Below are positions 1-64,000 of a stretch of 64,000 bases of DNA, piece by piece. How positions within the stretch are numbered: position 1 is the stretch's first letter; each line of letters opens with the position of its first letter. The translations under genes were made by a program, and so were the position numbers. Origin of the DNA: Candidatus Multivorans sp. (GTDB lineage: Bacteria > Acidobacteriota > Thermoanaerobaculia > Multivoradales > Multivoraceae); the NCBI GenBank assembly GCA_965224025.1, contig OZ245033.1, positions 4,983,676 through 5,047,675 on the forward strand. Direction: 5' to 3'. The notes below the pieces were generated by a model that worked only from the letters and a program-made list of their open reading frames with translations, was not told the origin of the DNA and made no database searches.

Positions 1-52
1 ATAGTTATACTGCCGCCCCCATCGGATCCAGGAACGTCAGGGAGCAGAGTGC

Positions 53-559
53 ATGAGCATCAAGACCGGGGACGCGGTCCCCGAAGCCAGCTTCAAGCAG
101 ATGACATCGGACGGCATCGTCGACATTTCGACTCGGGAGTTGTTCGAGGGCAAGAAGGTGGTCCTGTTCGCCGTGCCCGGCGCGCTGACGCCGACCTGTT
201 CCGAGGTTCACATGCCCAGCTTCGTCGAACACCTGGAGACGATCAAGGCCAAGGACGTCGACACGGTGGCCTGCGTCGCGGTCAACGATGTCTTCGTGAT
301 CAACGAATGGCGCAAGGCGCGGAGCATTCCCGACGACATCCTGCTGCTGTCCGACGGCAACGGCGAGTTCACGGCCAAGGTCGGACTGGAACTCGACGCC
401 TCGCGCTTCGGCATGGGCACGAGGTCCCGACGCTACGCCGCGGTCGTCGACGACGGCGTGGTGCAGTACCTCGGCGTGGAGCCGGCGGGTCAGGTCGGCG
501 TGAGCGGGGCCGAAGCGGTACTGGAGGAACTCGGGTGGCGCGTTCCGCGTCAGCCGTGA
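53..559 (+). CDS. Peroxiredoxin (type 2 / Prx5-like)
   Basis: [18 protein letters not shown] peroxidatic-Cys motif, VND.FV and LSDGNGEF motifs. Confidence 0.92.
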
Positions 560-587
560 ACCAGTCCATGCGCCCGTCATCGGGCGC

Positions 588-1595
588 ATGGATGACACTC
601 GGCTGATCCAACCTGGCTATCCCTGGCCCGGGGGTCTCTTGACCAACCACAAGGTCGACTCTCTCACCGACTCGATCTACGTCACCTTCGACGAGGAGGC
701 GTGGGGGCGTCTCCGTGCCGACACCCCGAATCCGCTGTCCGAGGGCGAACTGGAGCGGCTGCGCGGCATCAACGAGAACGTGTCGCTGGAGGAGGTGGCG
801 CAGATCTTTCTGCCGATGTCCCGGCTCCTGAATCTCTATGTCGGCGGCACCCAGGACCTCTACCGGGCCAGCACGACCTTCCTCGGCGGTCTGGCGCCCA
901 AGGTGCCGTACATCATCGGCATCGGCGGCAGCGTCGCGGTGGGCAAGAGCACCACCGGCCGCATCCTGCGCGAGCTGCTCGCGCGTTGGCCCAATCATCC
1001 CCAGGTCGACCTGGTGACCACCGACGGCTTCCTCCACCCCAACGCCGTCCTGGAGGAGCGGGGGCTCATGGAGCGCAAGGGCTTTCCCGAGAGCTTCGAC
1101 ATTCGCACCCTGGTCAACTTCGTCCTCCAGGTGAAGTCGGGCGAGCGGCGGGTCGAGCACCCGGTCTACTCGCACCACTCCTACGACATCCTGCCCGGCG
1201 CCACCGAGGTCGTCGATCAGCCGGACATCCTGATTCTGGAGGGCTTGAACGTGCTCCAGGCACGGTCGCAGGCGCCCAGGAGCAGCCGGCTGATGCTCTC
1301 CGACCTGTTCGACTTCTCGATCTACGTGGACGCCGAGACCGAGGTGGTCGAACGTTGGTACGTGGAGCGCTTCCTGACCTTCAGGGGTACCGCATTCAAG
1401 GACCCCGACGCCTACTTCCACCGCTACGCGAGCCTGAGCGAAAAGGACGCCATCGAGACGGCGCGCGGCATCTGGAAGGCGATCAACGAGCCGAACCTGA
1501 CCCAGAACATCCTGCCGACCCGCGAGCGGGCCGATCTGATCCTCGAGAAGGCGTCCGACCACGCGGTGCGTCGGGTGCGGCTGCGAAAACTGTAG
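588..1595 (+). CDS. coaA: Type I pantothenate kinase
   Basis: [10 protein letters not shown]-loop, [32 protein letters not shown]; true start may be slightly downstream. Confidence 0.95.
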
Positions 1596-1599
1596 CTGG

Positions 1600-3168
1600 C
1601 TACGGCGCCTGCCAGTTCGGGTTTCCCAAAGCGCCGGACTCGTCGAGGAGTTCGTCCAGGCGCCCGGACAGGCGGTCGAACAGCTCCTTGAGTGCCAGCA
1701 CCTCGGCTGCGTCTTCGCCGTCCTGGCTCCGCGCGTTCCTGGCCGCGACCGCCAGTCGCGTCTCGACGTTGCCGGCGCCGTGGCGGGTGATGAAGTCGCC
1801 AAGCAGGTTGTTTCTCTCCGCCGGGTCGGCCTCCAGGTCGTAGAGCTCGTAGCGGTCCCAAACGCCGTGGAATCGCATCAACTTGTAGCGGTCCGTGCGC
1901 ACACCCAGCACGGTCGGCGTCTGCGGGAAGGACCGTTCCCAGAAGTACTCGTAGAGGAAGGCGTCGCGCCACGGCGACGCATTGGTCCGGTCGCCTTCGA
2001 TCAGTCCCAGGAAGGAGCGCCCCTGGACGGTTGACGGGATCTCGAGTCCCGCGGCCTCCAGGAAGGTCGGCGCGAAGTCCAGGTTGACGATGAGTTCCGG
2101 GCGCCGCAAACCCCCGGCGCCGCCCTCGAACCCCGGCGCCAGGACGACCAGCGGTACGCGGATCGACGCCTCGTACATCGTCCGTTTGTCGATCAGGCCG
2201 TGCTCGCCGAACTGGAAGCCGTTGTCGGAGGTGAACACGAGCAGCGTCCGTTCCAGATGCCCCTGCTGTTCCAGGGCGCCTACGATCCGCCCGACACTGT
2301 CATCGACCGCGCGCATGGTCTCCGCGTAGTCCAGCGCGAACTGCTGGAAGTCGACCCGGTTGTCGTACAGGCCGTCGACGCCGTGCCAACTCCGACGCTG
2401 CGCCTCGACCCAGTTCGGCTTGCCCTCGTAGTTGTCATGCCGGTTCGCCATCGTCGGCGGAGGTGGATACCGCCGATCGGCGTAGCTCCCGAGGTGGCGT
2501 TCCGCGGGCCGGAAGGGCGAGTGAACGGCCTTGTGCGACACGTAGAGCAGGAAGGGCTCATCCGCCCCCTCGCGGGCGGCCAGGAAGTCCAGCGCGTAGT
2601 CGGTGATCAGGTCCGTGGTGTAGCCCTGGCGCGGCACCCGTTCGCCGTCGATGTTGAAGGTCTGGTTGTAGTAGAGGCCCTGACCCGGAAACGAGACCCA
2701 GCGGTCGAATCCCGGCCGCGGCTCGTCGGAGCTGCCTCCCATGTGCCACTTGCCGACGAAGGCGGTCCGGTAGCCGGCGCCCTGGAGTTCCTGCGGGAAG
2801 GTCGGCGTCGACGGATCGAGGCGAGTGCGGTTGTCGAGCACACCGTGCCGATGGGCGTACTGCCCGGTGAGGATCGACGCCCGGCTCGGCGAGCAGAGCG
2901 ACGTGGTCACGAAGGCGTTCTCGAACAGCACCCCGCGTTCGATCAGCCGATCGAGGTGCGGAGTCTCGAGGAACGGGTGTCCGAGCGCGGAAGCGGCGTC
3001 GAAGCGCTGGTCGTCGATCAGGATGAAGACGATGTTCGGGCGCTCGTCGGCGAGCCCCGGAGCGGCCGCCATCAGAGTCAACCCGCACGCCGCCAGCAGG
3101 CGCACGCCAAGGCGTCCGGTCCTTCGCCACCGTCCCGGTTCCCTGTTCGTCATCTCAGCTCCCGTCAT
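1600..3168 (-). CDS. Sulfatase (secreted)
   Basis: RPNIVFILIDD, CSPSR formylglycine motif, GKWH, TSDNG; start taken at ATG 3168 (3153 is an alternative). Confidence 0.9.
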   Translation of the reverse strand: MTGAEMTNREPGRWRRTGRLGVRLLAACGLTLMAAAPGLADERPNIVFILIDDQRFDAASALGHPFLETPHLDRLIERGVLFENAFVTTSLCSPSRASILTGQYAHRHGVLDNRTRLDPSTPTFPQELQGAGYRTAFVGKWHMGGSSDEPRPGFDRWVSFPGQGLYYNQTFNIDGERVPRQGYTTDLITDYALDFLAAREGADEPFLLYVSHKAVHSPFRPAERHLGSYADRRYPPPPTMANRHDNYEGKPNWVEAQRRSWHGVDGLYDNRVDFQQFALDYAETMRAVDDSVGRIVGALEQQGHLERTLLVFTSDNGFQFGEHGLIDKRTMYEASIRVPLVVLAPGFEGGAGGLRRPELIVNLDFAPTFLEAAGLEIPSTVQGRSFLGLIEGDRTNASPWRDAFLYEYFWERSFPQTPTVLGVRTDRYKLMRFHGVWDRYELYDLEADPAERNNLLGDFITRHGAGNVETRLAVAARNARSQDGEDAAEVLALKELFDRLSGRLDELLDESGALGNPNWQAP

Positions 3169-4094
3169 CTCAATTCTGCTGGGGGAAGTTCGCCCAGACC
3201 GACCGCCGCCAGTTCCCCGGGCTCGTAGTTCCAGCGCCGGTAGTTCCACATCCACTGCTCGGGCTGCGCCCGCACTCTCCGTTCGATCGCCCCGGCGATG
3301 CGCTGCGACAGCTCGACCGCGTCCCGCGTCCCGCCCGGAGAGCGGAGGATCTCACTCTCCAGCCGGTACGAGAAGGGGCCCTCGCGGACACAGAACGCCG
3401 CGACCAGGGGACAGTCGCGCTTGGCCGCCAGCGCCGCCGGGCCACCGACGAACTCCGTGCGGCGGCCCAGGAAAGAGACCTCCGGACCGCGCCGCTGGTC
3501 GGGCCGCTGATCGACCACCATGATCAGCGTCTCCTTCCGCTTGAGGCAGCTCAGCATGTCGCGCAGGAGAGAGGCACGCCCGCTCCAGATCACCCGAACC
3601 CCCGCCCGCGCCCGCATCCGCTCGACAAAGAGCGACGTTGCCGCGGAACGCGCGGGCTTGGCGACCGCGCACACCGGAGAGGCGGCCGTGCGTACGATGC
3701 TCTGAGCCAGCAGTTCCCAGGCGCCTAGGTGGGCCGTGACCAGCACCTGGCCGCGGCCGCAACCCTCGACCTCTTCCATCAACCGCTGCAGGTCGCCGAA
3801 ACCCTCCATTGCCCCTACGTCGAGCCGCTTCTGGTCGAAGCTGATCCGCACTGTCTCGAGCGCCGCCACGATCTGGTGCCGCACGCAGCGCCACTCCAGG
3901 TCGCGCGCCTCCGGCGACCCCGGAGGCAAGCCCACGACGACCGCCAGGTTCCGCCGCATCAACCGCACGTCGCGCGGCGTGACCCAGCGGCAAAGGGCCA
4001 GCAGCCCCGCCAGCGGGCCGAAGGCTGCAGCCGGCAGCAGGCGCAACAGCCACGAGGCGGCTAAGAGGAAGACTCCCATGGAGCGGTTGGACAT
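3165..4094 (-). CDS. Lipid A lauroyl/lysophospholipid acyltransferase family
   Basis: TAHLGAWE motif, DQ motif, C-terminal PEQWMWNYRRW. Confidence 0.85.
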   Translation of the reverse strand: MSNRSMGVFLLAASWLLRLLPAAAFGPLAGLLALCRWVTPRDVRLMRRNLAVVVGLPPGSPEARDLEWRCVRHQIVAALETVRISFDQKRLDVGAMEGFGDLQRLMEEVEGCGRGQVLVTAHLGAWELLAQSIVRTAASPVCAVAKPARSAATSLFVERMRARAGVRVIWSGRASLLRDMLSCLKRKETLIMVVDQRPDQRRGPEVSFLGRRTEFVGGPAALAAKRDCPLVAAFCVREGPFSYRLESEILRSPGGTRDAVELSQRIAGAIERRVRAQPEQWMWNYRRWNYEPGELAAVGLGELPPAELR

Positions 4095-4202
4095 CGGGCT
4101 GCCAGTCTAGGAGTGTCCGCAGCGTTGTCGCTGCGCTGTCGCGCAGGGAACAGGCAGCGAGTAGCCAACGTTACAGCGGCGTCGTGGGTTCATAGAGTTG
4201 GC

Positions 4203-4358
4203 CGCGCTGGGCAGCGAGGCCGCGCAGGCACTGGTGTGTTGGCGCCCGACTAGGAGTTTGGCCCGGACCGTGATCGGCGCTCTGACGCTGGCGGCGCGGC
4301 TTGTGTCGCGACCCCGTATGCAAGATTGAGCTTTTCGCCGCGGTCTCTGCCCAGCGCG
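4203..4358 (+). ncRNA. Putative IS110 bridge RNA core in the left end
   Basis: 4203-4224 pairs with 4339-4358 and encloses CTAGGAGT (4250-4257) and ATGCAAG (4318-4324), which match the element junctions. Confidence 0.6.
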
Positions 4359-4391
4359 ACGATTGGATTCCACATCTACGGGAGGCAGGGG

Positions 4392-5711
4392 ATGGCAAAG
4401 CGGAAGGCGGAGCGTCTGGAAGTCGTTCACCCGGATTGCGCCGGTGTGGACGTAGGCAAGCGCAAGCACTACGTGGCGGTGGCCCCGTCGCGTTTCGAGC
4501 GGCCGGTGCGCAATTTCTCGTCGTTCACGGAGGACCTCGAGGCGATGGCCTCGTGGCTTCAGGAGTGCGGCGTGCGTGAGGTGGCGCTGGAGTCGACGGG
4601 GGTGTACTGGATTCCGGTGTTCGAGGTGCTGGACCGGGCGGGGTTCGAGGTGCATCTGGTGAATCCTCGGGCGACCAAGCAGGTGAGTGGCCGCAAGAGT
4701 GACGTTCTGGACTGCCAGTGGATCCGGCAGTTGATGAGCTACGGGCTCCTGCGCGGTGCGTTTCGCGCGCCGGACGAGTTGTGTCCGCTGCGTTCGTACA
4801 CGCGGCAGCGCGCCCAGTTGGTCCGCGACCGCAGCCGCGCGGTGCAGCACATCCAGAAGGCTCTGGTGCAGATGAACGTGCAGTTGGACAACGTGCTGAG
4901 CGACATCATGGGCAAGACCGGCCAGTTGATCGTGCGCGCGATCGTCGCCGGCGAGCGCGACGGCGCGGCGCTGGCCCGTCACCGGGACGGTCGCTGCAAG
5001 GCTGGTCCGGCTGTGATCGCGGCGAGTTTGCAAGGCAACTGGCGAGACGAGCACCTGTTCGCTCTGGGCCAGGCGCTGGCCCGCTACGACATGCTGCAAG
5101 GCCAGATCGAGATGTGCGAGAAGCGCATCGACGCCGAGCTCGACGGTCTGGCCCAAGACGGCGTCGAGGACGCGCCGCCGCCCGGTTCGAAGGCGCGCGA
5201 GCGCGCCCTGCGGAAGCGGCTGCATCGCATGCTCGGCGTGGACCTGGTCGCCATTCCGACGGTCGGCGTCGAAACCGCGCTGACCTTCGCCGCTGAGATC
5301 GGCCCGGACCTGTCCCGGTTTCCCTCGCAGGGCAACTTCTGCTCGTGGCTGTGTCTGGCTCCACCGACCAACATCAGCGGCGACAAACGGCTGAACGGCC
5401 CTCCCGTGAAGCAGACCAACCGGGTCGGCCAGGCGCTGCGCCAAGCCGCCACCACAGCCCGCAACAGCAAGACCGCCATCGGAGCCTCTCACCGCCGGCG
5501 TCTCCAGCACATGGAGAAGGCGAAGGCCATCAAGGCCACCGCTCATCAACTCGGCCGACTGATCTACGCCATGCTGACCCACGGCGAAGAGTACGTCGAG
5601 CGCGACCTCGCCGAAATGGAGGCCGTCCGACGCGAACGACAAATCAGAAACCTGCAGCGTCAGGCCCGCCGCCTGAATCTGGCTCTCGTGCCGACCGAAC
5701 ATGCCGCCTGA
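4392..5711 (+). CDS. IS110 recombinase/transposase
   Basis: GVDVGK, ALESTG and KSDVLD (DEDD RuvC-like), C-terminal ISGDK serine; GGAGG RBS before ATG 4392. Confidence 0.95.
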   Translation: MAKRKAERLEVVHPDCAGVDVGKRKHYVAVAPSRFERPVRNFSSFTEDLEAMASWLQECGVREVALESTGVYWIPVFEVLDRAGFEVHLVNPRATKQVSGRKSDVLDCQWIRQLMSYGLLRGAFRAPDELCPLRSYTRQRAQLVRDRSRAVQHIQKALVQMNVQLDNVLSDIMGKTGQLIVRAIVAGERDGAALARHRDGRCKAGPAVIAASLQGNWRDEHLFALGQALARYDMLQGQIEMCEKRIDAELDGLAQDGVEDAPPPGSKARERALRKRLHRMLGVDLVAIPTVGVETALTFAAEIGPDLSRFPSQGNFCSWLCLAPPTNISGDKRLNGPPVKQTNRVGQALRQAATTARNSKTAIGASHRRRLQHMEKAKAIKATAHQLGRLIYAMLTHGEEYVERDLAEMEAVRRERQIRNLQRQARRLNLALVPTEHAA

Positions 5712-5778
5712 ATCGCGCAACCTGCGCTGCCAACAAGGAACCCCTACCCGTTTGTTCCATGCAAGACTGCGCAGGCTC

Positions 5779-7155
5779 CTACGGATCGGCGCCCATGCGC
5801 TTGCCGCGCTGCACTTGGCCCCAGCGTTCGAGGCGCAGGTGGGTGGCCCGCCCTGTCTCCGCATCCACCTCGAAGATCGCGATCTGCTCCCGGTCGCGGG
5901 TGCCGACGAAGCGGTGCTCCCCGATCGGCACCGTCTCCGTGCCGGCGATCATCAGCTTGCCGTCCTTGACCAGGACGGGGATCGGGTTCCGGCCGAAGTC
6001 GTAGATGCCGGCGTAGCGCTTCAACTCGTCCGGTTCCAGTGTCACAGCGGCGTGTTCGGCCTCCTGTACGCCGAGGACCGCGCGGGCGATTCGGGCCTCG
6101 AGCGGGCCCGGTTCGGCTGACGTGCTGTTGCTGAGCACGGCGACGACCAACTCGTCGTCCGGGTACCAGGAAAGCTGGCTCAGGAAACCGTTGATTCCGC
6201 CGCCGTGGGAGATCTTCCGGTGACCCGCCATCTCGCCGACCTGTAGGCCGAGGCCGTAACCGATCTCCTCGCCGCCCGGCAGCCGGCGCCTGGTGGTCAT
6301 CGCGCTGAGGCTGTCCGGCGTCACGACATCGCCGGCGCCGAGCGCCGTGGTCCAGCGCGCGAGGTCGAGAACGCTCGAGCCCAGGGAGCCGGCCGAGAAG
6401 GGCAGCAGCATGGAGAGCGGTTCGTCGTTCAGCAGGACGCCGTCTTCGACCCGGTAGCCCTCGGCACGGTTGGGGACGATCGGATCGTTGTAGAGGTAGT
6501 GCGACTCCCGCATTCCGAGCGGGCGGAAGAACGTCTCCCGGAGGTACTCGGCGTAGCTGCGGCCGCTCGCCTTCTCGATCAGCAGGCCGGCCAGGTAGTA
6601 GCCGGAGTTGCTGTACTGGTAGCGGTCGCCGGGCTCGAACTCGTAGGGCTGGGCCGAGAACAGTTCGATCATCTGCTCGTGGGAGAGGTCGAGCCGGCTC
6701 TGCTCCCAGAACGACGGCATCTCGGTGTAGCCCTTGATTCCCGAGGTGTGATCGAGCAACTGCCCGACCGTGATGTGGAACTCGCCGACCGGGTAGTCGG
6801 GGAAGTACTTCGCGATCGGCTCGTCGAGGGTGACCTTGCCCGCCTCGGCCAGCTTCAGAACCGCCGCGGCCGTGAACTGCTTGGTGACCGAGCCGATCCG
6901 GTAGACCGTGTGCTCGGTTGCCGGCACCCGGTTCTCGACGTCGGCGAGGCCGTAGCCCTTGGCGAGGATCAGCTCGCCGCCGGACTGGACCGCGACGGAG
7001 ATGCCAGGCGTCTGCGTGGCCTCCATCGAGTCGGAGACCAACTCGTCGATTCGTTCGAGCAGAGCGCCGCGGTCGTCGCCGGCGGCCGACCCCGGCGCCG
7101 GAATCGATGTGAGCGCGGCGAGGAAGACGGGCCCGGCCCTTGATCTGATTCGCAT
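5779..7155 (-). CDS. Serine hydrolase, beta-lactamase class C-like family
   Basis: SVTK, YSN and HGG motifs; signal-like N-terminus. Confidence 0.9.
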   Translation of the reverse strand: MRIRSRAGPVFLAALTSIPAPGSAAGDDRGALLERIDELVSDSMEATQTPGISVAVQSGGELILAKGYGLADVENRVPATEHTVYRIGSVTKQFTAAAVLKLAEAGKVTLDEPIAKYFPDYPVGEFHITVGQLLDHTSGIKGYTEMPSFWEQSRLDLSHEQMIELFSAQPYEFEPGDRYQYSNSGYYLAGLLIEKASGRSYAEYLRETFFRPLGMRESHYLYNDPIVPNRAEGYRVEDGVLLNDEPLSMLLPFSAGSLGSSVLDLARWTTALGAGDVVTPDSLSAMTTRRRLPGGEEIGYGLGLQVGEMAGHRKISHGGGINGFLSQLSWYPDDELVVAVLSNSTSAEPGPLEARIARAVLGVQEAEHAAVTLEPDELKRYAGIYDFGRNPIPVLVKDGKLMIAGTETVPIGEHRFVGTRDREQIAIFEVDAETGRATHLRLERWGQVQRGKRMGADP

Positions 7156-7269
7156 GGTGTTTGATCCTATGGCCCCGAGCAGGTCGGCGGTCCGCGGCTA
7201 CAGGGGGCCAAACAGCGTTAGAGTGTTGGTTTGGCGGAGGGGCAGCGGCAGGCATCGCCGGGTCGGGCG

Positions 7270-7480
7270 CCCCGTTGTGGGTGTCGCTGGAGCCGATGAA
7301 GCCGATCTTGAACGGGTTGCCGCGGCCCTCCTGCTTGAGCGGGAAACCCGCGAGCAGGTCTACGATGTCGCCTGCTCGGACGGCGGCGCCGTCGATCCGG
7401 AAACCCACCGCTGCCCGGACAACGGAGCGACGGTGGACCTCTCCGACTGCTCCTTCAGTGACGGCGCCGGCGCACCCAGT
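7270..7480. pseudogene. Fragments resembling a DUF3604 protein, in opposite orientations
   Basis: Minus strand NPFKIGFIGSSDTHNG; plus strand EQVYDVACSDG...HRCPDNGATVDLSDC; family assigned from recalled motifs. Confidence 0.5.
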
Positions 7481-7489
7481 GAGCGGCCC

Positions 7490-7565
7490 TGGTGGGCCGT
7501 GAGGGGATCGAACCCCCGACCCTTGGATTAAAAGTCCACTGCTCTACCAACTGAGCTAACGGCCC
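7490..7565 (-). tRNA. tRNA-Lys(UUU)
   Basis: GGGCCGTTAGCTCAGTTGGTAGAGC...CTTTTAA...GGTTCGATCCC...CACCA. Confidence 0.97.
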
Positions 7566-7632
7566 GGCGCAGTATAGTGCCGCGGGCCTCTGGCCTGCGT
7601 TTCGAACGGCATCCGCCGCAGGCGGATTCCGC

Positions 7633-8985
7633 CTACTCGCCGACGGACCGCACGGTCCCGAACCGGTCCCCCAGCCATCCCTCGAGCCGCCCGCCGCCGC
7701 TGAAGACGGTCTCCTCGCGCCGAGGGCCGGAGGAGATGAGATCCGCGCTCGCGTCGAGCTCCTGTTCGAGGAAGTCGATGTAGTCGAGGGCCGCCCGCGG
7801 CAGCTCGCCGCGGTCGAGGACCCCACGCGTGTCCTGCTTCCAGCCTGGGAAGGTGCGGTAGACGGGCTCCGCGCCGGCCAGGCGCGAGGTCACCGCGGGC
7901 AGATCGCGGACCACCTCGCCGCCGATGCGATAGCCGACGCAGACCTGGAGTTCGTCGAGCTCGTCCAGCACGTCGATCTTCGTCAGCGCCAGGCAGCGGG
8001 CGCCGTTGACGCGGGCGGCGTGGCGCAGGATGACCAGGTCGAGCCACCCGCAGCGCCGGTGCCGACCGGTCGTCGTGCCGAACTCGTGACCGCGGTCCCG
8101 CAGGTGCAGGCCTACGTCGTCCTTGAGCTCGGTAGGCATCGGCCCCTCGCCGACCCGGGTCGTGTAGGCCTTGACCACGCCGATGGCGCCGTCGATCGCG
8201 GTCGGCGGCACGCCGCTGCCGACCACCGCCCCGCCGGCGGTCGAGTTCGAGCTCGTGACGTAGGGGTAGGTCCCGTGATCGACGTCCAGCAGGGCGCCCT
8301 GCGCGCCCTCGAACAGCACGGTGCCCCCACCGCGCATCAGGGTGTCGAGCTCGACCGAAAGGTCGCACAGGTAGGGGGACAGGCTTTCCGCCCAGCGGGT
8401 GAAGTCCGCGGCGGCGGCCTCAGGGTCCAGCTCGGCGCCGGCGGCGGCGTCTCGCTCGAAGTCGGCGACCCGCACGATCTGACGGTTCATCATCGCCTCG
8501 CCGCCGGCCACGAGTTCCGCCAGACGGATTCCGGTGCGGCCGATCTTGCTCTCGTACGCGGGGCCGATGCCCTTGGCGGTGGTGCCGATGCGGTCCGCGC
8601 CCCGCGCCTCTTCACGGATGTGATCGAGAGCGACATGGACCGGCGTCAGGGCATGGGCGCGGTCGGAGAGCCGCAGCCGCCCGGAAGTTTCGATGCCGCG
8701 TTGCTCGAGTTGGGCGACTTCGCGGAGGAACGCGTCCGGGTCGATCACCATGCCGTTGCCGAGGTAGCAGGCCATGCCGGGTTGCAGGATGCCGGACGGG
8801 ATCAGGTGCAGGGCGAAGTGCTCGGCGCCCTCGCCGCTGCCGAACTTCACGGTGTGGCCAGCGTTGTTGCCGCCCTGGAAGCGGACCACGGCGTCGAAGG
8901 CCGGGCAGAGAAGATCGATGATCTTCCCCTTGCCCTCGTCGCCCCACTGCATGCCGACGACGACTACGTTGAACGCGACTGTCAC
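7633..8985 (-). CDS. purA: Adenylosuccinate synthetase
   Basis: QWGDEGKGK, GGNNAGHT, EGAQG, GTYPYVTSS, EFGTTTGR. Confidence 0.98.
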   Translation of the reverse strand: MTVAFNVVVVGMQWGDEGKGKIIDLLCPAFDAVVRFQGGNNAGHTVKFGSGEGAEHFALHLIPSGILQPGMACYLGNGMVIDPDAFLREVAQLEQRGIETSGRLRLSDRAHALTPVHVALDHIREEARGADRIGTTAKGIGPAYESKIGRTGIRLAELVAGGEAMMNRQIVRVADFERDAAAGAELDPEAAAADFTRWAESLSPYLCDLSVELDTLMRGGGTVLFEGAQGALLDVDHGTYPYVTSSNSTAGGAVVGSGVPPTAIDGAIGVVKAYTTRVGEGPMPTELKDDVGLHLRDRGHEFGTTTGRHRRCGWLDLVILRHAARVNGARCLALTKIDVLDELDELQVCVGYRIGGEVVRDLPAVTSRLAGAEPVYRTFPGWKQDTRGVLDRGELPRAALDYIDFLEQELDASADLISSGPRREETVFSGGGRLEGWLGDRFGTVRSVGE

Positions 8986-9129
8986 GAATCCCTCGCTAGT
9001 CCCATGACCGACCCCGCGCCTCGGAAGTCGCCAAGTCCGGCGCCTTCCAGCACTCGTGTTTCGGCCCGCATCGCCCGACGCGGGGGAGCGCGACCCTAGC
9101 AGCGACCCGCTAGCCTATCATTCGGGTCT

Positions 9130-11001
9130 GTGCGCGAAGGCCCGCAGGTGGCGCCCGCAAGCGGTGCGACCCTCGCCGTCTGGCGGCGCGACTCGACAAT
9201 CGGCCTGTTGTCCGGTGCGCTGCTGTTCGGGGGGCCCATCTCGATCGCCCACCTTCTGCACAACCGGGTCGAGAGTCCGGTCACGGCGCTCGCGTCGCTG
9301 GTTCTGTTTGCGCTGCTCTACGGCTGCGGAGTCGGAGCGGCGCTCGGCGCTTTGGGTTGGCTGCTGCGGGTGGCGGCGTTCCCCCGCTTCAGGCTTACCG
9401 GCGACCCGGCGGTCTTGGCCGCCTGCCTCCTGAACCAGGCCTTCTTTCAGCCGGTCGTCTTCTATGGCCTGACCTACGAGCAGGTTCCGTGGTTCGAACC
9501 GCGGAGTTTCTCGGGCATGGCGCTGTTCCTGATCGCCGCCGGCATCCTGCTGGGCAGCGTCGTCTGGCTGGCGACGCTGGCGGTCGCCGCCGGTATCCGG
9601 CGTCTTGCGGCCGGCGGGCAGTTTCGGCGGCTCCTGGCCGCTGGCGCGGCAGTCCTCGCCGCCGCGCACCTGGCCCTGCCCATCGCCTTCCGGCTCTCGC
9701 CCGAGGCCGAGCCGGCGCCGTTCGACCCGGCAGCTCTGATCGCTCACCCCGGTCAGCCAGTTGCCCTCCTCGGCTTCGACGGCTTGGACCCGGACCTTCT
9801 TCTCGAGCTGATCGACGACGACCAACTGCCGAACCTTGCGGAGTTCGTCCGCGAGGGCGCATTCGGCCGTCTCGACACGTTCCCCGGCGCCAACTCGGCC
9901 GTGATCTGGGCCTCGCTCTACACCGGAGAGTCGCCCGCCCGCCACCGCGTCCACGACTTCTATCGCGTGCGCTTCCCCGGCGCCGGCGCCGGCCTGTTCC
10001 CGGTCCACCGGACCTACTTCAAGGAGCTGATCGATCGTCTCGCCTGGGCGCCGGGGATCTCGCGGCGCTTCGTCAACCGCCTCGATCTGCGCTCGCCGCC
10101 GATCTGGGAGATCGCGGACCGGGCGGGTGTCCCGACCGCCGTCGTCGACGGCTACTTCTACTCCTTCCCGGCCCAGCCTCAGCTCGATCCGGGAAGCCGG
10201 CTGCTCGCCTACGGCTTGAACGACGCCCTGGCGAGTTCCGGGAACGCGGATGCTTCCCCTGGGAACGCGGGCGTCCGGCCCGCATCCGGGTCCGCAGACC
10301 CGACCCTCGCCTGGTTCGCCCAGCCGCCCGATCTGCCGTCAGAAATCGAGGGCGCGGCGGCCGGGCACGCCGACCTCGCGTGGCAGAGCCGGGCGGCCGT
10401 GGCGCTGCTCGAGCACCGCGCGCGCCGCGGCCAGACGCCGCCCCGTTTCTTCAGCCTCTACACCCACGAACCGGACACCGTCTCGCACCAGCGCTGGCGC
10501 TGGGCCGAGCCGGAGCGGTTTCCCTTCGTGTCGCGCCCCGGCATCGACGAGCACGGCCAGTCGGTGGCGGACGTCTACCGGCGGATCGACGCCCTGGTCG
10601 GCGAGCTGCGGCGCGCCCTCGGCCCCGAGACGGTCTTCGTGATCGCTTCGGACCACGGCCAGTCGCCGACCTTCGTCCATCGTCTCTACACTCAGCACCG
10701 GCACGGCCCGGACGGCGTCCTGCTGCTCCACGGGCCGGGCGTCCGTCGGGGTCACCGGCTCGACAGCAGCCACGTGCTCGACGTCTTCCCGACCGTCCTG
10801 GCGCTGCTCGGTTTGCCGGTGCCCGCCGATACCGAAGGCAAGGTGCTGGATGGCGCGTTCGAGGCGGCGCCGGGCGCTGGGTCGCGGGCCCGGATCCCGA
10901 CCTATCGCGGCGCCTGGGAACCCGTCGACACGGTGGGAGGTACGGATGTCGAGCGGACGCGGCAGGAGATCGAGCGTCTAAAGGCGATGGGGTACCTGTA
11001 G
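9130..11001 (+). CDS. Membrane-anchored alkaline phosphatase-superfamily protein
   Basis: N-terminal TM helices, GFDGLD, ASDHG, C-terminal ERLKAMGYL. Confidence 0.75.
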   Translation: MREGPQVAPASGATLAVWRRDSTIGLLSGALLFGGPISIAHLLHNRVESPVTALASLVLFALLYGCGVGAALGALGWLLRVAAFPRFRLTGDPAVLAACLLNQAFFQPVVFYGLTYEQVPWFEPRSFSGMALFLIAAGILLGSVVWLATLAVAAGIRRLAAGGQFRRLLAAGAAVLAAAHLALPIAFRLSPEAEPAPFDPAALIAHPGQPVALLGFDGLDPDLLLELIDDDQLPNLAEFVREGAFGRLDTFPGANSAVIWASLYTGESPARHRVHDFYRVRFPGAGAGLFPVHRTYFKELIDRLAWAPGISRRFVNRLDLRSPPIWEIADRAGVPTAVVDGYFYSFPAQPQLDPGSRLLAYGLNDALASSGNADASPGNAGVRPASGSADPTLAWFAQPPDLPSEIEGAAAGHADLAWQSRAAVALLEHRARRGQTPPRFFSLYTHEPDTVSHQRWRWAEPERFPFVSRPGIDEHGQSVADVYRRIDALVGELRRALGPETVFVIASDHGQSPTFVHRLYTQHRHGPDGVLLLHGPGVRRGHRLDSSHVLDVFPTVLALLGLPVPADTEGKVLDGAFEAAPGAGSRARIPTYRGAWEPVDTVGGTDVERTRQEIERLKAMGYL

Positions 11002-11061
11002 CGATCGGCTGACCACGAAGTGGTCGCCGACCTTTGGCCGGCGCGTGTTTCTGGCCGCCTT

Positions 11062-11157
11062 AGTCGGTTAGTGCGAGAAACCGTGCGAGTTGTGCGAGAG
11101 TTAGTGCGAGAAAGGGACGGGTAGATGCGGGTGGATGCGGGTAAATGCGGGTGAGTG
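11062..11157 (+). repeat. Left-end repeats of the phage-like element
   Basis: TTAGTGCGAGAAA at 11068 and 11101, GTGCGAG at 11083 and 11092, then four 10-bp CGGGTRRRTG units (11118-11157). Confidence 0.9.
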
Positions 11158-11390
11158 TGGCGCGGCTCGTGGCGGCGCTCAGCGACGCAGGAGTGGTGGA
11201 CCCGGGACGGGTGGCGCAGGAGCTCGGACGACGGTGCGCCGGCATGCGCGTGCCAACCGAGGCGGCTGTGGAGCGCACCGTGACGGCGGCCGAGCGGTCA
11301 GAGCTGGCGCGATGCGTGGGGAGCGCCGAGGAGCTGGAGGACGCGGCGGGAATCAGTCGGCGCCACGCGAGGCGACTGAAAGGGGTCTAG
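11145..11390 (+). CDS. Small HTH protein, possibly a Mor/C-like activator
   Basis: C-terminal AEELEDAAGISRRHARRL HTH-like segment; Mu-like context. Confidence 0.4.
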   Translation: MRVSVARLVAALSDAGVVDPGRVAQELGRRCAGMRVPTEAAVERTVTAAERSELARCVGSAEELEDAAGISRRHARRLKGV

Positions 11391-12402
11391 CGCTGATCGC
11401 CACTGCGCCGGCATCGAGCATGGCCGCGAGGCGGGGGTCCCAGTCCGGGTCCGCATCGAGCCGCTCGACGCAGCTCGGGTGTAGCGACTGAACGGCGGCG
11501 CCGGTGTGCGGCACAGGGCGACAGAACGGCGGCCACACCCGATAGAGGCCGCCCCGCGAAACGCCGATCGGCGCCAGCGGGTCTGGGTCGGGATGGTCAC
11601 CCTCTCGAGGGTGGACAGACAGGCCGGCCGCCGCGATGTGCTGCCACATCCAGTTCAGGGCAATGTCCGACAGCCCCCGCACGGCCCGGCCGCCGCCGAC
11701 GTCGCTGTGCACGCCGGGAAACCAGACCTGGTGCAGTTGCTGTCGCGCCCCCGGCGCGTTGCGCCAGAGTGTCGGACGGAACGGGCGACGGGCTTCGTCG
11801 ATCGCGAGGGCGTGGCATGCGATCTCGACGTGGTCGCCCAAAGAGACGTCGTGGAAGCGGTGGCGTCCAGCAGACAGCCAGTCCAGCGGCTCGGGGACGC
11901 CCAGAGCTCCGACAGTGTCCCAGACTCCGACAAATCGAATCGGGGCGTGCCGGCCGAGCAATTGTTCGGCGACCGCCATTCGCTGTTTGCCGGATCGATA
12001 TACCGCCATCGCCTGCCGGGCGACTCGCCGAGAGTCGGCCGCTCGCTTCCTCGTCGCCCTGTCCCACTCGGGGACGGAGGGGATGCCGCACAGTCCGATC
12101 AGGCCGGCGAGGCTGCGGGCGGTATAGGCGCCGCGGCTGTAGCCGAGAGCCCAGATCCTGTCGTCCGGATCCCAGACTTCAACAAGCCAGGCATACGCAT
12201 CCTCGACGTTTTTTTGCAGCCCGAGGCCGAACGCGCCGCCGCGGAAACGGTCCCATCGACCCGTGCCGACGCCGGGGTCGTAGTACGTCTTGACGCCTTG
12301 CTTGACCGCATGCCAGGTGCGGCAGACGTTCGTCGGCCGCACCGCGTCCGCCTCGTTCCAGGTCCCGTCGAACAGGAGCACCAAGTCTGACCCGTGCCTC
12401 AC
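11353..12402 (-). CDS. DUF2235 alpha/beta hydrolase (Tle1-like phospholipase domain)
   Basis: DGTWN, YDPGVGT, GYSRGA, GVWDTV, HALAIDE, WFPGVHSDVGGG; GTG start overlaps the upstream TGA. Confidence 0.88.
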   Translation of the reverse strand: MRHGSDLVLLFDGTWNEADAVRPTNVCRTWHAVKQGVKTYYDPGVGTGRWDRFRGGAFGLGLQKNVEDAYAWLVEVWDPDDRIWALGYSRGAYTARSLAGLIGLCGIPSVPEWDRATRKRAADSRRVARQAMAVYRSGKQRMAVAEQLLGRHAPIRFVGVWDTVGALGVPEPLDWLSAGRHRFHDVSLGDHVEIACHALAIDEARRPFRPTLWRNAPGARQQLHQVWFPGVHSDVGGGRAVRGLSDIALNWMWQHIAAAGLSVHPREGDHPDPDPLAPIGVSRGGLYRVWPPFCRPVPHTGAAVQSLHPSCVERLDADPDWDPRLAAMLDAGAVAISARPLSVASRGAD

Positions 12403-12806
12403 CGCCGCCCCTTCCAGGCACGCAAGCCTTCGATGACCCTGGTCGCCTCTGCGCTCGTGCGGACGCTTGTCAGCCGTTGGCTGCGCTCCAGCCACGTCGC
12501 GAGCGCCGCCTCGGTCAAACCAAGCTCGGCGCGCAGGTCGTCGATCAGGCGCCGCTGAGAAGCGGTTACCATACGGACGACGCCGGCCGGGAGTCGGGCC
12601 GGCGGCCGGCCCCTCGGCCGGCGCTTCGGCTTGGGCACGCCCAGGCGGCGCAGCAGTTCGCTGGCGTCGCGGATGTTCAGATCCGTGCAGCTCTTCGCGC
12701 CCCACCCCTCGTCGAGCATCCGTTCGTAGGTCTCCCTGTCGACGCCGGCGGCGCTCCTGGCGGTGTGGATGGCGCGAACCTGCGACGCCGTGATCGGGGC
12801 GGTCAT
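12399..12806 (-). CDS. GemA/DUF1018-like protein (Mu gp16-like)
   Basis: RAIHTARSAAGVDRETYERML...SCTDL...ATRVIEGLRAW pattern. Confidence 0.75.
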   Translation of the reverse strand: MTAPITASQVRAIHTARSAAGVDRETYERMLDEGWGAKSCTDLNIRDASELLRRLGVPKPKRRPRGRPPARLPAGVVRMVTASQRRLIDDLRAELGLTEAALATWLERSQRLTSVRTSAEATRVIEGLRAWKGRR

Positions 12807-12807
12807 C

Positions 12808-13263
12808 TCACCCTTCCCGTGTTGCCTCGCTGTCGCCCGCCTCGCTCTCGTCAAGCGCGTCGAGCTTTGCCTGGTGTGCGACATCGATCCGGGTTACCGC
12901 TTCCTCGTAGGCGCCGCCGAGCGCCGCCTTGCCCGCGGTCCACCGCTCATTCCATTCGGAACGGACGCCGGCGATCGCTTTGCCGCGGTTTCGGTTCCAC
13001 TGGTGGGTGAAGGCGAGCTCGTCTGCTCGGTACTTTGCCGCGGCGGCACTTCTCGCCTCGCCGCGCTCGCGTTCGAGGTCGCGGATGCGTCGTCGGCGGA
13101 CCCATTCCCGGTCCTTTTTGGCCCGCTGCTCGAGGTAGGCGCGGTAGCGCTCGGCTTGACGTCGCCGGATGGCTTCGCGCTTGGCCTGGTAGTCCTTGGC
13201 GGCCTGGTAGCGCTCGTGGAAATCGGCCCGGATGCGGTCCGCGTCTTCGTGCGTGACCACCAC
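12808..13263 (-). CDS. Hypothetical charged helical phage protein, possibly 5'-truncated
   Basis: Stop lies 1 bp from the gemA-like start; no clear RBS. Confidence 0.5.
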   Translation of the reverse strand: MVVTHEDADRIRADFHERYQAAKDYQAKREAIRRRQAERYRAYLEQRAKKDREWVRRRRIRDLERERGEARSAAAAKYRADELAFTHQWNRNRGKAIAGVRSEWNERWTAGKAALGGAYEEAVTRIDVAHQAKLDALDESEAGDSEATREG

Positions 13264-13264
13264 G

Positions 13265-13351
13265 GACGAGCAGCCCGTGCCGCTGATCGCGCCGGCGACT
13301 CCGACGCTGACGCGCGCCGGCCTGCGCGGCTTCCGCGGGGCGATCGGATGA
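13265..13351 (+). pseudogene. 3' remnant of a gene upstream of the tail terminator (Mu gp36-like C-terminus?)
   Basis: DEQPVPLIAPATPTLTRAGLRGFRGAIG* with ATGA overlap on the next start; no convincing own start. Confidence 0.45.
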
Positions 13352-13830
13352 GCGAGGGCCGCATGTCCCTGGACGCCTGGCGCGAGCGTCTCGAGACGTT
13401 CCAGCCCCGGAGCCTCACGGTGGACGGCGAGGCGCCGCCGCCGCTCGGCGAGGACGTGGACATCGACGCGACGACGGTCGACGAGGCCGCCCGCGCCGGC
13501 GCCCGCCGCGACGGCCTGTGGCTGGTCTGGTCTGCGGAGACCGGGCCGTCGAGCGACATCATCGGCAGGACGAGGCAGTTGCGCCGCGCCGAGGTGGTCG
13601 TGCTGTCCCGCGTGGCCGATCGCCGCGCCGGCGCGCCGTTCTCGGCCCAGGATGCCCTGGACCGGCTGCGGGCGCGAGTGGACGCCGCGCTGCTCGGCTG
13701 GATCCCTCCGGGCGCGATGACGCCCGTCGATTTCGTGCGCGGCGCAGCCCTGGCGCCGGGCAAGGACGGCGCCGCCTGGTGGGCCGACGCCTACGCCGCC
13801 GACCGCCTAGTTTCCGCGGACGGAGCATGA
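13348..13830 (+). CDS. Phage tail terminator / Gp37-like protein
   Basis: LRARVDAALLGWIP...WWADAY; lies immediately before the tail tube gene. Confidence 0.65.
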   Translation: MSEGRMSLDAWRERLETFQPRSLTVDGEAPPPLGEDVDIDATTVDEAARAGARRDGLWLVWSAETGPSSDIIGRTRQLRRAEVVVLSRVADRRAGAPFSAQDALDRLRARVDAALLGWIPPGAMTPVDFVRGAALAPGKDGAAWWADAYAADRLVSADGA

Positions 13831-13843
13831 GGAGGAGGATGCG

Positions 13844-14854
13844 ATGACGTTGTTGGCGATGAAGAAGGTGTTGCTCTACAAGCCGGAGGCGGCCTACGGC
13901 GTGGCGCCCGCCGCCTTCACCGGCGCCGACGCGATCGAGGTGCACGAGCCGGATCTGACGGCGCTCGACGGCGGCACCGTGAGCCGGGAGCTGATGTGGC
14001 CGTATTTCGGGGCCAGCGACCCGGTCCAGGTCGACTCGCACGTGCGGCTGGCCTTCAGCGTGGAGCTGACGAGCGGGGGCGGCTTCACGCCCGCCACCGA
14101 GGCGATCTCGGCGCCGAAGTTCGGGGGCCTGCTCAAGGCGTGCGGGATGAAGGAGACGACCGGCAAGGCGGCCGTGGCCGACACCAACAACTCGAAAGTC
14201 GAGTACGCGCCGGAGACGAACGCCTCCGGCTCCTCGGTGACGCTGATCTGGAACATGGACGGCCAGCAGCACAGGCTGCTCGGCGCCCGCGGCACCTGGA
14301 CGCTGGAGTTCGCCAGCAAGGAAATCCCCCGGATCCGGTTCGAGTTCACGGGGCTATGGGCCTCGCCGAGCTCCATAACCCAGATCGACCCGGGGGGCTA
14401 CGTCGGCTGGCAGGAGGCCGTCGCGGGCTCGAACGCGGCGTCCACGTTTTTGATCCACGGCACGCACGACCTGGCGCTCCACCGGCTGTCCGTCGCCCTC
14501 GGCGCGCAACCGGTGCACCGCGAGGTGGTGGGCGCCGACAACGACGTGCCGATCACCGGCCGCGAGACGACGGGCAGCGTGACGATGGACGCCGAGAAGC
14601 TGCTGGCCTGGAACCCGTTCCGCCTGGCGCAGAAGGCGACCAAGGACGCGCTGCAGCTCGCGCACGGCTTCACCGACTCGGCGAAGAGCATGCTCGCGGC
14701 CGGGAACCGCGGCAAGATCGTGGTGCTCGACGCCCCGCAGGTCGTGCTCTCCGAGCCGCGCTACGGCGACGACCAGGGCGTGGCCACGATCGAGGCGACG
14801 CTGACGATGGTGCCGGAAAGCGGCAACGACGAAGTGAAGTTGACGTTCCAGTGA
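13844..14854 (+). CDS. Phage tail tube protein (non-contractile)
   Basis: KPEAAYGVAP, LLKACGM, LLGARG, SGNDEVKLTF; GAGGAGG RBS. Confidence 0.85.
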   Translation: MTLLAMKKVLLYKPEAAYGVAPAAFTGADAIEVHEPDLTALDGGTVSRELMWPYFGASDPVQVDSHVRLAFSVELTSGGGFTPATEAISAPKFGGLLKACGMKETTGKAAVADTNNSKVEYAPETNASGSSVTLIWNMDGQQHRLLGARGTWTLEFASKEIPRIRFEFTGLWASPSSITQIDPGGYVGWQEAVAGSNAASTFLIHGTHDLALHRLSVALGAQPVHREVVGADNDVPITGRETTGSVTMDAEKLLAWNPFRLAQKATKDALQLAHGFTDSAKSMLAAGNRGKIVVLDAPQVVLSEPRYGDDQGVATIEATLTMVPESGNDEVKLTFQ

Positions 14855-14882
14855 GCGGACCCCCTGGTCGAGGAGGAATCGC

Positions 14883-15290
14883 ATGACGTTCAGGCTGGCC
14901 GACCCCGACGCCGTCTACGAGACGGCGGTCACGATCTCGGTGCCCGCTTCCGGCGGACCGGAGGAGCGGGAATTCACGGCGCACTTCCGGCTGCCGGCCC
15001 CCGCGGCCGTCCGGGCCGCGGCTCTCGAAGGCGACCCGCAGTTCATGCTCTGCGTCCTCGCCGGCTGGGACGGCATCGAGGGCCACGACGGCAAGCCGCT
15101 CGATTTCTCGCCCGCGAACGTCGAGAAGCTGGCCGGGATCGCCTACTTCGCGCGCGGCGTGGCCGCCGCTTTCGAGCGCTTCTCGCTCGGGCTGCCGGGA
15201 AAAACGCCCGCGCGGTCGGCCGGCGGTTCGTCGCTCGCCGCGGCCGCGACGACCGACAGGAAGACGCGCGGGCGTTCGGCATCGACGTAG
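14883..15290 (+). CDS. Tail assembly chaperone (gpG-like)
   Basis: GWDGIEGHDGKPLDFS motif; slippery G GGA AAA at 15197-15203. Confidence 0.8.
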   Translation: MTFRLADPDAVYETAVTISVPASGGPEEREFTAHFRLPAPAAVRAAALEGDPQFMLCVLAGWDGIEGHDGKPLDFSPANVEKLAGIAYFARGVAAAFERFSLGLPGKTPARSAGGSSLAAAATTDRKTRGRSAST

Positions 15291-15565
15291 GGGCTGTTGT
15301 CCGCGAGGAGCCGGCGTGCTGGGTGCTACCTTCGGCGTGGGACGCCGCGCGAGCGTTCTCGGCCTGCGCGACCCAGTGGCGGATCGGCCCTGCCGGCGGG
15401 CTGCTGGGCCTGGACTACGCGGGCGCCCGGGCCGCGGTGCGGGGCGTGACCGCGGACGGCCTGGGCAAGGAGGCGTCGGGCCGCTCGCTGCGCTGGCGGC
15501 GGGTATTCGAGCTGCTGCGCGAGATGGAGGCCGCGGCGCTCGACGCGCAGCCGCGGTGGCGGTGA
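15203..15565 (+). CDS. gpT-like / DUF1799 segment reached by -1 frameshift
   Basis: The -1 frame is open from 15203 and contains ATQWRIG...GLDY...LREMEAAAL. Confidence 0.75.
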   Translation, partial: NARAVGRRFVARRGRDDRQEDARAFGIDVGAVVREEPACWVLPSAWDAARAFSACATQWRIGPAGGLLGLDYAGARAAVRGVTADGLGKEASGRSLRWRRVFELLREMEAAALDAQPRWR

Positions 15566-15580
15566 CCGAGCCCGCCCGCC

Positions 15581-15697
15581 TCAGCGTTGCTGGTCGGCGG
15601 CGAACGAGAGGGCGGCGATGACGGCCCGGATCACCAGCGCGCAGGCGGTGCCGCCGATTACTGCCGCGTACAGCGTCATGATGACAAACCCCCACAT
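15581..15697 (-). CDS. Small antisense hydrophobic peptide (38 aa)
   Basis: MWGFVIMTLYAAVIGGTACALVIRAVIAALSFAADQQR fills the gap before the tape measure gene. Confidence 0.35.
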   Translation of the reverse strand: MWGFVIMTLYAAVIGGTACALVIRAVIAALSFAADQQR

Positions 15698-15713
15698 GGG
15701 GGAACCCTAGCAA

Positions 15714-18230
15714 ATGCCCGCTGAGTACCGCCTCGCGCTGCGCCTGACGGCCGACGCCAAGGGGTTCGTCGGCGCGGTGACCGCGGCGGACAAGCGAGTC
15801 GGCCGGCTCGCCGGGACGGTACGGCGGTCCAGCAGCGAGACAAAACAGGCGGCCGGCGCCCTGAAGCTGTACGGCGCCCAGGGCCAGGTGGTGTCGACGG
15901 TGTCGACGCGTCAGGCGGCCGCGGTCGACAGAGCGGCCCGGGCCGCCGACAGGGCAGGCAGGGCCTCCGCGGGAGCGGCGCGGCGCACCCGGGGCCTTGC
16001 TTCGGCGTTTCTCGCCGCGCATGGGCGGGCGATCGCCTACGGCCTGGGTCTGGGCGGCGGCCTGCTCGTGTCCCTTCGGCAGCTGGGGGGCGCGGCGCTG
16101 GACGCGGCGGAAGCGAACCGGGAGCTCGACAACCGCCTGCGCCTGGTGACGGAGTCGGAGGCTGAACTCGCGGCGGTGCGGTCCCAGCTCCTGGACGTCT
16201 CGGTGCGCACGCGGACGGCGATCGACGGCACGGTGGTGACATACAGCCGGCTGGCGCTTGCGCTCGAACATCTCGACCGCCCCGCGTCACAGAGCGTCCG
16301 CGTGGTCGAGCTGCTGAACAAGCAGCTCGCGATCGGCGGCAGCGTGGGCAGCGAGGCGCAGGCCGGCCTGATTCAGTTTGCCCAGGGCCTGGCCTCGGGC
16401 AGGCTGCAGGGCGACGAGCTGAGGTCGGTGATGGAAAATCTTCTGGGCGTGCAGCAGGGGCTGATCATCGGCTTCCGGAAGCTCAGGGAATCGGGCCAGA
16501 TCGACATCGACGTGACGAGGGCCAATTTGCGTGAGTTGGCGTCCGAGGGCGAGATCACCGCCGAGCGGCTGATTGACGCGGTCCTGGCGTCGGGTGAGTG
16601 GACGGACAGGACGTACGAGAGCGTCGAAGCGGGCATCAGGTCGAGCTTCAGGGCCCTGCGCAACGAGATCCGGGAGAGCTTCCGCGAGGGGCTGGAGGAG
16701 ACGTCGGGGTTCGTGGCCGCGACGGTGCAGCGGATGACGGAGGGTATGTCGCGGGCCAGGCGGATTCGGAGCCAGACGGTCAGGGTGTACGAGCTGGACT
16801 CGGATCCGCTGACGGCCCGTGACCTGATCGGCATGGACGAGCAGGAGATGCGCGACCTGGTTGGCGGCTTTGTGCGCGAGCTGGAGGCCGTGGCCGAGGG
16901 GGCCGGCGTGACCGCCGACTCCATCATCGGCCGCCGGCTGGCCGCGCTGCTGCAGCCGCGGATCGACATTCTGCGGGAGGAACTGCAGCGCGCCGGCGAG
17001 ATCGATCCGTCCGGCGCCGCGGCGCCGCCGGATCCGTCCGCGGAGCCGGATCCGGAACGCCTGCGCGAGATGTTGCGTCTCGAGCGCGAGTTCGCGACTG
17101 CGCGCGAACGGATTCAGCTCGACTACCAGGACCGCGTGAGAAAGATCGAAGCGGTGGCGGATGGCGAGCAGCGCGAGCGATTGCTCCGGCGCGCGGAGAC
17201 GATCCGGAGCGAGGGCATCGCCAGGCTGGGGAAAATCGCTGACCGCGAACGCGAGGCCCAGGAGCGCGCCGCGGCCGCGGACCGCGAACGCGCCGACTCG
17301 GCGCAGGCGTCGGCCGCCGCGCTCGTGCTGTTGCGCGAGGAGAACGAGCGGCTGCGGCAGGGAGGACTGGAAGCCCTGAAGGTGATCGAGGAGGAGCGCG
17401 AGGCCCGCGAACTGCTGGCGCAGGTCCGCCGGGCGCACGCGGACGCCACGCCGCAGGTGCTCGCCGGCCTGGAGGCCGAGGCGCTGGCGGAGCGGAAGCT
17501 GACGAAAGAGTTGGAGGCCCAGGCGGAGTCGCGAAACGCCAGGATGCAGGCGTTCGTGGGCTGGATGTCCGCCGGGTCGGCCGCGTCCGGTGAGGCCGCG
17601 GGCGAGCAGGCCGACCTGGCGGGATCGCTCGGCGTGGCGGACGAGGCCCTGCGCCGAATCACGGGCGGCCTCGGGCAGTTCGCGAACGCGAACGCCAAGG
17701 CTTTCCGGCTGCACCAGGCCGCGGCGTTGGCGAGCGCGGCGGTTTCAACGGCCAAGGGCGCGACGGACGTCCTGGCAGACACGACGATCCAGCCGACGTG
17801 GCTGCGGCCGGTGATGATGGGCCTGATCCTGGCCGCCGGCGCGGCGCAGATCGCGGCGATCCGTTCACAGAGGCCCCCCCAGGCGTTCGCCTACGGCGGC
17901 GTGATCGACCGCCGCGCGGAGTTCTCGTTCGGCGGCGGCCGCCGCGGCCTGGCGGGCGAGGCGGGCCCCGAGGCGATCCTTCCCCTGCGCCGGCTGCCGA
18001 GCGGCCGCCTGGGCGTCGGCGCCGCCGCCGGCGGCCGCGCGCCCGTCTTCGCGCCGCGCGTCGAGGTGGTCGTCCAGGCGCCGATGGGCGGCCGCCCGGA
18101 CGACGCCGCCCTGTGGGGCCGCGAGGCGGGCCGCGGCGTGGCGACGGGCCTGCGCCCGCTGTTCCTCGAGTTCGTGCGCGAGGAGCGCCGCCCGCTGGGC
18201 GCGCTCGACCCGGACGGAGACTCCGTCTGA
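15714..18230 (+). CDS. Tail tape measure protein
   Basis: GLASGRLQGDELRSVMEN N-terminal domain; C-terminal FAYGG...GEAGPEAILPL; Ala-rich helical. Confidence 0.92.
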   Translation: MPAEYRLALRLTADAKGFVGAVTAADKRVGRLAGTVRRSSSETKQAAGALKLYGAQGQVVSTVSTRQAAAVDRAARAADRAGRASAGAARRTRGLASAFLAAHGRAIAYGLGLGGGLLVSLRQLGGAALDAAEANRELDNRLRLVTESEAELAAVRSQLLDVSVRTRTAIDGTVVTYSRLALALEHLDRPASQSVRVVELLNKQLAIGGSVGSEAQAGLIQFAQGLASGRLQGDELRSVMENLLGVQQGLIIGFRKLRESGQIDIDVTRANLRELASEGEITAERLIDAVLASGEWTDRTYESVEAGIRSSFRALRNEIRESFREGLEETSGFVAATVQRMTEGMSRARRIRSQTVRVYELDSDPLTARDLIGMDEQEMRDLVGGFVRELEAVAEGAGVTADSIIGRRLAALLQPRIDILREELQRAGEIDPSGAAAPPDPSAEPDPERLREMLRLEREFATARERIQLDYQDRVRKIEAVADGEQRERLLRRAETIRSEGIARLGKIADREREAQERAAAADRERADSAQASAAALVLLREENERLRQGGLEALKVIEEEREARELLAQVRRAHADATPQVLAGLEAEALAERKLTKELEAQAESRNARMQAFVGWMSAGSAASGEAAGEQADLAGSLGVADEALRRITGGLGQFANANAKAFRLHQAAALASAAVSTAKGATDVLADTTIQPTWLRPVMMGLILAAGAAQIAAIRSQRPPQAFAYGGVIDRRAEFSFGGGRRGLAGEAGPEAILPLRRLPSGRLGVGAAAGGRAPVFAPRVEVVVQAPMGGRPDDAALWGREAGRGVATGLRPLFLEFVREERRPLGALDPDGDSV

Positions 18231-18574
18231 TGGCCACGCCGTCGCTGCCCACCGCGCCGCTGTCCGTCGGCTCGTCGGTCCAGGTCGAGCCGCTCGTGGA
18301 CCGCCTGCGCCTGGGCGACGGCCACGTCCAGGACGCCGCCCAGGGCGTGAACGCCCTGGCGCGCTCGTGGCGGGCGGTGTGGAAGGCGCTCGACCAGGCG
18401 GCGCACGACACCCTGGTGGACTTCTTCGCCGCCCGCGCCGGCCACGAGCGGTTCCTGTGGCAGTCGCCGCTGGACAGCGCGCAGCGCAAGTGGGTCTGCG
18501 TCTCGTGGTCGACGGAGATCGTCAGCAGCGGCGTGTACAACGTCCAGGCGACGCTGGAGCGGCGATATGCCTGA
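18230..18574 (+). CDS. Minor tail protein, lambda gpM-like
   Basis: LGDGHVQ...GVN, FLWQSP, WVCVSW; position after tape measure. Confidence 0.85.
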   Translation: MATPSLPTAPLSVGSSVQVEPLVDRLRLGDGHVQDAAQGVNALARSWRAVWKALDQAAHDTLVDFFAARAGHERFLWQSPLDSAQRKWVCVSWSTEIVSSGVYNVQATLERRYA

Positions 18575-19277
18575 TCTCGCCACCCGCCTCGACCTCGACG
18601 CCGGCGCGGTGGTCGACCTGTTCGAGATCCAGACCGACGCGAACGCGATCCTGTTCCGGTTCTCGCCCGGTCCGCGGGCCGACGGCACGGCGATCCTCTT
18701 CGGCGGCGAGCGCTACGACCCCGTGCCGATCGCCGTGTCCGGGCTCGGCTTCGGCGGCGGCGCGCGCTCGAGCGGCGGCTCTCCCCGGCTCACCCTGGGC
18801 CGGCTCGACCCGGTGATCACCGGCGATCCGCGCGGCGACGACTGGCTGGGCTACCGCCTGCGCTGGCGACAGACACTGGCCCGGCATCTCGACGGAGCGG
18901 CCGACGCGGACAGCGCGGCGTACCACGAGGAGATGCTGTGGATTGGCCGGGAGCGCTCCCGGACCCGCGCCGAGGTCGAGTTCGAACTCACCACGCCGCT
19001 CGAGCTGGTCCACCTGCACCTGCCCCGGCGGCAGGTGCTCCGCGAGTACTGCCCCTGGCGGTACCGCCTCTGGACCGGCGCGTCGTGGGACTACGCGAAG
19101 GCGCAGTGCCCGTACCGGGGCGCGGCGCGGTTCGACGTCTCGGACAATCCGACGTCGGACAGCAGCCAGGACAACTGCAGCGGCACGCCTGCCGGCTGCC
19201 GGCTGCGTTTCCCGGATCCGGCGGCGCTGCCCTTCGGTGGTTTCCTGGGCGTCGGCGGCGCCGCGAGGCCGCGGTGA
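18567..19277 (+). CDS. Minor tail protein, lambda gpL-like
   Basis: LPRRQ, four Cys (CPWRY, CPY, CSG, CRLRF), LPFGGF. Confidence 0.9.
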   Translation: MPDLATRLDLDAGAVVDLFEIQTDANAILFRFSPGPRADGTAILFGGERYDPVPIAVSGLGFGGGARSSGGSPRLTLGRLDPVITGDPRGDDWLGYRLRWRQTLARHLDGAADADSAAYHEEMLWIGRERSRTRAEVEFELTTPLELVHLHLPRRQVLREYCPWRYRLWTGASWDYAKAQCPYRGAARFDVSDNPTSDSSQDNCSGTPAGCRLRFPDPAALPFGGFLGVGGAARPR

Positions 19278-20104
19278 GCCACCTGGTGCCGGCGGCCGCC
19301 GACAGCGAGGCGCGGCGGTACTTCGAGGCGGCCTGGCCCGACGAAGCTGCGGGCTACGTGGCAGCCGGCGGCGGCTTCCGGCCGCTCTCCGCGTTGACCT
19401 CCGGAGGCGGCCACGTGGAGCACGTCTGGCCGCCCCGGGACGAAGCGGCGGTCGTCCTGCATTCGCATCCCGGAGGCGAGCGGTTCCCGTCCAAGGCCGA
19501 CATGACGGCGCAGGTGGCGATGGGCCTGCCGTGCGGCGTCGTGCCGGTGGTCGGCCCGGAGCTCGCCGAGGAAGCCCTGGGCGGCGCCGATCCCGGCAGC
19601 CGGCCGCCGATCGATCTCGCGGCCGCGTACGCGGCGCGCCGCGCCGGCTCTCCGCGCGCCGGTGGCCCGTCGCTGTTCGCCCAGGGGCCGGCGGCGGCGA
19701 AGCTGCCGGCCGCGAGTCCGCCCTGGCAGGGCCGCCCGTGGCTGCACGGAGTCTCCGACTGCTGGACGCTGGCCGGCCACTGGCTGCGCGCGCAAGGCTT
19801 CGACGTGCCGCCCATGGCCTACGGCTGGGGCTGGCAGCGGCGCGGGAAGGACCTGTTCCTGGCCGGCCTGGCGGAGGCCGGCTGGGGGGTGCTGGCGCGC
19901 GGCACGGAGCGACCCGGGGATCTGCTGCTCATGCGGCTGCGCGCGCCCGTCGTGGAGCACTGCGCGGTGCTGCTGGAGGGCGGCCGCATCCTGCACCACC
20001 CGGGCTCCCCGGCGCCGGACGCCCCGTGCGCGCTGTCCCGGCGTGAGCCGCTGGGGCGGTGGGGCCGCCACGTGGCACTGGCGGTGAGGCCGCGGCCGGC
20101 ATGA
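19274..20104 (+). CDS. Tail assembly protein, lambda gpK-like (JAB/MPN + NlpC/P60)
   Basis: HSHP...PSKAD, GVSDCW, HCAV...ILHH. Confidence 0.88.
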   Translation: MSHLVPAAADSEARRYFEAAWPDEAAGYVAAGGGFRPLSALTSGGGHVEHVWPPRDEAAVVLHSHPGGERFPSKADMTAQVAMGLPCGVVPVVGPELAEEALGGADPGSRPPIDLAAAYAARRAGSPRAGGPSLFAQGPAAAKLPAASPPWQGRPWLHGVSDCWTLAGHWLRAQGFDVPPMAYGWGWQRRGKDLFLAGLAEAGWGVLARGTERPGDLLLMRLRAPVVEHCAVLLEGGRILHHPGSPAPDAPCALSRREPLGRWGRHVALAVRPRPA

Positions 20105-23100
20105 TCGTCCGTGTCCAGGGCGCGCCCGAACTCCGGGAGCTGCTGGGCGCAGACGAGGTCGACGTCGGGGAGGCGCCGTCCGCCGGCGCCGGTCTGCGGG
20201 CGCTGTTCGAGGTGCCCGGCGCCGAGGACCTGGTGCGCGCCGGGGCCTGGTCGGTCCGCGTCGACGGCCTGGAGGTCCAGGAGGCCGCCCTCGGCGCTGC
20301 CCTGGCCCGCCCGGCGCGGTCGCTCGAGCTGCGCGCGGCGCCGACCGCGAGGTTCGAGGGTCCGGCGGCGGTGGCGCCGTGGGTGTACTGGACGATCGTC
20401 GGCGCGACCCTGGCCGCGACCGCCTACTCCATCGCCACGCTGCCCTCGGTCCGCGACTACGCGGACCGGGAGGAGCCCGGCAACCGGCAGCGGCACCTGT
20501 TCAGTGGGCCGGTGAACTCGGTCGAACAGGGCGGCCCCGTGCCGCTCGTCTTCGGCACGCGGGTCCGGGTGGGGTCGGTGGTCGTCTCGGCCTCGACGTC
20601 GTCCGACCTGGACGAGACGGGCGGCGGCGGCGACGGCGGCATCATTCAGCTTCCGCAGCCGAGTCGGCAGATCGGGGGTGGCGCCGGCCGGCCGGAGACG
20701 CACTCCGTGTTCGGCGCCGTGCTCTCGACCGTGCGCACCGAGGAGCCACCCGACCCCGGCCCCCAGGGTCCGGACTTGCCGGATCCGGACGACGACGACA
20801 CCGGTACGGATCCCCCGGGCCCCGGCGACCGGCAGCCGGGCGACCCGCCGACTCCGGACCGCTACGCGCCGGCGAAGCTGGACGGCGTGAGCCGGGTCCG
20901 GATCGTGGAGATGCTGGGCGAGGGGAAGATCGAGGGCTTGCGCGACCCGGGCGTGGTGCTGACCAGGTCGCTGATCCTGAGCGGCGCCGCGGCCGCCGGC
21001 GAGGCGGTGCTGAAGGTGTTCGGATCGCCTGATGACGATCTGTACGACCTGGATGTCTCCGCGGACGACGACGGAGACGTCCTGGAGACAGCGGCGTGCG
21101 CCGGCTGCAAGGTCCGCATCGACCGAGGGGCCGCGTGGCTTGCCGGCGCGGTCCAATCGGTCACTGCGGCGGGGAAGATCCGGTTCCTCAGGGAGGGCGG
21201 CGCCGGCGCGCTCACCGCGGGCGCCGGAGCGGCGATCTCGTTCCCGGATGAGGAGAATCGCCTGGCCAGCGTGTTCCTGGACGGCACGCCCCTGAGGACG
21301 GCGGCGGGCCAATACAATTTCAGCGGCGTGGTCGACCTGGAGTTGCTGCGCGGCGGCGCTGGCCAGACGGGCCTGGACACGATCGACGCAGTCGAGACGC
21401 AGCAGCAGGTCGACGTCGCGCTGGGAACGGCCGCGACGTCGCGGAACAGGGCCGGCCAGGCAGACGCGGTCCGGGTGACGCTCCGCGCCGCCGCGCTGTG
21501 GCGCGAGCTCGACGGGGACATCGCGCCGGCGCGGGTCCTGGTCGAGATCACGATCGGTTCGAAGACCTGGGGCTACCGACTGCAGGAGAAGCGCACGTCG
21601 CCCGGCGAGGTGAGCGTGGTGCTGCCGCTGGGGTCGGAGACCAGCGTCAAGGTGCGGCGGACCACCGTTCCGGCGGCGGACCCGGACACGGTGCGCGACG
21701 AGGTGCGCTGGGCGTCGGTCACCTGGATCAGGCATGTGCGCCAGACCTACCAGTCGTCGGCCCTCGTGGGCCTGACGCTGGACGCGGACCGGATGGGCGG
21801 CCGGTTGCCGGCGCGGAGCTATGAGATCGCCGGCCTGGAAGTGGGAATTCCGTCCGGCTGGAATCGGCGCACCCGAGCCTATCCGCCGGTCTGGAGCCGG
21901 ACCATGGCGGCGGACCCGGCCGCGGTCGACAATCCGGCCTGGATCCTTTTCGGGCTGCTGCGCAACGTCGATTGGGGCATCGGCGCCGAGCCGGGCATGC
22001 GCGCGGCGGCGTGGGCGGCGCGGGACGCGTTCTACGAGTTCGGCCGGTGGTGCGACCAGAGCGTGGCGCTCGGCGCCGAGTCGGCGATGGAGCCGCGCTG
22101 GCGCTTCAACGCGGCGTTCAGCCGCCGGATGAAGGCCAGGCGGTTGCTGAAGCTGATCGAGAGCGCCTGCCGGTGCGGGATCGAGTTCCAGGGCGGCCAG
22201 CTGAGCCTGTACTGGGACGCCGACGCGGACCCGGCGGCCATGCTCGGCGACGCGAACGTGCAGGACGGCGAGTTCGAGTACGGGTCGCGGGCGCCGGAGT
22301 GGCACGAGCGGGCGTCGGTGGTCGCGGTCACGTTCAACGATCCGGACGACGGGTTCCGGGCCTCGGTGGAGCTGGTGATCTCCCGGAACCTGATCGAGAA
22401 GTACGGCTGGCGCCAGCGCGACGTGACGGCGATGGGCTGCACCTCCCGCGGCCAGGCGCACCGGATAGGCCGGCTGCTGCTCTACGAGCAGGAGCACGAG
22501 GCGGAGACGTTCTCCTGCACCGCCACGTGGGACAACGCCCTTGTGCGCCCCGGCCAGGTCGTCCAGGTCGCGGACTCCGACGTCACGACGTCGCGGACGA
22601 CGCGGCGCGTGGTGGAGGCTGCAGCCGTCGACGGCCGGCTCGTGCTCGATCAGGCCGTGAGCGCCGCCGACGCGGCGCTTATCCGGTCCCTGTGGGTGCG
22701 TCGCCTCGAGGGCGAGGCGTCCGGGGATGCCAGGGGCCGCAAGGCCGGCCTCGCGCAGTACCGCACGGCTGACGGCTACCGGTTTGGCGCCGGGGGGGCG
22801 ACGTGGGGGCTGAGCGTCTCGCGGGCGGGCGGCACGGCTGTGCCGCTGCGCAAGGTGCAGGGCGTCGTCCAGATCGAGCTGGCGACGGCCGGCCGCAAGC
22901 CCCTGCTGTACCGCGTGACGGAGGTGCGGCGCGTCGACACGATCCGCTACCGGATCTCGGGCCACCGCCACCAGCCCGGCAAGTACGGCGTGGTGGAGAG
23001 CCGGCGCGCCCTGGGGTCTCCGGAGAAACGAATTTCCACGGGGCTCAAGCCGCTGAAGGCAGTCACCCTGCGCGAGGAGGACTACGAGGACGGCGCGCTC

Positions 23101-25740
23101 GGGACGCTGGCCAAGGTGGTCGTCGGGGTCGAGTCGGCGGAGGCCGATCCGCGGCAGAGGGCGCTCGACATCCAGATCCGGTACGCGCCGACCTCGGCGG
23201 CGGCTGTCGCGGACACTCCGTGGAGACGCCTGCGGACCCGCGAGGTCGCGCCTTCGAGGGTGGGCTGGTATCAGGCCCGCGGGCGGTGGGTCGGCGGCGG
23301 CACGCGCTCCGGGTGGCGCGAGTCGGCCGTTCTGCATGCCGACGGCCCTGGCGACGTGCTGGGCGGCGACCCCACGGTGCCGCAGTGGGCGATGGTGATC
23401 GACCGCACCGTCAGGGCGCCGACCGCGGCGGCCGTGGACCTGGCGACGGAGTGGCACCTGTCCGGCGCCGCGGGCGGCTGGGGCGGCTCGCGCACGGTGA
23501 TCATCGGCGGGGTGTCGTCGACTGAGGAGGCGCGACTGAAACGGCTCGCTCCGGGCAGCCTGCTGGCGCTGTTCGACGACCTGGACAACTGGCTCCAGGC
23601 GGCGGCGCCGGCGGCGCCTGCGTTCAGCGGCGCAGGCGCGGCCCGGAACGCGGCGATCGCGCTCGAGCACGTGCGGAGCAAGGGCGCCCAGCCGTCGGCC
23701 GGGCCGCTGTCGGTGCGTTTCTTTCCGTCAGGCCTCGACGGCCCGGACCTGGCGACCATCGCGTCGTTTACGCTGAGCCCCGCGGACCCGGGGATGGTCC
23801 TGGGGTGGGCCGCCGTTGCGACGAAGCCGGACTTGTGGAAGATCCAGCTGGGGCTGCCCGCGCCCGGCGGCGGCGTCAACTACGCAGGGCAGCCATCCTA
23901 CGTGGACGGTGCCAAAACCCGGCTGGCCAGCGGGGATCCGGTGGTCTCGGGAGCCGCGCCGCCGACATCGGCGTTTCTGGCCGCGATCTATTCCGGCTCG
24001 CAGCTCGACAAGAGGCTCTACGCCCGGATCCAGGGCGTGAGGAGGGATGGGGCGGCCGTCGTCGGCTACGGCGCGGACGTGGCCTCCGCGGTGATCGAGA
24101 TCAGCACGCTGTCCGCCCCCTCGCTCGTCGCGACGCCGGGGAACGCCCTGATCGTCCTGACCTGGAGCCCGGTGCCGGGCGCGACCGGCTACGAAATTTT
24201 CCGCAACACCACCGGAACGCAGCCAGACCCGAGCACGAGTCCGACCTGGTCGACAGGAGATGTGGCACGGTGGGTCAACACGGGCCTGGCGAACGGAACA
24301 AGGTACTACTACTGGATCCGCGCAACGACGTCCGCCGCCGCGAGCTCGCTGTCCCCGCGCGCGTCTGCAGTTCCGACCGCCGGCACGGCGGTGATCGCGC
24401 CGCACTTCCCCTCGTCCTCGGTGGCTGTGGCGATCACCCGGGGCGCCGTGGGGAGTCAGGTCCTGCCGGCGGCTTCCGGATCGGCGCCGGCGTACGCCCT
24501 GCCGGGGTTGCCGTCCTGGCTCTCGTTCAGCGCCAGCACCAGGCGGCTGTCGTGGACCGCGTCGGCGGTCGTCGGCACGCGGACGCTGACGCTCACGGCG
24601 ACGAACGCGGCCGGGGCGGACACGCTGGCCGTCAACGTGACGGTCGGGCTGTCCGCCCCCTCGCTCGACGCGACGCCGGGGAACGCCCTGATCGTCCTGA
24701 CCTGGAGCCCGGTGCCGGGCGCGACCGGCTACCAAATTTTCCGCAACACCACCGGAACGCAGCCAGACCCGAGCACGAGTCGGAGCTGGCGGGCAGGAGC
24801 TACGGTGCAGTGGGTCAACACGGGCCTGGCGAACGGAACAAGGTACTACTACTGGGTCCGCGCAACGGCGGGCGGCTCCGCGAGCTCGCTGTCCCCGCGC
24901 GCGTCTGCAGTTCCGACCGCCGGCACGGCGGTGATCGCGCCGCACTTCCCCTCGTCCTCGGTGGCTGTGGCGATCACCCGGGGCGCCGCGGGGAGTCAGG
25001 TCCTGCCGGCGGCTTCCGGATCGGCGCCGGCGTACGCCCTGCCGGGGTTGCCGTCCTGGCTCTCGTTCAGCGCCAGCAGGCGGCTGTCGTGGACCGCGTC
25101 GGCGGTCGTCGGCACGTGGCCGCTGACGCTCACGGCGACGAACGCGGCCGGGGCGGACACGCTGGCCGTCAACGTGACGGTCGCCGGCGTCGGCGCATGG
25201 ACGGCGTGGCAATCGGCCGCAAATCTTGCCTGGAGCGCGGACCTGGACGACGCCGACGTTTCGTCGCAGGCCGCCGAGACCGACAACCGCATGTGGAGGT
25301 GGGACACATCGGGGGGGGGGCTGGCTGACTGGTCGGGGGGCGGGCTGTGGGCCGGTGCGTCCACGTTCGGGGTGATGGCCACGATGAACGCCGTGATCGA
25401 CGGGGCTGTGGTCCTGGTGCAGGTGTTTCAGTGCTACGGCACCCCGGCCAACAACGTGCGCCGTACCGACACCGACGTGTATCTGAACAGCGAGTTCACG
25501 CCGCTTTTGTTCGCCGGCGATCTCGACACGCGAAGGTCGGAGAGCTTCGATTTCACGCAGGCAGTGCTTATCTACTCCGCCTCGAACAGGCCTTCCGGGC
25601 TGAGCTCGACAGATCGCGCTATCGGGTTTCTGCGCTGGCGCCGGGACCTCGGCGGCAATGGCGCCGGGACCCAGGAGCTTGCGGTCGTCCCCGGCGGCTT
25701 CGGGTCGTACCGGTTCTACAGTCGGAGGTGGGAGCTGTGA
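20101..25740 (+). CDS. Fused gpI-like + gpJ-like central tail fibre with FN3 and Ig-like repeats
   Basis: N-terminal FSGPVNSVEQGGPVPLVFG (gpI-like); GEGKIEG, DNPAW and GCTSRGQAHRIG (gpJ-like); LTWSPVPGATGY...GLANGTRYYYW (FN3); LPSWLSFS (He_PIG-like). Confidence 0.88.
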   Translation: MIVRVQGAPELRELLGADEVDVGEAPSAGAGLRALFEVPGAEDLVRAGAWSVRVDGLEVQEAALGAALARPARSLELRAAPTARFEGPAAVAPWVYWTIVGATLAATAYSIATLPSVRDYADREEPGNRQRHLFSGPVNSVEQGGPVPLVFGTRVRVGSVVVSASTSSDLDETGGGGDGGIIQLPQPSRQIGGGAGRPETHSVFGAVLSTVRTEEPPDPGPQGPDLPDPDDDDTGTDPPGPGDRQPGDPPTPDRYAPAKLDGVSRVRIVEMLGEGKIEGLRDPGVVLTRSLILSGAAAAGEAVLKVFGSPDDDLYDLDVSADDDGDVLETAACAGCKVRIDRGAAWLAGAVQSVTAAGKIRFLREGGAGALTAGAGAAISFPDEENRLASVFLDGTPLRTAAGQYNFSGVVDLELLRGGAGQTGLDTIDAVETQQQVDVALGTAATSRNRAGQADAVRVTLRAAALWRELDGDIAPARVLVEITIGSKTWGYRLQEKRTSPGEVSVVLPLGSETSVKVRRTTVPAADPDTVRDEVRWASVTWIRHVRQTYQSSALVGLTLDADRMGGRLPARSYEIAGLEVGIPSGWNRRTRAYPPVWSRTMAADPAAVDNPAWILFGLLRNVDWGIGAEPGMRAAAWAARDAFYEFGRWCDQSVALGAESAMEPRWRFNAAFSRRMKARRLLKLIESACRCGIEFQGGQLSLYWDADADPAAMLGDANVQDGEFEYGSRAPEWHERASVVAVTFNDPDDGFRASVELVISRNLIEKYGWRQRDVTAMGCTSRGQAHRIGRLLLYEQEHEAETFSCTATWDNALVRPGQVVQVADSDVTTSRTTRRVVEAAAVDGRLVLDQAVSAADAALIRSLWVRRLEGEASGDARGRKAGLAQYRTADGYRFGAGGATWGLSVSRAGGTAVPLRKVQGVVQIELATAGRKPLLYRVTEVRRVDTIRYRISGHRHQPGKYGVVESRRALGSPEKRISTGLKPLKAVTLREEDYEDGALGTLAKVVVGVESAEADPRQRALDIQIRYAPTSAAAVADTPWRRLRTREVAPSRVGWYQARGRWVGGGTRSGWRESAVLHADGPGDVLGGDPTVPQWAMVIDRTVRAPTAAAVDLATEWHLSGAAGGWGGSRTVIIGGVSSTEEARLKRLAPGSLLALFDDLDNWLQAAAPAAPAFSGAGAARNAAIALEHVRSKGAQPSAGPLSVRFFPSGLDGPDLATIASFTLSPADPGMVLGWAAVATKPDLWKIQLGLPAPGGGVNYAGQPSYVDGAKTRLASGDPVVSGAAPPTSAFLAAIYSGSQLDKRLYARIQGVRRDGAAVVGYGADVASAVIEISTLSAPSLVATPGNALIVLTWSPVPGATGYEIFRNTTGTQPDPSTSPTWSTGDVARWVNTGLANGTRYYYWIRATTSAAASSLSPRASAVPTAGTAVIAPHFPSSSVAVAITRGAVGSQVLPAASGSAPAYALPGLPSWLSFSASTRRLSWTASAVVGTRTLTLTATNAAGADTLAVNVTVGLSAPSLDATPGNALIVLTWSPVPGATGYQIFRNTTGTQPDPSTSRSWRAGATVQWVNTGLANGTRYYYWVRATAGGSASSLSPRASAVPTAGTAVIAPHFPSSSVAVAITRGAAGSQVLPAASGSAPAYALPGLPSWLSFSASRRLSWTASAVVGTWPLTLTATNAAGADTLAVNVTVAGVGAWTAWQSAANLAWSADLDDADVSSQAAETDNRMWRWDTSGGGLADWSGGGLWAGASTFGVMATMNAVIDGAVVLVQVFQCYGTPANNVRRTDTDVYLNSEFTPLLFAGDLDTRRSESFDFTQAVLIYSASNRPSGLSSTDRAIGFLRWRRDLGGNGAGTQELAVVPGGFGSYRFYSRRWEL
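24109..25183 (+). repeat. 540-bp tandem duplication (FN3 + Ig-like unit) inside the tail fibre gene
   Basis: CTGTCCGCCCCCTCGCTCG starts at both 24109 and 24649; units are near-identical, with a 3-bp deletion in unit 2. Confidence 0.93.
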
Positions 25741-26246
25741 GGTTTCTGGTCAACGGCCCGACGCGGCTGGCCTACCGCGCCTGCGAGTCGCGCGACTTCG
25801 ACTCGCTGCACGAGATGATGCGCGGCACCCGTACCTGGGCGGCGCTGCATGCCGCCGTGGCCGCTCAACTCGACGCCGACGACGGCGACGACTACCGGGC
25901 GCTGGCGGCGGGATCGCGGGTCTTGATCGCCACGGACGGCGGCGCCGTCGTCGGCATGGTCCGGGCCGTTCTTTCCTCCGGCGAGCGCTGGACGGCGAAC
26001 GTGGAATCTCGCGGCGCCTCGGGCCAGGGCGAGCGCCCGCTCGAGTTCGCCGGTGACGCCTTGGCGTGGCTGCACCTGCTCGGCGTGGAGGCGGCCGAGG
26101 TCACGGCCTACTGCCGGGCGTGCCCGAGCCCGTTCCACGACGGCCTGGTGCCGCCCCGGAGGGTGTCCTGGTCGGCCGACCCGATCCCGCGCGACCCGCT
26201 GGGCTTGCCACGCGACCTGACCTGGGCCAGGGTGCAGACCGGCTAG
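25737..26246 (+). CDS. Hypothetical protein, weakly GNAT-like, last gene of the element
   Basis: GTGA overlap with the fibre stop; YRACESRDFDSL and VLIATDGGAVVG pattern. Confidence 0.5.
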   Translation: MRFLVNGPTRLAYRACESRDFDSLHEMMRGTRTWAALHAAVAAQLDADDGDDYRALAAGSRVLIATDGGAVVGMVRAVLSSGERWTANVESRGASGQGERPLEFAGDALAWLHLLGVEAAEVTAYCRACPSPFHDGLVPPRRVSWSADPIPRDPLGLPRDLTWARVQTG

Positions 26247-26352
26247 CTGTCGTCCTCCACCGCAGTGGGTCTCGCGACCTTCGACCTCGAACCGCGACTC
26301 ACGCCGTTCCCGCTGGCAGCCGGGGAATCGCCCGCAGGCCGACTGCACAGCG

Positions 26353-26416
26353 TTTCTCGCACTAATGCACAGTCGTTTCTCGCACTAATGGGGTCCATTT
26401 CTCGCACGAACCGAGT
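26353..26416 (-). repeat. Right-end repeats of the phage-like element
   Basis: TTTCTCGCAC(T/G)AA at 26353, 26376 and 26398 (23- and 22-bp spacing). Confidence 0.92.
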
Positions 26417-26704
26417 CTTCGGCGGCAGCGGACCAGAAGGTCCGCGCACCCAGAGACGGGCTGTGCCGTGAGCGGGCCTCTGTTCTGCAACCGTTGGAGC
26501 GACACTGCGAGCGGTGGGTTCGCAGTAGAGACTCTCGCTCCGGGAAAGGCCGTGCACTGGGTGCGCGGACCTGCCATCCGTGCACCCGATGACGGGCGCA
26601 CGGACTGGTTCGCGGGTGGCGCGGATCGCGCCACCCGGGTTCTGGTCCGCATCCGGGCGACGCCGCGAAGCGGCGAGCTATACAGCATCGCGCAGAATAG
26701 ACCC

Positions 26705-28099
26705 ATGTCCACCGTCCGGCAGGCCCTCGACACTCTCGACCGCGACGCGGCCGGCCGGTCGATGATGGACCTCGCCGTCGACCTGTACTCCATCCCCCGC
26801 AGCCTGACCGGCGACGGCGTCCGCGCCACACTCGACCAGATCGGCCGGCGAATCCCGCTCGAAGTGCACGAACTCCCCACCGGCACGAAGGTGCTCGACT
26901 GGACCGTGCCGCGCGAGTGGAATCCGCGCGCGGCGTGGATCCGCGATCCCGCGGGCGTACCGATCGTCGACTTCGCGGGCCACAACCTCCACCTGGTCGG
27001 CTACAGCGTCCCGGTCCACCGCCGGCTTTCCCTGAACGAGCTCCGACCCCATCTGCACAGCCTGCCGGAGCAGCCGGACCTGATCCCCTACCGCACCTCC
27101 TACTACGAGGAGGCGTGGGGTTTCTGCCTGCCGCACGAACTCCTCGAATCTCTCCCGGACGGCGAGTACGAAGTGTTCATCGACGCCTCGCTCGAAGACG
27201 GCTCGATGACCTGGGGCGAGTGCCTGCTGCCGGGGTCGAGCCCGGAGGAAGTTCTGATCTCGAGCCACGTCTGCCATCCCCAGTTGGCGAACGACAACCT
27301 CTCGGGAATCGCGGTCGCCGTCCATCTCGCCGAGGCGCTGGCCGCCGTGCCGGAGCGCCGCTACAGCTACCGCTTCCTGTTCGCGCCGGGCGGCATCGGA
27401 GCGATCGCCTGGCTGGCGCGGAACCGCGAGCGGCTCGCTACCTTCCGCCACGGCCTGATCGCCGCGAACCTGGGCGACGCGGGCGGCTTCCACTACAAGA
27501 AGAGCCGCCGCGGCGACGCCGAGATCGACCGCGCCGTGGCCGCGGCCATGGCCGGCCTGGGCGCAGAACTCGTCACCGAGGACTTCTTCCCCTTCGGCTA
27601 CGACGAGCGCCAGTACTGCTCGCCGGGCTTCGACCTGCCGGTCGGCGTGCTGACCCGGACCCCCTGGGGCCAATACCCCGAGTACCACACCTCCGCCGAC
27701 GACCTGGACTTCATCGGCGCCGAAGCCCTCGCCGGTTCGCTCGCCGCCTACCTCGCGGCCGCGGCCGTGCTCGAGGACGGCGCCGTCCAGGGCGGCAGTG
27801 AGGTCGAATCAGCGCCGCCGCGCGGTCGCCCTCTCGGCGTCCGCGCTTCCGCCCACAACCGCCGTTACCGCAACCTGGAGCCCTTTGGCGAACCCCAGCT
27901 CGGCCGCCGGGGCCTGTACGGCGGCATGGGCGGCGCCGGCCGCAAGGATCGTGAAATCGGCATGTTGTGGGTGCTCAACCAGAGCGACGGCGAGCAGTCG
28001 CTGTCGGACATCGCGGAACGGTCTGGTATGCCATTCGGCGCGATCAGCGAAGCCGCCGCCGCGTTGCGTGAGGCGGGTCTGCTGGAGGAGGTGGATTAG
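26705..28099 (+). CDS. DUF4910 aminopeptidase-like protein with C-terminal wHTH
   Basis: RSLTGDGVR, DWTVPREW, IPYRTSYY, ANDNLSG, DERQYCSPG, EYHTSAD, EPQLGRRGLY. Confidence 0.88.
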   Translation: MSTVRQALDTLDRDAAGRSMMDLAVDLYSIPRSLTGDGVRATLDQIGRRIPLEVHELPTGTKVLDWTVPREWNPRAAWIRDPAGVPIVDFAGHNLHLVGYSVPVHRRLSLNELRPHLHSLPEQPDLIPYRTSYYEEAWGFCLPHELLESLPDGEYEVFIDASLEDGSMTWGECLLPGSSPEEVLISSHVCHPQLANDNLSGIAVAVHLAEALAAVPERRYSYRFLFAPGGIGAIAWLARNRERLATFRHGLIAANLGDAGGFHYKKSRRGDAEIDRAVAAAMAGLGAELVTEDFFPFGYDERQYCSPGFDLPVGVLTRTPWGQYPEYHTSADDLDFIGAEALAGSLAAYLAAAAVLEDGAVQGGSEVESAPPRGRPLGVRASAHNRRYRNLEPFGEPQLGRRGLYGGMGGAGRKDREIGMLWVLNQSDGEQSLSDIAERSGMPFGAISEAAAALREAGLLEEVD

Positions 28100-28150
28100 G
28101 AGCGTGCGCCGCGAACATGGGGTACGCCGATCTTCCTGCCGCGCACGCTG

Positions 28151-30484
28151 CTACGGCGCCACGACCCTCATTGGCAGCCGCAACGGCGCCACCCCACGCC
28201 CCGCGAACCACGCGACCTGCTCGTACACCAGGTCGATCTCGAGCGTGTATTCGCCTGCCTCATCCGGCGCCCGGACCGGCAGCGTGATCGTCTCGAAGGC
28301 GCCCGAGCCCATGCGCGGCAACAGGCTGCGCGGGCCCTCCGGGCCGACCTGGGGGCCGGGCTCCCCGTCCTCGTCTTCCGAAGCCGCGATTCCCCGACGC
28401 CACCGGGCGCCCAGGTTGACTCCCACGGCGCCCTGGCGTTCCCACGCCACGTTCGACTCGTTGCTCACGCCCACGGGGAGTTGAACCTCGGCGCCCGCGG
28501 GCAGTGTGGCCGGCACCAGCCCCACGGTGCCGATCCGGGCCGCGAATACGTTGGCGTTCAGGTGCTCCTCGCTGCCCAGGATTCGCAACTCGGCGCCGAA
28601 GTAGAAGGTCTCCTCGGTCTCCCGGTTCCAGGCGTAGACGGCGCATGGGGCGGGCGGCCGAACCCTGGTCCACTTGGTCGGCGCGCCGCGCGCGGTCTCG
28701 ACGAGTACCCGATGGACATGGCTTCGGCGGCCGTCCCGCCGTCTCACCTTGTGGGGCTTCCCGGAGCGGAGCGTCACCCGTTGGGGCCGGTCGGCCTCGG
28801 CGACCTCCACGTCGACCCGGGCGCCGCCGTCCAGGCGGAGTCGGATGGTGTTCCCAGCGACCGGTGAGGAGACGCTCAACACCAGGCTGTCGAACCGGTG
28901 CCGGGACTCGATCAGGATCTCGCTCGGCCCGCGGGCTGCGACCCACCAGGACCCGCCGCGCGCCAGCACCCGGTCCGCCCGTCCCATGACCGACATGCCG
29001 GCCGCCGCCCTCCTCTCGTAGCCGGGCACGTTGCGCAGCGAAAACTCGAACGGCAGGTAGCGAAGCGGCGCGTTGCGCGTGTGCGCCTGCAGCGTTGGCG
29101 CGGGCACGGTGACGCCGAAGGGCGCCAGCACCATGGCGCCGACGAACAGGCCGGCCGCCGTGAAGCCCGCCGGCACGGTCCAGGGTGGGATCCGGCCCGG
29201 AACCAGGAACAGGAAGGCCGGGACGACGCTGACGAAGTAGCGGTTGCCGACGAAGCCGCCGCCGCCCTGCCAATTCCAGCCGATGAAGAGCAGGAAGTAG
29301 CCGGCGACAACAACCAGGGACAGGAGCAAGAGCCAGCGGTCCCGGTCGCGGCGACCGCCGAGCAGGAACAGGGCCAGGGCGATGCCGGCGAAGGGGTGGT
29401 AGGGCAGCAGGCCGGCGTGCCGGCCCACCAGGAAGTAGCCGACGTTCTCGACCACCTCCCCCACCGACTGGCGTGGGATGCGGAACAGCCACGTGAACGC
29501 GTTGCCGGTCGGCGACTCGGGGATCGTATTGGCGCTGGTCGAGCCGGCGATCGATCCCGGCTCGCCGGCGTTCCGCGCTTCCTCGATCCGGCGCGCCTCG
29601 ATGATTTCGGGCGGCCAGTCGCCGGGCTCGCACACCCGCACGGCGGCCCGCACGTCGGACCCGAGATAGGGCAGGAGCTGGCCCGTCATGCGCATGGACA
29701 TCGCCCCCAGCAGCGCCAGGGTGGCGGCGAAGCCGGCGGTCCAGATCGCGGCCGTCCGCCACTGCCGGCGCAGCAGGTAGGCGCCCGCCAGGGAGAGGGC
29801 GATCGCCGCGAACATCGGCTTGTTGTAGGTGGGAAGGGCGAGCAGCACGCCGGAGAGGGCGGTCAGCCACCAGGCCCGCCGCCGGTTCTCGAAGCCCCAG
29901 TACAGCGCGCCGAAGACACCGAACATGTTGAACACTTCGGGCTGCAGCCAGAACACGTAGCGGGAGCATGCCGAGAGCAGCAACAGGCCGCAGGCAAAGG
30001 CGGCGGCAGTTGCGGGCGCGGTGCGGCGGGCGAGGAAGACCGCGGCCAGCCACAGCATGGCGACGAACAGCGCCATGTTGAGGAACACCATCCCGTTGGC
30101 GCCGAAGAGCGCCGCGAAGGGGGCGGCGAACAGCGGGTAGGCGAGCGGCTTGCCGTAGTGCGCGGTGCTCCAGGCGTCGGACGTCATCAGGATCAGGTTG
30201 TGGGTGGAGGCGAAGGGGAACTCCTCCAGCAACCGATCGCCGTCCGCCGGCAGGTAGCGCAGGTCGAAGTCGCGGGCGAGGCTCAGCGCCATCAGGTAGT
30301 AGGCTGGCTCGTCGGCCTTGAGCGTCGGAGGCTGGCCTGGTTTGCCGATCGTGAGCGGCACCGCGAGCAGGAAGCAACTCAGGGCGGCCAGGGTCACGAC
30401 CGCGGGCCTGCTGGCGAACAATCCCTCGCGGCGCCGGAGCAGAGAACGGAGACCCTTCGTCAACCCGCCGGTGGCCGCGGTCAC
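28151..30484 (-). CDS. Multi-pass membrane protein, probable GT-C-type glycosyltransferase
   Basis: KADEPAYY first-loop DE motif, many TM helices, GGGGFVGNRYF. Confidence 0.65.
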   Translation of the reverse strand: MTAATGGLTKGLRSLLRRREGLFASRPAVVTLAALSCFLLAVPLTIGKPGQPPTLKADEPAYYLMALSLARDFDLRYLPADGDRLLEEFPFASTHNLILMTSDAWSTAHYGKPLAYPLFAAPFAALFGANGMVFLNMALFVAMLWLAAVFLARRTAPATAAAFACGLLLLSACSRYVFWLQPEVFNMFGVFGALYWGFENRRRAWWLTALSGVLLALPTYNKPMFAAIALSLAGAYLLRRQWRTAAIWTAGFAATLALLGAMSMRMTGQLLPYLGSDVRAAVRVCEPGDWPPEIIEARRIEEARNAGEPGSIAGSTSANTIPESPTGNAFTWLFRIPRQSVGEVVENVGYFLVGRHAGLLPYHPFAGIALALFLLGGRRDRDRWLLLLSLVVVAGYFLLFIGWNWQGGGGFVGNRYFVSVVPAFLFLVPGRIPPWTVPAGFTAAGLFVGAMVLAPFGVTVPAPTLQAHTRNAPLRYLPFEFSLRNVPGYERRAAAGMSVMGRADRVLARGGSWWVAARGPSEILIESRHRFDSLVLSVSSPVAGNTIRLRLDGGARVDVEVAEADRPQRVTLRSGKPHKVRRRDGRRSHVHRVLVETARGAPTKWTRVRPPAPCAVYAWNRETEETFYFGAELRILGSEEHLNANVFAARIGTVGLVPATLPAGAEVQLPVGVSNESNVAWERQGAVGVNLGARWRRGIAASEDEDGEPGPQVGPEGPRSLLPRMGSGAFETITLPVRAPDEAGEYTLEIDLVYEQVAWFAGRGVAPLRLPMRVVAP

Positions 30485-31533
30485 GGCCGGACCTCGCGCG
30501 GCGTCCCGGACACCGATCGCCAGCCTCCGGCCTCGGGCCAGCGCGCGCGCAGAAGACCCGAGGAGGGATCCAGGTCAACCACGGGCGTCGCTTCGGCCGG
30601 CGCCGCGAACTCCACGGACGACCCGGGTCCGGACGCCATCCATGTTCGCGGCGCCCCACGGAGGAAGAGGAGCGTGTCACCGTTCCGGACCCACTCGGGG
30701 TAGAGCGAGTCGGGCGGCGCCGCCCACCTCTCGTTCCGCCACTCTCCCTGTTCGAACCGCGCCGTCCGCACCCGGTAGACACTCCCGTCGTAACGGCTCC
30801 AGGCCACCGCGGCGCCCTCCGGCGTGACCAGCAGCCGGGGCGTGATGTCGGGCACCCGGTTGTCCGGCGAGACCCGTCCGCCGGTCCAGCTTCCGTCCGG
30901 CTGTCCCAGCCGCCAGACCAGATCGTCGTCGTTGCCGTCGAAGGCGGACCAGACGAGCAGCCAGGCGCCGTCCGCGAGTACGGCGGCGTCGAGCGCGGTC
31001 TGCGATCCGGGCCCGGCGCCGACCAGGCGGGTCGCCGGCTGGAGATCTCCGTCGCGATACGGGGACAGCCACACCTCCTGGGCACGGGGCCGGGTTGCTT
31101 CGAGCCAGGCGAGTCCCCGCAGCGGTGCCGGGGTAGTGTCCGCCAGCCAGCGTGCGGAGGCGATCTGGATCGCGCCGCGCGAGCGCTCGGGCGGCGCAAG
31201 AGCCCGGACCTGGCCGTCCCGGCCACCGTGGAGCCTCAGGCGGGGTCCGTTCCCGTCCACGGCGATTCCCGCTACCGCCCATTCCCGCACGCCCTCCGGG
31301 TCGCGGCCGAGCAGCACCAGATCGTCGTAGCGCACGGATGTCCCCGGTGGTGCCGTCGCGGGCAGTTCCACGGCCTGGTCGGGGCCCAGCCACAGCGTCG
31401 GTTGCCCGGTCGTCGCCTGCAGGTGAGCCCAGTCCTGTCCCCGATAGGCGGTCAGCCCGTCGGCGGCGAGACCCGGCGGGAACCCGGCGCTCCAGGCAAG
31501 GAACGCCAGCGTCAGGCAGAGCGGCCTTCGCAT
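30481..31533 (-). CDS. Hypothetical secreted protein
   Basis: Signal-like MRRPLCLTLAFLAWSAG; overlaps the next start by 4 bp. Confidence 0.6.
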   Translation of the reverse strand: MRRPLCLTLAFLAWSAGFPPGLAADGLTAYRGQDWAHLQATTGQPTLWLGPDQAVELPATAPPGTSVRYDDLVLLGRDPEGVREWAVAGIAVDGNGPRLRLHGGRDGQVRALAPPERSRGAIQIASARWLADTTPAPLRGLAWLEATRPRAQEVWLSPYRDGDLQPATRLVGAGPGSQTALDAAVLADGAWLLVWSAFDGNDDDLVWRLGQPDGSWTGGRVSPDNRVPDITPRLLVTPEGAAVAWSRYDGSVYRVRTARFEQGEWRNERWAAPPDSLYPEWVRNGDTLLFLRGAPRTWMASGPGSSVEFAAPAEATPVVDLDPSSGLLRARWPEAGGWRSVSGTPREVRP

Positions 31534-31629
31534 CGGTCTCAGCTTACCGGGCGGTCCCACACGGTGCTGCACTACGTGGCGCCTTGCAGGAACCAAGCCT
31601 CGCGGGGTGCGGGCCGGTAAGCTCCGCGC

Positions 31630-32361
31630 GTGTCGAGGTTTGCCGAGCGGGTCGCGGTCGTGGCCGGCGCCACGGGGGCGATCGGCGGCGCGGTCGCCCG
31701 CCGGCTGGCGGGCGAGGGCGCTTCCCTGGTGCTCCTGGGTCGGGACCCGGCGCGTCTTCGGGCGATCGCGGGCGAGCTGAAGGGAACGGGCGGCTTCATC
31801 CGGACCGTGGCCGGCGACCTCACCGAAGCCGCGGTGATCGACGCCGCCGGGGCTGAGTCTGAGTCGCTCGGCGGCGGTATCGATCTGCTGGTGCATGCGG
31901 CGGGCGCCTTTCGCGCGGGCGCCTTCGAGACGGCGCCGGCCGGCGATCTCGACCACCAGCTCGCGGTCAACACGCGCGCTCCGTACCTCTTGACCCGGCG
32001 GCTGCTTTCCGATCTCCGCCACCGCGGAGGCCTGGTGGTGTTCGTCAACTCGACGGCGGGGCTTGTGGCCGGGGCGGGGAGCGCCGCGTATGCCGCCAGC
32101 AAACACGCCTTGAGGGCTCTGGCGGATGCCCTGCGCGCCGAGGTCAACGCGGACGGCGTTCGCGTGCTGAGCGTCTATCCCGGCCGCACGCGGAGCCGTA
32201 TGCAGCAGGATGTCTGCCGCAGCCTGGGCCAGCACTACGACGCGGAGCGCTTCCTCGACCCGGGCGACGTGGCGTCGGCGATCGTCGAGGCGGCGGCTCT
32301 GCCCTCGTCGGCCGAGATGGTCGACTTCCGGCTCCGCCCCGCGGTCAAACCGCGGCTGTAG
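31630..32361 (+). CDS. Short-chain dehydrogenase/reductase
   Basis: GATGAIG, NSTAG, YAASK. Confidence 0.92.
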   Translation: MSRFAERVAVVAGATGAIGGAVARRLAGEGASLVLLGRDPARLRAIAGELKGTGGFIRTVAGDLTEAAVIDAAGAESESLGGGIDLLVHAAGAFRAGAFETAPAGDLDHQLAVNTRAPYLLTRRLLSDLRHRGGLVVFVNSTAGLVAGAGSAAYAASKHALRALADALRAEVNADGVRVLSVYPGRTRSRMQQDVCRSLGQHYDAERFLDPGDVASAIVEAAALPSSAEMVDFRLRPAVKPRL

Positions 32362-32406
32362 CGGTCAGGTTGCCGCCGCGAAGCGGCGACCATCCTGCGG
32401 CGCCAG

Positions 32407-33882
32407 TTACCTCCCGTCCGCCGCCGGCTGCTTCCGTGACGTCACTACGTACCCCAGCGCCTTCAGCCGCTCCAGTTCCTCCGGCGCGATCACCGGTTCG
32501 CCCCGCTCGGCGAGCAGGGCCGCCCGGTCCACGCCGTTCGCCGCCTGCCAGCGACTCTGCAGCCGGCGTGCGAAGTCGTCCTCGGCGGGAACTGGCTGGA
32601 TCGTTCCGTCCGGGGACCACTCGAACGACTCCAGTTGCGGGCGGGTCCCCGGGGCGCCCCTCAGCGGCGGAACTGTCTCGAACCGCCGTTCGAGTCGGCC
32701 CACGAGTTCCTCGGGCGCCTCTGTCAGCGGCGCCGACGGTTCGCCGTCCGCGAGCGCCAGCATCGCGTCGTAGTACCGGTCCTCCGCCGGCGCGAACCGG
32801 CTCTTCCACACCAGTTGGCGCCCCTCCTCGACCAGGGACAGTTGGTTCTCGCCGTTGCCCACGTAGAGCTCCGACAGGGCGCCCGCATGGCTCGGCTCGA
32901 ACAGGCTCGGCGGACTGCCCGGCGGCGGCGTCCCTCCCGCGGCCTCGATCAGGGTCGAGAAGAGGCGGTAGTTGGCGACCACGGGTCCGGGGTCGGGCGG
33001 CCGGGTCCAGCCGGCCGGCAGCTTGACGATCAGCGGCACCTCGATCAGCACCCGGTGCAGGCTGCCGCCGTGCAGGACCTGGCCGTTCTCGCCGAACTCC
33101 TCGCCGTGGTCCGAGGTCACGGCGATCAGGGCGTCGTCGAAGTGGCCGCTCTCGCGCAGCGCCTCCAGCATGGCGCCGACCTGAGCGTCCGCGTGGGCCG
33201 CGTTCAGTTGGTAGAGCTGCCAGGCGCGCTCCCCCAGGTTCGCGTCGAGCGGGATGGCCGGATCGGCGAACTGCCTCATCTGCAGGGGCGTGATCCGTTC
33301 CGGCAGGTCGTCGCGGGGAGCCGTCAGGCGGTCGAGGTACGGAGCATGGAGACGGTATGGCGCGTGCGGGGGCAACACGTGCATCCAGACGAACTGGGGA
33401 CCCCCGTCCAGGGCGCGGAGAATTTCGGTCACGCGTTCCATCCGGGTCACCGGGCCGAAGTGTTGGAAGCCGCGAACGTAGCCGAACGTCCGGGCGAGCC
33501 AACCGTTGGAGCGGAAGGCGGTATTCTGGAAACCGAGGTCGCGGAGGATCTCCGGCAGGGTCGGCAGGTCCTCCCGAAGGCGTGCGCGCGCGCCGTGCCA
33601 ACTGCCATGTCGCCAGGGTTGCCGTCCGGTGAACAGCGACGCCATGGACGGCACCGTCCAGCTCGAACTCGCGATCGCGGCGCCGGCCCAGTCCGCGCCG
33701 GCGGCCAGACGGTCGATGTGCGGCATCAGGCCGCTCCCGACCAGGTCGGCGCGCAGCGCGTCGATCGTGATCAGGACGATCGGCCCGCGGTGGACCGGCG
33801 GCGCTTCGGAGCAACCGGCGGTCAGGGTCGCGACGGCCAGGAGTCCGGCAGCGGTTCGGGTTCCGGTCGGGCGGCGCCTCAT
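32407..33882 (-). CDS. Sulfatase-family lipoprotein
   Basis: LTAGC lipobox, ITIDALRAD, WTVPSMASLFTG, TSDHGEEF, LKALGY. Confidence 0.85.
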   Translation of the reverse strand: MRRRPTGTRTAAGLLAVATLTAGCSEAPPVHRGPIVLITIDALRADLVGSGLMPHIDRLAAGADWAGAAIASSSWTVPSMASLFTGRQPWRHGSWHGARARLREDLPTLPEILRDLGFQNTAFRSNGWLARTFGYVRGFQHFGPVTRMERVTEILRALDGGPQFVWMHVLPPHAPYRLHAPYLDRLTAPRDDLPERITPLQMRQFADPAIPLDANLGERAWQLYQLNAAHADAQVGAMLEALRESGHFDDALIAVTSDHGEEFGENGQVLHGGSLHRVLIEVPLIVKLPAGWTRPPDPGPVVANYRLFSTLIEAAGGTPPPGSPPSLFEPSHAGALSELYVGNGENQLSLVEEGRQLVWKSRFAPAEDRYYDAMLALADGEPSAPLTEAPEELVGRLERRFETVPPLRGAPGTRPQLESFEWSPDGTIQPVPAEDDFARRLQSRWQAANGVDRAALLAERGEPVIAPEELERLKALGYVVTSRKQPAADGR

Positions 33883-34087
33883 GCCGGCTACCTTATGGCC
33901 GATTCGGGTGCGCTCGTCTCCTGGCCGGCAGAGTCGTCCACTTCGGCTCGGTAGGTAGTGGTACTAGATTCCTTGAACGAGCGTGGTCTTTACAGTTGAG
34001 GCAAGTTTCACCCAGAGCCATGCATCGATACGTCGGCTCGCGTAGCCCGCAAGGACATGCTCGTCGGTCTGAGGCGAAGCCTCGCTA

Positions 34088-35065
34088 GTGTAGTGTCTCC
34101 GACATGGGCTAACAACTTTGGGCAAGTTCGTCAGTATTCCGTTCATGTGGGAACCAGCGGAACGACTTCACATCGAAGAGAGCGATCGAGCGCTTCTCAA
34201 GAAATGGATAGAGGCGCCGACGACGCCGCAACGCACGGTCCGGCGTAGCCGGATCGTGCTTGCCGCGGCGGAGGGCGCGGCCAATCGGGCGATCGCGGCG
34301 AAACTCGGAGTTTCGCGGCCCACGGTGCTGCTGTGGCGTCGTCGATTCGCGGAGGACGGACCTTCGGGGCTGACCAGGGATCGTCCCCGCGGTTGCGGAA
34401 AGCCGCCGCTCTCGGAGTCGGTCGTGCGTAAAGTGATCGAAGCGACGCTGCACGAGAAGCCGCCCGGTCAGACCCACTGGAGCGTGCGTTCGATGGCTCG
34501 GGCCCGGGGCATCGGTCCGGCGGCGGTCCAGCGCATCTGGGCGGCGCACGGTCTGAAGCCTCATCTGGTCAAGACGTTCAAGCTGAGCAACGACCCCAGG
34601 TTGGTGGAAAAGCTGCGGGGCGTTGTGGGCCTGCACCGGAATCCGCCCGAGAACGCGCTTGTGCCGTGCGTGGACGAGAAGAGCCAGATCCAGGCTCTGG
34701 ACCGGACCCAGCCGGGCTTGCGGCTCAAGCGCGGCCGCGCGGGAACGATGACCCACGACTACAAGCGCGACGGGACGACGACGTTGTTCGCTGCGCTGAA
34801 CGTGTTGGAGGGCACGGTGATCGCGGAGTGCATGGGCCGGCAGCGCCACCAGGAGTGGCTCAACCTGGTCGAACGCTGGCTGGGCGGTCTGGCCACGAAG
34901 GCGATCCGGCGCGGTGCATTCCAGAGCGTCAACGACCTCGTAAAGACCATCTACGACTACGTGGAGCACAGCAACAGAAACTCCCGGCCGTTCGTCTGGA
35001 CGGCCACCGCCGACAGCATCGTCGCAAAGGCCACGCATGGTAAAGCCATGTTGGAGACAGTACAC
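34088..35065 (+). mobile_element. IS630-family element, internally deleted
   Basis: IRs GTGTAGTGTCTCCGACATGG / CCATGTTGGAGACAGTACAC, flanked by TA in a CTAG context. Confidence 0.88.
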
Positions 35066-35068
35066 TAG
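34146..35068 (+). pseudogene. IS630 transposase lacking the second DDE Asp region
   Basis: THWSVR, DEKSQIQALDR and THDYKR present; RHQE runs directly into WLNLVERW. Confidence 0.8.
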
Positions 35069-35069
35069 G

Positions 35070-36467
35070 ATGTTCATCTCTCCGTCTGTGGGGTCTTCCG
35101 TCGGCCAGCCTTACGATTGCTTCGTGGTCGGTTCTGGCCCGGCTGGAATCACAACTGCGGTGGAATTGGCCAAGGCGAACAGGAGGGTGTTGGTCTTCGA
35201 GTCCGGAACCGCCGCCGAGGCGCGCACGGACATGGTGAACGCGGTCAACTACGGACACTTTAGGGACAACTGGTGGGACAGACACTCCGTTCGCGTGCTT
35301 GGCGGCACTTCAAGAGTGTGGACCGGCTGGTGCACCACCCTGATGGAGCGCGACTTCAACAACCCCGCGGTTGGCGTTCGCTGGCCAATCACGAAGTCCA
35401 CTCTGGCACCGTACTATCAACGTGCCGCGGCGATTCTGGACCGGAAACCCGCCATGCTCGACGTCGAGAGACGTTGGATGCCAGGGTTCGTTTACCGGCC
35501 GTACTCCCGGGAACGCGCAACCCGGTTTGGCACAAAGTACTTCGACGTGCTGGAAGAGTCCTCGGCGATTCACGTAGCGCTCTCTTGTTCGGTCGTTGCT
35601 CTCGACCCCAACCCGTCGCGGTCCGCCGTCGAGCGATTGAGCTACTTTCATCATCCTTCGGGCGAGACTCGGCCACTGGCTGTTGATCCGGCGCAGCCGG
35701 TCGTTCTGGCCGGCGGCGGCATCGGCAATGCCCAACTGCTGCTGCAGCCGCGCTCGGACGGCAGCGTTGCGGTCGGCAACGAAAGCGGCCAGGTGGGGAA
35801 GTTCCTGATGGAGCACCCGCACATCGGCCGCGGCGCTGAACTCGTACTCGACGAGGAGATCGAGCGGCAGCCTCTACCCGCAGACTTTGGTGGCGTCGCC
35901 CATGCGCTGGTGGCGGACGATGAGCAGACGGCGGCATACGGACTACTGGGTTGCAGCATTCAGTGTCACAGGAGAACAAGCGATCATCCGATGGTCGAGT
36001 ACTTGTCCGGAAAGTACGGGAAGCCCTTCCACCACTACCGGGCCTTGCTGCGGGCCGAGATGTCGCCATCCGCCGGCAACCGTGTGTCTCTGACCGGCGA
36101 ACGGAACTCCGCGGGGCTGTACCGGCCGATCGTGCGTTGCGCTGTCGGCGCGGACGATCTTCTCAGCATCGAAAAGACGCTGCGCCTGCTCGGGCAATCG
36201 CTGATCGAGTCAGGGAAGGGCCGAGTGCGCATCAACAACCGGAGACTCTACGGAAGCATCACTGGTGGTGGCCACGTCATGGGGACCACACGGATGGGCT
36301 CGAGTCCGCGGGATTCTGTTGTCGATCCGCACTGTCGGGTTCACGGCTATCGCAACCTGTTCGTGGCCGGATCATCCGTGTTTCCCTCCGCCGGGTACGC
36401 GAATCCCACGCTGACGATTGTCGGGCTGTCGTTGCGGTTGGCCGATACTCTCGCGACCTTACGATGA
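35070..36467 (+). CDS. GMC-family FAD oxidoreductase
   Basis: VVGSGPAG, LGGTS, GKFLMEH, HVMGTTRMG, NPTLTI. Confidence 0.9.
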   Translation: MFISPSVGSSVGQPYDCFVVGSGPAGITTAVELAKANRRVLVFESGTAAEARTDMVNAVNYGHFRDNWWDRHSVRVLGGTSRVWTGWCTTLMERDFNNPAVGVRWPITKSTLAPYYQRAAAILDRKPAMLDVERRWMPGFVYRPYSRERATRFGTKYFDVLEESSAIHVALSCSVVALDPNPSRSAVERLSYFHHPSGETRPLAVDPAQPVVLAGGGIGNAQLLLQPRSDGSVAVGNESGQVGKFLMEHPHIGRGAELVLDEEIERQPLPADFGGVAHALVADDEQTAAYGLLGCSIQCHRRTSDHPMVEYLSGKYGKPFHHYRALLRAEMSPSAGNRVSLTGERNSAGLYRPIVRCAVGADDLLSIEKTLRLLGQSLIESGKGRVRINNRRLYGSITGGGHVMGTTRMGSSPRDSVVDPHCRVHGYRNLFVAGSSVFPSAGYANPTLTIVGLSLRLADTLATLR

Positions 36468-37087
36468 CCGCGGCAACCTTGAACCGCCGCCTGTCGCGGA
36501 GAGTGCTCCTGGCCGGTGGTGGCGGCGCCGCTCTTGCGACGGCGATCTGGAGATTCTCTGGACCGTTGTTCCGCTCGGACGGGCCCGGCGGAGATGGTCA
36601 GGAAGTCGCGGACCTTGCCGGATGTTTCCCTTACACCGACTACGATGGGTGGCTTGTAAGCGTTCCGGATAGGCGTCTACTGGCGTTTCCGGTTCGTTAC
36701 ACCGAGGGCTGGTACCCGGAAGAAAGTGACCAGGAAACAACATGGCGATGGTCCTCTCGGACCGCCAGACTCCAGGTGCCGAACCCTGGAGTGGAGGCAG
36801 TCCTTGACCTGGACTACGACATGCGGGCGGAACTCTTCCGGGACCCGCCGAGAACGTTCTCCGTCAGCACGGGCGGCCGAGTTCTCCAGACCTTCGTGGC
36901 CGATGTTCCCGGGCGGCGGAGGCATGGTATTCCGCTCCCCGTCGGGACTCTGGGGCACGGCGACACCGCGGAGATCGAGCTGGCAACGGATCGCCACTTC
37001 GTGCCGGCGGACCGGATTGCCGGTTCCCGAGACTCGCGAGAACTCGGTGTCCTGGTCTATGGGGTCGAAATTCGGGAGTCTCCATAG
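36464..37087 (+). CDS. Hypothetical Tat-exported protein
   Basis: LSRRVLL twin-arginine signal; ATGA overlap with the GMC gene. Confidence 0.65.
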   Translation: MTAATLNRRLSRRVLLAGGGGAALATAIWRFSGPLFRSDGPGGDGQEVADLAGCFPYTDYDGWLVSVPDRRLLAFPVRYTEGWYPEESDQETTWRWSSRTARLQVPNPGVEAVLDLDYDMRAELFRDPPRTFSVSTGGRVLQTFVADVPGRRRHGIPLPVGTLGHGDTAEIELATDRHFVPADRIAGSRDSRELGVLVYGVEIRESP

Positions 37088-37139
37088 CGGGGACGGGCGA
37101 CGTGGCCGGCGGCGTCGGATGCCCCCAAAGCTCATCGCT

Positions 37140-38519
37140 TCATTTCCTGCGCACCCTCAACTCGATGTTGCTGTAGGTCCAGCCCCACTGGGGCGGCTCG
37201 ATCGCCTCCGTGCCGTCGCCGCCTGCCACGAGGACGAGCTTGTCGGCCGCGGTGAAGGCGAGCGAATCGACATTTGCTCCTTCACGGGAGCAGGACTGTT
37301 CTCCATTGCGGTCCGTGACACACAGGGACACCTGCCCGCCAGCTACGTAGCTGAAGTGGAGCTTGTAGTTCTGATTCGGCGCCAGCGGGCGCGGCAGAAC
37401 GAACTTGGGCTTGTCCGTGTGTCTGATTCCAATGCCATGGCGGACGAACAGCGAGTTTCGCCGCTGTACGGTGAAGCCGATCAGGTTCCGGTGACGGCTG
37501 ATCCCAAGCCAGAAGACCTGTGCTCCCACCGGATCGATGGAGGTTGTCCGCAGATCGAACCGCAGGTCAACGTTCGCGTAGTCGCCGGGCGTCAGACGTG
37601 TCTTGAAGGTGTACTGGAGATTGTTCCTTGCCACGGTGTGGTGGGTGCGATCGAGATCGAGGCAGATCCAACCCGTGGGACATAGGTCGGGCTCAGGCGG
37701 CGGCGGTGGTGGCTCCGGAGGCTCCGGTCCTGGAGGCGGCTCGCCGTAGTCCGGTGGTCGCAGCGCCGAGGCGCGGCTCTGGGATGGTTGCAGGATAGTA
37801 AGCCGGTCCGCGTCGTCATCGGCGACCAGGCCGGCGACATAGAAGTTGTCGGCGCAGTTCGTGGAGATCGTGTAGTGGTCGCCGAGCTCGATGCCGACCA
37901 CCTTCAGAACGTCGGCGACGTAGGTCAAGGACAGCGGCCGGTGTTGGAGGACCCGGGATTCCAGGGCCCAGTTGCCGTCGTGGCTGCGGACCCTGTGTTC
38001 ACAAGTGCTGTTGGCGTGGGACAGATTGAGGATTGCGTAGTCCGAGCGGTCGCGGCTGTCTCGCCGCATCCCGGAAACGAAGGCCCAGGTCCCGCCGGGG
38101 ACCATGTTCTCCGAGTCGACGATCGGAACCTGCTCTCGCAGACCGACCCGTTTGCCGCTCGAGTCGGTGGGCATCGTGTAGGCCTGAAAAATGAGTTCGC
38201 CGTGGGCGACGAGTTCGACCATCGCGGGATCCTCGCCGGCGAGGTTGCTGTACTGCATCGTGCGGCCGGCGGGTACCGACATTCTGATGGGCGGGGTGGG
38301 CCGCTGGGCGCCGTTGGTCCCGGAGGCGATGGGCAGGATGTCGAAGACCTGCGCCTCGTCCGTCGGATTGTGGACGCTGAGCAGGACTTCCCTGGCTTCG
38401 TCGTCATGCGCGACCACCACGTAGTACGTGTCCTGCGCGAGCAGGCTCGCCGGCAAACCGACCAGGAAAGCCGCCAGGGCCATTGCCGCCACTTCTGGAT
38501 GGCCGATTGGTTTCGTCAT
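37140..38519 (-). CDS. Hypothetical secreted two-domain protein
   Basis: Signal peptide, poly-Pro linker, GAGGA RBS. Confidence 0.7.
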   Translation of the reverse strand: MTKPIGHPEVAAMALAAFLVGLPASLLAQDTYYVVVAHDDEAREVLLSVHNPTDEAQVFDILPIASGTNGAQRPTPPIRMSVPAGRTMQYSNLAGEDPAMVELVAHGELIFQAYTMPTDSSGKRVGLREQVPIVDSENMVPGGTWAFVSGMRRDSRDRSDYAILNLSHANSTCEHRVRSHDGNWALESRVLQHRPLSLTYVADVLKVVGIELGDHYTISTNCADNFYVAGLVADDDADRLTILQPSQSRASALRPPDYGEPPPGPEPPEPPPPPPEPDLCPTGWICLDLDRTHHTVARNNLQYTFKTRLTPGDYANVDLRFDLRTTSIDPVGAQVFWLGISRHRNLIGFTVQRRNSLFVRHGIGIRHTDKPKFVLPRPLAPNQNYKLHFSYVAGGQVSLCVTDRNGEQSCSREGANVDSLAFTAADKLVLVAGGDGTEAIEPPQWGWTYSNIELRVRRK

Positions 38520-38639
38520 CGGATTCCTCCCTTGCCAATGGAGATTTCACGGACACGTAGATACATGCAGAATACCACATACGCCGCGTTGGAGGAACCC
38601 GTTGGCGGGTCTTGAATTTTCGCCGGTAACATTCGGTGC

Positions 38640-39806
38640 TTGACTGGTCACCGCTTCTCCCGGCGCCTGGGGACCATCCCGCGGGTCGCCGCAATGGGCA
38701 CCGCGCTGCTTGCCGTGGGCGCGGTCGCGGCTGCCCAGACACCGAATCGCTGCAAGGCCTTCGGCGACAGCATCACGGCCGGTGTCGGTGATGATCCGGG
38801 GCGCGCAGAGGCCGGTTATCCGCCCCGTCTCGAAGCTCTGGCGCCCGGCCTGGTGGTCGACAACCGGGGCGTCGGCGCCGAGCGGACGCCGGAAGGTCTG
38901 GCCCGCATCGCCGACGTGCTGGCGGAGCCGGGGGACTGCCTGTTGCTGATGGAGGGCACGAACGACATCAGCCGCGGCATTTCGCCGGAAACGACCTTGT
39001 TCAACCTGGACCGGATGGCCGCCCGGGCGGCCGCCGCCGGCCGAACGCCGTACCACGCCACCCTGATTCCCCGCTTGCCGAATGCCCGTTTCGATCCGAA
39101 CAACTGGCAGAACCAGGATCTGGCGCAGTCGATCCGGCGGCTGGCGGCGATCCGGGACCGCGGCCTGGTCGACCCGTTCGAGATTTTCAGTACGCAGCGG
39201 CGGCTGTTCCACGCGTTCTACTACGCCGGCGCCGAGGATCCCGTCGGTCACCCGAACGGCGCCGGCTACGACCTCCTCGCCTCGGTCTTCGCCGACGTGC
39301 TCCAGGCAACGGATGCGGCGCCGCCCGTGCCGACGCGGGTGATTCCGGCACACGGCGCCGAGAAGATCCCGCCCGCGACAGTCCTGGAGATCGAGGTGAG
39401 GGACTTCGGCAGCGCCATCGACACAGGTTCCGTGGTGCTCATGGTCGGCGGTTTGCCGGCGCCGGCGCCTGGCGTCGGCGACGACGGACGTTGGCTGCGG
39501 TGGCGCTTCTCGCCGACGGCGCTGCTCGACGGCGTGGTGACGCTGTCCTTGCGCGCCGGCGATGCCGAGGGCAACCTCTACGACCGCATCGTGAGCCGCT
39601 TTCTGGTCGAGGGGGCCGTTCTGCCGCCGGGCGATATCGATCGGGACGGTCGCGTGGACGGCCGGGACCTGGTCTTCCTGGGTCTCGCCTTTGGGGCGGG
39701 CTCAAGGTCGCACCGCTTCGACGCCGATGCCGATCTCGATGGCAGCGGCCAGGTGGACGGCGAGGATTTGGCCATCCTCGCGGCGAACTTCGGCGCCAGC
39801 GTCTGA
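38640..39806 (+). CDS. SGNH/GDSL hydrolase with C-terminal dockerin/EF-hand-like repeats
   Basis: FGDSIT, EGTND, GHPNGAGY; GDIDRDGRVDGRDL and DLDGSGQVDGEDL. Confidence 0.85.
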   Translation: MTGHRFSRRLGTIPRVAAMGTALLAVGAVAAAQTPNRCKAFGDSITAGVGDDPGRAEAGYPPRLEALAPGLVVDNRGVGAERTPEGLARIADVLAEPGDCLLLMEGTNDISRGISPETTLFNLDRMAARAAAAGRTPYHATLIPRLPNARFDPNNWQNQDLAQSIRRLAAIRDRGLVDPFEIFSTQRRLFHAFYYAGAEDPVGHPNGAGYDLLASVFADVLQATDAAPPVPTRVIPAHGAEKIPPATVLEIEVRDFGSAIDTGSVVLMVGGLPAPAPGVGDDGRWLRWRFSPTALLDGVVTLSLRAGDAEGNLYDRIVSRFLVEGAVLPPGDIDRDGRVDGRDLVFLGLAFGAGSRSHRFDADADLDGSGQVDGEDLAILAANFGASV

Positions 39807-39978
39807 GTCCAGCAGCCCGTGGTGGAAGTCGCGCTGCATTCGACCGGCGATGAATCACGTCCAACATCGTTGCTCCTCAGTCGAATATGGCCCCGATATG
39901 CTCCTTCGTCGCGCCTTGTTGGACGCGCCCCTCACCGGTCTCGGTGCTACACGGACTTCCACCACGGGCTGCTAGGGA

Positions 39979-41118
39979 GTGAACATGCAACTCGGCATTC
40001 TGGGCCTGCCCAAGGCGGGAAAGACGGCGCTGTTCAATGCGCTCACTGCATCCCGGCAGGCGACCGGCAGGTTCAGGGCGTCGAACACCACGAACGTGGG
40101 AGTAGCAGGGGTACAAGACGGGCGCCTGGAGAAGCTGCGGGATCTCTACCAACCGCGGCGCTACGTGCCGGCGCAGGTCCGATTCGTCGATGTTCCCGGC
40201 ATCGACCGGGGCCGGGGAGCGACCCTGGACCTGGCTGAACTGCGGATGATGGATGCCCTGGTCCACGTCGTGCGGGCCTTCGAGGACCCGGAACTCCTGC
40301 ACCCGTCGGGTCGAATCGACCCGCAGCGCGACATCGCCGCGATCGATCTGGAGCTGATCCTCGCGGACTACGAGCTGGTGGAGCGGCGGCTGGAGCGTCT
40401 CGATCAGGCGCGGAAGAGAGGCCTGACCGACCTGGAGAAGCGCGAGCGCGCGCTGCTGTCGGACCGCATCCTGCCGGCGCTCGAGGCGGAAACGTCGCTG
40501 CGAGGTCTGGACCTCGACGCGGAGGAGGAGAAACGGCTGCGCGGCTACGGTCTTCTGTCCCGAAAGCCGATGTTAGTGGTGCTGAACGTCGACGAGGACG
40601 TGGCGGGCGACCCCGCTGCGGCGGCCGGGGTCGAAGCGCCGCCGGGCACTGAACCCGGGTGGCGCGAACCCGCGCCGCCCGCGAACCGGTCCGAGCGCTC
40701 GTCATCGAGCGCTCGGATGGAACTCCTTGCCGTGAGCGCTCGGCTGGAAGAGGAGATCTCCCGCCTCGACCCGGCCGATCAGGGCGACTTCCTGGCTGAA
40801 GCGGGCCTCGACCAGCCGAGCGCGGTCCGGCTGGTGCAGGCGAGTTACGAGCTGCTGGGACGGATCTCTTTCTTCACCGTCGGCGACGACGAGGTCCGGG
40901 CATGGACCATTCGCCGGGGCAGCACGGCGGTGACCGCGGCGGGCGCCGTTCACTCCGACATCGAACGTGGCTTCATTCGCGCCGAGGTGACCGGTTGGCG
41001 GGAACTGATCGACGCCGGATCGCTGGCCGTCTGCCGCGAACGCGCGACCCTGCGCCTGGAGGGCAAGGAGTACCGCGTGCAGGACGGCGAGGTCGTCCAC
41101 TTCCGGTTCAACGTGTAG
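39979..41118 (+). CDS. ychF: Obg-like ATPase YchF
   Basis: GLPKAGKT, DVPG, FFTVG.DEVRAWT, HSDIERGFIRAE, EGKEY...HFRFNV. Confidence 0.95.
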   Translation: MNMQLGILGLPKAGKTALFNALTASRQATGRFRASNTTNVGVAGVQDGRLEKLRDLYQPRRYVPAQVRFVDVPGIDRGRGATLDLAELRMMDALVHVVRAFEDPELLHPSGRIDPQRDIAAIDLELILADYELVERRLERLDQARKRGLTDLEKRERALLSDRILPALEAETSLRGLDLDAEEEKRLRGYGLLSRKPMLVVLNVDEDVAGDPAAAAGVEAPPGTEPGWREPAPPANRSERSSSSARMELLAVSARLEEEISRLDPADQGDFLAEAGLDQPSAVRLVQASYELLGRISFFTVGDDEVRAWTIRRGSTAVTAAGAVHSDIERGFIRAEVTGWRELIDAGSLAVCRERATLRLEGKEYRVQDGEVVHFRFNV

Positions 41119-41146
41119 TCCGGCGCAAGCAGGTAACCTGCGCTGG

Positions 41147-41848
41147 ATGGACCGGAGGGGACCTTTCCGGCTCGACGATCGCCGCATCGCCTTTCCACCG
41201 GCGGGGCTGGCGGATCCGAGCGGCCTGCTCGCCGTGGGTGGAGGCCTCGAGCCGGAGCGGCTGCTCGCCGCCTACCGGTCCGGCATCTTCCCCTGGCCGC
41301 TCCTGGGTCCCGGCGGGCCCATGCTGTGGTTTTCGCCCGATCCGCGCCTCGTGCTCTATCCGGAGCGGTTCAGAACGTCGCGCAGTTTGCGGCGCGAACT
41401 CCGGCGCGACCCGTTCGAGGTCACGATCGACACGCGCTTCAGAGAGGTCATTGTGGCCTGTGCCGAGAACCCCCGTCCCGGACAGGCGGGCACCTGGATC
41501 ACGGATCCGCTGATCGATGCGTTCGAGCGCCTGCACCGGCTCGGGCACGCTCACTCGGTCGAGTGCCTGAAAGGCGGCGAGCTGGTGGGTGGCCTCTACG
41601 GGGTCTCGATCGGCGGCGCGTTCTTCGGCGAATCGATGTTCACCCGCCGCTCCAACTCGTCCAAGATCGCGCTGGTTCGTCTGGTGCGCTGCCTCGAACG
41701 GTGGGGCTACGCGTTCGTGGACTGCCAGCAGGTCACCGAGCACCTGCTCCGGTTCGGCGCCGAAGAGATCCCGCGCAGCCGCTTTCTGGACGAACTCGAA
41801 TCGGCTCGGGGGCTCCCCGGCCGTCCAGGTTCCTGGCGCTCACCGTAG
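41147..41848 (+). CDS. aat: Leucyl/phenylalanyl-tRNA-protein transferase
   Basis: GLLAVGG, AYRSGIFPW, AHSVE, GGLYG, FFGESMF. Confidence 0.95.
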   Translation: MDRRGPFRLDDRRIAFPPAGLADPSGLLAVGGGLEPERLLAAYRSGIFPWPLLGPGGPMLWFSPDPRLVLYPERFRTSRSLRRELRRDPFEVTIDTRFREVIVACAENPRPGQAGTWITDPLIDAFERLHRLGHAHSVECLKGGELVGGLYGVSIGGAFFGESMFTRRSNSSKIALVRLVRCLERWGYAFVDCQQVTEHLLRFGAEEIPRSRFLDELESARGLPGRPGSWRSP

Positions 41849-41929
41849 CTGCGGACCCTTCGGCAAGAACCTCGGACGGGAAGCTGTCAGGTGAGGGAAT
41901 CCGCCAGGAGCTGGTCGCCCGCGCGACGG

Positions 41930-42877
41930 TCAGAAGTACGGTTCCAGTTGCGTCAACCGTGTAAGGACCGCGCTGGCGATCTGTGAGCCCACCTCCGCCT
42001 CAAAGACGAGAATATCGCTCTCGGCGCCATCGTAGGACTCGCTCCAGAGTACGGTTCCGTCCTCGGCCAGGAGCAGGCGGGCCCAGACCCGGAGGCGATC
42101 CTGCTCCCGCTGAACCCGGCCGTCGAGCAGGTAGTCGGGTCGGCGCCCGTTCGCTCCGCCGCCGGCGCTTGCGAAGGGTCGGGCGTCGTGCGCGACGACC
42201 GCCAGCCGATCGAACGCCTGCCGGCCGAGCGACGTGATGAGTTCCTGGGTCAGCCCCTGGCGGAACGGCTCGGCGCCGGACCAACTCTCCACGGCCGAGA
42301 AGGGCAGGACCGCCAGCACCTGCCGTGATGGTTCGCTCGCGGCGGGTGGTCTGGATTCCAGCGCGCGCCAAAGGAAGACCGTGGCGACGATGCCGATGGC
42401 CGCCCCGATAGCGGCGAGCACGACGCCGGGTCTTGACCGCCAGCGGCGGGCGCCGCCCCTGGTGAGGATCGGCTCGTTGCCGTCGTTGACCTCGCTGACA
42501 GGCTTCAGAAAGCGGTACCCGAGGCGCGGCAGCGTTTCGATGTACGCGGGTGTGTCGGCGCTGTCGCCGAGTGCGACCCGGATCCGCTTGACGCAGGAAT
42601 TCATGCTCTGGTCGTACTCGACGTGGACCTCGTCGGGCCAGAGATGGCGGCGGACGGCCTCGCGCGAGACCACTGCGCCACGGTGCGCGATCAGTAACTC
42701 GAGGAGTCGGGCGGGCTGAGGCTGAAGCCGAACCGTGCGCCCGAGGCCGGAGAGTTCCAGGGTCTCGGGATCGAAGCGGAACTCGCCGAACTCAAGCCGG
42801 CGAGGGCGTGCAGGTGAGGCGCCGTCGCGTTTCGTGCCAAGGCGTTCCTCGTGCGACGAGCCGCTATCGCGCTGCAT
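41930..42877 (-). CDS. CadC-like winged-helix membrane regulator with TolB_N-like domain
   Basis: FGEFRFD, LGDSADTPAYIETLPRLGYRF, one TM helix, LAVLPF. Confidence 0.85.
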   Translation of the reverse strand: MQRDSGSSHEERLGTKRDGASPARPRRLEFGEFRFDPETLELSGLGRTVRLQPQPARLLELLIAHRGAVVSREAVRRHLWPDEVHVEYDQSMNSCVKRIRVALGDSADTPAYIETLPRLGYRFLKPVSEVNDGNEPILTRGGARRWRSRPGVVLAAIGAAIGIVATVFLWRALESRPPAASEPSRQVLAVLPFSAVESWSGAEPFRQGLTQELITSLGRQAFDRLAVVAHDARPFASAGGGANGRRPDYLLDGRVQREQDRLRVWARLLLAEDGTVLWSESYDGAESDILVFEAEVGSQIASAVLTRLTQLEPYF

Positions 42878-43343
42878 GAGGTTGCCCTTGGACTGCTACG
42901 AGTGAGCTGTTGTTTGGGGTTTCCGAGCCCCGAAAGGGAGGTTCCGAATTGGGGCTCCTGATTTTAGAAGACACAAAAGAAGACTACGCACGGAGCCTTC
43001 CGAGCGATGCGTGACAGTTGTGTAACCAGTTCGTGACCCCCGTGACCTGCGCCCTCGCTTGCTGGAGCAAGCGCGGATCCGTCGTGGATCAATGTGCGGA
43101 GCTTCTGGCGCCAGGGGAGCGACGGAGCGTCAGGTACCGATTTCGGCAACCTGTTGGCTCTGAGGGAACATCGGATGCGTCGCGTGTCCGAGTCCTGGCC
43201 GGCCCTGGCTTCTGGCGGTGTAACGCCTGGGCGGGCGCCGACATTCCGGCCCCGACGCCTCAGGGCGTGTGTCGCGGGACGTAAATCCCTGATACGGTTG
43301 CACTTACGGCGTTGGTGTGCTACCTTTTGCGGGCCAAGAAAGA

Positions 43344-44195
43344 GGATAGGGACTGCTCCGGGGCTCTCACCCGAACCGACCTGAAGTCTCTCAATCCCTC
43401 GCTCGCGTCTCCTCGGCCCTTCAGCTTGGCGGGCATCCGGTCGTGGAGCGCTTCGCGCGCCACCGATCCTCCGTTCAGGCCTGGGCGCCCTTGCCTTGCG
43501 GCTCCGGCGGTGGAACCTTGCGGCTCCTCCAGCCCCATCCGGTTTGCCGGGACTCCCCTTCGTTCGCCGGTTGCCTTCGGGCTTCCCGCTCCGGCTCGCG
43601 CCTTCGCGTTCTTCCCTCCGGCTCGGGTGGCCGAAAGGTCCGCACCGTCGTTCCGCCATGCCCGGCTCCTCGGCTTGCGCCTCCGAACCGGTAACTTTGC
43701 GGCCCGCCGTCGCGGGGACTCCCTGCCTTGTCTCCACCGACCCGGCGCCCCTGGGGGTACTTCGTCGCTCGACTGGTCGGGTCTTACGACGAAGTCCCCG
43801 GAGCGTCTGCCGATGAAGCGCTTCAGTTGCCGATCGGCCTTCCGTTGCTGCCGGGCAACTTCCGACCGCTCGTTTCCCTGAAGCCGCCTCCCGGGTTCAG
43901 GCGCCTTGAGGCTTGCGCCCCTCGGTACCGCTCCCGGGGAAGCCTTCGGCTACGGGAACCACTCGCCGGCTGGAGCTTCATGTCGTCAGGTTCGCCTCGG
44001 CTTGCGCCTCAACGTCCCCGGCTACAAATGGCTCCTGCCACCGAGCCCAGCTCTCAAGTCGTGACCTTCCGACCCTCACTCGTGAAGCGCGCCCACCACG
44101 CGAACGTGACTTTCGCCCTTCTCAAGCTCCGATCCGAGGGTCGCGACTCTTGGACCGGTGGATTGGGTTGCGATCCTTGGTCACAGTCCCTATCC
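43344..44195 (-). ncRNA. Candidate large structured ncRNA (~850 nt)
   Basis: 12-bp perfect terminal inverted repeat, multiple GNRA hairpins on the minus strand, upstream promoter, no credible ORF. Confidence 0.6.
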
Positions 44196-44201
44196 GCGAA
44201 C

Positions 44202-44231
44202 AACGTATAGGGCGCACAAAGGCCGTGTCAA
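44202..44231 (-). promoter_or_regulatory. Sigma70-like promoter
   Basis: TTGACA (44231-44226), 18 bp, TACGTT (44207-44202); predicted start near 44195. Confidence 0.65.
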
Positions 44232-44414
44232 GGGAAGGGCGGCGAACGCTCTCGGGCCGATGCCGGCGAACGAGTCTTAACTGTTTGAGCCTCAGCAACT
44301 TGACCCGTGCCACGTGAATTCGAGCGGACCGGTGGCGGCTGCGGATTTCCTGCGGAATCGGGTTGGCGGCGACGGGCGCCGGCTCGTTTGTTCCCGTTTG
44401 CGGGGCGGCGCGGA

Positions 44415-44490
44415 TGGTGCCCAGGGGCGGATTCGAACCACCGACACCCTGATTTTCAGTCAGGTGCTCTACCAACTGAGCTACCTGGGC
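44415..44490 (-). tRNA. tRNA-Phe(GAA)
   Basis: GCCCAGGTAGCTCAGTTGGTAGAGC...CTGAAAA...GGTTCGAATCC...GGGCACCA. Confidence 0.97.
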
Positions 44491-44593
44491 AAGTCGCGCC
44501 CGCCGGGCAGGACGGTAGAGCAGCGTGTTCTAACAGGGAGGCCCCGGCTCCGTCAACGAAGCGGCGGGCACGGGCCGGCTGGACTCCCCGGCC

Positions 44594-45427
44594 ATGCGCC
44601 AACCTGGAAGACTTGGCCAGCCTGTTCCTGCTCACCTTCTTGTTGTCCGGAGAGGCTTTCGCGCGGGATCACCGCCGCGGTTCCTGATCGCCCTCCTTGT
44701 CGGGTCGATCAGCCTGCTGACCGTAGGAATGGGGGCGGCCCAAGGGCAGCGCCTGCTGAGCCTGGGCTCTGAACCGGAGGCGCCTCCGGTCGCCGAGGCA
44801 GCGCGTTTCGACCCGGCCATGGTGCCCGTGACGGTGCGGGTCGACCTCGATCTGGTCCGTTCGGCGCCGTCTCGGCTCGAACTGCCGACGCCTGACGGGC
44901 GGATGCTGGTCGCGGAACGGAGCGTCTTCGAGGATCGCGGCGACGGCAACGTCATGTGGGCGGGCTCTCTTCCGGGAGCGGGCCACGAGAGCGTCGTCCT
45001 GACGGTGGAAGGCGGTAGCTTCGTAGGGCGCTTCGGCGAGCCGGGCGGCGCCAGGTTCCGGATCAGCGCCGATCCCGATGGTCGCGGCGGGATGGTCGAC
45101 ACCGCAGGTGAGCCGAGCGATGGGCCGGACACCTTCTGTCCGGTCGGTGAGCCGGAGAGCCTGTCGCGGCTCGGCCCGACAGAGCCCCGGCGTGTCGACC
45201 TGCGGCAGCGGGTGGCGCATCCGCAGAACCACGACCGGTTGGACATCCTGGTGCTGTACACAGCCGAGGCGACGATCGGTATGGCCGGCGAGCGGGAGAA
45301 CGAGCGAGCCCTTCGTCGCACCATGGGAATCGGGGTCCAGTACAGCGACGCTCCGCAGACGCCGGCGGAGGGCGCGCCCGCCGCGCCCACAAACGTCCGC
45401 GTCGACGTCGATACCGAGCCTTTCTGA
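44594..45427 (+). pseudogene. Probable truncated M12/reprolysin-like peptidase (propeptide only)
   Basis: Prodomain-like region, then LDILVLYTAEA, no HExxH; ends at an FN3-like start PAAPTNVRV. Confidence 0.45.
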
Positions 45428-45471
45428 TTCCCAGCGACCCGGCCGGGGCGTGCTACGCTGCGCCGACTCCG

Positions 45472-47043
45472 ATGCTCCCCGTTCGCCGCGCACTGGTTTC
45501 GGTCTTCGACAAGGCGGGCCTTGAGGAACTTGGTTCGGGACTGGCGAAGTTGGGTGTCGAGATCGTCTCGACGGGCGGCACGGCGCGGCAGCTCACGGAA
45601 CATGGTGTAGGCGTCACCGCGGTGTCCGATGTGACCGGACACCCCGAGATACTCCATGGGCGAGTCAAGAGTCTGCACCCCCGGATCTTCGGCGGCATCC
45701 TCGCCGACCGACGGCGGCAGGAACATCGGGCGGAGCTCGAGCGGCACGAGATCCCGCCGATCGATCTGGTGGCCGTGAACCTCTATGCCTTCGCCGCCGC
45801 GGCCGCGGACCCGGATGCGACCGTGGACGGCACGGTGGAGATGATCGATATCGGCGGCCCCAGCATGGTCCGTGCCGCGGCCAAGAACTTCGCCAACGTG
45901 GCGGTCGTCGTGGACCCGGCGGACTACCCGAGGATCCTCGAAGCCCTCCAGGCCGAGGGCGGCCTGTCCGAAGAGCTCCGGCGCGAACTGGCGCTCAAGG
46001 CGTTCCGGCACACGCAGAGCTACGACGCCGCGATCGCCGACTGGCTGGAAGACGGCGCGGCGGAGGCGGCCGATGACGAATCCCGTTCGTTGCCGGAGTC
46101 CGTCCGGCTGGAACTCGAGCAGGTCCTGGCGCCGCGCTACGGGGAGAACCCGCACCAGGGAGCGGCGGTTTACCGGGAAGTGGGCGGCGCCGGCGTTCTG
46201 GGCGGTCTTCGGCAGCTCCAGGGCCGGGAACTCTCCTGGAACAACATGCTCGATGCGGACGCCGCGCGGAAGCTGTCGGCCCTGTTCGGCGCTCCGGACG
46301 ACGATCCGGCGGTGGTCATCGTCAAACACAACAATCCGTGCGGCGTCGGCAGGGGCGCGTCGCTCGTGGAGGCCTACGAGCGGGCCCTGGCCTGCGACCC
46401 GGTTTCCGCGTTCGGCTCGATCATCGCCGTCAACCGGCCCTTCACGGGGGCCCTGGCCGAGGCGCTGGCGAAGCTCTTCGTCGAGGTCATTGTGGCGCCC
46501 TCCTTCGAGCCGGCCGCGGTCGAGCGGCTGGGCCGGAAGAAGAACCTCCGCCTGCTCGAATGCCCGCCCTTCTCTGCTGGGGACGGTGCCTACGAACTGC
46601 GAGCAGTCGACGGCGGTTTCATCGCCCAGCGCCTCGACAGCGCTCCGGAAGACCCGCGGGAGTGGACCTGTCCCACCCGGGCGCGGCCCGACGAGGCGCA
46701 ACTGCGGGCGCTCGACTTCGCCTGGCGGGTGTGCCGGGCGACGAAGTCGAACGCGATCGTGGTCACCAACGAACACCAGACGGTCGGCATCGGCGCTGGC
46801 CAGATGAGTCGGGTCGACTCCTGCCGCATCGCGCTCGACAAGGCCCAACTCGCCGTTGCCGGCACGGTGGCCGCCTCGGACGCCTTCTTCCCCTTCCGCG
46901 ACGGCGTCGACACCCTGGCCGAGGCCGGAGTGACCGCGATCGTCCAGCCCGGCGGCTCCGTTCGCGACGACGAGGTGGTCGCGGCCGCCGACGAGCACGG
47001 CGTCGCCATGCTCCTGACCGGGCGCCGCCACTTCAAGCATTGA
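45472..47043 (+). CDS. purH: Bifunctional AICAR transformylase/IMP cyclohydrolase
   Basis: ALVSVFDK, STGGT, IDIGGP, RYGENPHQ, ASDAFFPF, QPGGS, RHFKH. Confidence 0.98.
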   Translation: MLPVRRALVSVFDKAGLEELGSGLAKLGVEIVSTGGTARQLTEHGVGVTAVSDVTGHPEILHGRVKSLHPRIFGGILADRRRQEHRAELERHEIPPIDLVAVNLYAFAAAAADPDATVDGTVEMIDIGGPSMVRAAAKNFANVAVVVDPADYPRILEALQAEGGLSEELRRELALKAFRHTQSYDAAIADWLEDGAAEAADDESRSLPESVRLELEQVLAPRYGENPHQGAAVYREVGGAGVLGGLRQLQGRELSWNNMLDADAARKLSALFGAPDDDPAVVIVKHNNPCGVGRGASLVEAYERALACDPVSAFGSIIAVNRPFTGALAEALAKLFVEVIVAPSFEPAAVERLGRKKNLRLLECPPFSAGDGAYELRAVDGGFIAQRLDSAPEDPREWTCPTRARPDEAQLRALDFAWRVCRATKSNAIVVTNEHQTVGIGAGQMSRVDSCRIALDKAQLAVAGTVAASDAFFPFRDGVDTLAEAGVTAIVQPGGSVRDDEVVAAADEHGVAMLLTGRRHFKH

Positions 47044-47099
47044 TGGGTCGCCCGCGTACGGTGGTCCCGTGCTGGAACGCAGTGCCCCCGGCGCTTGGG

Positions 47100-47780
47100 A
47101 TGATGCGGCCCGCGCGTCCCGTCCTTACGGCGGCGACGGTTCCCTTGCCGGTGGCGGCGGCGGTTCCCTTGCTGGTGGCGGTCTGCCTGCTTGCCGCCCT
47201 CCCGGCATTTGCCGACGATCCGTGGCGCGTTCTCGATGACTTCCGGCGCTCGCTCGAGGCACAGGCGCCGCTCACGGCGGGCTTCGTGCAGACGCACGTA
47301 CCCTACGGATTCGATCCGGAGGACGGCGATACGGAGCGCGGCAACCTCGCCGTCGCCCTGCCCGGTTGCCTGCGCTGGGACTACTCGCCGCCGTTCGAGA
47401 CGGCCTTCCTGCTGTGCGACCGGACGGTGCATCACTGGAACCCCGCCGAGTCGGTCGGTCAACGCTATGACCTGTCGGCGCAACCGGCCCCGGGGCTCGA
47501 CTTCTTCCTGCTCACCACCGACGATCTCCGGGACCGGTACGAGGCGGAGCTGGACCCGGTACCCGGCGACCGCGTGCGCCTGGTTCTGCGCCCGCTCGAA
47601 CCGAGCGAAGACGTCGCCCTGGTGCAGATTGTGATCGACCGCGAGGAGCAGCGCCTGCGTGAGTTGACCTACTACGACGCCCAGCGCAACGAGAACCGCT
47701 TCATCGTCGGCGACTACCGCAGCGGCGCCGCGCCCGGCCGCTTCAAACCGCCGCCCGGAATCGAGTGGGAGGAACCCTAG
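47100..47780 (+). CDS. LolA-like outer-membrane lipoprotein carrier
   Basis: Signal peptide, TAGFVQ, PGCLRWDY, C-terminal FKPPPG; start uncertain. Confidence 0.7.
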   Translation: MMRPARPVLTAATVPLPVAAAVPLLVAVCLLAALPAFADDPWRVLDDFRRSLEAQAPLTAGFVQTHVPYGFDPEDGDTERGNLAVALPGCLRWDYSPPFETAFLLCDRTVHHWNPAESVGQRYDLSAQPAPGLDFFLLTTDDLRDRYEAELDPVPGDRVRLVLRPLEPSEDVALVQIVIDREEQRLRELTYYDAQRNENRFIVGDYRSGAAPGRFKPPPGIEWEEP

Positions 47781-47791
47781 CTCTCAGCTAG

Positions 47792-47848
47792 GAGTCGCGG
47801 CGTCCGCGCCGCGCTGACGCACAGGAAACAGGGCTTGTTCCATGCAAG
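47792..47848 (+). mobile_element. 57-bp mini-element made of IS110-like ends, copy A
   Basis: CTAG|GAGT...CAGGAAACAGG...TTGTTCCATGCAAG, similar to IS ends 4111-4154 and 5752-5765. Confidence 0.7.
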
Positions 47849-47966
47849 TATCCACAGCGGTGGTCCGTTGCGCTGCCGCATAGGGAACATGTGCGTTCGG
47901 GTGTCGGGCCGCAGCGATTTTCGCCCACTTGCGGCAGGACATTTCATCCCTGCTGCTCCACTCTCG

Positions 47967-48030
47967 CTGGGTGCGCGGGCCTTCTGGCCCGCTGCCGCCG
48001 CGGGCGGCCAGGAGAACGCGCCGGCCGGAG
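47967..48030 (+). repeat. REP-like palindromic repeat (uninterrupted relative of the phage target)
   Basis: CTGGGTGCGCGGGCCTTCTGGCCCGCTGCCGCCGCGGGCGGCCAGG; related copies near 7578, 26426, 26557, 54183 and 55645. Confidence 0.75.
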
Positions 48031-48107
48031 GCCGGCTCCGCTCCGAGGCTGCGCGGTAGGGCGTCGGCGCCCCCAGTGCGGAACGCAGGAGGCCAAGTTC
48101 CGCCGGG

Positions 48108-49052
48108 CTAGCTCCGCGCCCTCACCGCCCGGAGCTCTCTAACCCCGTACACCACCACGGTGTCGAAGGTGCGCGAAGCCGAATCCCTCCAGGCCGGCCT
48201 GCCGGCGGTCAGCACCAGTGCCCGCCGCTGACACTCACCCGCGTGACACAAGCGGAACTGCCGGTCAAAGGTCCCGTCCTCCGGTCGGAACTCGAGTTCG
48301 AGCACACCGGTGACCTCGCGGCCGAAGTCCACCCGAAAGGACGACTGCTCTGCGGGCGGGACACCGAGACCGGGGGACGACGACACGCGGACGATGCGCC
48401 GCGGCCCGGCGGACCGCCAGATCGGCGCCGGCTTCGCCAGGTCGCCGCGGGCCACCCGGCCCCACCGACCGACGGGAGGCCGCCCCCAGGCGCGGACGGA
48501 CCCCAGTTCACCGGCGTCGGCGCCTTGCGCCTCTCCCTTCACCAGGCGCGGATTCCAGACGTCGAGGAACCGCCAGGCGCCGTCCGTCACCACGGGCATC
48601 GAGCCGTCGTCGAGCTCGATGCCCGCCAGCGCGCCGCCGTCGCCGTACGGAGTGCGCGCCTCGATCGTCAAGCGGTTGGCGCCGGCCCGCAGCAGGTGGG
48701 CGACCTGGAACTCGTCGATGGGCTCGCCGCGCCGGAAGCCGCCGCGCGCGATCTGGTGGCCGTTCAGGTGAACCGCGTACTCCCGGTCGGCGGTGACGAA
48801 CAGCCGCGCCGCCGCCTCCGGCGCCTCGTCGAGCTCGAAGTCGGCCAGCAGCAGGTAGGCCGCCGGCCGGCCGGGTTCTGCGCCCGCGGTCTCGGGCCAG
48901 ATCCACTCGGCGGCGCCGGTCGGCCGCGCCCCGTCCCCGCAGCCCGCCAGCAGGCTTCCCGCGACCAGAGCGGCGACGGGCAGGCCCTTGCGGGCAACGG
49001 AAACCGGGCGCCCCCCCCGCCCGCCTCTGGCCGATCGAAGTGTCGCGTACAC
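48108..49052 (-). CDS. Putative lipoprotein with rhamnosidase-N/lectin-like domain
   Basis: LAGC lipobox, AEWIW, TADREYAVHLNG, VTDGAW, VDFGREVTG; start probably downstream of 49052. Confidence 0.6.
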   Translation of the reverse strand: MYATLRSARGGRGGRPVSVARKGLPVAALVAGSLLAGCGDGARPTGAAEWIWPETAGAEPGRPAAYLLLADFELDEAPEAAARLFVTADREYAVHLNGHQIARGGFRRGEPIDEFQVAHLLRAGANRLTIEARTPYGDGGALAGIELDDGSMPVVTDGAWRFLDVWNPRLVKGEAQGADAGELGSVRAWGRPPVGRWGRVARGDLAKPAPIWRSAGPRRIVRVSSSPGLGVPPAEQSSFRVDFGREVTGVLELEFRPEDGTFDRQFRLCHAGECQRRALVLTAGRPAWRDSASRTFDTVVVYGVRELRAVRARS

Positions 49053-49147
49053 GATGCGAGCGTATCGGCTCAGAGGGCAGGCGGGCCGAGGGGGCCGACC
49101 GTGACCCGAGGTTTGACCGGCGGCGCGCCGCGCGGGTAGGGTCGTCC

Positions 49148-49927
49148 GTGTCGAGTGCTCGGCCCGTATCGGATGCGGTTGGCGTCGTCTGTGCGATTCC
49201 CGCTCGCTATGGCTCTATCCGACTACCCGGGAAGGCCCTGCTGCCGATCTGCGGCCGGCCCATGATTGAGCATGTCTACCGACGGGCGAGCGAAGCTTCA
49301 GGCCTCGACGCCGTTGTCGTGCTGACGGACCATCAGGACATTCGCCGGACGGTCGAGAACTTCGGCGGCTACTGCGAGATGACCCCGGCGAACTGCCGCA
49401 GCGGTACGGACCGGATCGCCTGGGCGGCGCGCAATTGGCGCGCCGACGCGGTGATCAACGTGCAGGGCGACGAGCCCCTGCTCGACTCCGCGGCGATCAC
49501 TCACCTCGCCGAGCACCTGCGCGAGCATGCCGCCGAGGACATGGTCACCCTGGCCGCCGAAGTCGACGAGGATGCGCTGCGGGATCCCAACCAGGTCAAG
49601 GTCGTCCGCGGCGGCGACGGCTACGCCCTCTACTTCAGCCGCGCCGGGATCCCCTACCGCCGGCACTTGGAGGACGGTCCGGTCGCGCCGGTCCTCCTCC
49701 ATGTCGGCGTCTACGGTTACCGCCGAAACGTGCTGCTGCGGCTCGCCGAGCTCGAGGCCTCGCCGCTCGAACGCTCGGAGAAGCTGGAGCAGCTCCGCGC
49801 GCTCGAGAACGGCATCCGCATCCGCGTGCTGCCGGTCGACGAGGCGCCCCTGGGAGTCGACACAGAGGTGGACCTGGCGCTGGCCGAGCGGCGGATGCTG
49901 GCGATGCACAGGCAAGAGAATCCTTGA
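49148..49927 (+). CDS. kdsB: CMP-KDO synthetase
   Basis: IPARYGSIRLPGK, SGTDR, NVQGDEP, EKLEQLRALE. Confidence 0.95.
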   Translation: MSSARPVSDAVGVVCAIPARYGSIRLPGKALLPICGRPMIEHVYRRASEASGLDAVVVLTDHQDIRRTVENFGGYCEMTPANCRSGTDRIAWAARNWRADAVINVQGDEPLLDSAAITHLAEHLREHAAEDMVTLAAEVDEDALRDPNQVKVVRGGDGYALYFSRAGIPYRRHLEDGPVAPVLLHVGVYGYRRNVLLRLAELEASPLERSEKLEQLRALENGIRIRVLPVDEAPLGVDTEVDLALAERRMLAMHRQENP

Positions 49928-49948
49928 GAGAGCACGGGAGCACGCGCC

Positions 49949-51634
49949 ATGGCAACCAAGTACATCTTCATTACCGGCGGCGTCGTGTCCTCGCTCGGCA
50001 AGGGCGTGGCCGCGTCCTCGGTCGGGGCGATTCTCGAGGCGCGCGGTTTCACCGTCGAGATGATGAAGCTCGACCCGTACGTCAACGTCGATCCGGGGAC
50101 CATGTCCCCGTACCAGCACGGCGAGGTCTTCGTCACCGACGACGGCGCCGAGGCGGATCTCGACCTGGGGCACTACGAGCGCTTCACCACCTGCACGACG
50201 AGCAAGAAGCACAACTACACCACCGGCAAGATCTACGAGGCCGTGATCAACAAGGAGCGCCGCGGCGACTACCTCGGCAACACGGTCCAGGTCATCCCGC
50301 ACGTGACGGACGAGATCAAGGACGGGATGCGCCGGCTTGCGGGCAGCGCGGACGTCATCCTGGTCGAGATCGGCGGCACCGTCGGCGACATCGAATCGCT
50401 GCCCTTCCTGGAGGCGATCCGGCAATTCCGCCAGGAGTTGGGCCGCAACAACGCGGTGAATCTGCACCTCACCCTGGTGCCCTACATCGCCGCCTCCGAC
50501 GAGCAGAAGACCAAGCCCACCCAGCACTCGGTGCGCGAGTTGCGAGCAATCGGCATCTCGCCGGACATTCTGCTGTGCCGGGTTGACCGTGACCTGCCGG
50601 AGGAGATGAAGGCGAAAATCGCCCTGTTCTGCAACGTGGACGCGCACAACGTGGTCGCCGCCCGCGACGTGGACACGATCTACGAAGTGCCCCTGATGTT
50701 CTGCCGCGAGGGCCTCGACGAGTCCCTCATGGATCTGCTCAGCCTGCCGGGTTCGCCGCGCAACCTGGCCAGTTGGGAACGCATGGTCCACCGCATCCGC
50801 CACCCCCAGGGGAAGGTGCGGATCGGCATCGTCGGCAAGTACGTCGAACTGCCCGACGCCTACAAGAGCCTCAACGAAGCCCTGATGCACGGCGGCATCA
50901 CCAACGACGTCGAAGTCCAGTTGGTCTACATCAACGCCGAGGACCTGGAGACCGAGACCTGGCCCCAGGAGCTGTTTGAGGTCGACGGCCTGCTGGTGCC
51001 GATCGGCTTCGGTCCGCGCGGCGTCGAGGGGAAGATCCGGGCGATCCGCTACGCGCGCGAGCAGCGCGTGCCGATGTTCGGCATCTGCCTCGGCATGCAG
51101 TGCATGGTGATCGAGATGGCGCGCAACGCCTGCGGCCTGGAGGGAGCGCAGTCGACGGAGTTCGACGAGGGTGCGGCGGACCCCGTGATCTACAAGTTGC
51201 GCGACCTGCTCGGCGTCGAGGAGATGGGCGGCACGATGCGGCTGGGCGCCTATCCATGCGTGGTCGAGGCGGACACGCTCGCCGCCGAGGTCTACGGCGC
51301 CACGGCGGACTCCGAGGACGACCGGTTGCTGATCAGCGAGCGCCACCGGCACCGCTACGAGGTGAACCAGAAGTACCTCGGCGCGCTCCAGGACGCCGGG
51401 GTCGTCGTCTCCGGCCGGAGCCCCGACGGCAAGTTCGTCGAGATAGTGGAGCTTCCGGACCACCCCTGGTTCCTCGGCTGCCAGTTCCACCCCGAGTACC
51501 GGTCGCGTCCGGCCGATCCGCATCCGCTGTTCATCTCCTACATTCGGGCCGCGGTCGAACAGAGGGAGCGGACGATGGCGGCGTCGGCGAGCGCCGGCGA
51601 CGAACTCCCCGCCGGCGGCGCCGAGGCCAACTGA
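49949..51634 (+). CDS. pyrG: CTP synthase
   Basis: [31 protein letters not shown]. Confidence 0.98.
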
Positions 51635-51641
51635 GTACGCG

Positions 51642-52481
51642 GTGACGGCGGACGCCTTTGAACTCGCGCCGGGAATCGCCCTCGGTCGCGGTGGTCTGCC
51701 GGTGATCGCCGGCCCGTGCGTGATCGAGGGCCGAGACTGGCTCGTCGGCGTGGGCCAGCAGCTCCAGGCGATGAGCCATCGCCTCGGGTTGCCGCTGATC
51801 TTCAAGTCCTCGTTCGACAAGGCGAACCGCAGCTCGGGCGACAGCTTCCGGGGTCCGGGGCTGACGGAAGGGCTGGCGGCCCTGGCCGACGTCAAGGCGG
51901 CGACCGGCCTCCCGGTGTTGACCGATGTCCACGAGCCGCATCAATGCGCTGAAGCAGCCGAAGTCTGCGACGTGCTCCAGATCCCTGCCTTCCTCTGCCG
52001 CCAGACCGACCTGGTGGTCGAGGCGGCCGCCACCGGCCGACCGCTTCTGATCAAGAAGGGCCAGTTCATGGCCCCCGCCGACATGGTGCGGGTGGTCGAC
52101 AAGGCGCGCGGCACAGGCAACGCCCGGATCGCGGTGACCGAGCGCGGCAACACCTTCGGTTACCACAACCTCGTCGTCGACATGCGCGGTTTCACGATCC
52201 TCGCCGAGCACCGGATCGCCGTCCTCTACGACGTCACGCACTCGCTGCAACTGCCCGGCGCCCGCGAGAAGGAGAGCGGCGGCGACCGCCGGTTCGCGGA
52301 GCCGCTGACCCGTGCCGCGATTGCGGCCGGCGCCGCCGGCCTGTATCTCGAGGTGCACCCGGATCCGGACTGCGCAAAGTGCGACCGGGAGACGCAGTTG
52401 CCGCTGGCGCGCGCCGAGAACCTGCTCCTGTCGGCGCTCGAGATTCACCGCTCCCGCGCCGCCGAGGGACCCTGGGTCTAG
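51642..52481 (+). CDS. kdsA: KDO-8-phosphate synthase
   Basis: AGPCVIE, FDKANRSS, QIPAFLCRQTDL, KKGQF. Confidence 0.97.
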   Translation: MTADAFELAPGIALGRGGLPVIAGPCVIEGRDWLVGVGQQLQAMSHRLGLPLIFKSSFDKANRSSGDSFRGPGLTEGLAALADVKAATGLPVLTDVHEPHQCAEAAEVCDVLQIPAFLCRQTDLVVEAAATGRPLLIKKGQFMAPADMVRVVDKARGTGNARIAVTERGNTFGYHNLVVDMRGFTILAEHRIAVLYDVTHSLQLPGAREKESGGDRRFAEPLTRAAIAAGAAGLYLEVHPDPDCAKCDRETQLPLARAENLLLSALEIHRSRAAEGPWV

Positions 52482-53473
52482 TGGCCGAATCAGAGCGCAG
52501 CCTGGAGATAGCCCGGGCCGTGTTGGAACTCGAAGCGGCGGCGATCCGTGGCCTGATCGGGCAACTCGATGACTCCTTCGGGGAGGCCGTGCAGCGAATG
52601 CGCGACTGCCGTGGACGGGTGATCTGCACCGGCATGGGCAAGAGCGGCCACGTGATGAAGAAGGTGGCCGCCACCCTGGCCTCGACCGGCACCCCGGCCC
52701 TGTTCATCCACCCGGCGGAGGCGATCCACGGCGACCTGGGCATGATCGTGCCCGGCGACATGGTTCTGGCTGCCTCGTCCTCCGGCAGCACCGAAGAGTT
52801 GTTGCGGATGACCGATGTGCTGCAGCGCCGTGGAGTCCCTCTGATCGCCATCACCGGCGGTGCGAAGAGCCCGATCGCCGAGGGCGCGGACCTCCACCTG
52901 GCCGCGGCGATCGACCAGGAGGCATGTCCCCTCAACCTCGCCCCGACGGCATCGACGACGGCCACCCTGGCCCTGGGCGACGCGCTTGCCATGGCGCTGC
53001 TCGAGGCGCGCGGGTTCACGCTCGAGGACTTCGCCACGCTGCATCCGGGCGGCGATCTCGGCCGCCGGCTGATGACGGTGGACCAGGTCATGCACAGAGG
53101 CGAAGCCGTGCCCCGGGTCGGGCTCGAGGCTCCGATGCGGGAAGCGCTGTTCGAGATGAGCGAGAAGTCGTTCGGCATCACCGCCATCGTCGACGACGCC
53201 GGGGGGCTTTGCGGCGTGATCTCGGACGGCGACCTGCGGCGTCTGCTGAACACCGACCCGGCAGCGGGCGGCTCCGCGGGCGCCTTTCTCGAGCGCGCGG
53301 TCTGCCACTACATGACGCCCGAACCGAAGACGATCCAGGCCGACGCCCTGGTCACCGTCGCCCTCGAGGCGATGGAGCGGCACCGCATCACGTCCCTGTT
53401 CATCTGCCACGTCGACGGCCGCCTGCACGGCCTCGTCCACATCCACGATCTCTGGGGCCTGCGCCGCAAGTAG
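52481..53473 (+). CDS. kdsD: Arabinose-5-phosphate isomerase (KpsF/GutQ family)
   Basis: GMGKSG, HGDLG, EACPLNLAPTAST, HPGG, CBS pair. Confidence 0.93.
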   Translation: MAESERSLEIARAVLELEAAAIRGLIGQLDDSFGEAVQRMRDCRGRVICTGMGKSGHVMKKVAATLASTGTPALFIHPAEAIHGDLGMIVPGDMVLAASSSGSTEELLRMTDVLQRRGVPLIAITGGAKSPIAEGADLHLAAAIDQEACPLNLAPTASTTATLALGDALAMALLEARGFTLEDFATLHPGGDLGRRLMTVDQVMHRGEAVPRVGLEAPMREALFEMSEKSFGITAIVDDAGGLCGVISDGDLRRLLNTDPAAGGSAGAFLERAVCHYMTPEPKTIQADALVTVALEAMERHRITSLFICHVDGRLHGLVHIHDLWGLRRK

Positions 53474-53492
53474 GGTCGGGCCGTTGTCCTCC

Positions 53493-53987
53493 ATGCTCTC
53501 ATCCGTTGTCCTGCGCCTCCGCTTCCTCCTTTTCGACGTCGACGGCGTGCTCACCGACGGCCGGCTCTTCTACCTCGGCGACGAGGTCGCGGTCGCGTTC
53601 GATGTCAGGGACGGCGTGGCCGTCAAGCGGGCCCGCGACGCGGGCCTCGGAGTCGGTCTTCTGAGCTCCAGAAGGGACTCCCCCGCCGTCGCGCGCCGCG
53701 CCGCCGACCTCGGCTTCGACGAGGTGCTCCTCGGCTGCCGCGACAAGGCCGCGGCATTCGCCGACCTGCTGCGGCGCCGCGGCCTCGAAGCCTCCGAAGT
53801 GGCCTACGTCGGCGACGACCTGGTCGACCTGCCGGTGCTGCGCCGCGCCGGCCTCTCCGCCGCCCCGGCCGACGCGGCGCCCCAGGTGCGCGACAACGTC
53901 GACCTCGTACTCGACGCCCACGGCGGCCGCGGCGCCGCCCGCGAACTCGTCGACCTGATCGTCGACGCCCTGGGCCCGGTTTCGTAA
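53493..53987 (+). CDS. kdsC: KDO-8-phosphate phosphatase
   Basis: DVDGVLTDG, YVGDDLVD, GGRGAARE. Confidence 0.93.
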   Translation: MLSSVVLRLRFLLFDVDGVLTDGRLFYLGDEVAVAFDVRDGVAVKRARDAGLGVGLLSSRRDSPAVARRAADLGFDEVLLGCRDKAAAFADLLRRRGLEASEVAYVGDDLVDLPVLRRAGLSAAPADAAPQVRDNVDLVLDAHGGRGAARELVDLIVDALGPVS

Positions 53988-54124
53988 CCGGCCGGTGCGG
54001 CGGTCCCGGCTGCGGAAGCTGCCGGTCCGGCCACGACGGCTACTGGTCCATTCCACTTCTCTCAACGACACGCCAGAATGCATCCCGGAAAGGTACAGGT
54101 GCGCCGGCCTTCTGGCCGGCATCC

Positions 54125-54235
54125 GCCGCGGCGGCGTTATGTCATCCGCATGTAGGGAACCCCGCCACACAGGGGCCGTTCTCTGGGTGCGCGGACCCTC
54201 TGGTCCGCATCCGCCGAAGGCGGAATCCGGGGCAG
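54125..54235 (+). repeat. ~110-bp repeat, inverted partner of 55617-55730
   Basis: Shared ...GCATGTAGRGAACCSCGCCACAC...CTCTGGGTGCGCGGACCYTCTGGTCCGCATCCGCCGMAGGCGGAATCCGGG. Confidence 0.85.
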
Positions 54236-54240
54236 GGCCG

Positions 54241-55266
54241 CTACTCAGCCCACTCCTCTTCCACCTCTTCCTCGAGGCGCTTGCGGCGGCGTTGGACCAG
54301 GGCCGACGCCCCGACGCCGACCAGATAAAGCAGCAGTGTCGGCCCCGCCACGATCGTCATGTTCACGACGTCCGGCGTCGGCGTGATCGCGGCGGACAGG
54401 ATGATGATGATGAGCACCGCCCAGCGGAAATGCCGCATCAGGAACTGCGGCGTGACGACCCCGAGCTGCGAGAGCATGAAGATGATGATCGGAAGCTGGA
54501 ACATTGCCGCGAGGCCGAGCAGGACGTTGACCGCGAAGCTGAAGTAGCGCTCGATCCGGATGTCGGCGTCCCAGTTGCTGTTGAGGCCCATGTTGACCAG
54601 GAACTCGGTCGCGAAGGGGAGGGCGACGTAGTAGCCGAAGGCGCCGCCGCCGATGAAGAAGAAGGAACCGAAGAAGATAAAGGGGATCGCGTAGCGCTTC
54701 TCTCGGCGGTAGAGACCGGGCGAGACGAAACCCCAGAGCTGGCTGACGAGAAACGGCGAGGTGAGGAAGATGGCCGCCAGCAGCGCCACTTTCACGTGAA
54801 CGATGAACGGATCCGTGACGCCGTCGAAGACGAGCTGATCGACATGGGGCTCGATCGGTTTCGCCAGCACTTCGTAGATCTGCTCGGCGAACGCGAAGCA
54901 GCCGAAGAACGCGACCAGCACGACGATCAGCGTGCGGAGGATGCGGCGGCGCAGCTCGTCGAGGTGCTCGAGCAGCGTCATCCGCGGGAGTTCTTCTTCG
55001 TCCTCCTGAGGCTTCCTTCGAGCGGGCTGCGTCGGTGGCAGCCGTTTCGGTTCCGACTCGTCGGTCGGCTGCCCCGGTTCGGGCTCTTCAGGCGGCTGTC
55101 CCCGTTGGGGCTCTTCGGTCGGCTGCCCCGGTTCGGGCTCTTCAGGCGGCTGTCCCTGTTGGGGCTCTTCGGGCGGCTGTCCCTGTTGGGGCTCTTCAGG
55201 CGGCTGTCCCCGTTGGGGCTCTTCGGGCGGCTGTCCCTGTTGGGGCTCTTCAGGCGGCGGGGTCAC
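54241..55266 (-). CDS. tatC: Twin-arginine translocase TatC with repetitive N-terminal extension
   Basis: [30 protein letters not shown]. Confidence 0.95.
55067..55258 (-). repeat. Seven 27-bp tandem repeats encoding PPEEPQQGQ-like units
   Basis: Directly visible in the DNA and in the TatC N-terminus. Confidence 0.9.
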
Positions 55267-55564
55267 TCGGCGTCCGGGCGCCTGACGAGCCCGCCTTCTT
55301 CGCGTCGTCCGAGCCCGCGGGCTTCGTTGAACCGGTCGATACCGCGGTCTTCCTGCTCTTGTCGATCCGGCGAGCAGGCGGTGGACGTTTCTCTTCGTCG
55401 AGCTCGACGTCGATCGAGCGCTTCAGGTCGCTCGTGGCGCGCCGGAACTCGGCCATGCCACGGCCAAGGGTGCGGCCCAGCTCGGGCAGCTTCCTGGGGC
55501 CGAAGATGAGGAGAGCGGCCGCCATGATGAACAGCATCTCCTGCATGCCGATCGGGCCGAACAT
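55250..55564 (-). CDS. tatA: TatA/TatB-family subunit
   Basis: [27 protein letters not shown]. Confidence 0.9.
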
Positions 55565-55616
55565 GGGGCGGCATGATACGCCAACCGCGTGCGTCGGAGG
55601 TCGCCGGCCAGTGCGG

Positions 55617-55730
55617 CTGACCCGGATTCCGCCTGCGGCGGATGCGGACCAGAAGGTCCGCGCACCCAGAGATACGCCTCAGGTGTGGCGCGGTTCTCTA
55701 CATGCAGTTGACATGACACCGCTCCGGGCG
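55617..55730 (-). repeat. ~110-bp repeat, inverted partner of 54125-54235
   Basis: Reverse complement aligns with 54125-54235. Confidence 0.85.
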
Positions 55731-55956
55731 TTGCAGACCAGAAAGCCACCGAGAGACCGACCGTGCTCTGCGTTCCGCGTCAGGCCCCTCGGCGCCGACC
55801 CCTCCTGCCCCAAGGCGGGCGGGTGCGTCCTCCGCCATCGCGTCCTCCGCCGCCGAAGCGCCGCCGGCGCTCTCGGCTCGCTGGTACAATGCCCGGTTCG
55901 CGCCGCTCGCCGTGCCGGGCGGCCCACCGACCGACCCGGCTCACCGCGGGAGACTC

Positions 55957-57633
55957 GTGAAGAAACCCTGGCGCAACCTCGCACTCGTCCTCTTCCTCGC
56001 GGCCGTTCTCGTCGGCGGTGTCGCCGGTGGCCACCTGCTGGCGGTGGGCAGCGGCGAGTTCGCGCCCATTCGCGAGTACACCGACCTGGTCGAGGCGGCG
56101 CACGCGCACTACGCCGTTCCCGATGTCGCCTACCGCGACCTGATCTACGCCTCGATCGGCGGCATGCTGCGCAGCCTCGACCCGCACACCAGCTTCCTGC
56201 CGCCGGTCGCCTACGACTCCATGCGGGAGCGGCAGCAGAGTTCCTTCTACGGGCTGGGCATCTACGTCGCGACGCGCAACGGCCGTCTGACGGTCATCTC
56301 GCCGATCGAGGGCACGCCGGGTTACAAGAAGGGCATCCGCGCCGGCGACATCATCCATCTGATCGACGGTGAGCCGACCGAGGATATGAGCCCGAACGAG
56401 GCGATCCGGAATCTCAAGGGCCCGAAGGGGACCGACGTCACCGTCACCCTGCTGCGCCCCGGTTTCGACGAGCCCCTGGTGGTCACGGTGACGCGCGCCG
56501 AGATCCCGCAGGAGACCGTCCGCCACGCGCACATGCTGGAGCCGGGCGTCGGCTACGTGCTGATCTCCGACTTCTCGCGTTCCACCGGCGGCGAGCTCGC
56601 CCGCGCTCTGGACGATCTCCGGGAGCAGGGCATGGAGCGCCTGATTCTCGACCTTCGGGACAACGGCGGCGGCCTGCTCGATCAGGCGATCGAAGTTTCC
56701 GACCAGTTCGTTCCCGGCGGCAGCACGATTGTCGAGACGCGCGGCCGCATCGCGAGTTCCCATCAGACCTACAGTTCCACCGGTCGACACGAACCGCTCG
56801 GTCTGCCCCTCGTGGTGCTCGTAGACCGCGGCTCCGCATCTGCCTCCGAGATCGTCTCGGGGGCGATCCAGGATCACGACGTGGGTCTCGTGGTCGGCGT
56901 GTCGACCTGGGGCAAGGGGCTCGTGCAGACCGTCTACGAGCTGTCCTACGGCGCCGGTCTCGCACTCACCACGGCCCGCTACTACACGCCGGCTGGAAGG
57001 TTGATCCAGCGCGACTACTCCTCGTACTGGGACTACTTGACCGAGTACGACGTGAATGGCAGCAACGGGGATGATGGAGAGGATGCGGGCGAGGGCGGGG
57101 CCCCCGTCGTGGACCGCGAGTCGCCTTCGCCGGAGGAGCGACCTGTCTTCCATACCGACCTTGGCCGGGAGGTCTACGGCGGCGGTGGTGTGACCCCGGA
57201 CTACGTCGTCGAGCAGGACGAGCCACCCGCCCTCATCTGGCGTCTGCAGGCGCGGAGCGGCTTCCACCGCTTCCCGTTCGAGGTCGGCAACCAGGAAGAG
57301 ATCGAATCGACCGACTGGCAGGTATCGGACGAGTACCTGGATCGGTTCTGGGAATGGGTGATCGAAGAAGAGTTCGCCACCGCCGAGGAACTCGAAGAGG
57401 CCCTGGAGGATCCGGAAGTCGAGCGCTACGCCCGGGTCGGCCTTCGCTACGAGATCTTCAACACCGCCTTCGGGCTGACCGAAGGGTTCAAGGCCGGCGC
57501 GGAACTGGACAACCAGCTCGCCCGCGCCCTCGAACTACTCGACGAAGCGGAAGACCTTCTCGACCAGCGCCTGGACCTCGACCGGCGGGGCCGGAGCAGC
57601 GGCCGCGACTCCGGCCTGGTCGCTATCCCCTGA
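55957..57633 (+). CDS. S41 carboxyl-terminal processing protease
   Basis: LDPHT, PDZ (GLGI), [28 protein letters not shown]. Confidence 0.95.
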
Positions 57634-58222
57634 ACCGCTCCGACACGGCATCCCAGTCGACGACGTTCCAGAACGCGTCCAGGTAGTCCGGCCGCCGGTT
57701 CTGGTAGTTCAGGTAGTAGGCGTGCTCCCACACGTCGACGCCGAGCAGGGGAGTCAACCCCTCCATCAACGGCGAATCCTGGTTCGGGCGCGCGATCACG
57801 GCGAGGCCGTCGTCGCTGGTCACGAGCCAACCCCAGCCGCTGCCGAACTGGCCCATCGCGGCGCCCTTGAAGCGCTCCCGGAACTGGTCGAAGCTGCCGA
57901 AGCGGATGTCGATCGCGGTCGCCAGGTCGCCGCTGGGCGCGCCGCCGCCGGCCGGGCTCATGACTGACCAGAAGAGCGAGTGGTTGGCGTGGCCGCCGCC
58001 GTGGTTGCGGACCGCGCCGCGGATCGAGCCCGGCACCTCGTCCATGTTCCTGAGCAGGTTCTCGACGCTCATCGCGGCGAGATTGGGGTGGCCGTCCAGC
58101 GCCGCGTTGAGATTCGCCACGTAGACGGCGTGGTGCCTGTCGTGGTGTATCTCCATGGTCCGCGCGTCGATGTGGGGCTCGAGGGCGTCGAACGGGTATG
58201 CGAGATCCGGAACTTCGTGCAT
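57623..58222 (-). CDS. sodA: Mn/Fe superoxide dismutase
   Basis: [36 protein letters not shown]. Confidence 0.92.
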
Positions 58223-58368
58223 GGTCGGGTACTCCTGTGAGAAGGTGGTTAGGCGGGGCGATTGTGCCATGGAGTGACGCGGCCTCGCTCTTCGTTGACG
58301 ATGTCCCGCGCCTGCCCTAAGATCGCGCGGCCTGCGATGTCCGCCGGGCGGTCGGAGGGTCGGCGCCG

Positions 58369-58443
58369 GGGAGGTTAGCTCAGGGGTAGAGCACCTGCTT
58401 TACACGCAGGGGGTCGCGGGTTCGAATCCCTCACCTCCCACCA
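58369..58443 (+). tRNA. tRNA-Val(UAC)
   Basis: GGGAGGTTAGCTCAG...TTTACAC...GGTTCGAATCC...CTCCCACCA. Confidence 0.96.
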
Positions 58444-58549
58444 TGGAGGTTCCGCAGTCCGCGCGAACAGGAGATGTGCCGAAGTCAATGCCGCCGCGGC
58501 GGCCGGGAAGGACGACTCAGATAGCAGGCAAGAGGAGACGGACACCAAC

Positions 58550-58626
58550 GGGGTCGTAGTTCAGCTGGTTAGAATGCCGGCCTGTCACGCCGGAGGTCGC
58601 GGGTTCGAGTCCCGTCGGCCCCGCCA
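58550..58626 (+). tRNA. tRNA-Asp(GUC)
   Basis: GGGGTCGTAGTTCAGCTGGTTAGAATGCCGGCCTGTCACGCCGG...CCCCGCCA. Confidence 0.97.
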
Positions 58627-58679
58627 TTCCGCTCCGCCCTTCCCCTTCGCCGCCGGGCTTCATCAGAGGTGACCACCAC

Positions 58680-58835
58680 GTGAGAGACAAGATCAAGCTC
58701 GTATCAAGCGCTGGTACCGGGTACTTCTACACCACGACGAAGAACAAGAAGCTCAGCCGCGAGAAGCTGAAGCTCAAGAAGTACGACCCGAAGATCCGGC
58801 GACACGTCGAGTTCGTCGAAGAGAAGATGCGCTAG
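58680..58835 (+). CDS. rpmG: 50S ribosomal protein L33 (Cys-free form), not in the ORF track
   Basis: [51 protein letters not shown]. Confidence 0.95.
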
Positions 58836-60490
58836 GAGTGTCCGCAGCGTTGTCGCTGCGCTGTCGCGCAGGGAACAGGCAGCGAGTAGCCAACGTTACA
58901 GCGGCGTCGTGGGTTCATAGAGTTGGCCGCGCTGGGCAGCGAGGCCGCGCAGGCACTGGTGTGTTGGCGCCCGACTAGGAGTTTGGCCCGGACCGTGATC
59001 GGCGCTCTGACGCTGGCGGCGCGGCTTGTGTCGCGACCCCGTATGCAAGATTGAGCTTTTCGCCGCGGTCTCTGCCCAGCGCGACGATTGGATTCCACAT
59101 CTACGGGAGGCAGGGGATGGCAAAGCGGAAGGCGGAGCGTCTGGAAGTCGTTCACCCGGATTGCGCCGGTGTGGACGTAGGCAAGCGCAAGCACTACGTG
59201 GCGGTGGCCCCGTCGCGTTTCGAGCGGCCGGTGCGCAATTTCTCGTCGTTCACGGAGGACCTCGAGGCGATGGCCTCGTGGCTTCAGGAGTGCGGCGTGC
59301 GTGAGGTGGCGCTGGAGTCGACGGGGGTGTACTGGATTCCGGTGTTCGAGGTGCTGGACCGGGCGGGGTTCGAGGTGCATCTGGTGAATCCTCGGGCGAC
59401 CAAGCAGGTGAGTGGCCGCAAGAGTGACGTTCTGGACTGCCAGTGGATCCGGCAGTTGATGAGCTACGGGCTCCTGCGCGGTGCGTTTCGCGCGCCGGAC
59501 GAGTTGTGTCCGCTGCGTTCGTACACGCGGCAGCGCGCCCAGTTGGTCCGCGACCGCAGCCGCGCGGTGCAGCACATCCAGAAGGCTCTGGTGCAGATGA
59601 ACGTGCAGTTGGACAACGTGCTGAGCGACATCATGGGCAAGACCGGCCAGTTGATCGTGCGCGCGATCGTCGCCGGCGAGCGCGACGGCGCGGCGCTGGC
59701 CCGTCACCGGGACGGTCGCTGCAAGGCTGGTCCGGCTGTGATCGCGGCGAGTTTGCAAGGCAACTGGCGAGACGAGCACCTGTTCGCTCTGGGCCAGGCG
59801 CTGGCCCGCTACGACATGCTGCAAGGCCAGATCGAGATGTGCGAGAAGCGCATCGACGCCGAGCTCGACGGCCTGGCCCAAGACGGCGTCGAGGACGCGC
59901 CGCCGCCCGGTTCGAAGGCGCGCGAGCGCGCCCTGCGGAAGCGGCTGCATCGCATGCTCGGCGTGGACCTGGTCGCCATTCCGACGGTCGGCGTCGAAAC
60001 CGCGCTGACCTTCGCCGCTGAGATCGGCCCGGACCTGTCCCGGTTTCCCTCGCAGGGCAACTTCTGCTCGTGGCTGTGTCTGGCTCCACCGACCAACATC
60101 AGCGGCGACAAACGGCTGAACGGCCCTCCCGTGAAGCAGACCAACCGGGTCGGCCAGGCGCTGCGCCAAGCCGCCACCACAGCCCGCAACAGCAAGACCG
60201 CCATCGGAGCCTCTCACCGCCGGCGTCTCCAGCACATGGAGAAGGCGAAGGCCATCAAGGCCACCGCTCATCAACTCGGCCGACTGATCTACGCCATGCT
60301 GACCCACGGCGAAGAGTACGTCGAGCGCGACCTCGCCGAAATGGAGGCCGTCCGACGCGAACGACAAATCAGAAACCTGCAGCGTCAGGCCCGCCGCCTG
60401 AATCTGGCTCTCGTGCCGACCGAACATGCCGCCTGAATCGCGCAACCTGCGCTGCCAACAAGGAACCCCTACCCGTTTGTTCCATGCAAG
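58836..60490 (+). mobile_element. IS110-family element, copy 2
   Basis: Same sequence as 4111-5765; begins right after the rpmG stop (CTAG). Confidence 0.9.
59117..60436 (+). CDS. IS110 recombinase/transposase
   Basis: Protein identical to 4392-5711. Confidence 0.95.
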   Translation: MAKRKAERLEVVHPDCAGVDVGKRKHYVAVAPSRFERPVRNFSSFTEDLEAMASWLQECGVREVALESTGVYWIPVFEVLDRAGFEVHLVNPRATKQVSGRKSDVLDCQWIRQLMSYGLLRGAFRAPDELCPLRSYTRQRAQLVRDRSRAVQHIQKALVQMNVQLDNVLSDIMGKTGQLIVRAIVAGERDGAALARHRDGRCKAGPAVIAASLQGNWRDEHLFALGQALARYDMLQGQIEMCEKRIDAELDGLAQDGVEDAPPPGSKARERALRKRLHRMLGVDLVAIPTVGVETALTFAAEIGPDLSRFPSQGNFCSWLCLAPPTNISGDKRLNGPPVKQTNRVGQALRQAATTARNSKTAIGASHRRRLQHMEKAKAIKATAHQLGRLIYAMLTHGEEYVERDLAEMEAVRRERQIRNLQRQARRLNLALVPTEHAA

Positions 60491-60492
60491 TC

Positions 60493-60549
60493 GAGTCGCG
60501 GCGTCCGCGCCGCGCTGACGCACAGGGAACAGGGTTCGTTCCATGCAAG
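60493..60549 (+). mobile_element. 57-bp mini-element made of IS110-like ends, copy B
   Basis: Near-identical to 47792-47848; starts 2 bp after IS110 copy 2. Confidence 0.7.
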
Positions 60550-60623
60550 GTCGCGCCGCCGAAACCGGGACTCTCCACCCTTTAGCAAGTGTGTTTTGGG
60601 GAGGCTGCTGCGGGTCAGGGAGG

Positions 60624-61730
60624 TCATGCGACCTGGGCATGGCATCGCTTGTTGGGGTCGAAGAGAGTTCGGTCTCGGAGCATGGCGCAGGCGACGCCGA
60701 GGAGTCGGTCGACGAGTTGTCTGATGGCGCGTCCGTGCGTCTTGCCTTCGGCTTTCATGGCGTCGTACTTGGCGCGGCTGATCGGGTCGTGCTGGATGGC
60801 GACTCGTCCCCAGTGATAGACGGCGTCGCTGAGGTGTTCGTTGGCGGCGAGTCGTCGCATGACGATGAGCTTCTTGCCGGACTTGACGGTCACCGGCGCC
60901 ACTCCGCAGAGGCAACGCAGTGCCTCGTGGTCTCTGCGGCCCAGGCTTTGATCGGCCTCGGAGAGCAGGGTGGCGAGGCCGACCTTGCCGAGTCCGGGCA
61001 GCGACCTGAGGATGGCGGCGTCGCTCGGCTTAGGGGAGTCGTCGTCGTTTTCCCGTTGGGCCGGGGCCTCGAGTGCGCGGGTCATCCGCTCCAGCCGCTT
61101 GTCGGCGTCGGCGAGTTGGCGGCAGACGGTGTCGAGCACCGGCCGGAGGAGTCCTATGTGTTCGACGGCGGCCTTAACGGTGTCCGGGGAAACGGCGATC
61201 GGCTCGGCCCGCAGTTGATCGCGCAGTTGGGCGGCAGTCAGGCGCCGGATGCGGTGTTCCTTGAGCAGCTTGGCGAGCGTGGTCTCGCGCAGCCGTCGAG
61301 CCTTGCCGGGGGTCGGCGCCAGTCGCCACAAGGCCAGCGCGAAGGGCGCCGACACCTCGTTCTTGACCACGGCGAGAAACTGCGGGTAGTAGCGCCAGAT
61401 CTGGTCGCGGACCTGGTTCTCCAGGCGGTTCTTCTGGTTGACCAACTGCTTGCGGGCGCGGGACACCTCGCGCAGCATGACGATGGCGGCATCGGATGGT
61501 TGCACGCGGTTCAGGCACTCGGGGTCGGTGCGAAGCGCGGCGGCGAGCACCCGTGCATCGCGGCGGTCATCCTTGGCGCCGGCGACGGAGAAGCGGTCCC
61601 TGAAGCGGTCGAGCTGCTTGGGGTTGATCGAATGGACGGCGAAGCCTCGCTCCAGGAGGCACTCGACGACCGGTCCGTGCGGCACCTCGATGGCGACGCC
61701 GATCTCGCCCGGAGGCGTCGGTCGTGCATG
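60624..61730 (-). pseudogene. Different IS110-family transposase, N-terminus cut by the phage-like element
   Basis: VAIEVPHG, AKDDRRDA, LPGLG, VKSGK; the frame stays open up to the element end, and the first catalytic Asp motif is missing. Confidence 0.85.
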
Positions 61731-61900
61731 ACTCGGTTCGTGCGAGAAATGGACCCCATTAGTGCGAGAAACGACTGTGCATTAGTGCGAGAAACGCTGT
61801 GCAGTCGGCCTGCGGGCGATTCCCCGGCTGCCAGCGGGAACGGCGTGAGTCGCGGTTCGAGGTCGAAGGTCGCGAGACCCACTGCGGTGGAGGACGACAG

Positions 61901-62410
61901 CTAGCCGGTCTGCACCCTGGCCCAGGTCAGGTCGCGTGGCAAGCCCAGCGGGTCGCGCGGGATCGGGTCGGCCGACCAGGACACCCTCCGGGGCGGCACC
62001 AGGCCGTCGTGGAACGGGCTCGGGCACGCCCGGCAGTAGGCCGTGACCTCGGCCGCCTCCACGCCGAGCAGGTGCAGCCACGCCAAGGCGTCACCGGCGA
62101 ACTCGAGCGGGCGCTCGCCCTGGCCCGAGGCGCCGCGAGATTCCACGTTCGCCGTCCAGCGCTCGCCGGAGGAAAGAACGGCCCGGACCATGCCGACGAC
62201 GGCGCCGCCGTCCGTGGCGATCAAGACCCGCGATCCCGCCGCCAGCGCCCGGTAGTCGTCGCCGTCGTCGGCGTCGAGTTGAGCGGCCACGGCGGCATGC
62301 AGCGCCGCCCAGGTACGGGTGCCGCGCATCATCTCGTGCAGCGAGTCGAAGTCGCGCGACTCGCAGGCGCGGTAGGCCAGCCGCGTCGGGCCGTTGACCA
62401 GAAACCTCAC
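61901..62410 (-). CDS. Copy of the 25737-26246 hypothetical protein
   Basis: Identical translation. Confidence 0.5.
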   Translation of the reverse strand: MRFLVNGPTRLAYRACESRDFDSLHEMMRGTRTWAALHAAVAAQLDADDGDDYRALAAGSRVLIATDGGAVVGMVRAVLSSGERWTANVESRGASGQGERPLEFAGDALAWLHLLGVEAAEVTAYCRACPSPFHDGLVPPRRVSWSADPIPRDPLGLPRDLTWARVQTG

Positions 62411-64000
62411 AGCTCCCACCTCCGACTGTAGAACCGGTACGACCCGAAGCCGCCGGGGACGACCGCAAGCTCCTGGGTCCCGGCGCCATTGCCGCCGAGG
62501 TCCCGGCGCCAGCGCAGAAACCCGATAGCGCGATCTGTCGAGCTCAGCCCGGAAGGCCTGTTCGAGGCGGAGTAGATAAGCACTGCCTGCGTGAAATCGA
62601 AGCTCTCCGACCTTCGCGTGTCGAGATCGCCGGCGAACAAAAGCGGCGTGAACTCGCTGTTCAGATACACGTCGGTGTCGGTACGGCGCACGTTGTTGGC
62701 CGGGGTGCCGTAGCACTGAAACACCTGCACCAGGACCACAGCCCCGTCGATCACGGCGTTCATCGTGGCCATCACCCCGAACGTGGACGCACCGGCCCAC
62801 AGCCCGCCCCCCGACCAGTCAGCCAGCCCCCCCCCCGATGTGTCCCACCTCCACATGCGGTTGTCGGTCTCGGCGGCCTGCGACGAAACGTCGGCGTCGT
62901 CCAGGTCCGCGCTCCAGGCAAGATTTGCGGCCGATTGCCACGCCGTCCATGCGCCGACGCCGGCGACCGTCACGTTGACGGCCAGCGTGTCCGCCCCGGC
63001 CGCGTTCGTCGCCGTGAGCGTCAGCGGCCACGTGCCGACGACCGCCGACGCGGTCCACGACAGCCGCCTGCTGGCGCTGAACGAGAGCCAGGACGGCAAC
63101 CCCGGCAGGGCGTACGCCGGCGCCGATCCGGAAGCCGCCGGCAGGACCTGACTCCCCGCGGCGCCCCGGGTGATCGCCACAGCCACCGAGGACGAGGGGA
63201 AGTGCGGCGCGATCACCGCCGTGCCGGCGGTCGGAACTGCAGACGCGCGCGGGGACAGCGAGCTCGCGGAGCCGCCCGCCGTTGCGCGGACCCAGTAGTA
63301 GTACCTTGTTCCGTTCGCCAGGCCCGTGTTGACCCACTGCACCGTAGCTCCTGCCCGCCAGCTCCGACTCGTGCTCGGGTCTGGCTGCGTTCCGGTGGTG
63401 TTGCGGAAAATTTGGTAGCCGGTCGCGCCCGGCACCGGGCTCCAGGTCAGGACGATCAGGGCGTTCCCCGGCGTCGCGTCGAGCGAGGGGGCGGACAGCC
63501 CGACCGTCACGTTGACGGCCAGCGTGTCCGCCCCGGCCGCGTTCGTCGCCGTGAGCGTCAGCGTCCGCGTGCCGACGACCGCCGACGCGGTCCACGACAG
63601 CCGCCTGGTGCTGGCGCTGAACGAGAGCCAGGACGGCAACCCCGGCAGGGCGTACGCCGGCGCCGATCCGGAAGCCGCCGGCAGGACCTGACTCCCCACG
63701 GCGCCCCGGGTGATCGCCACAGCCACCGAGGACGAGGGGAAGTGCGGCGCGATCACCGCCGTGCCGGCGGTCGGAACTGCAGACGCGCGCGGGGACAGCG
63801 AGCTCGCGGCGGCGGACGTCGTTGCGCGGATCCAGTAGTAGTACCTTGTTCCGTTCGCCAGGCCCGTGTTGACCCACCGTGCCACATCTCCTGTCGACCA
63901 GGTCGGACTCGTGCTCGGGTCTGGCTGCGTTCCGGTGGTGTTGCGGAAAATTTCGTAGCCGGTCGCGCCCGGCACCGGGCTCCAGGTCAGGACGATCAGG
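62407..64000 (-). CDS. C-terminal part of the gpJ-like tail fibre (copy 2, 5' end outside window)
   Basis: Translation identical to the C-terminus of 20101-25740. Confidence 0.88.
   Translation of the reverse strand, partial: LIVLTWSPVPGATGYEIFRNTTGTQPDPSTSPTWSTGDVARWVNTGLANGTRYYYWIRATTSAAASSLSPRASAVPTAGTAVIAPHFPSSSVAVAITRGAVGSQVLPAASGSAPAYALPGLPSWLSFSASTRRLSWTASAVVGTRTLTLTATNAAGADTLAVNVTVGLSAPSLDATPGNALIVLTWSPVPGATGYQIFRNTTGTQPDPSTSRSWRAGATVQWVNTGLANGTRYYYWVRATAGGSASSLSPRASAVPTAGTAVIAPHFPSSSVAVAITRGAAGSQVLPAASGSAPAYALPGLPSWLSFSASRRLSWTASAVVGTWPLTLTATNAAGADTLAVNVTVAGVGAWTAWQSAANLAWSADLDDADVSSQAAETDNRMWRWDTSGGGLADWSGGGLWAGASTFGVMATMNAVIDGAVVLVQVFQCYGTPANNVRRTDTDVYLNSEFTPLLFAGDLDTRRSESFDFTQAVLIYSASNRPSGLSSTDRAIGFLRWRRDLGGNGAGTQELAVVPGGFGSYRFYSRRWEL

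Follow-up and report, generated by a model that had tools for sequence, protein, structure and literature searches.

A 64,000-nucleotide stretch of genome G000, referred to here as the window (C1:4983676-5047675 of an assembly with three contigs, 5.14 Mb, and 67.6% G+C), contains a 15,355-bp mobile element at positions 11062 to 26416. We propose, with a probability of roughly 80%, that this element is a non-autonomous, internally deleted derivative of a Mu-like transposable siphophage and that it was moved in trans.

Two Identical Copies and a Three-Base-Pair Duplication

The left junction of copy 1 (positions 11055 to 11113) includes the triplet CTT at 11059 to 11061, as evidenced by the junction letters and a search with the joined flanks. 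CTT recurs at 26417 to 26419, where an interrupted REP repeat resumes. When the flanks of copy 1 are joined with a single CTT, they match 3 sequences elsewhere in the genome exactly and 10 with at most 3 mismatches, and the upstream context of these sequences is similar. Joining the flanks on the assumption of 0, 1, 4, or 5 duplicated bases yields 0 matches, and the assumption of 2 yields 1. The original prediction, which held that CTT is duplicated and that the joined flanks restore intact repeats, is borne out by these matches.

Copy 2 is 100% identical and inverted. It enters the window right end first (61731 to 64000, minus strand), spans the start and end of contig C1, and continues at C1:1-13083. 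The triplet ATG lies at its near end (61728 to 61730) and again on the far side at C1:13084-13086. Before the far end was located, it had been forecast to read ...AACCGACT followed by ATG, and this is the sequence found there. Copy 2 splits an IS110-family transposase gene, the 3' part of which occupies 60624 to 61730 on the minus strand (PF01548, positions 59 to 155 of 155; PF02371) and has no N-terminus on the window side. In all nine of the intact IS copies with alignments reaching the junction, exactly 3 bases are shared by the two 400-nt flanks of copy 2. Thus, both insertions were compared with uninterrupted paralogues, and both show a target duplication at unrelated sites.

In the orientation of the element, the triplets are CTT for copy 1 and CAT for copy 2 (ATG on the plus strand of the window). 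That CAT stands at the equivalent position in copy 2 had been noted from the window alone, and it is now found on both flanks. Identical copies bear different triplets, which means that the triplet comes from the target and that the boundary is unable to slide. An earlier suggestion that it might slide within CTT is therefore set aside; the target duplication is exactly 3 bp and the junction is fixed.

The surrounding DNA contains other mobile and repeated sequences. The genome has at least 14 more copies of the IS110 family that match the flanks, and the region is rich in mobile DNA. A direct repeat at 4107 to 5864 and 58832 to 60640 (offset, 54,725) is 100% identical over 300 nt, shares its pattern of open reading frames (ORFs) over approximately 1.8 kb, and includes a minus-strand ORF of 585 to 602 amino acids; it probably represents two copies of another insertion sequence. 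At 54983 to 55279, eight tandem 27-nt units with 60 to 87% identity to a reference copy lie within a long ORF.

Architecture of the Ends

The left terminal inverted repeat (11062 to 11080, plus strand) consists of a 9-nt tip, AGTCGGTTA, and a first box, GTGCGAGAAA. The right terminus (26398 to 26416), read as the reverse complement, is ACTCGGTTC followed by GTGCGAGAAA. These 19-bp repeats match at 17 of 19 positions and differ at positions 2 and 9, in agreement with the 19-bp terminal repeats with 2 mismatches described at the outset.

With further GTGCGAGAA boxes, the left end has four in all and the right end three. On the left, four GTGCGAG(AA) boxes occupy 11071 to 11112 on the plus strand, with GTGCGAG cores starting at 11071, 11083, 11092, and 11104 (spacing of 12, 9, and 12); the same box is present at the ends of a related element in G026, a genome of the same genus. 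The right end (26353 to 26416, minus strand) carries three TTTCTCGCAC boxes that start at 26353, 26376, and 26398, at a spacing of 23 and 22, and ends in the terminal inverted repeat. Uneven spacing on the left and a regular spacing of 22 to 23 bp on the right had both been noted at the outset. With at most 1 mismatch, AGTGCGAGAA has 11 matches in the window, compared with a mean of 3.16 and a largest value of 9 across 100 shuffles, and 8 of the 11 fall in the three element ends inside the window. Moreover, when box clusters were sought together with the terminal 18-mers (at most 2 mismatches) across the 5.14-Mb genome, the four ends of the two copies were the only hits. A first box 9 nt from the tip and a terminal inverted repeat followed by several subterminal repeats constitute a Mu-type end architecture. 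The GTGCGAGAA boxes are presumed to be transposase binding sites.

Inside the left boxes are three direct repeats of the ATGCGGGT type, each approximately 10 to 11 nt long, which were read directly at 11118 to 11157 on the plus strand. This triple repeat, with a period of 10 to 11, sits between the boxes and a small ORF, and the G026 element has a similar triple at its left end. These repeats could serve as an operator or a host-factor site.

Gene Content

Reading rightward, the first gene candidate is a small inward-facing ORF of 81 amino acids (11145 to 11390, plus strand), which is supported by codon-position GC, shares approximately 41% amino acid identity with an ORF at the left end of the G026 element, and has a weak match to DUF7285 only. 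Two genes follow on the minus strand. One encodes a Tle1-like (DUF2235) alpha-beta hydrolase (11353 to 12405; PF09994, E 9.7e-69) that has chromosomal paralogues and is regarded as cargo. The other is a GemA-like gene (12399 to 12884; PF06252, E 9.1e-11), a marker of the Mu early region, the product of which shares 65% amino acid identity with the GemA-like protein of G026 by tblastn.

The remaining genes are on the plus strand. A 355-amino-acid ORF (12763 to 13830) has a tail-terminator domain within the final 110 residues; nothing matches its first 240 residues, which probably span a deletion scar. It is followed by the tail tube gene (13844 to 14854; PF18906), two small ORFs at the position of the tail assembly chaperones (14883 to 15290 and 15316 to 15621; phrog_569, with a DUF1799 counterpart in G026), the gene for the tape measure protein (15714 to 18230), and genes for the minor tail proteins M-like, L, and K (JAB plus NlpC/P60) at 17798 to 20104. 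An I-like region and J, the central tail fiber or tip attachment protein, form a single 1,893-amino-acid frame with internal 540-nt repeats (20059 to 25740). Downstream of J is an ORF of approximately 169 amino acids (25737 to 26246) that is supported by codon-position GC and has no family match. The lambda-type tail module is thus complete, and all its ORFs are open. The C-terminal part of J contains tandem repeats of 537 to 540 nt with 92 to 97% identity (24108 to 25183, mirrored at 62964 to 63875). These overlap matches to Ig-like/He_PIG and fn3 domains and constitute a duplicated receptor-side module.

Searches of the element with Pfam and PHROGs recognized no transposase, ATPase, head, or packaging gene, and searches with Pfam, PHROGs, NCBIfam, and PADLOC recognized no lysis or regulatory gene. 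The unassigned ORFs have no PADLOC or NCBIfam match. Among Mu-type accessory and morphogenesis genes, GemA alone is in the element; Mu F, G, and I, portal, gp36, and Gam-like genes were found in relatives only. Likewise, an encoded DDE transposase with a MuB-like ATPase is absent from the window element and present in its full-length relatives.

Relatives and the Cognate Transposase

At least two left ends and one right end of the 32.9-kb element of G026 are assembled, on contigs that break inside the element. Its tips are TGTAGAGTT on the left and ACTAGGGTT on the right (reverse complement), and the same box lies 9 nt from each tip. Genes for a Gam-like protein, a Tle1-like protein, a 551-amino-acid protein (P0001), an AAA_22 ATPase, GemA, and two unknown proteins lie on the strand directed toward the left end. 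In addition, the G026 element carries an HTH gene, Mu G, Mu F, a portal fragment, capsid-region genes, and the same tail module. In the window element, the Tle1-like and GemA genes are arranged in the other order, and so it did not arise from a G026-like phage by a single simple deletion.

P0001 has no Pfam match of its own. Across 29 homologues, residues D144, D241, and E277 are invariant, and a profile of these homologues matches retroviral integrase cores (E about 1e-5) and Tn7 TnsB; Pfam detects a weak rve domain in 4 of them and Mu-transpos_C in 2. An AlphaFold model of P0001 (pLDDT 83, pTM 0.61) was compared with known structures using Foldseek, which returned ShCAST TnsB (1.3e-14), IstA of IS21 (2.5e-13), Tn7 TnsB (5.2e-11), and the Mu transpososome (1.5e-9), with the top matches at 12 to 15% sequence identity. 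On the strength of this model, the cognate enzyme is predicted to be a distant DDE member of the MuA/TnsB/IstA group that works with an AAA+ partner, not a member of another recombinase class. The original prediction had proposed Mu-like ends processed by an atypical enzyme, to be sought in relatives that carry these ends. That search led to a Pfam-poor DDE transposase with a TnsB/IstA/MuA-like fold, encoded beside AAA_22 ATPase, GemA-like, and Gam-like genes in relatives with the same box.

Within the genus, 8 of 41 other genomes have a homologue of P0001, and a sample of 258 other genomes from the order has none. Homologues are also found in metagenome-assembled genomes (MAGs) labeled Holophagales, Thermoanaerobaculia, Vicinamibacterales, Binatia, and Gammaproteobacteria, as well as in Lamprocystis purpurea DSM 4197. 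Large libraries contain 113 clusters of transposase homologues at E <= 1e-5, and a search of 1.84 billion cluster representatives returned 241 representatives of the family at E <= 1e-30 and 820 at E <= 1e-10. Among the relatives, a search for the left end of the G007/G009 prophage did not locate it, and a tail cluster in G025, which has no transposase match, showed no recognizable ends in two motif screens.

P0001, the query that finds the eight genus genomes, has no match in G000 by genome search or tblastn (E < 1e-3). Neither the G026 ATPase (tblastn) nor the profile of 29 transposase homologues matches G000. PF02914 (Mu DDE_2) has no match in G000 either, but control genomes were also silent, making this result uninformative. 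Because a transposase homologue is absent from both the element and the genome, the gene content indicates that the window element is non-autonomous. In addition, the two copies are identical and share the same internal structure, implying that the enzyme was lost before the last transposition and would therefore have been needed in trans.

Several searches were directed at a full-length element with A(G/C)TCGGTT tips. A pattern search of 61 relatives' genomes found none, the matches being unrelated or limited to the box. The whole element DNA, searched against 42 genus genomes, gave outside G000 only partial matches of 64 to 79% identity and three stretches of 66 to 73 nt with 87 to 93% identity; the 73-nt match, in G064, was considered as an element end and turned out not to be one. 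A metagenome scan returned at least 119 matching stretches, and none of the 80 loci screened had a convincing further box. A double-box pattern gave 14 matches in viral contigs, none of which is an end of this family.

Duplications and Tips Across the Family

Six of the eight family insertions for which both flanks were read carry 3-bp duplications. In addition to the two copies in the window, these include the G026 element, which has the triplet CAC and flanks that together rebuild a REP, intact at approximately position 26600 of the window. That intact sequence, at 26553 to 26640, is a second REP type with a longer hairpin, and a homologous repeat is the target of the G026 element. In G300, a Vicinamibacterales MAG, two copies of a 13.8-kb element that are 99.99% identical (C1:~2795888-2809719 and ~5091093-5104924; L195-L200) have the triplets CTG and CTC, and both tips start with ACT. 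Considered alone, the G300 insertions fit equally well with a 1-bp duplication and a right tip two bases longer; such a reading is excluded for the window element only, because its identical copies would need differing tips. The G300 remnant has retained its transposase together with Mu F and part of the Mu I protease, and it has no tail genes. It is thus of the opposite type to the window remnant, with the enzyme kept and the tails lost.

The sixth duplication belongs to a second tail-only element in G000, located outside the window at C1:~2368581-2383337 (L030:2581-17337) between fabF and an aroDE/his cluster. GTG is present on both sides, as read directly without an empty site. One end of this element is TGTAGAGGC plus a box, and the other is AGTAGAGAA plus a degenerate box. 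Its genes are those for J, K, L, the tape measure, the tube, and the terminator, along with a Mu G-like gene and a 165-amino-acid ORF; transposase and head genes are absent. The locus is not conserved in other species. The DNA beside it (L030:2290-2552) is a multicopy repeat, as in G064, G035, G025, and G016, and pieces of approximately 200 nt and 60 nt recur many times within stretches of approximately 25 kb in several genus genomes. Judged by eye, the larger piece, of approximately 200 nt, resembles the 3' end of a tyrosine-recombinase gene.

Two single-copy prophages are without a matching triplet, namely, those of G030 (GAA versus GAG) and G033 (TTG versus CTC). Their ends were placed by box position and by divergence between relatives rather than by duplications and are less certain. 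Empty sites for these two prophages and for the second G000 element could not be reconstructed from G000 or from the genus genomes: the G030 flanks are 2.4 kb apart in G000, those of G033 fall in an intergenic stretch that varies, and the flank of the second G000 element is the multicopy repeat described above. The probability that a triplet matches by chance is approximately 0.02 per site, calculated from 68% G+C. The central base is A or T in all six duplications, versus an expectation of approximately 0.32 per site.

Across 17 ends of the family, the first two bases are TG in 8, AC in 7, and AG in 2; T is at position 3 in all 17, and the first box begins at position 10. AG tips occur only in the two G000 elements, and the termini of the window element are AG...GT, not TG...CA. 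Departure from TG...CA varies within the family, in that some relatives have TG at one end. The duplications are neither the 5 bp of Mu nor the 6 bp of B3-type phages. According to the original prediction, other insertions would show neither TG...CA ends nor 5- to 6-bp duplications, and copy 2 would have a matching triplet. The expectations for duplication length (3 bp in six of eight) and for copy 2 stood, whereas that for the tips did so in part, given TG at the ends of some relatives. By the inferred chemistry, AGT and ACT tips would place T, not A, at the transferred 3' end.

Proposed Origin and Alternative Explanations

We envision that a deletion removed the transposase, the AAA ATPase, and all head genes from a Mu-like siphophage, while the ends, the small ORF, the GemA-like gene, the Tle1-like gene, and the tail module were kept; the hydrolase gene would have been captured. 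After the deletion, the element would have been copied or moved at least once, giving two identical copies with their own 3-bp duplications at unrelated sites. The enzyme may have been supplied in trans by a full-length relative that is gone from the assembly or was never in it. Such a helper could have been an infecting phage that did not lysogenize, a prophage that has since been lost, or a prophage in part of the population. The enzyme itself would be a DDE transposase of approximately 530 to 550 amino acids that, with its AAA+ partner, joins 3' ends to target phosphates 3 bp apart, accepts TGT, AGT, or ACT tips, and acts on triplets with A or T at the center. Mobilization in trans is thus an inferred step.

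Other explanations question the insertions themselves. Copy 2 crosses the start and end of contig C1, as might an artifact of assembly or circularization, or it might reflect a segmental duplication. Both ideas are extremely improbable, since copy 2 has flanks of its own, two IS halves with a 3-base overlap in intact IS copies. Also, a short-read contig (X1 record 2, 10040-18020) crosses the left junction of copy 1; X1 and X2 are sequencing runs of one sample, possibly the source, and so are not independent support. Among the joints listed in X1 and X2, none crosses the element, and so no empty-site form was seen. A loose end at 26417 in these runs was considered as an empty site and looks like another REP copy instead. 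Contig depth in X1 and X2 is approximately twofold higher on the element than on its flanks, although depth is not copy number. A different challenge comes from the site of copy 1. Intact copies of this REP fold into two adjacent hairpins, and CTT comprises the last stem base and two of the three loop bases of the first, so that the original placement of the insertion at a hairpin tip was right. This REP type has about 93 copies and makes up only approximately 0.1% of the genome, and the G026 element is also inserted in a REP-type repeat. These facts would suit an enzyme that targets hairpins or REPs by IS110- or IS200/IS605-like logic, for which the triplet is a recombination core and not a staggered-cut duplication. 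We give this idea almost no credence. Copy 2 is inside an IS gene at a different triplet, in G026 the element sits on the 3' side of the stem of another hairpin and not at a tip, and the G300 elements and the second G000 element are outside that REP. Consequently, the copies do not share one defined hairpin position without a duplication, and triplets that vary from site to site fit a duplication rather than a fixed core. Since copy 2 is in an IS gene and the other insertions that were read are away from hairpin tips, the REP hairpin tip is probably incidental or reflects the survival of insertions in dispensable DNA, where surviving insertions would be expected to be enriched, and not targeting.

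Two further alternatives accept transposition and differ on what the element is. It might be autonomous by way of an unrecognized recombinase encoded by the 81-amino-acid ORF, the 169-amino-acid ORF, or the first 240 residues of the 355-amino-acid ORF, all of which lack family matches. However, none of these candidates is long enough to be a DDE transposase with DNA-binding domains, the relatives that share the box carry the 530- to 550-amino-acid DDE enzyme and its ATPase, and the small ORF coexists with a transposase in the G026 element; we consider this explanation very improbable. Somewhat better placed, yet still unlikely, is the idea that the tail-only cassette is the selected unit, either as a mobile tailocin or as a satellite that borrows a helper's transposase and heads and supplies its own tails. 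In its favor, one genome contains two different tail-only elements, each with both ends and a 3-bp duplication and without transposase or head genes, and the window element has all its tail ORFs open and is freshly duplicated. If true, head-less, transposase-less tail cassettes with working Mu-type ends would be a maintained life form, copied by a helper's 3-bp-stagger transposase, which would explain why one genome contains two different cassettes, one of them freshly duplicated without a resident enzyme. Nevertheless, no lysis or regulatory module was recognized in the element, other species do not have the second element at a conserved locus, and the G300 remnant kept its transposase and lost its tails. 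Moreover, prophage decay usually drops early host-killing genes and keeps harmless late genes, which also counts against selection for the cassette.

Comparison with Known Systems

TnsB of Tn7 and type V-K CAST and IstA of IS21 (PDB 7svw, 7pik, and 8b4h) are the best structural matches of the relatives' transposase model. Like the predicted enzyme, they have an AAA+ partner, and they bind several repeats per end; they are not phage-borne. Tn7 duplicates 5 bp of target DNA, and IS21 duplicates 4 bp or more. The closest laboratory counterpart of the window element is mini-Mu, which keeps both ends, has lost the transposase, and moves only when the enzyme is provided in trans. Unlike mini-Mu, the window element is natural and carries a whole tail module, and no helper was found in the genome. 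F-type tailocins such as pyocin F consist of lambda-like tail genes without head genes. The window element resembles them in its lambda-like tail module without head genes and differs in that transposon ends and target duplications bound the cassette and no lysis or regulatory genes were recognized.

The full-length relatives resemble Mu in having a DDE transposase and AAA+ ATPase, GemA, Gam-like, and Mu F, G, I, and portal homologues. Unlike Mu, the family has a transposase that is nearly invisible to Pfam, an early operon directed toward the left end, and a lambda-type, noncontractile tail. Multirepeat ends, multicopy prophages, and a short duplication at unrelated sites are shared with Mu, B3, BcepMu-type, and Leptospira phages, as far as the available text of a study of such prophages describes them (PMC8705779). 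According to that text, duplications are 5 bp for Mu and 6 bp for B3 and the Leptospira prophages; the 5- or 6-bp scar, a size of 36 to 39 kb, and transposition genes serve as features for finding such prophages; and TG...CA ends are a recognition feature with one exception, TA-TA (PMC8705779). The family described here differs from the Mu-type phages in the available text of that study in its 3-bp duplication and its TGT, AGT, or ACT tips. The exception is a subset of Leptospira prophages, which likewise move without TG...CA ends and the occurrence of which elsewhere is left open in that part of the source (PMC8705779). As described there, the TA-TA prophages have a 3'-terminal A and a 6-bp duplication (PMC8705779), in contrast to the AGT and ACT tips here, which would give a 3' T, and to the 3-bp duplication. 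Although the window element departs from three defining features of Mu-like transposable phages, namely, the 5-bp duplication, TG...CA ends, and a transposase of its own, it behaves as a deleted Mu-type prophage would. A literature search found no 3-bp duplication in a transposable phage and no transposable phage from Acidobacteria.

Implications

Given the 3-bp duplications, the varied tips, and the few and weak Pfam matches of this family, searches that rely on a 5- or 6-bp scar, TG...CA termini, or a Pfam-recognizable transposase could overlook such prophages and their remnants. The family also offers a natural test case for how transpososome geometry relates to stagger and for the reach of the terminal CA rule. 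The window also indicates that a 15-kb phage remnant without an enzyme of its own can still multiply.

Follow-up and report, generated by a model that had tools for sequence, protein, structure and literature searches.

Two insertions of a head-less, transposase-less Mu-like element with a complete tail module in an acidobacterial genome

F-type tailocins (F-pyocins) are head-less clusters of λ-like, non-contractile tail genes that occupy fixed chromosomal loci and carry their own regulators and lysis cassette. Phage satellites, including P4, PICI, capsid-forming PICI, and PLE, are small elements that depend on a helper for their spread. Mini-Mu and mini-D3112 are named as engineered elements in the accessible part of PMC8705779, which gives phages of the B3/D3112 type genomes of 36–39 kb and target duplications of 5–6 bp. 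Literature on natural mini-Mu elements yielded none by title or abstract opening. Among main texts that combine tailocins with transposable phages, including the accessible part of PMC13626063, we found no element of the kind described here.

Here, we analyze a 64,000-nucleotide stretch of an acidobacterial genome, hereafter the window, and the 15,355-bp element E1 that it contains at positions 11062–26416. Like an F-type tailocin, E1 holds a head-less tail cluster; however, it is transposon-bounded and present in two copies, and it has no lysin, no lysis cassette, and no regulator of its own. Its relatives in the congeners G030 and G033 do possess a lysin, as F-type tailocins do, and a transposase too. 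Like a phage satellite, E1 would need a helper, but no ORF matches integrase, replication-module (primase included), or helper-interference families in Pfam or PHROGs; tail genes stand in place of capsid-remodeling genes, and transposition would be of the DDE type. The resemblance to mini-Mu and mini-D3112 lies in having both phage ends, lacking a transposase, and moving as a unit, with a helper acting in trans that is presumed in the case of E1. By these features E1 is a non-autonomous, mini-Mu-like element. In contrast to the engineered elements, E1 is natural, its cargo is a complete tail module of 12.9 kb and not a marker, and its duplications measure 3 bp instead of 5 bp. With B3/D3112-type phages (JBD67, JD18, vB_Pae_CF78a), its lineage shares a Mu-type portal, MuF, GemA, multi-site ends, and a λ-like flexible tail. 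Unlike them, the lineage makes 3-bp duplications and has a 49.9-kb full form, and E1, at 15.4 kb, lacks heads and transposase. E1 has neither the 5-/6-bp duplication nor the 36–39-kb genome by which the accessible part of PMC8705779 defines Mu-like phages.

E1 is bounded by inverted ends that carry repeated GTGCGAGAAA boxes, the multiple inverted repeats typical of a transposable (Mu-like) phage. Specifically, the left end (11062–11113, + strand) is a terminal inverted repeat with full boxes at 11068 and 11101 and partial GTGCGAG boxes at 11083 and 11092. The right end (26353–26416, − strand) contains three boxes spaced 22–23 bp apart, a layout resembling the right end of the G026 element. Allowing one mismatch, the TTAGTGCGAGAAA box occurs 8 times in the window compared to 0.02 expected, clustering at 11068–11113 (+), 26353–26410 (−), and 61737–61794 (+). 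Of the 17 exact GTGCGAGAAA sites in the genome, 10 fall inside the two E1 copies, and clustered E1-type ends occur in those copies only. The limits of E1 are set by 3-bp duplications and empty sites. CTT flanks the element at 11059–11061 and 26417–26419, as read from the sequence and from congener loci. Both flanks are present together without the element at 10 of 11 such loci, and at three (G018, G012, and G005) they align across the junction and abut with an exact 3-bp overlap. One contig of run X2 joins left-flank-like sequence straight to 26417, and an independent source-run contig spans the left junction with 0 differences. Neither E1 copy has a 5-bp duplication. Box clusters, duplications, and empty sites together bear out an earlier, sequence-only reading in which both ends were intact. 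The termini start 5'-AG and 5'-AC, while the full-length G007 phage has TG...CA; the activity of the non-TG ends of E1 is assumed solely from its two insertions.

The sequence-only reading also reported an identical right end 35 kb away at a different target. The identity and the separate target stand, with the correction that this end belongs to a second, complete copy. Copy 2 occupies 61731–64000 (− strand; the right-hand 2,270 bp, inverted) and continues at positions 1–13083 of contig C1, wrapping round the origin of the record, which opens at the start of a 540-bp internal repeat. Identity to E1 is 100% over 13,084 + 2,271 nt, with 2 nt absent exactly at the record junction. The proposal that an intact parent prophage starts at 61731 fails: past 64000 lie the 15.36-kb structure and internal junction of copy 1, and the genome has no full prophage of the family. 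Copy 2 splits a 1.73-kb IS and has its own target duplication, CAT in element orientation (ATG on the + strand, 61728–61730); 9 of 14 other IS copies, these nine being intact, align across its junction, all with a 3-bp overlap. All five insertions with clear ends show a 3-bp duplication, namely the two E1 copies, E3 (CAC) and E4 (GAG) in the same genome, and the G007 prophage (CTC). As for the earlier suggestion of a trans-mobilized element, mobility is supported: E1 is non-autonomous and is present as two unit insertions with 3-bp duplications and matching empty sites. That the transposition was recent is unproven, because the inverted copies could have stayed identical through gene conversion. 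Replicative inversion was rejected as the origin of the inverted copies, the swapped-duplication test being negative and each copy having a matched triplet.

It is very improbable that copy 2 is an artefact of assembly, that is, a collapsed or mis-joined repeat or a circularization error concealing one prophage remnant. What invites the suspicion is that both ends of the record fall within copy 2 and 2 nt are missing where they meet, that contamination of this MAG is estimated at 5.66%, and that short source-run contigs break at the element edge. Yet copy 2 has flanks of its own in the split IS halves, and the flanks of copy 1 match congener empty sites. Moreover, each copy possesses matched duplications, which mis-joining at the repeat would be apt to disrupt, and contig ends abutting within 2 nt are expected of a circular molecule opened arbitrarily. 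The artefact is already largely refuted. Equally improbable is that a dead prophage remnant was doubled by segmental duplication or recombination. The lack of a transposase and the presence of inverted repeats 35 kb apart would suit that origin, but it is contradicted by the target duplications: the identity extends to the inverted ends and no further, a separate 3-bp direct repeat and a clean empty site go with each copy, and five independent insertions of the family follow the 3-bp rule.

All 13 ORFs of E1 are intact. On the − strand lie three genes. A Tle1-like/DUF2235 alpha-beta hydrolase (11353–12705 as the longest ORF; PF09994, E 9.7e-69, residues 108–355) probably has its true start near 12396, directly past the GemA stop; homologs exist in the G007 full phage and in every derivative. 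The GemA-like protein (12399–12884; PF06252, 9.1e-11; phrog_286, 1.5e-17) has 66% amino acid identity with GemA of the G026 element, and its only matches in the genome are those in the two E1 copies. An ORF of 151 aa (orf151, 12808–13263), called by GC3 frame analysis and divergent from the tail operon, matches no Pfam (E ≤ 5) or PHROGs family, has a best Atlas score of 0.75, and has no homolog in the G007 phage. The GemA-like and DUF2235 genes had been anticipated from the sequence; the HTH gene listed with them finds no counterpart, as no ORF matches an HTH family at E ≤ 5.

On the + strand, E1 encodes a non-contractile tail set without head genes, every ORF open, as in F-type tailocins. The order is tail terminator (13348–13830; PF23840, 1e-10; start codon inspected), tail tube (13844–14854; PF18906, 7.2e-13; homologs in 10 of 41 congeners), and the tail assembly chaperones G and G-T (14883–15565). 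G ends at 15290 (phrog_569/313), and T (DUF1799, 9.2e-10) is reached in the −1 frame, open to 15565, past a slippery G_GGA_AAA at 15197–15203 in G. An 838-aa tape measure protein follows (15714–18230; PF20155, 2.7e-34), then the minor tail proteins M (18230–18574; PF05939, 3.3e-19) and L (18567–19277; PF05100, 2.6e-32), a K-like protein with JAB and NlpC/P60 domains (19274–20104; PF14464 and PF00877, ~1e-5 each), and a J-like tip/central fiber protein (20101–25740; PF13550, PF05345, PF24801) with 540-bp tandem He_PIG/Ig units at ~24108–25187. The last ORF (25737–26246, 169 aa) has no Pfam or PHROG match, and homologs lie behind J in E3, G030, and G033. Stop/start overlaps couple tape measure to M (TGATG), M to L, L to K (GTGA), K to J (ATGA), and J to the last ORF (GTGA), confirming the uninterrupted, translationally coupled operon of the sequence-only reading. 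No sigma-70-like promoter was found upstream of the operon and no terminator downstream, which is weak evidence at 70% G+C.

Also upheld is the absence of transposase, terminase, portal, capsid, and lysis genes. By Pfam, PHROGs, and tblastn with the proteins of the full relative, E1 has no transposase, MuB, Mor, lysin, terminase, portal, protease, or capsid, and none of the Mu-type head genes (Portal_Mu, MuF, protease I, capsid). It likewise has no endolysin, holin, or Mor-type match, NlpC/P60 being present just as a domain of the K-like protein. Nor does the genome hold a homolog of the full relative's TnpA, MuB, Mor, lysin, protease, or capsid (tblastn, 1e-5). The G030 TnpA gave 0 matches as query, and phrog_310 matches multicopy IS-sized ORFs only. 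The Mu-specific models PF09299 and PF02914 were silent in the genome and in the controls alike and carry no weight. The assembly contains no TnpA of E1's family that could serve as a helper; the closest candidate type sits in another species, G026. Within the genome, portal and MuF are confined to two other elements, E4 and E5. E4 is a 6.6-kb portal–MuF–G element whose portal is 38–44% identical to those of B3/D3112-type Pseudomonas phages. E3 is a second tail-only element with 31–48% amino acid identity to E1 and a different left arm. Because E3 is divergent from E1 within one genome, tail-only forms arose at least twice.

In congeners among the uncultured Acidobacteriota, three kinds of element form a series. 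The full phage has 49.9 kb, a multicopy form of ~33 kb is head-defective and has E1-like ends, and head-less forms have ~25 kb. The full prophage, in G007, spans 49,865 bp and encodes TnpA (phrog_310), MuB (phrog_296), Gam, GemA, Mor, an M15 lysin, TerL, Portal_Mu, a Tle1-like protein, MuF, protease, capsid, and a homologous tail. Its leftward arm contains early genes, terminase, and portal, and its rightward arm protease, capsid, and tail. Transposase A and a MuB-type ATPase are found in G007, G009, G026, G030, and G033. In G030 and G033, the ~25-kb head-less elements encode TnpA, MuB, Mor, M15 lysin, and a full tail and lie at different sites; G017 matches their layout over the part that its contig covers. 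Target duplications of the G030, G033, and G038 elements are not identifiable. The nearest homologs of E1 have 35–48% amino acid identity. No single deletion of the G007 or G026 gene order yields its left arm (end, Tle1, GemA, orf151), which speaks against the derivation proposed below. Paired-box sites in G034, G032, and G038 gave no lead to a parent, as each is either a solo end or a small element whose cargo is unrelated. Viral contigs searched with GemA or tube, and JGI metagenome contigs searched with tube, contained no relatives. The tube alignment was too variable for scanning, and a T-domain alignment was used instead.

We consider it probable that E1, a natural "mini-Mu" in effect, is non-autonomous and derives by internal deletion from a lineage of Mu-like transposable siphophages present in this genus. 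Both of its transposition ends are retained, along with the entire non-contractile tail module, GemA, and the Tle1-like hydrolase, whereas transposase, MuB, late activator, lysin, and all head genes have been lost. The element has moved into two sites as a whole, all 15,355 bp together, and each target was cut with a 3-bp stagger. Its DDE transposase and MuB ATPase were presumably supplied in trans by a related autonomous element. Ends and GemA most similar to those of E1 belong to a G026-type element, and the present assembly has no such element. We infer mobilization in trans, rather than observe it, because no helper was found; the helper may have been lost or left unbinned. With no recognizable promoter and no activator of its own, E1 is probably silent unless the Mor-like activator of a relative is present. 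Given a helper, E1 would be copied through transposition and could contribute tails.

A different possibility, which we regard as unlikely, is that E1 is selected as a tail-producing mobile element, acting as a weapon of the F-type tailocin kind or as a "tail-donor" satellite, and spread by Mu-type transposition and helper packaging. In the donor version, E1 would supply tails of another receptor specificity to the heads of the helper. The intact, coupled operon with its programmed frameshift argues for production of tails, as does the sharing of one genome by the divergent tail-only elements E1 and E3. So do the ~25-kb head-less relatives in G030 and G033, equipped with transposition genes, Mor, lysin, and full tail: dN/dS is 0.07–0.46, a sign of purifying selection, in all 14 genes tested, which are genes of those relatives and not of E1, and J diverges fastest, as for a receptor-binding protein. 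Portal_Mu and G007-type capsid are present in 0 of 5 genomes with head-less relatives, compared to positive controls in 4 of 5 other genomes. Against tail production, E1 itself lacks lysin, holin, Mor-like activator, and transposase, and the missing promoter weighs slightly in the same direction. Furthermore, its copies are identical and its closest homologs distant, so they provide no estimate of selection on E1. Returning to the mini-Mu reading, the intact ORFs and the repeated retention of complete tail modules in head-less relatives are explained no worse by selection on making tails than by neutral hitch-hiking. We tentatively suggest, as a somewhat less doubtful prospect for the lineage as a whole, that a Mu-like phage turned into transposable head-less tail producers ("transposable F-type tailocins"). 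The autonomous 25–33-kb forms, with transposase, MuB, and tail, and with lysin in the ~25-kb forms, would trans-activate, transpose, and package E1, thereby equipping a cell or a helper with a second tail or receptor specificity.

Mini-Mu elements are known as laboratory constructs. Here, a natural one moved, with empty sites resolved to the base and a whole tail machine as cargo. E1 and its relatives trace, inside one genus, the steps by which a transposable phage of 50 kb becomes giant transposons in which tails alone remain. They also reveal a Mu-like lineage whose target duplications are 3 bp and whose full form is ~50 kb. Given these two features, searches demanding a 5–6-bp duplication and a length of 36–39 kb would miss the lineage. 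Should the tails be produced, a testable system would be at hand, with the ends, TnpA, and MuB serving for transposition and the tail operon for particle formation. Tailocin-like weapons could then be mobile and variable in copy number, which would change the view of how such weapons evolve and spread.

The element E1 is present twice in its own genome (G000), an assembly of three contigs in which the window forms the final 64 kb of the 5,047,675-bp contig C1. Comparison of the window with itself gives a perfect inverted repeat of 2,271 nt (24147-26417 versus 61730-64000) that runs off the window. A blast search of 11001-26500 against the whole genome places the remainder at C1:1-13084, and thus copy 2 is complete, inverted, and lies across the record origin. 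The sequence-only reading had correctly recognized a second copy nearby and entertained an intact parent prophage starting at 61731; the sequence past 64000 instead contains the same head-less element. The copies are identical apart from 2 nt, GC, absent from the J gene of copy 2 (equivalent of window 24145-24146) exactly where contig end meets contig start. Because this junction is also the start of a 540-bp tandem repeat internal to J, we provisionally read the gap as a probable circularization slip. If the loss is real, J of copy 2 is frameshifted.

Both copies are bounded by a short putative transposase-binding repeat. Specifically, TTAGTGCGAGAAA, allowing at most one mismatch, occurs 8 times in the window versus 0.02 expected, with clusters at 11068-11113 (+ strand), 26353-26410 (- strand), and 61737-61794 (+ strand). 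Exact GTGCGAGAAA sites number 17 genome-wide: 10 in the two E1 copies, 3 in other phage derivatives of G000, and 4 isolated. GAGAAA clusters are confined to the E1 copies and those derivatives. We note that the termini are not TG...CA: E1 starts with 5'-AG on the left (11062-11063) and 5'-AC on the right (26415-26416, complementary strand). Family members frequently pair a TG end with one in AC or AG (E3, G033, G038), and the full phage of G007 has TG at both ends.

Target duplications of 3 bp flank both copies: CTT for copy 1, CAT for copy 2. Because these agree in their first and last letters, identity between the copies extends one base past the boundaries originally proposed on each side; the placement stands, the extra bases belong to the duplication, and the element is thus 11062-26416, or 15,355 bp. 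The left flank of copy 1 leads to 11 congener loci. The flanks lie close together, uninterrupted, in 10 of them, and in three (G018, G012, and G005) alignments cross the junction with an overlap of exactly 3 bp. One contig from the source runs, a single instance, joins left-flank-like sequence straight to 26417. Copy 2 interrupts a 1.73-kb IS (halves at window 60564-61730 and C1:13084-13650) of which the genome holds 14 further copies; nine of these align through the junction, and the halves overlap by 3 bp in all nine. Finally, an independent assembly of the source runs yielded a 7,981-nt contig that spans copy 1's left junction with 0 differences. Together, the duplications, the empty sites, and the bridging contig rule out segmental duplication as the origin of the copies and make misassembly very unlikely. 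The mobility of E1 is well supported.

Five clear-ended insertions in this family carry 3-bp duplications (both E1 copies, the G000 derivatives E3 and E4, and the G007 phage). By contrast, according to PMC8705779, Mu duplicates 5 bp and B3 6 bp, and such duplications, together with a length of 36-39 kb, serve to recognize transposable prophages.

Other repeats also populate the window. Another IS lies directly upstream of the split one (about 58832-60490) and has a further copy at about 4107-5765, with at least 300 nt of perfect identity. A REP-like palindrome (GGACC-N-GGTCC core) at 26417-26461 lies immediately to the right of copy 1, with further occurrences at 47964-48007, 54175-54235, 55617-55672, and elsewhere in the genome. 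A 27-bp tandem array occupies 54983-55279, with at least eight overlapping 108-nt register copies.

Assignment of E1 genes by GC3 frame analysis, Pfam, and PHROGs bears out the tail operon that had been proposed. On the + strand are the tail terminator (PF23840), tube (PF18906), chaperone G leading into a T domain (DUF1799) via the canonical -1 site G_GGA_AAA at 15197, tape measure (PF20155), M (PF05939), L (PF05100), K (JAB plus NlpC/P60), J (about 1,880 aa), and a conserved 169-aa ORF. Stop/start overlaps occur at five gene junctions. On the - strand, towards the left end, are orf151 (151 aa), GemA (PF06252), and a Tle1-like/DUF2235 hydrolase (PF09994, 9.7e-69), the latter two as anticipated. 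Pfam, PHROGs, and further searches assign orf151 to no family. The HTH gene of the sequence-only reading is not borne out, as no candidate ORF matches an HTH family even at E<=5. The absences it listed (transposase, repressor, terminase, portal, capsid, and lysis genes) do hold: Pfam and PHROGs detect none of these in E1, nor Mor, lysin, or protease. Likewise, no sigma-70-like promoter is recognizable ahead of the tail operon, a negative that carries little weight at 70% G+C. DNA resembling the Tle1-like gene (window 11644-12372; about 65-75% identity) exists in 42 of 42 genomes of the genus, with a chromosomal paralogue in G000 at C1:55045-56133; thus, the phage gene has a conserved host counterpart.

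The congeners are MAGs of uncultured Acidobacteriota (Candidatus Multivorans, Holophagales, Thermoanaerobaculia); tube homologues are present in 10 of the 41, versus 0 of 59 sampled genomes of other genera. One congener, G007, harbors a 49,865-bp prophage whose ends start TGTTGAG and bear GCGAGAAA boxes, with the duplication CTC. Of its two divergent arms, the leftward encodes a regulator, Gam, TnpA (phrog_310), a MuB-like ATPase (phrog_296), GemA, a Mor-like activator, M15 lysin, terminase, Portal_Mu, a Tle1-like protein, and MuF; the rightward encodes protease I, capsid, terminator, tube, and the tail module, 31-64% identical to that of E1 in amino acids. The same type of phage is divided between two contigs in G009. 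The G007 phage carries a homologous tail together with the head and transposition genes that E1 lacks; E1 thus derives from a phage of this type through internal deletion.

The ends and GemA closest to E1's are those of a head-defective element of about 33 kb in G026 (C2 about 2048840-2074112 and C3:1-17975), with three boxes at 22-23 bp and 66% amino acid identity, respectively. Two copies of this element share a 10.35-kb overlap that is 99.99% identical, and three contig ends in G026 carry tube homologues. This element encodes TnpA, MuB, Gam, MuF, capsid, and tail, with portal and protease as fragments only; terminase and lysin were not detected in it. No single deletion of the G007 or G026 gene order yields the left arm of E1 (end, Tle1, GemA, orf151). 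Family-type ends also surround a 5.3-kb element in G038 (C1 about 1538550-1543835; L045 2050-7335) with a single 1,245-aa protein and 0 family matches, and solo ends lie beside large unrelated ORFs (G032:C20 about 17960) and beside a tail-fibre fragment (G034:C1 about 2608360).

No transposase source is evident in G000. The TnpA, MuB, Mor, lysin, protease, and capsid of G007 have 0 matches there (tblastn, 1e-5), as does the G030 TnpA, which matches 8 of 41 congeners; for phrog_310, only multicopy IS-sized ORFs match. G000 does contain three further derivatives. E3 is a second tail-only element (C1:2368580-2383336; L030 2580-17336) of about 14.8 kb with the duplication CAC, ends different from E1's, a Mu-G-like gene at its left end, and 31-48% amino acid identity to E1. 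The 40 kb of chromosome around E3 matches C2:23305-49552, on a plasmid contig, at 90-94% identity; compared with C2, it has a 15.16-kb insertion (at about position 38000 of C2) that contains E3 as well as a C-terminal tyrosine recombinase fragment and is bordered by direct repeats of 15 bp. E4 (6,592 bp; C1:2261899-2268490; L031 6899-13490) has both ends as in E3, the duplication GAG, and only Portal_Mu, Tle1-like, MuF, a 125-aa ORF, and Mu-G (Phage_tail_S): it is a head-gene fragment that behaves as a transposon. E5 (C1:2918218-about 2924800; L032) runs from an E3-type left end through a MuF-PBECR2 (nuclease-toxin domain) fusion, Tle1-like, portal, and a terminase C-terminal fragment; its right end was not found.

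Head-less elements that retain a transposase exist in other genomes. Between family-type ends, G030 carries one of about 25.5 kb (C10 about 1149660-1175180) and G033 one of about 29.5 kb including an IS21 (C1 about 3993840-4023380). Both encode a Tle1-like protein, an M15 lysin within a lysis region, Mor, MuB, TnpA (intact, 556 aa), and regulators, followed by a 123-aa ORF, fn3-domain proteins in the usual place of head genes, terminator through J, and the last ORF. Neither encodes terminase, portal, MuF, protease, or capsid. G017 matches the G030 layout from regulator gene through tail, with its TnpA on a separate contig and 82-96% amino acid identity in the head-gene place; G033 also shares the 123-aa ORF and has fn3-like stretches there. 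Portal_Mu and the G007-type capsid occur in 0 of 5 genomes (G030, G033, G017, G008, G036), in a search whose portal control succeeded in G000, G007, and G009, recovered a fragment in G026, and missed G025. The G030 and G033 elements have different flanks and 82-88% DNA identity in their common parts; target duplications were sought and not identified. Between them, Nei-Gojobori dN/dS is below 0.5 in 14 of 14 genes (0.07-0.46): TnpA 0.20, MuB 0.22, lysin 0.32, Mor 0.07, tube 0.16, G 0.14, TMP 0.28, M 0.18, L 0.28, K 0.46, and J 0.42. These ratios indicate that head-less elements outside G000 have been kept under purifying selection.

That maintenance, the intact E1 operon, and the origin of tail-only forms at least twice in G000 would fit a tail module that is itself selected, in a tailocin-like or tail-donor role. 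E1, however, lacks a lysin, an activator, and a recognizable promoter, and we regard such a role as rather unlikely. Of the earlier proposal that E1 is a trans-mobilized tailocin-like or satellite element, the mobility is upheld by the two insertions; any tailocin-like or satellite function is hypothetical. Mini-Mu, defective Mu-like prophages, and F-type tailocins, to all of which E1 is akin, are already known. A literature search, incomplete in coverage, returned no description of a transposable or Mu-end-bounded tailocin or of a natural tail-only mini-Mu. It is well supported that E1, derived from a transposable phage and non-autonomous, inserted at least twice, with its transposase source outside the assembly. 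We consider it probable that E1 is a mini-element mobilized in trans, whose tail operon would depend on a relative.

Follow-up and report, generated by a model that had tools for sequence, protein, structure and literature searches.

A large structured RNA gene beside tRNA-Phe in Candidatus Multivorans, probably of a new family

The window, by which we mean the whole 64,000-nt stretch of DNA analysed here, carries on its minus strand a tRNA-Phe (GAA) gene (44415–44490, called by both ARAGORN and Rfam) and, downstream of it on the same strand, a gene for a 315-aa winged-helix regulator (41930–42877). The regulator has an N-terminal OmpR/CadC-type domain (Pfam Trans_reg_C, E 1.5e-15), and its NCBIfam matches span the DNA-binding domain only; further neighbours are housekeeping genes (YchF, aat, purH). 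Between the tRNA and the regulator, at about 43336–44197 (minus), lies a block of about 860 nt that is conserved in 30 homologues, folds in a strand-specific manner, matches no Rfam family and holds no conserved open reading frame. In all likelihood this is a stand-alone gene whose product is an abundant and highly structured non-coding RNA, the founding example of a new family confined, as far as we searched, to Candidatus Multivorans (Acidobacteriota, Thermoanaerobaculia). A previous reading of the same DNA, made from the letters alone (the sequence-only reading), had proposed an RNA of about 850 nt here; this size is right for the source species, while relatives range from 621 to 870 nt.

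The minus-strand promoter TTGACA-18-TACGTT of that reading is present as a -35-like box TTGACA (44226–44231) and, after an 18-nt spacer, a -10-like box TACGTT (44202–44207), and both boxes are conserved across the 30 homologues. The first reads TTGACA in 29 of them and TTGACT in one, and the second fits TAnnTT in all 30, mostly as TACGTT and once each as TAACTT and TACCTT; the sequence immediately 5' of the -35-like box is not conserved. A strict sigma-70 scan omits the site because TACGTT fits only three of the six positions of TATAAT. Judged from the sequence, the RNA would begin near 44195–44197, 5–7 nt past the -10-like box, and would end at a U-run at 43336–43343.

Two further conserved motifs flank the gene. 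Upstream of the promoter-like boxes lies a direct repeat, TCCGCAG-N4-TCCGCAG (44339–44356, minus), whose two 7-bp units are one helical turn apart. It is found in 30/30 homologues at a fixed 157–159 nt from the RNA start, despite a tRNA-to-RNA distance that varies from 183 to 251 nt, and is possibly an activator site. This is the sole exact copy in the genome, and matches with one mismatch number 16, as against 11 for a reversed-pattern control. Just 3' of the U-run, a second motif, TAGCAC-N10-TAAGTGCAA (43298–43322, minus), occurs in 29/30 homologues and is the only genome copy at up to two mismatches. Read on the plus strand it becomes TTGCAC-N14-TGC-TAnnTT, a promoter-like arrangement directed back into the RNA gene, from which an antisense transcript may start. 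Genome searches with the two motifs allowed no co-regulated genes to be inferred, and both motifs are missing from the genomes that lack the RNA.

The RNA is closed by a terminal helix, P1, in which the 5' arm (GGAUAGGGACUGU, 44183–44195, minus) pairs with the 3' arm (43344–43356, minus) through 13 pairs, with 100% of cells paired in 30 sequences. The perfect 12-nt inverted repeat previously noticed at the two ends of the region (GGATAGGGACTG at 43344–43355 and CAGTCCCTATCC at 44184–44195) is confirmed. Taken alone it is not beyond chance, since a perfect inverted repeat of at least 12 nt appeared somewhere in 5 of 60 dinucleotide shuffles of 43300–44260; its weight comes from its position, with both ends clamped, and from its conservation as a 13-bp helix in 30/30 homologues. 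Directly 3' of P1 is a U-rich tail (UCUUUCUU, 43336–43343, minus), a U-run that follows CCUC in 30/30 homologues. Its appearance is that of a terminator tail or of a tail protecting the 3' end; a terminator scan predicted no canonical local terminator hairpin at the U-run.

The earlier judgement that the region has no credible open reading frame holds across species: no frame contains an ORF conserved among the homologues. The longest open stretches run from 64 to 288 codons and differ by species and frame, multiples of three account for only 62 of the 486 pairwise indel events, leaving 424 that are not, and variable columns fall on the three codon phases as 139, 114 and 147 (288 columns each), with no 3-base periodicity. 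None of the three longest window ORFs matched Pfam. We therefore rejected a protein gene or pseudogene, there being no conserved frame, indels mostly not in multiples of three and no third-position bias.

Folding separates the two strands clearly. The minus strand of the window sequence has a minimum free energy of -437.5, compared with -392.3 ± 7.6 for shuffled sequences (z -5.94; 0/20 shuffles equal it), and the plus strand has a z of -1.71; for a 622-nt relative (L021) the corresponding values are -6.92 and -1.27. Covariation, which the sequence-only reading had named as a check, gave more compensatory changes than controls. In a core of 164 pairs, standard pairs occupy 99.2% of 4913 cells, and nine pairs show double changes, against 4.2 ± 1.3 in shuffles (0/500 reach nine) and 3–5 with slid partners, all homologues belonging to one genus and most pairs being invariant or changed on one side only. 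The long-form structure of 267 pairs is 93.8% paired and shows double changes in 25 pairs, compared with 13.0 ± 2.1 in shuffles (0/500) and 8–13 when slid, with the proviso that one alignment supplied both of the structures tested, which works in their favour. Of all cells, 11.7% are G-U pairs, and 29 of the 267 pairs are mostly of this type; on the opposite strand they would become A-C mismatches, so that they fit only the minus strand as the sense strand. The large minus-strand non-coding RNA proposed earlier, in the GOLLD/ROOL/OLE size class, is thus supported by a strand-specific fold, compensatory changes and G-U pairs, by the lack of a coding signal and of an Rfam match, and by library contigs (see below). 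As had also been remarked, the minus strand is purine-rich (G 331, A 183, C 248 and U 102 of 864).

Some of the pairing is less settled. The 5' domain (alignment columns 40–150) admits two alternative pairings that the alignment does not separate. A second long-range helix, suggested to pair 43355–43363 with 43796–43804, is indeed complementary in the window, but this complementarity is not maintained in more distant species, where both segments keep local hairpins instead. A search for pseudoknots and loop-loop contacts among the conserved unpaired runs returned only trivial purine/U-run matches.

The minus strand is rich in GNRA hairpins, with 12 GNRA loops closed by at least three pairs, compared with 2.0 ± 1.3 in mononucleotide shuffles (maximum 6, n=500) and one on the plus strand. 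Every GCAA hairpin listed by the sequence-only reading is there on that minus strand; three exact copies of GGCGCAAGCC are accompanied by close variants. The listed GUC-GUAA-GAC (around 43781) is likewise present, but it sits within a near-invariant 17-nt loop of an 8-bp stem and may therefore not be a tetraloop hairpin. This loop (AAGACCCGACCAGUCGA, 43769–43785, minus) is invariant in our alignments save for one loop position and one sequence. It belongs to a central conserved domain (43753–43884, minus; columns 344–480) with 90% mean column identity, which served as the basis of our covariance model R1 and in which the helix 356–365/392–400 has four pairs with compensatory changes. The hairpin loop CCGGCA (43849–43854, minus), which contains the palindrome CCGG, is unpaired, at least 90% conserved and identical in 29/30 sequences, and is a candidate for a tertiary or intermolecular contact. 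Several unpaired stretches are invariant, among them AUCCA, GAAAGUCA, CCGGCA and CCGACCA.

Size differences among relatives map to two optional domains. The first (43552–43716, minus; columns 521–693) is flanked by the direct repeat GGGAGUCCC (D6) and contains two GA-flanked GGC-GCRA-GCC hairpins; it is complete in 18/30 sequences, partial in one (L020), and missing from the 621–624-nt forms and from L012. The second (43466–43545, minus; columns 700–782) has two GCAA hairpins and is found in only 12/30 sequences, namely the long forms and L012. Presence or absence of whole hairpin domains between relatives accordingly gives RNA lengths of 621–870 nt, with 34 distinct full-length sequences that fall into forms of about 622, 700, 787 and 865 nt.

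Such recurrence of one hairpin module could suggest a protein-titrating sponge of the kind that CsrB/RsmZ and 6S represent. The copies of the GA-flanked GGC-GCAA-GCC hairpin would then offer many sites to a single RNA-binding protein, and gain or loss of hairpin domains would tune the titrating capacity. Each optional domain contributes two such hairpins, near-identical modules differ in number between species as they do in CsrB/RsmZ, and GGAG (17 versus 10.2 ± 2.7 in shuffles) and GGA (35 versus 26.9 ± 4.1) are enriched. At the same time, the enrichment is modest, most GGA motifs sit in stems or internal loops rather than in hairpin loops, and the hairpins here end in GNRA tetraloops instead of the GGA-bearing loops of CsrB/RsmZ. 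Moreover, the sponge RNAs known so far consist of hairpins simply strung together, and those of the CsrB/RsmZ type are two to three times shorter than the RNA described here, whose conserved long-range helices and invariant loops suggest one global fold. No candidate protein was identified, and we consider a sponge function unlikely.

To place the RNA among known families, we compared it with Rfam 15 (4227 models), which we take to include GOLLD, ROOL, OLE, HEARO, raiA, group I/II introns, RNase P, tmRNA and 6S. At gathering thresholds the whole window yielded four tRNAs only, and the loci of four relatives only tRNA. With the threshold relaxed to E<=10, the region 42800–44700 gave tRNA-Phe plus weak matches far under their cut-offs, for example ar45 (16.5 bits, cut-off 40) and sR30 (12.9 bits, cut-off 38). 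The same genome's contig carries full-length housekeeping RNAs elsewhere, all above the Rfam cut-offs: RNase P at 224.8 bits, tmRNA at 134.2 and 132.3 bits, and 6S at 72.6 bits. Because the genome has its own full-length copies (including two tmRNA genes), we rejected a divergent RNase P, tmRNA or 6S RNA at this locus. The RNA resembles these molecules in its 5'–3' terminal helix, its own promoter-like boxes, its likely high abundance and its GNRA tetraloops on a multi-branch fold, but it matches none of their models and is genus-restricted and dispensable. We found no description of it in the literature, where candidate-motif lists in survey supplements (e.g. PMC5737381) could include it. The earlier suggestion of a possible new class thus stands, as far as Rfam 15 and literature searches can show.

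The RNA is single-copy in its own genome and narrowly distributed. BLAST found it in 31 of 36 same-genus genomes (missing from five). In a sample of the order, R1 detected it in 16/19 same-genus genomes and in 0/131 others (0/2 from other genera of the family, 0/129 from the other 11 families), and in a sample of the phylum in 0/150; the model was built from close relatives, with an effective sequence number of 0.79, and may miss distant kin. Among 24 genomes of other genera in the order, BLAST returned one 32-nt match (E 3.8e-4), which we took as chance, and an nhmmer profile of the full alignment, applied downstream of tRNA-Phe, drew a blank both in two sister genera and in three genomes of the genus that lack the RNA. 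A search of public genomes with the central 17-nt-loop motif gave 33 records, of which 31 are family members. We rejected the other two, both from Actinobacteria, as chance motif matches; one of these repeats its match to the R1 loop section with a period of about 342 nt. No viral contig carried this most conserved motif, and the 5' motif was found in only three metagenome contigs.

The pattern of absences is informative about how the gene came to be missing. A tree of the regulator requires at least two losses of the RNA; it is a single-gene, midpoint-rooted tree of 30 of 35 tblastn rows (five shortened rows of <290 aa, L013, L022, L028, L042 and L045, were dropped), so that the direction of events comes from nesting only. 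Considering that the genomes without the module of about 1.15 kb are nested within RNA-bearing lineages, the absences point to deletions rather than insertions. And because some species have deleted the whole module, the RNA is accessory and not essential.

This nesting bears on whether the locus might be what is left of a MITE-like mobile element, with terminal inverted repeats of 12 bp, that inserted next to a tRNA gene, or else a decayed protein gene. Terminal inverted repeats, a tRNA-gene neighbour and a presence/absence polymorphism of about 1.15 kb would all suit a mobile element. Yet the genome has one copy, at the same site in 29/30 loci, viral contigs gave no matches, and the absences are nested as described; moreover, structure is preserved with strand-specific G-U pairs, and no ORF or frame is conserved, leaving either origin scarcely credible. 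The constancy of the site is seen from a 25-nt tRNA 3'-end motif, which lies 183–251 nt 5' of the RNA in 29/30 loci (not found in L018).

The same flanks speak to the possibility that the region serves the regulator gene at 41930–42877 as a long 5' leader or as a regulatory element in cis; the two share orientation and adjacency at all loci examined. Against such a role, about 460 nt separate the U-run at 43336–43343 from the regulator gene, and the RNA closes with a terminal helix and U-run and is preceded by conserved promoter-like boxes of its own. Where the RNA is missing, the regulator stays beside tRNA-Phe and retains its own upstream region directly after the tRNA, which makes a leader highly improbable.

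Contigs from four RNA-library runs match the RNA at 80–99% identity, mostly representing relatives' sequences, and fall between 43394 and 44184. The depth of single contigs reaches 6,240 (run X1), 16,522 (X3), and 24,962 and 23,053 (X6), in material that consists of assembled contigs, carrying no strand, start, end or level, from RNA libraries that can include DNA. Runs X1 and X2, the latter labelled as a sponge metagenome, have near-identical tables and may be one data set. Bins 43000–43356 and 44224–44376 are without contigs; these flanks diverge among relatives beyond 80% likeness, and we did not place the RNA ends from the gaps. Judged from contig depth, the RNA is likely to be abundant, which would also suit a titrating RNA.

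How might such a molecule work? We tentatively suggest, leaving more room for other mechanisms than for this one, that it acts as a folded architectural molecule and not by base-pairing to mRNAs. The GCAA/GAAA tetraloop hairpins, including the several copies of the GA-flanked GGC-GCAA-GCC module, would make tertiary, perhaps intermolecular, RNA–RNA contacts or would bind a partner, and the outcome would be a compact particle akin to OLE, ROOL and GOLLD. A bolder and quite unlikely version is that of a chromosomal, non-phage, self-assembling ornate RNA, a major RNA species that multimerises via its many GNRA tetraloops and palindromic loops into an RNA-only particle decorated by the optional domains, or else a new large ribozyme; if true, either would mean a new RNA architecture in an Acidobacteriota lineage that is uncultured. 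For a ribozyme or other catalytic RNA considered separately, the size, the ornate conserved fold and the invariant unpaired stretches are traits common to large ribozymes. On the other hand, no Rfam ribozyme family matches, no substrate or processing site is evident, and restriction to one genus with repeated loss is unusual for a catalytic core function, so that we regard catalysis as very unlikely.

The closest points of comparison for an architectural RNA are the known large RNAs. OLE is co-located with genes for dedicated partner proteins (OapA and others). The RNA described here has no gene for such a partner beside it, its flanks being tRNA-Phe and a winged-helix regulator that persists where the RNA is deleted. 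In PMC12286853 and PMC3413148, OLE is described as a chromosomal, stand-alone, single-copy RNA of about 600 nt or more with an elaborate conserved fold, very abundant, narrow in range and non-essential, which forms a dimer in cryo-EM and whose function is poorly understood. Our RNA is likewise chromosomal, stand-alone, single-copy, elaborately and conservedly folded, probably abundant, narrow in taxonomic range and non-essential; unlike OLE, which is found in Firmicutes, it belongs to Acidobacteriota, and it has no Rfam match at E<=10. For GOLLD and ROOL, PMC12286853 gives sizes of 580 to >800 nt with variable or optional regions, genes that lie for the most part in phages and prophages close to tRNA islands, with GOLLD env-38 downstream of a Met-tRNA, and a ROOL RNA that in one strain is as abundant as 16S rRNA, yet non-essential. 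The size class, the optional regions and the tRNA-gene neighbour (here one tRNA-Phe, in 29/30 loci) are shared, whereas the fixed chromosomal site with housekeeping neighbours, the lack of any viral-contig match to the most conserved motif and the lack of an Rfam match are not. Cryo-EM of such large RNAs has revealed RNA-only dimers and nanocages, according to PMC12286853; for our RNA, the sole hint of oligomerisation is the conserved CCGG-palindrome loop.

The size series of about 622–865 nt separates a core from optional domains, the gene boundaries are clear, and sister species that lack the RNA are natural knock-outs; together with its likely abundance, these properties make the RNA well suited to transcription in vitro, chemical probing and cryo-EM. 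To our knowledge, few non-coding RNAs of bacteria combine a length above about 500 nt with an elaborate fold that is conserved: beyond rRNA, RNase P and self-splicing introns there is only a handful of classes, namely OLE, GOLLD, ROOL and a few others, each of which has proved structurally surprising. The narrow distribution limits the general importance of the RNA unless its fold or function proves new. It would also serve as a marker of an uncultured genus of Acidobacteriota in metatranscriptomic data, in which it could otherwise pass for unannotated noise, and it extends the still short series of very large RNAs known from bacteria.

The RNA gene lies on the minus strand at about 43336-44197, within ~1.5 kb that contains no credible gene, between tRNA-Phe upstream (44415-44490, minus strand) and the gene for a 315-aa winged-helix regulator downstream (41930-42877, minus strand); the long ORFs listed in this interval have no Pfam match. 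GC content is ~0.60-0.74 across 40000-48000 (300-nt windows), and an 802-aa minus-strand ORF at 44632-47040 was set aside as a spurious GC-rich ORF, as it matches no family and overlaps the well-supported plus-strand purH (45472-47043; AICARFT_IMPCHas, E 1.3e-113). The 3' end of tRNA-Phe is 183-251 nt upstream of the RNA in 29 of 30 loci. One homologous locus, L018 in a relative's genome (G001), carries neither the searched tRNA-Phe 3'-end motif nor an Rfam tRNA match in the 1.5 kb of flank examined, so adjacency of the RNA to the tRNA is not obligatory.

Alignment of 30 homologues (A1) showed that conservation sets in abruptly at a -35-like TTGACA (29/30; TTGACT in 1/30), with a TAnnTT box 17-18 nt further on within the conserved stretch, after which the RNA starts as GGAUAGGGACUGUGACCAAG. 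The promoter proposed by the sequence-only reading, TTGACA-18-TACGTT, sits exactly at 44231-44202 of the minus strand. At the 3' end, all 30 sequences finish in ...GUCCCUAUCC and then a U-run. The two ends pair as a 13-bp helix, P1, which a second long-range helix, P2, extends, with little or no variation in all but one of these 26 pairs. The perfect 12-nt inverted repeat earlier thought to close the region is found precisely at 43344-43355 and 44184-44195; equal or longer perfect repeats (at least 12 nt) arise in 5 of 60 dinucleotide shuffles of 43300-44260, so the repeat alone is not beyond chance. A different long-range helix claimed at the same time, 43355-43363 with 43796-43804, is not preserved in the distant subgroup, where each segment keeps a local hairpin (A1 columns 877-895 and 434-480). 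Homologues fall into length classes near 622, 700, 787 and 865 nt, the window RNA belonging to the longest, and these differ by presence or absence of entire hairpin-bearing domains: optional domain 1 (43552-43716, minus strand) has the direct repeat GGGAGUCCC at its bounds, and optional domain 2 (43466-43545, minus strand) is present or absent between size classes. Most pairwise indel events are of 1 nt (313 of 486), with multiples of 3 in only 62; no reading frame is open in all species, and variation lacks codon periodicity. The gene is not coding, as first thought from the lack of a credible ORF.

Folding statistics single out the minus strand. Its minimum free energy is -437.5 kcal/mol, versus -392.3 +/- 7.6 after shuffling (z -5.94), while the plus strand reaches a z of only -1.71; for a 622-nt relative the values are -6.92 sense and -1.27 antisense. 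The minus strand has 12 GNRA loops closed by at least three pairs and the plus strand 1, compared with 2.0 +/- 1.3 in shuffles (maximum 6 in 500), so that both stability and loop count are beyond chance. The three GGC-GCAA-GCC hairpins and the remaining GCAA hairpins of the sequence-only reading are all present, its purine-rich minus strand was borne out, and its large minus-strand non-coding RNA gains support from the strand specificity of z-scores, GNRA excess and G-U pairs alike. A 164-pair core obtained with RNAalifold from all 30 sequences has standard pairs in 99.2% of 4913 cells despite a mean column identity of only 74%, and contains nine double-change pairs, against 4.2 +/- 1.3 in column shuffles (0/500 reach nine) and 3-5 with partners slid. 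A fuller 267-pair structure, derived from 11 long forms, is 93.8% paired, with 25 double-change pairs against 13.0 +/- 2.1 shuffled (0/500) and 8-13 slid. G-U pairing accounts for 11.7% of cells and prevails in 29 pairs, which, like the z-scores of the 622-nt relative, fits the minus strand only. Both structures were derived from the alignment used to score them, and the sequences are close kin, so these figures support a conserved fold and do not prove each helix. The two models pair the 5' domain (columns 40-150) differently; GUCACG occurs twice inside this domain.

The 5.14-Mb genome has one copy of the RNA. By BLAST, 31 of 36 same-genus genomes carry it (69-91% identity), and 24 genomes from 21 other genera of the order gave one 32-nt match only, taken as chance. 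Built on the central domain, where conservation is highest, a covariance model (R1, window 43753-43884; 137 positions, 39 pairs) matched in 16 of 19 same-genus genomes, in neither of two genomes from other genera of the family, in 0/129 across the order's 11 remaining families and in 0/150 further genomes sampled from the phylum. Scanning one genome per prokaryote species for the exact motif returned 33 records, 31 of which carry the RNA by R1 (30 in full, one truncated where its contig ends). These records are titled as Candidatus Multivorans, Thermoanaerobaculia, 'Holophagales' or Acidobacteria MAGs; several have the same sequence as genomes from the genus to which the window belongs, and this identifies that genus as Candidatus Multivorans (Acidobacteriota). 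In the other two, Actinobacteria records, the match is confined to the motif itself. In one Microbacterium sp. MAG record (L052, ~645-4090), short stretches matching the R1 loop portion, where the conserved loop motif of the RNA is located, recur at ~342-nt spacing, probably as a tandem repeat within coding DNA; this accounts for the two non-Acidobacteria matches. Motif searches matched no viral contigs and, with a motif from the 5' part, three metagenome contigs.

Three complete genomes of the genus lack the RNA; in them the regulator gene follows ~400 nt after tRNA-Phe and the entire ~1.15-kb module (direct repeat, promoter, RNA and downstream motif) is absent. The regulator retains its own upstream region there, which rules out the RNA as a leader of that gene. 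On a 30-row tree of the regulator protein these genomes are scattered, one being nested in the long-form clade beside an RNA-bearing species (support 97/91); the tree needs at least two RNA losses, and size classes changed several times. This pattern argues, from phylogeny, that the RNA is ancestral in the genus and dispensable.

Of the flanking motifs, the direct repeat TCCGCAG-N4-TCCGCAG (44339-44356, minus strand) lies upstream of the promoter, is unique in the genome and recurs as TCCGCAG-N4-TCCGCAR in 30/30 homologues, always 157-159 nt from where the RNA starts. Its 7+4+7 layout resembles that of OmpR/PhoB-type winged-helix binding sites, and a protein of such type is encoded beside the RNA, making the repeat a possible site for a winged-helix activator, e.g. 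the neighbouring regulator. Just past the U-run, TAGCAC-N10-TAAGTGCAA (43298-43322, minus strand) is kept in 29/30 and likewise unique in the genome; on the plus strand it reads TTGCAC-N14-TGC-TAnnTT, a promoter-like site that has an extended -10 box and faces the interior of the RNA gene, from which antisense transcription could start. GTCACG repeats ahead of the regulator gene (~43000-43060, minus strand: GGTCACGGGGGTCACG...TGTCACG) may form an autoregulatory operator; an RNA-less relative, L091, has a similar AAGTCACG repeat.

RNA libraries found by run search contain 7-10% of sampled words, which points to conserved parts, from relatives. Each of four runs, matched to the window at 80% likeness, has contigs on 43394-44184, many at 95-99% identity; the X1 and X2 tables are almost identical and may be duplicates, leaving at most three independent studies. 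Single-contig depths reach 6,240 (X1, a 114-nt contig on the central domain), 16,522 (X3) and 24,962 and 23,053 (X6, where the second of these contigs falls in optional domain 1), compared with 3.8-33 for contigs that match the neighbouring tRNA and may come from other organisms. As contigs carry neither strand nor ends and RNA libraries can contain contaminating DNA, they give good, though indirect, evidence of the family being an abundant RNA.

The RNA matched no Rfam family. Full-length copies elsewhere in the genome dispose of a divergent RNase P RNA, tmRNA or 6S RNA, and a single copy at a fixed site rules out a mobile element. The genome has two full-length tmRNA genes (G000:C1:1078052-1078399 and 1081483-1081830; 134.2 and 132.3 bits), on the same strand ~3.4 kb apart, an unusual duplication. 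The literature search, which covered texts outside supplementary material, found no description of the RNA. In kind, the RNA comes closest to OLE, ROOL and GOLLD, although it belongs to none of them. PMC12286853 describes these as large, ornate, abundant, non-essential and poorly understood in function, places ROOL and GOLLD near tRNA genes, and notes that RNA-only assemblies were recently shown for all three. From anatomy, we tentatively favour a mechanism in which the RNA would fold into a compact, possibly oligomeric particle that its numerous GNRA tetraloops would hold together; its main rival, a multivalent protein sponge, seems rather unlikely. Whatever its mechanism, the RNA is most likely a stand-alone, abundant, architecturally complex non-coding RNA of a new family.
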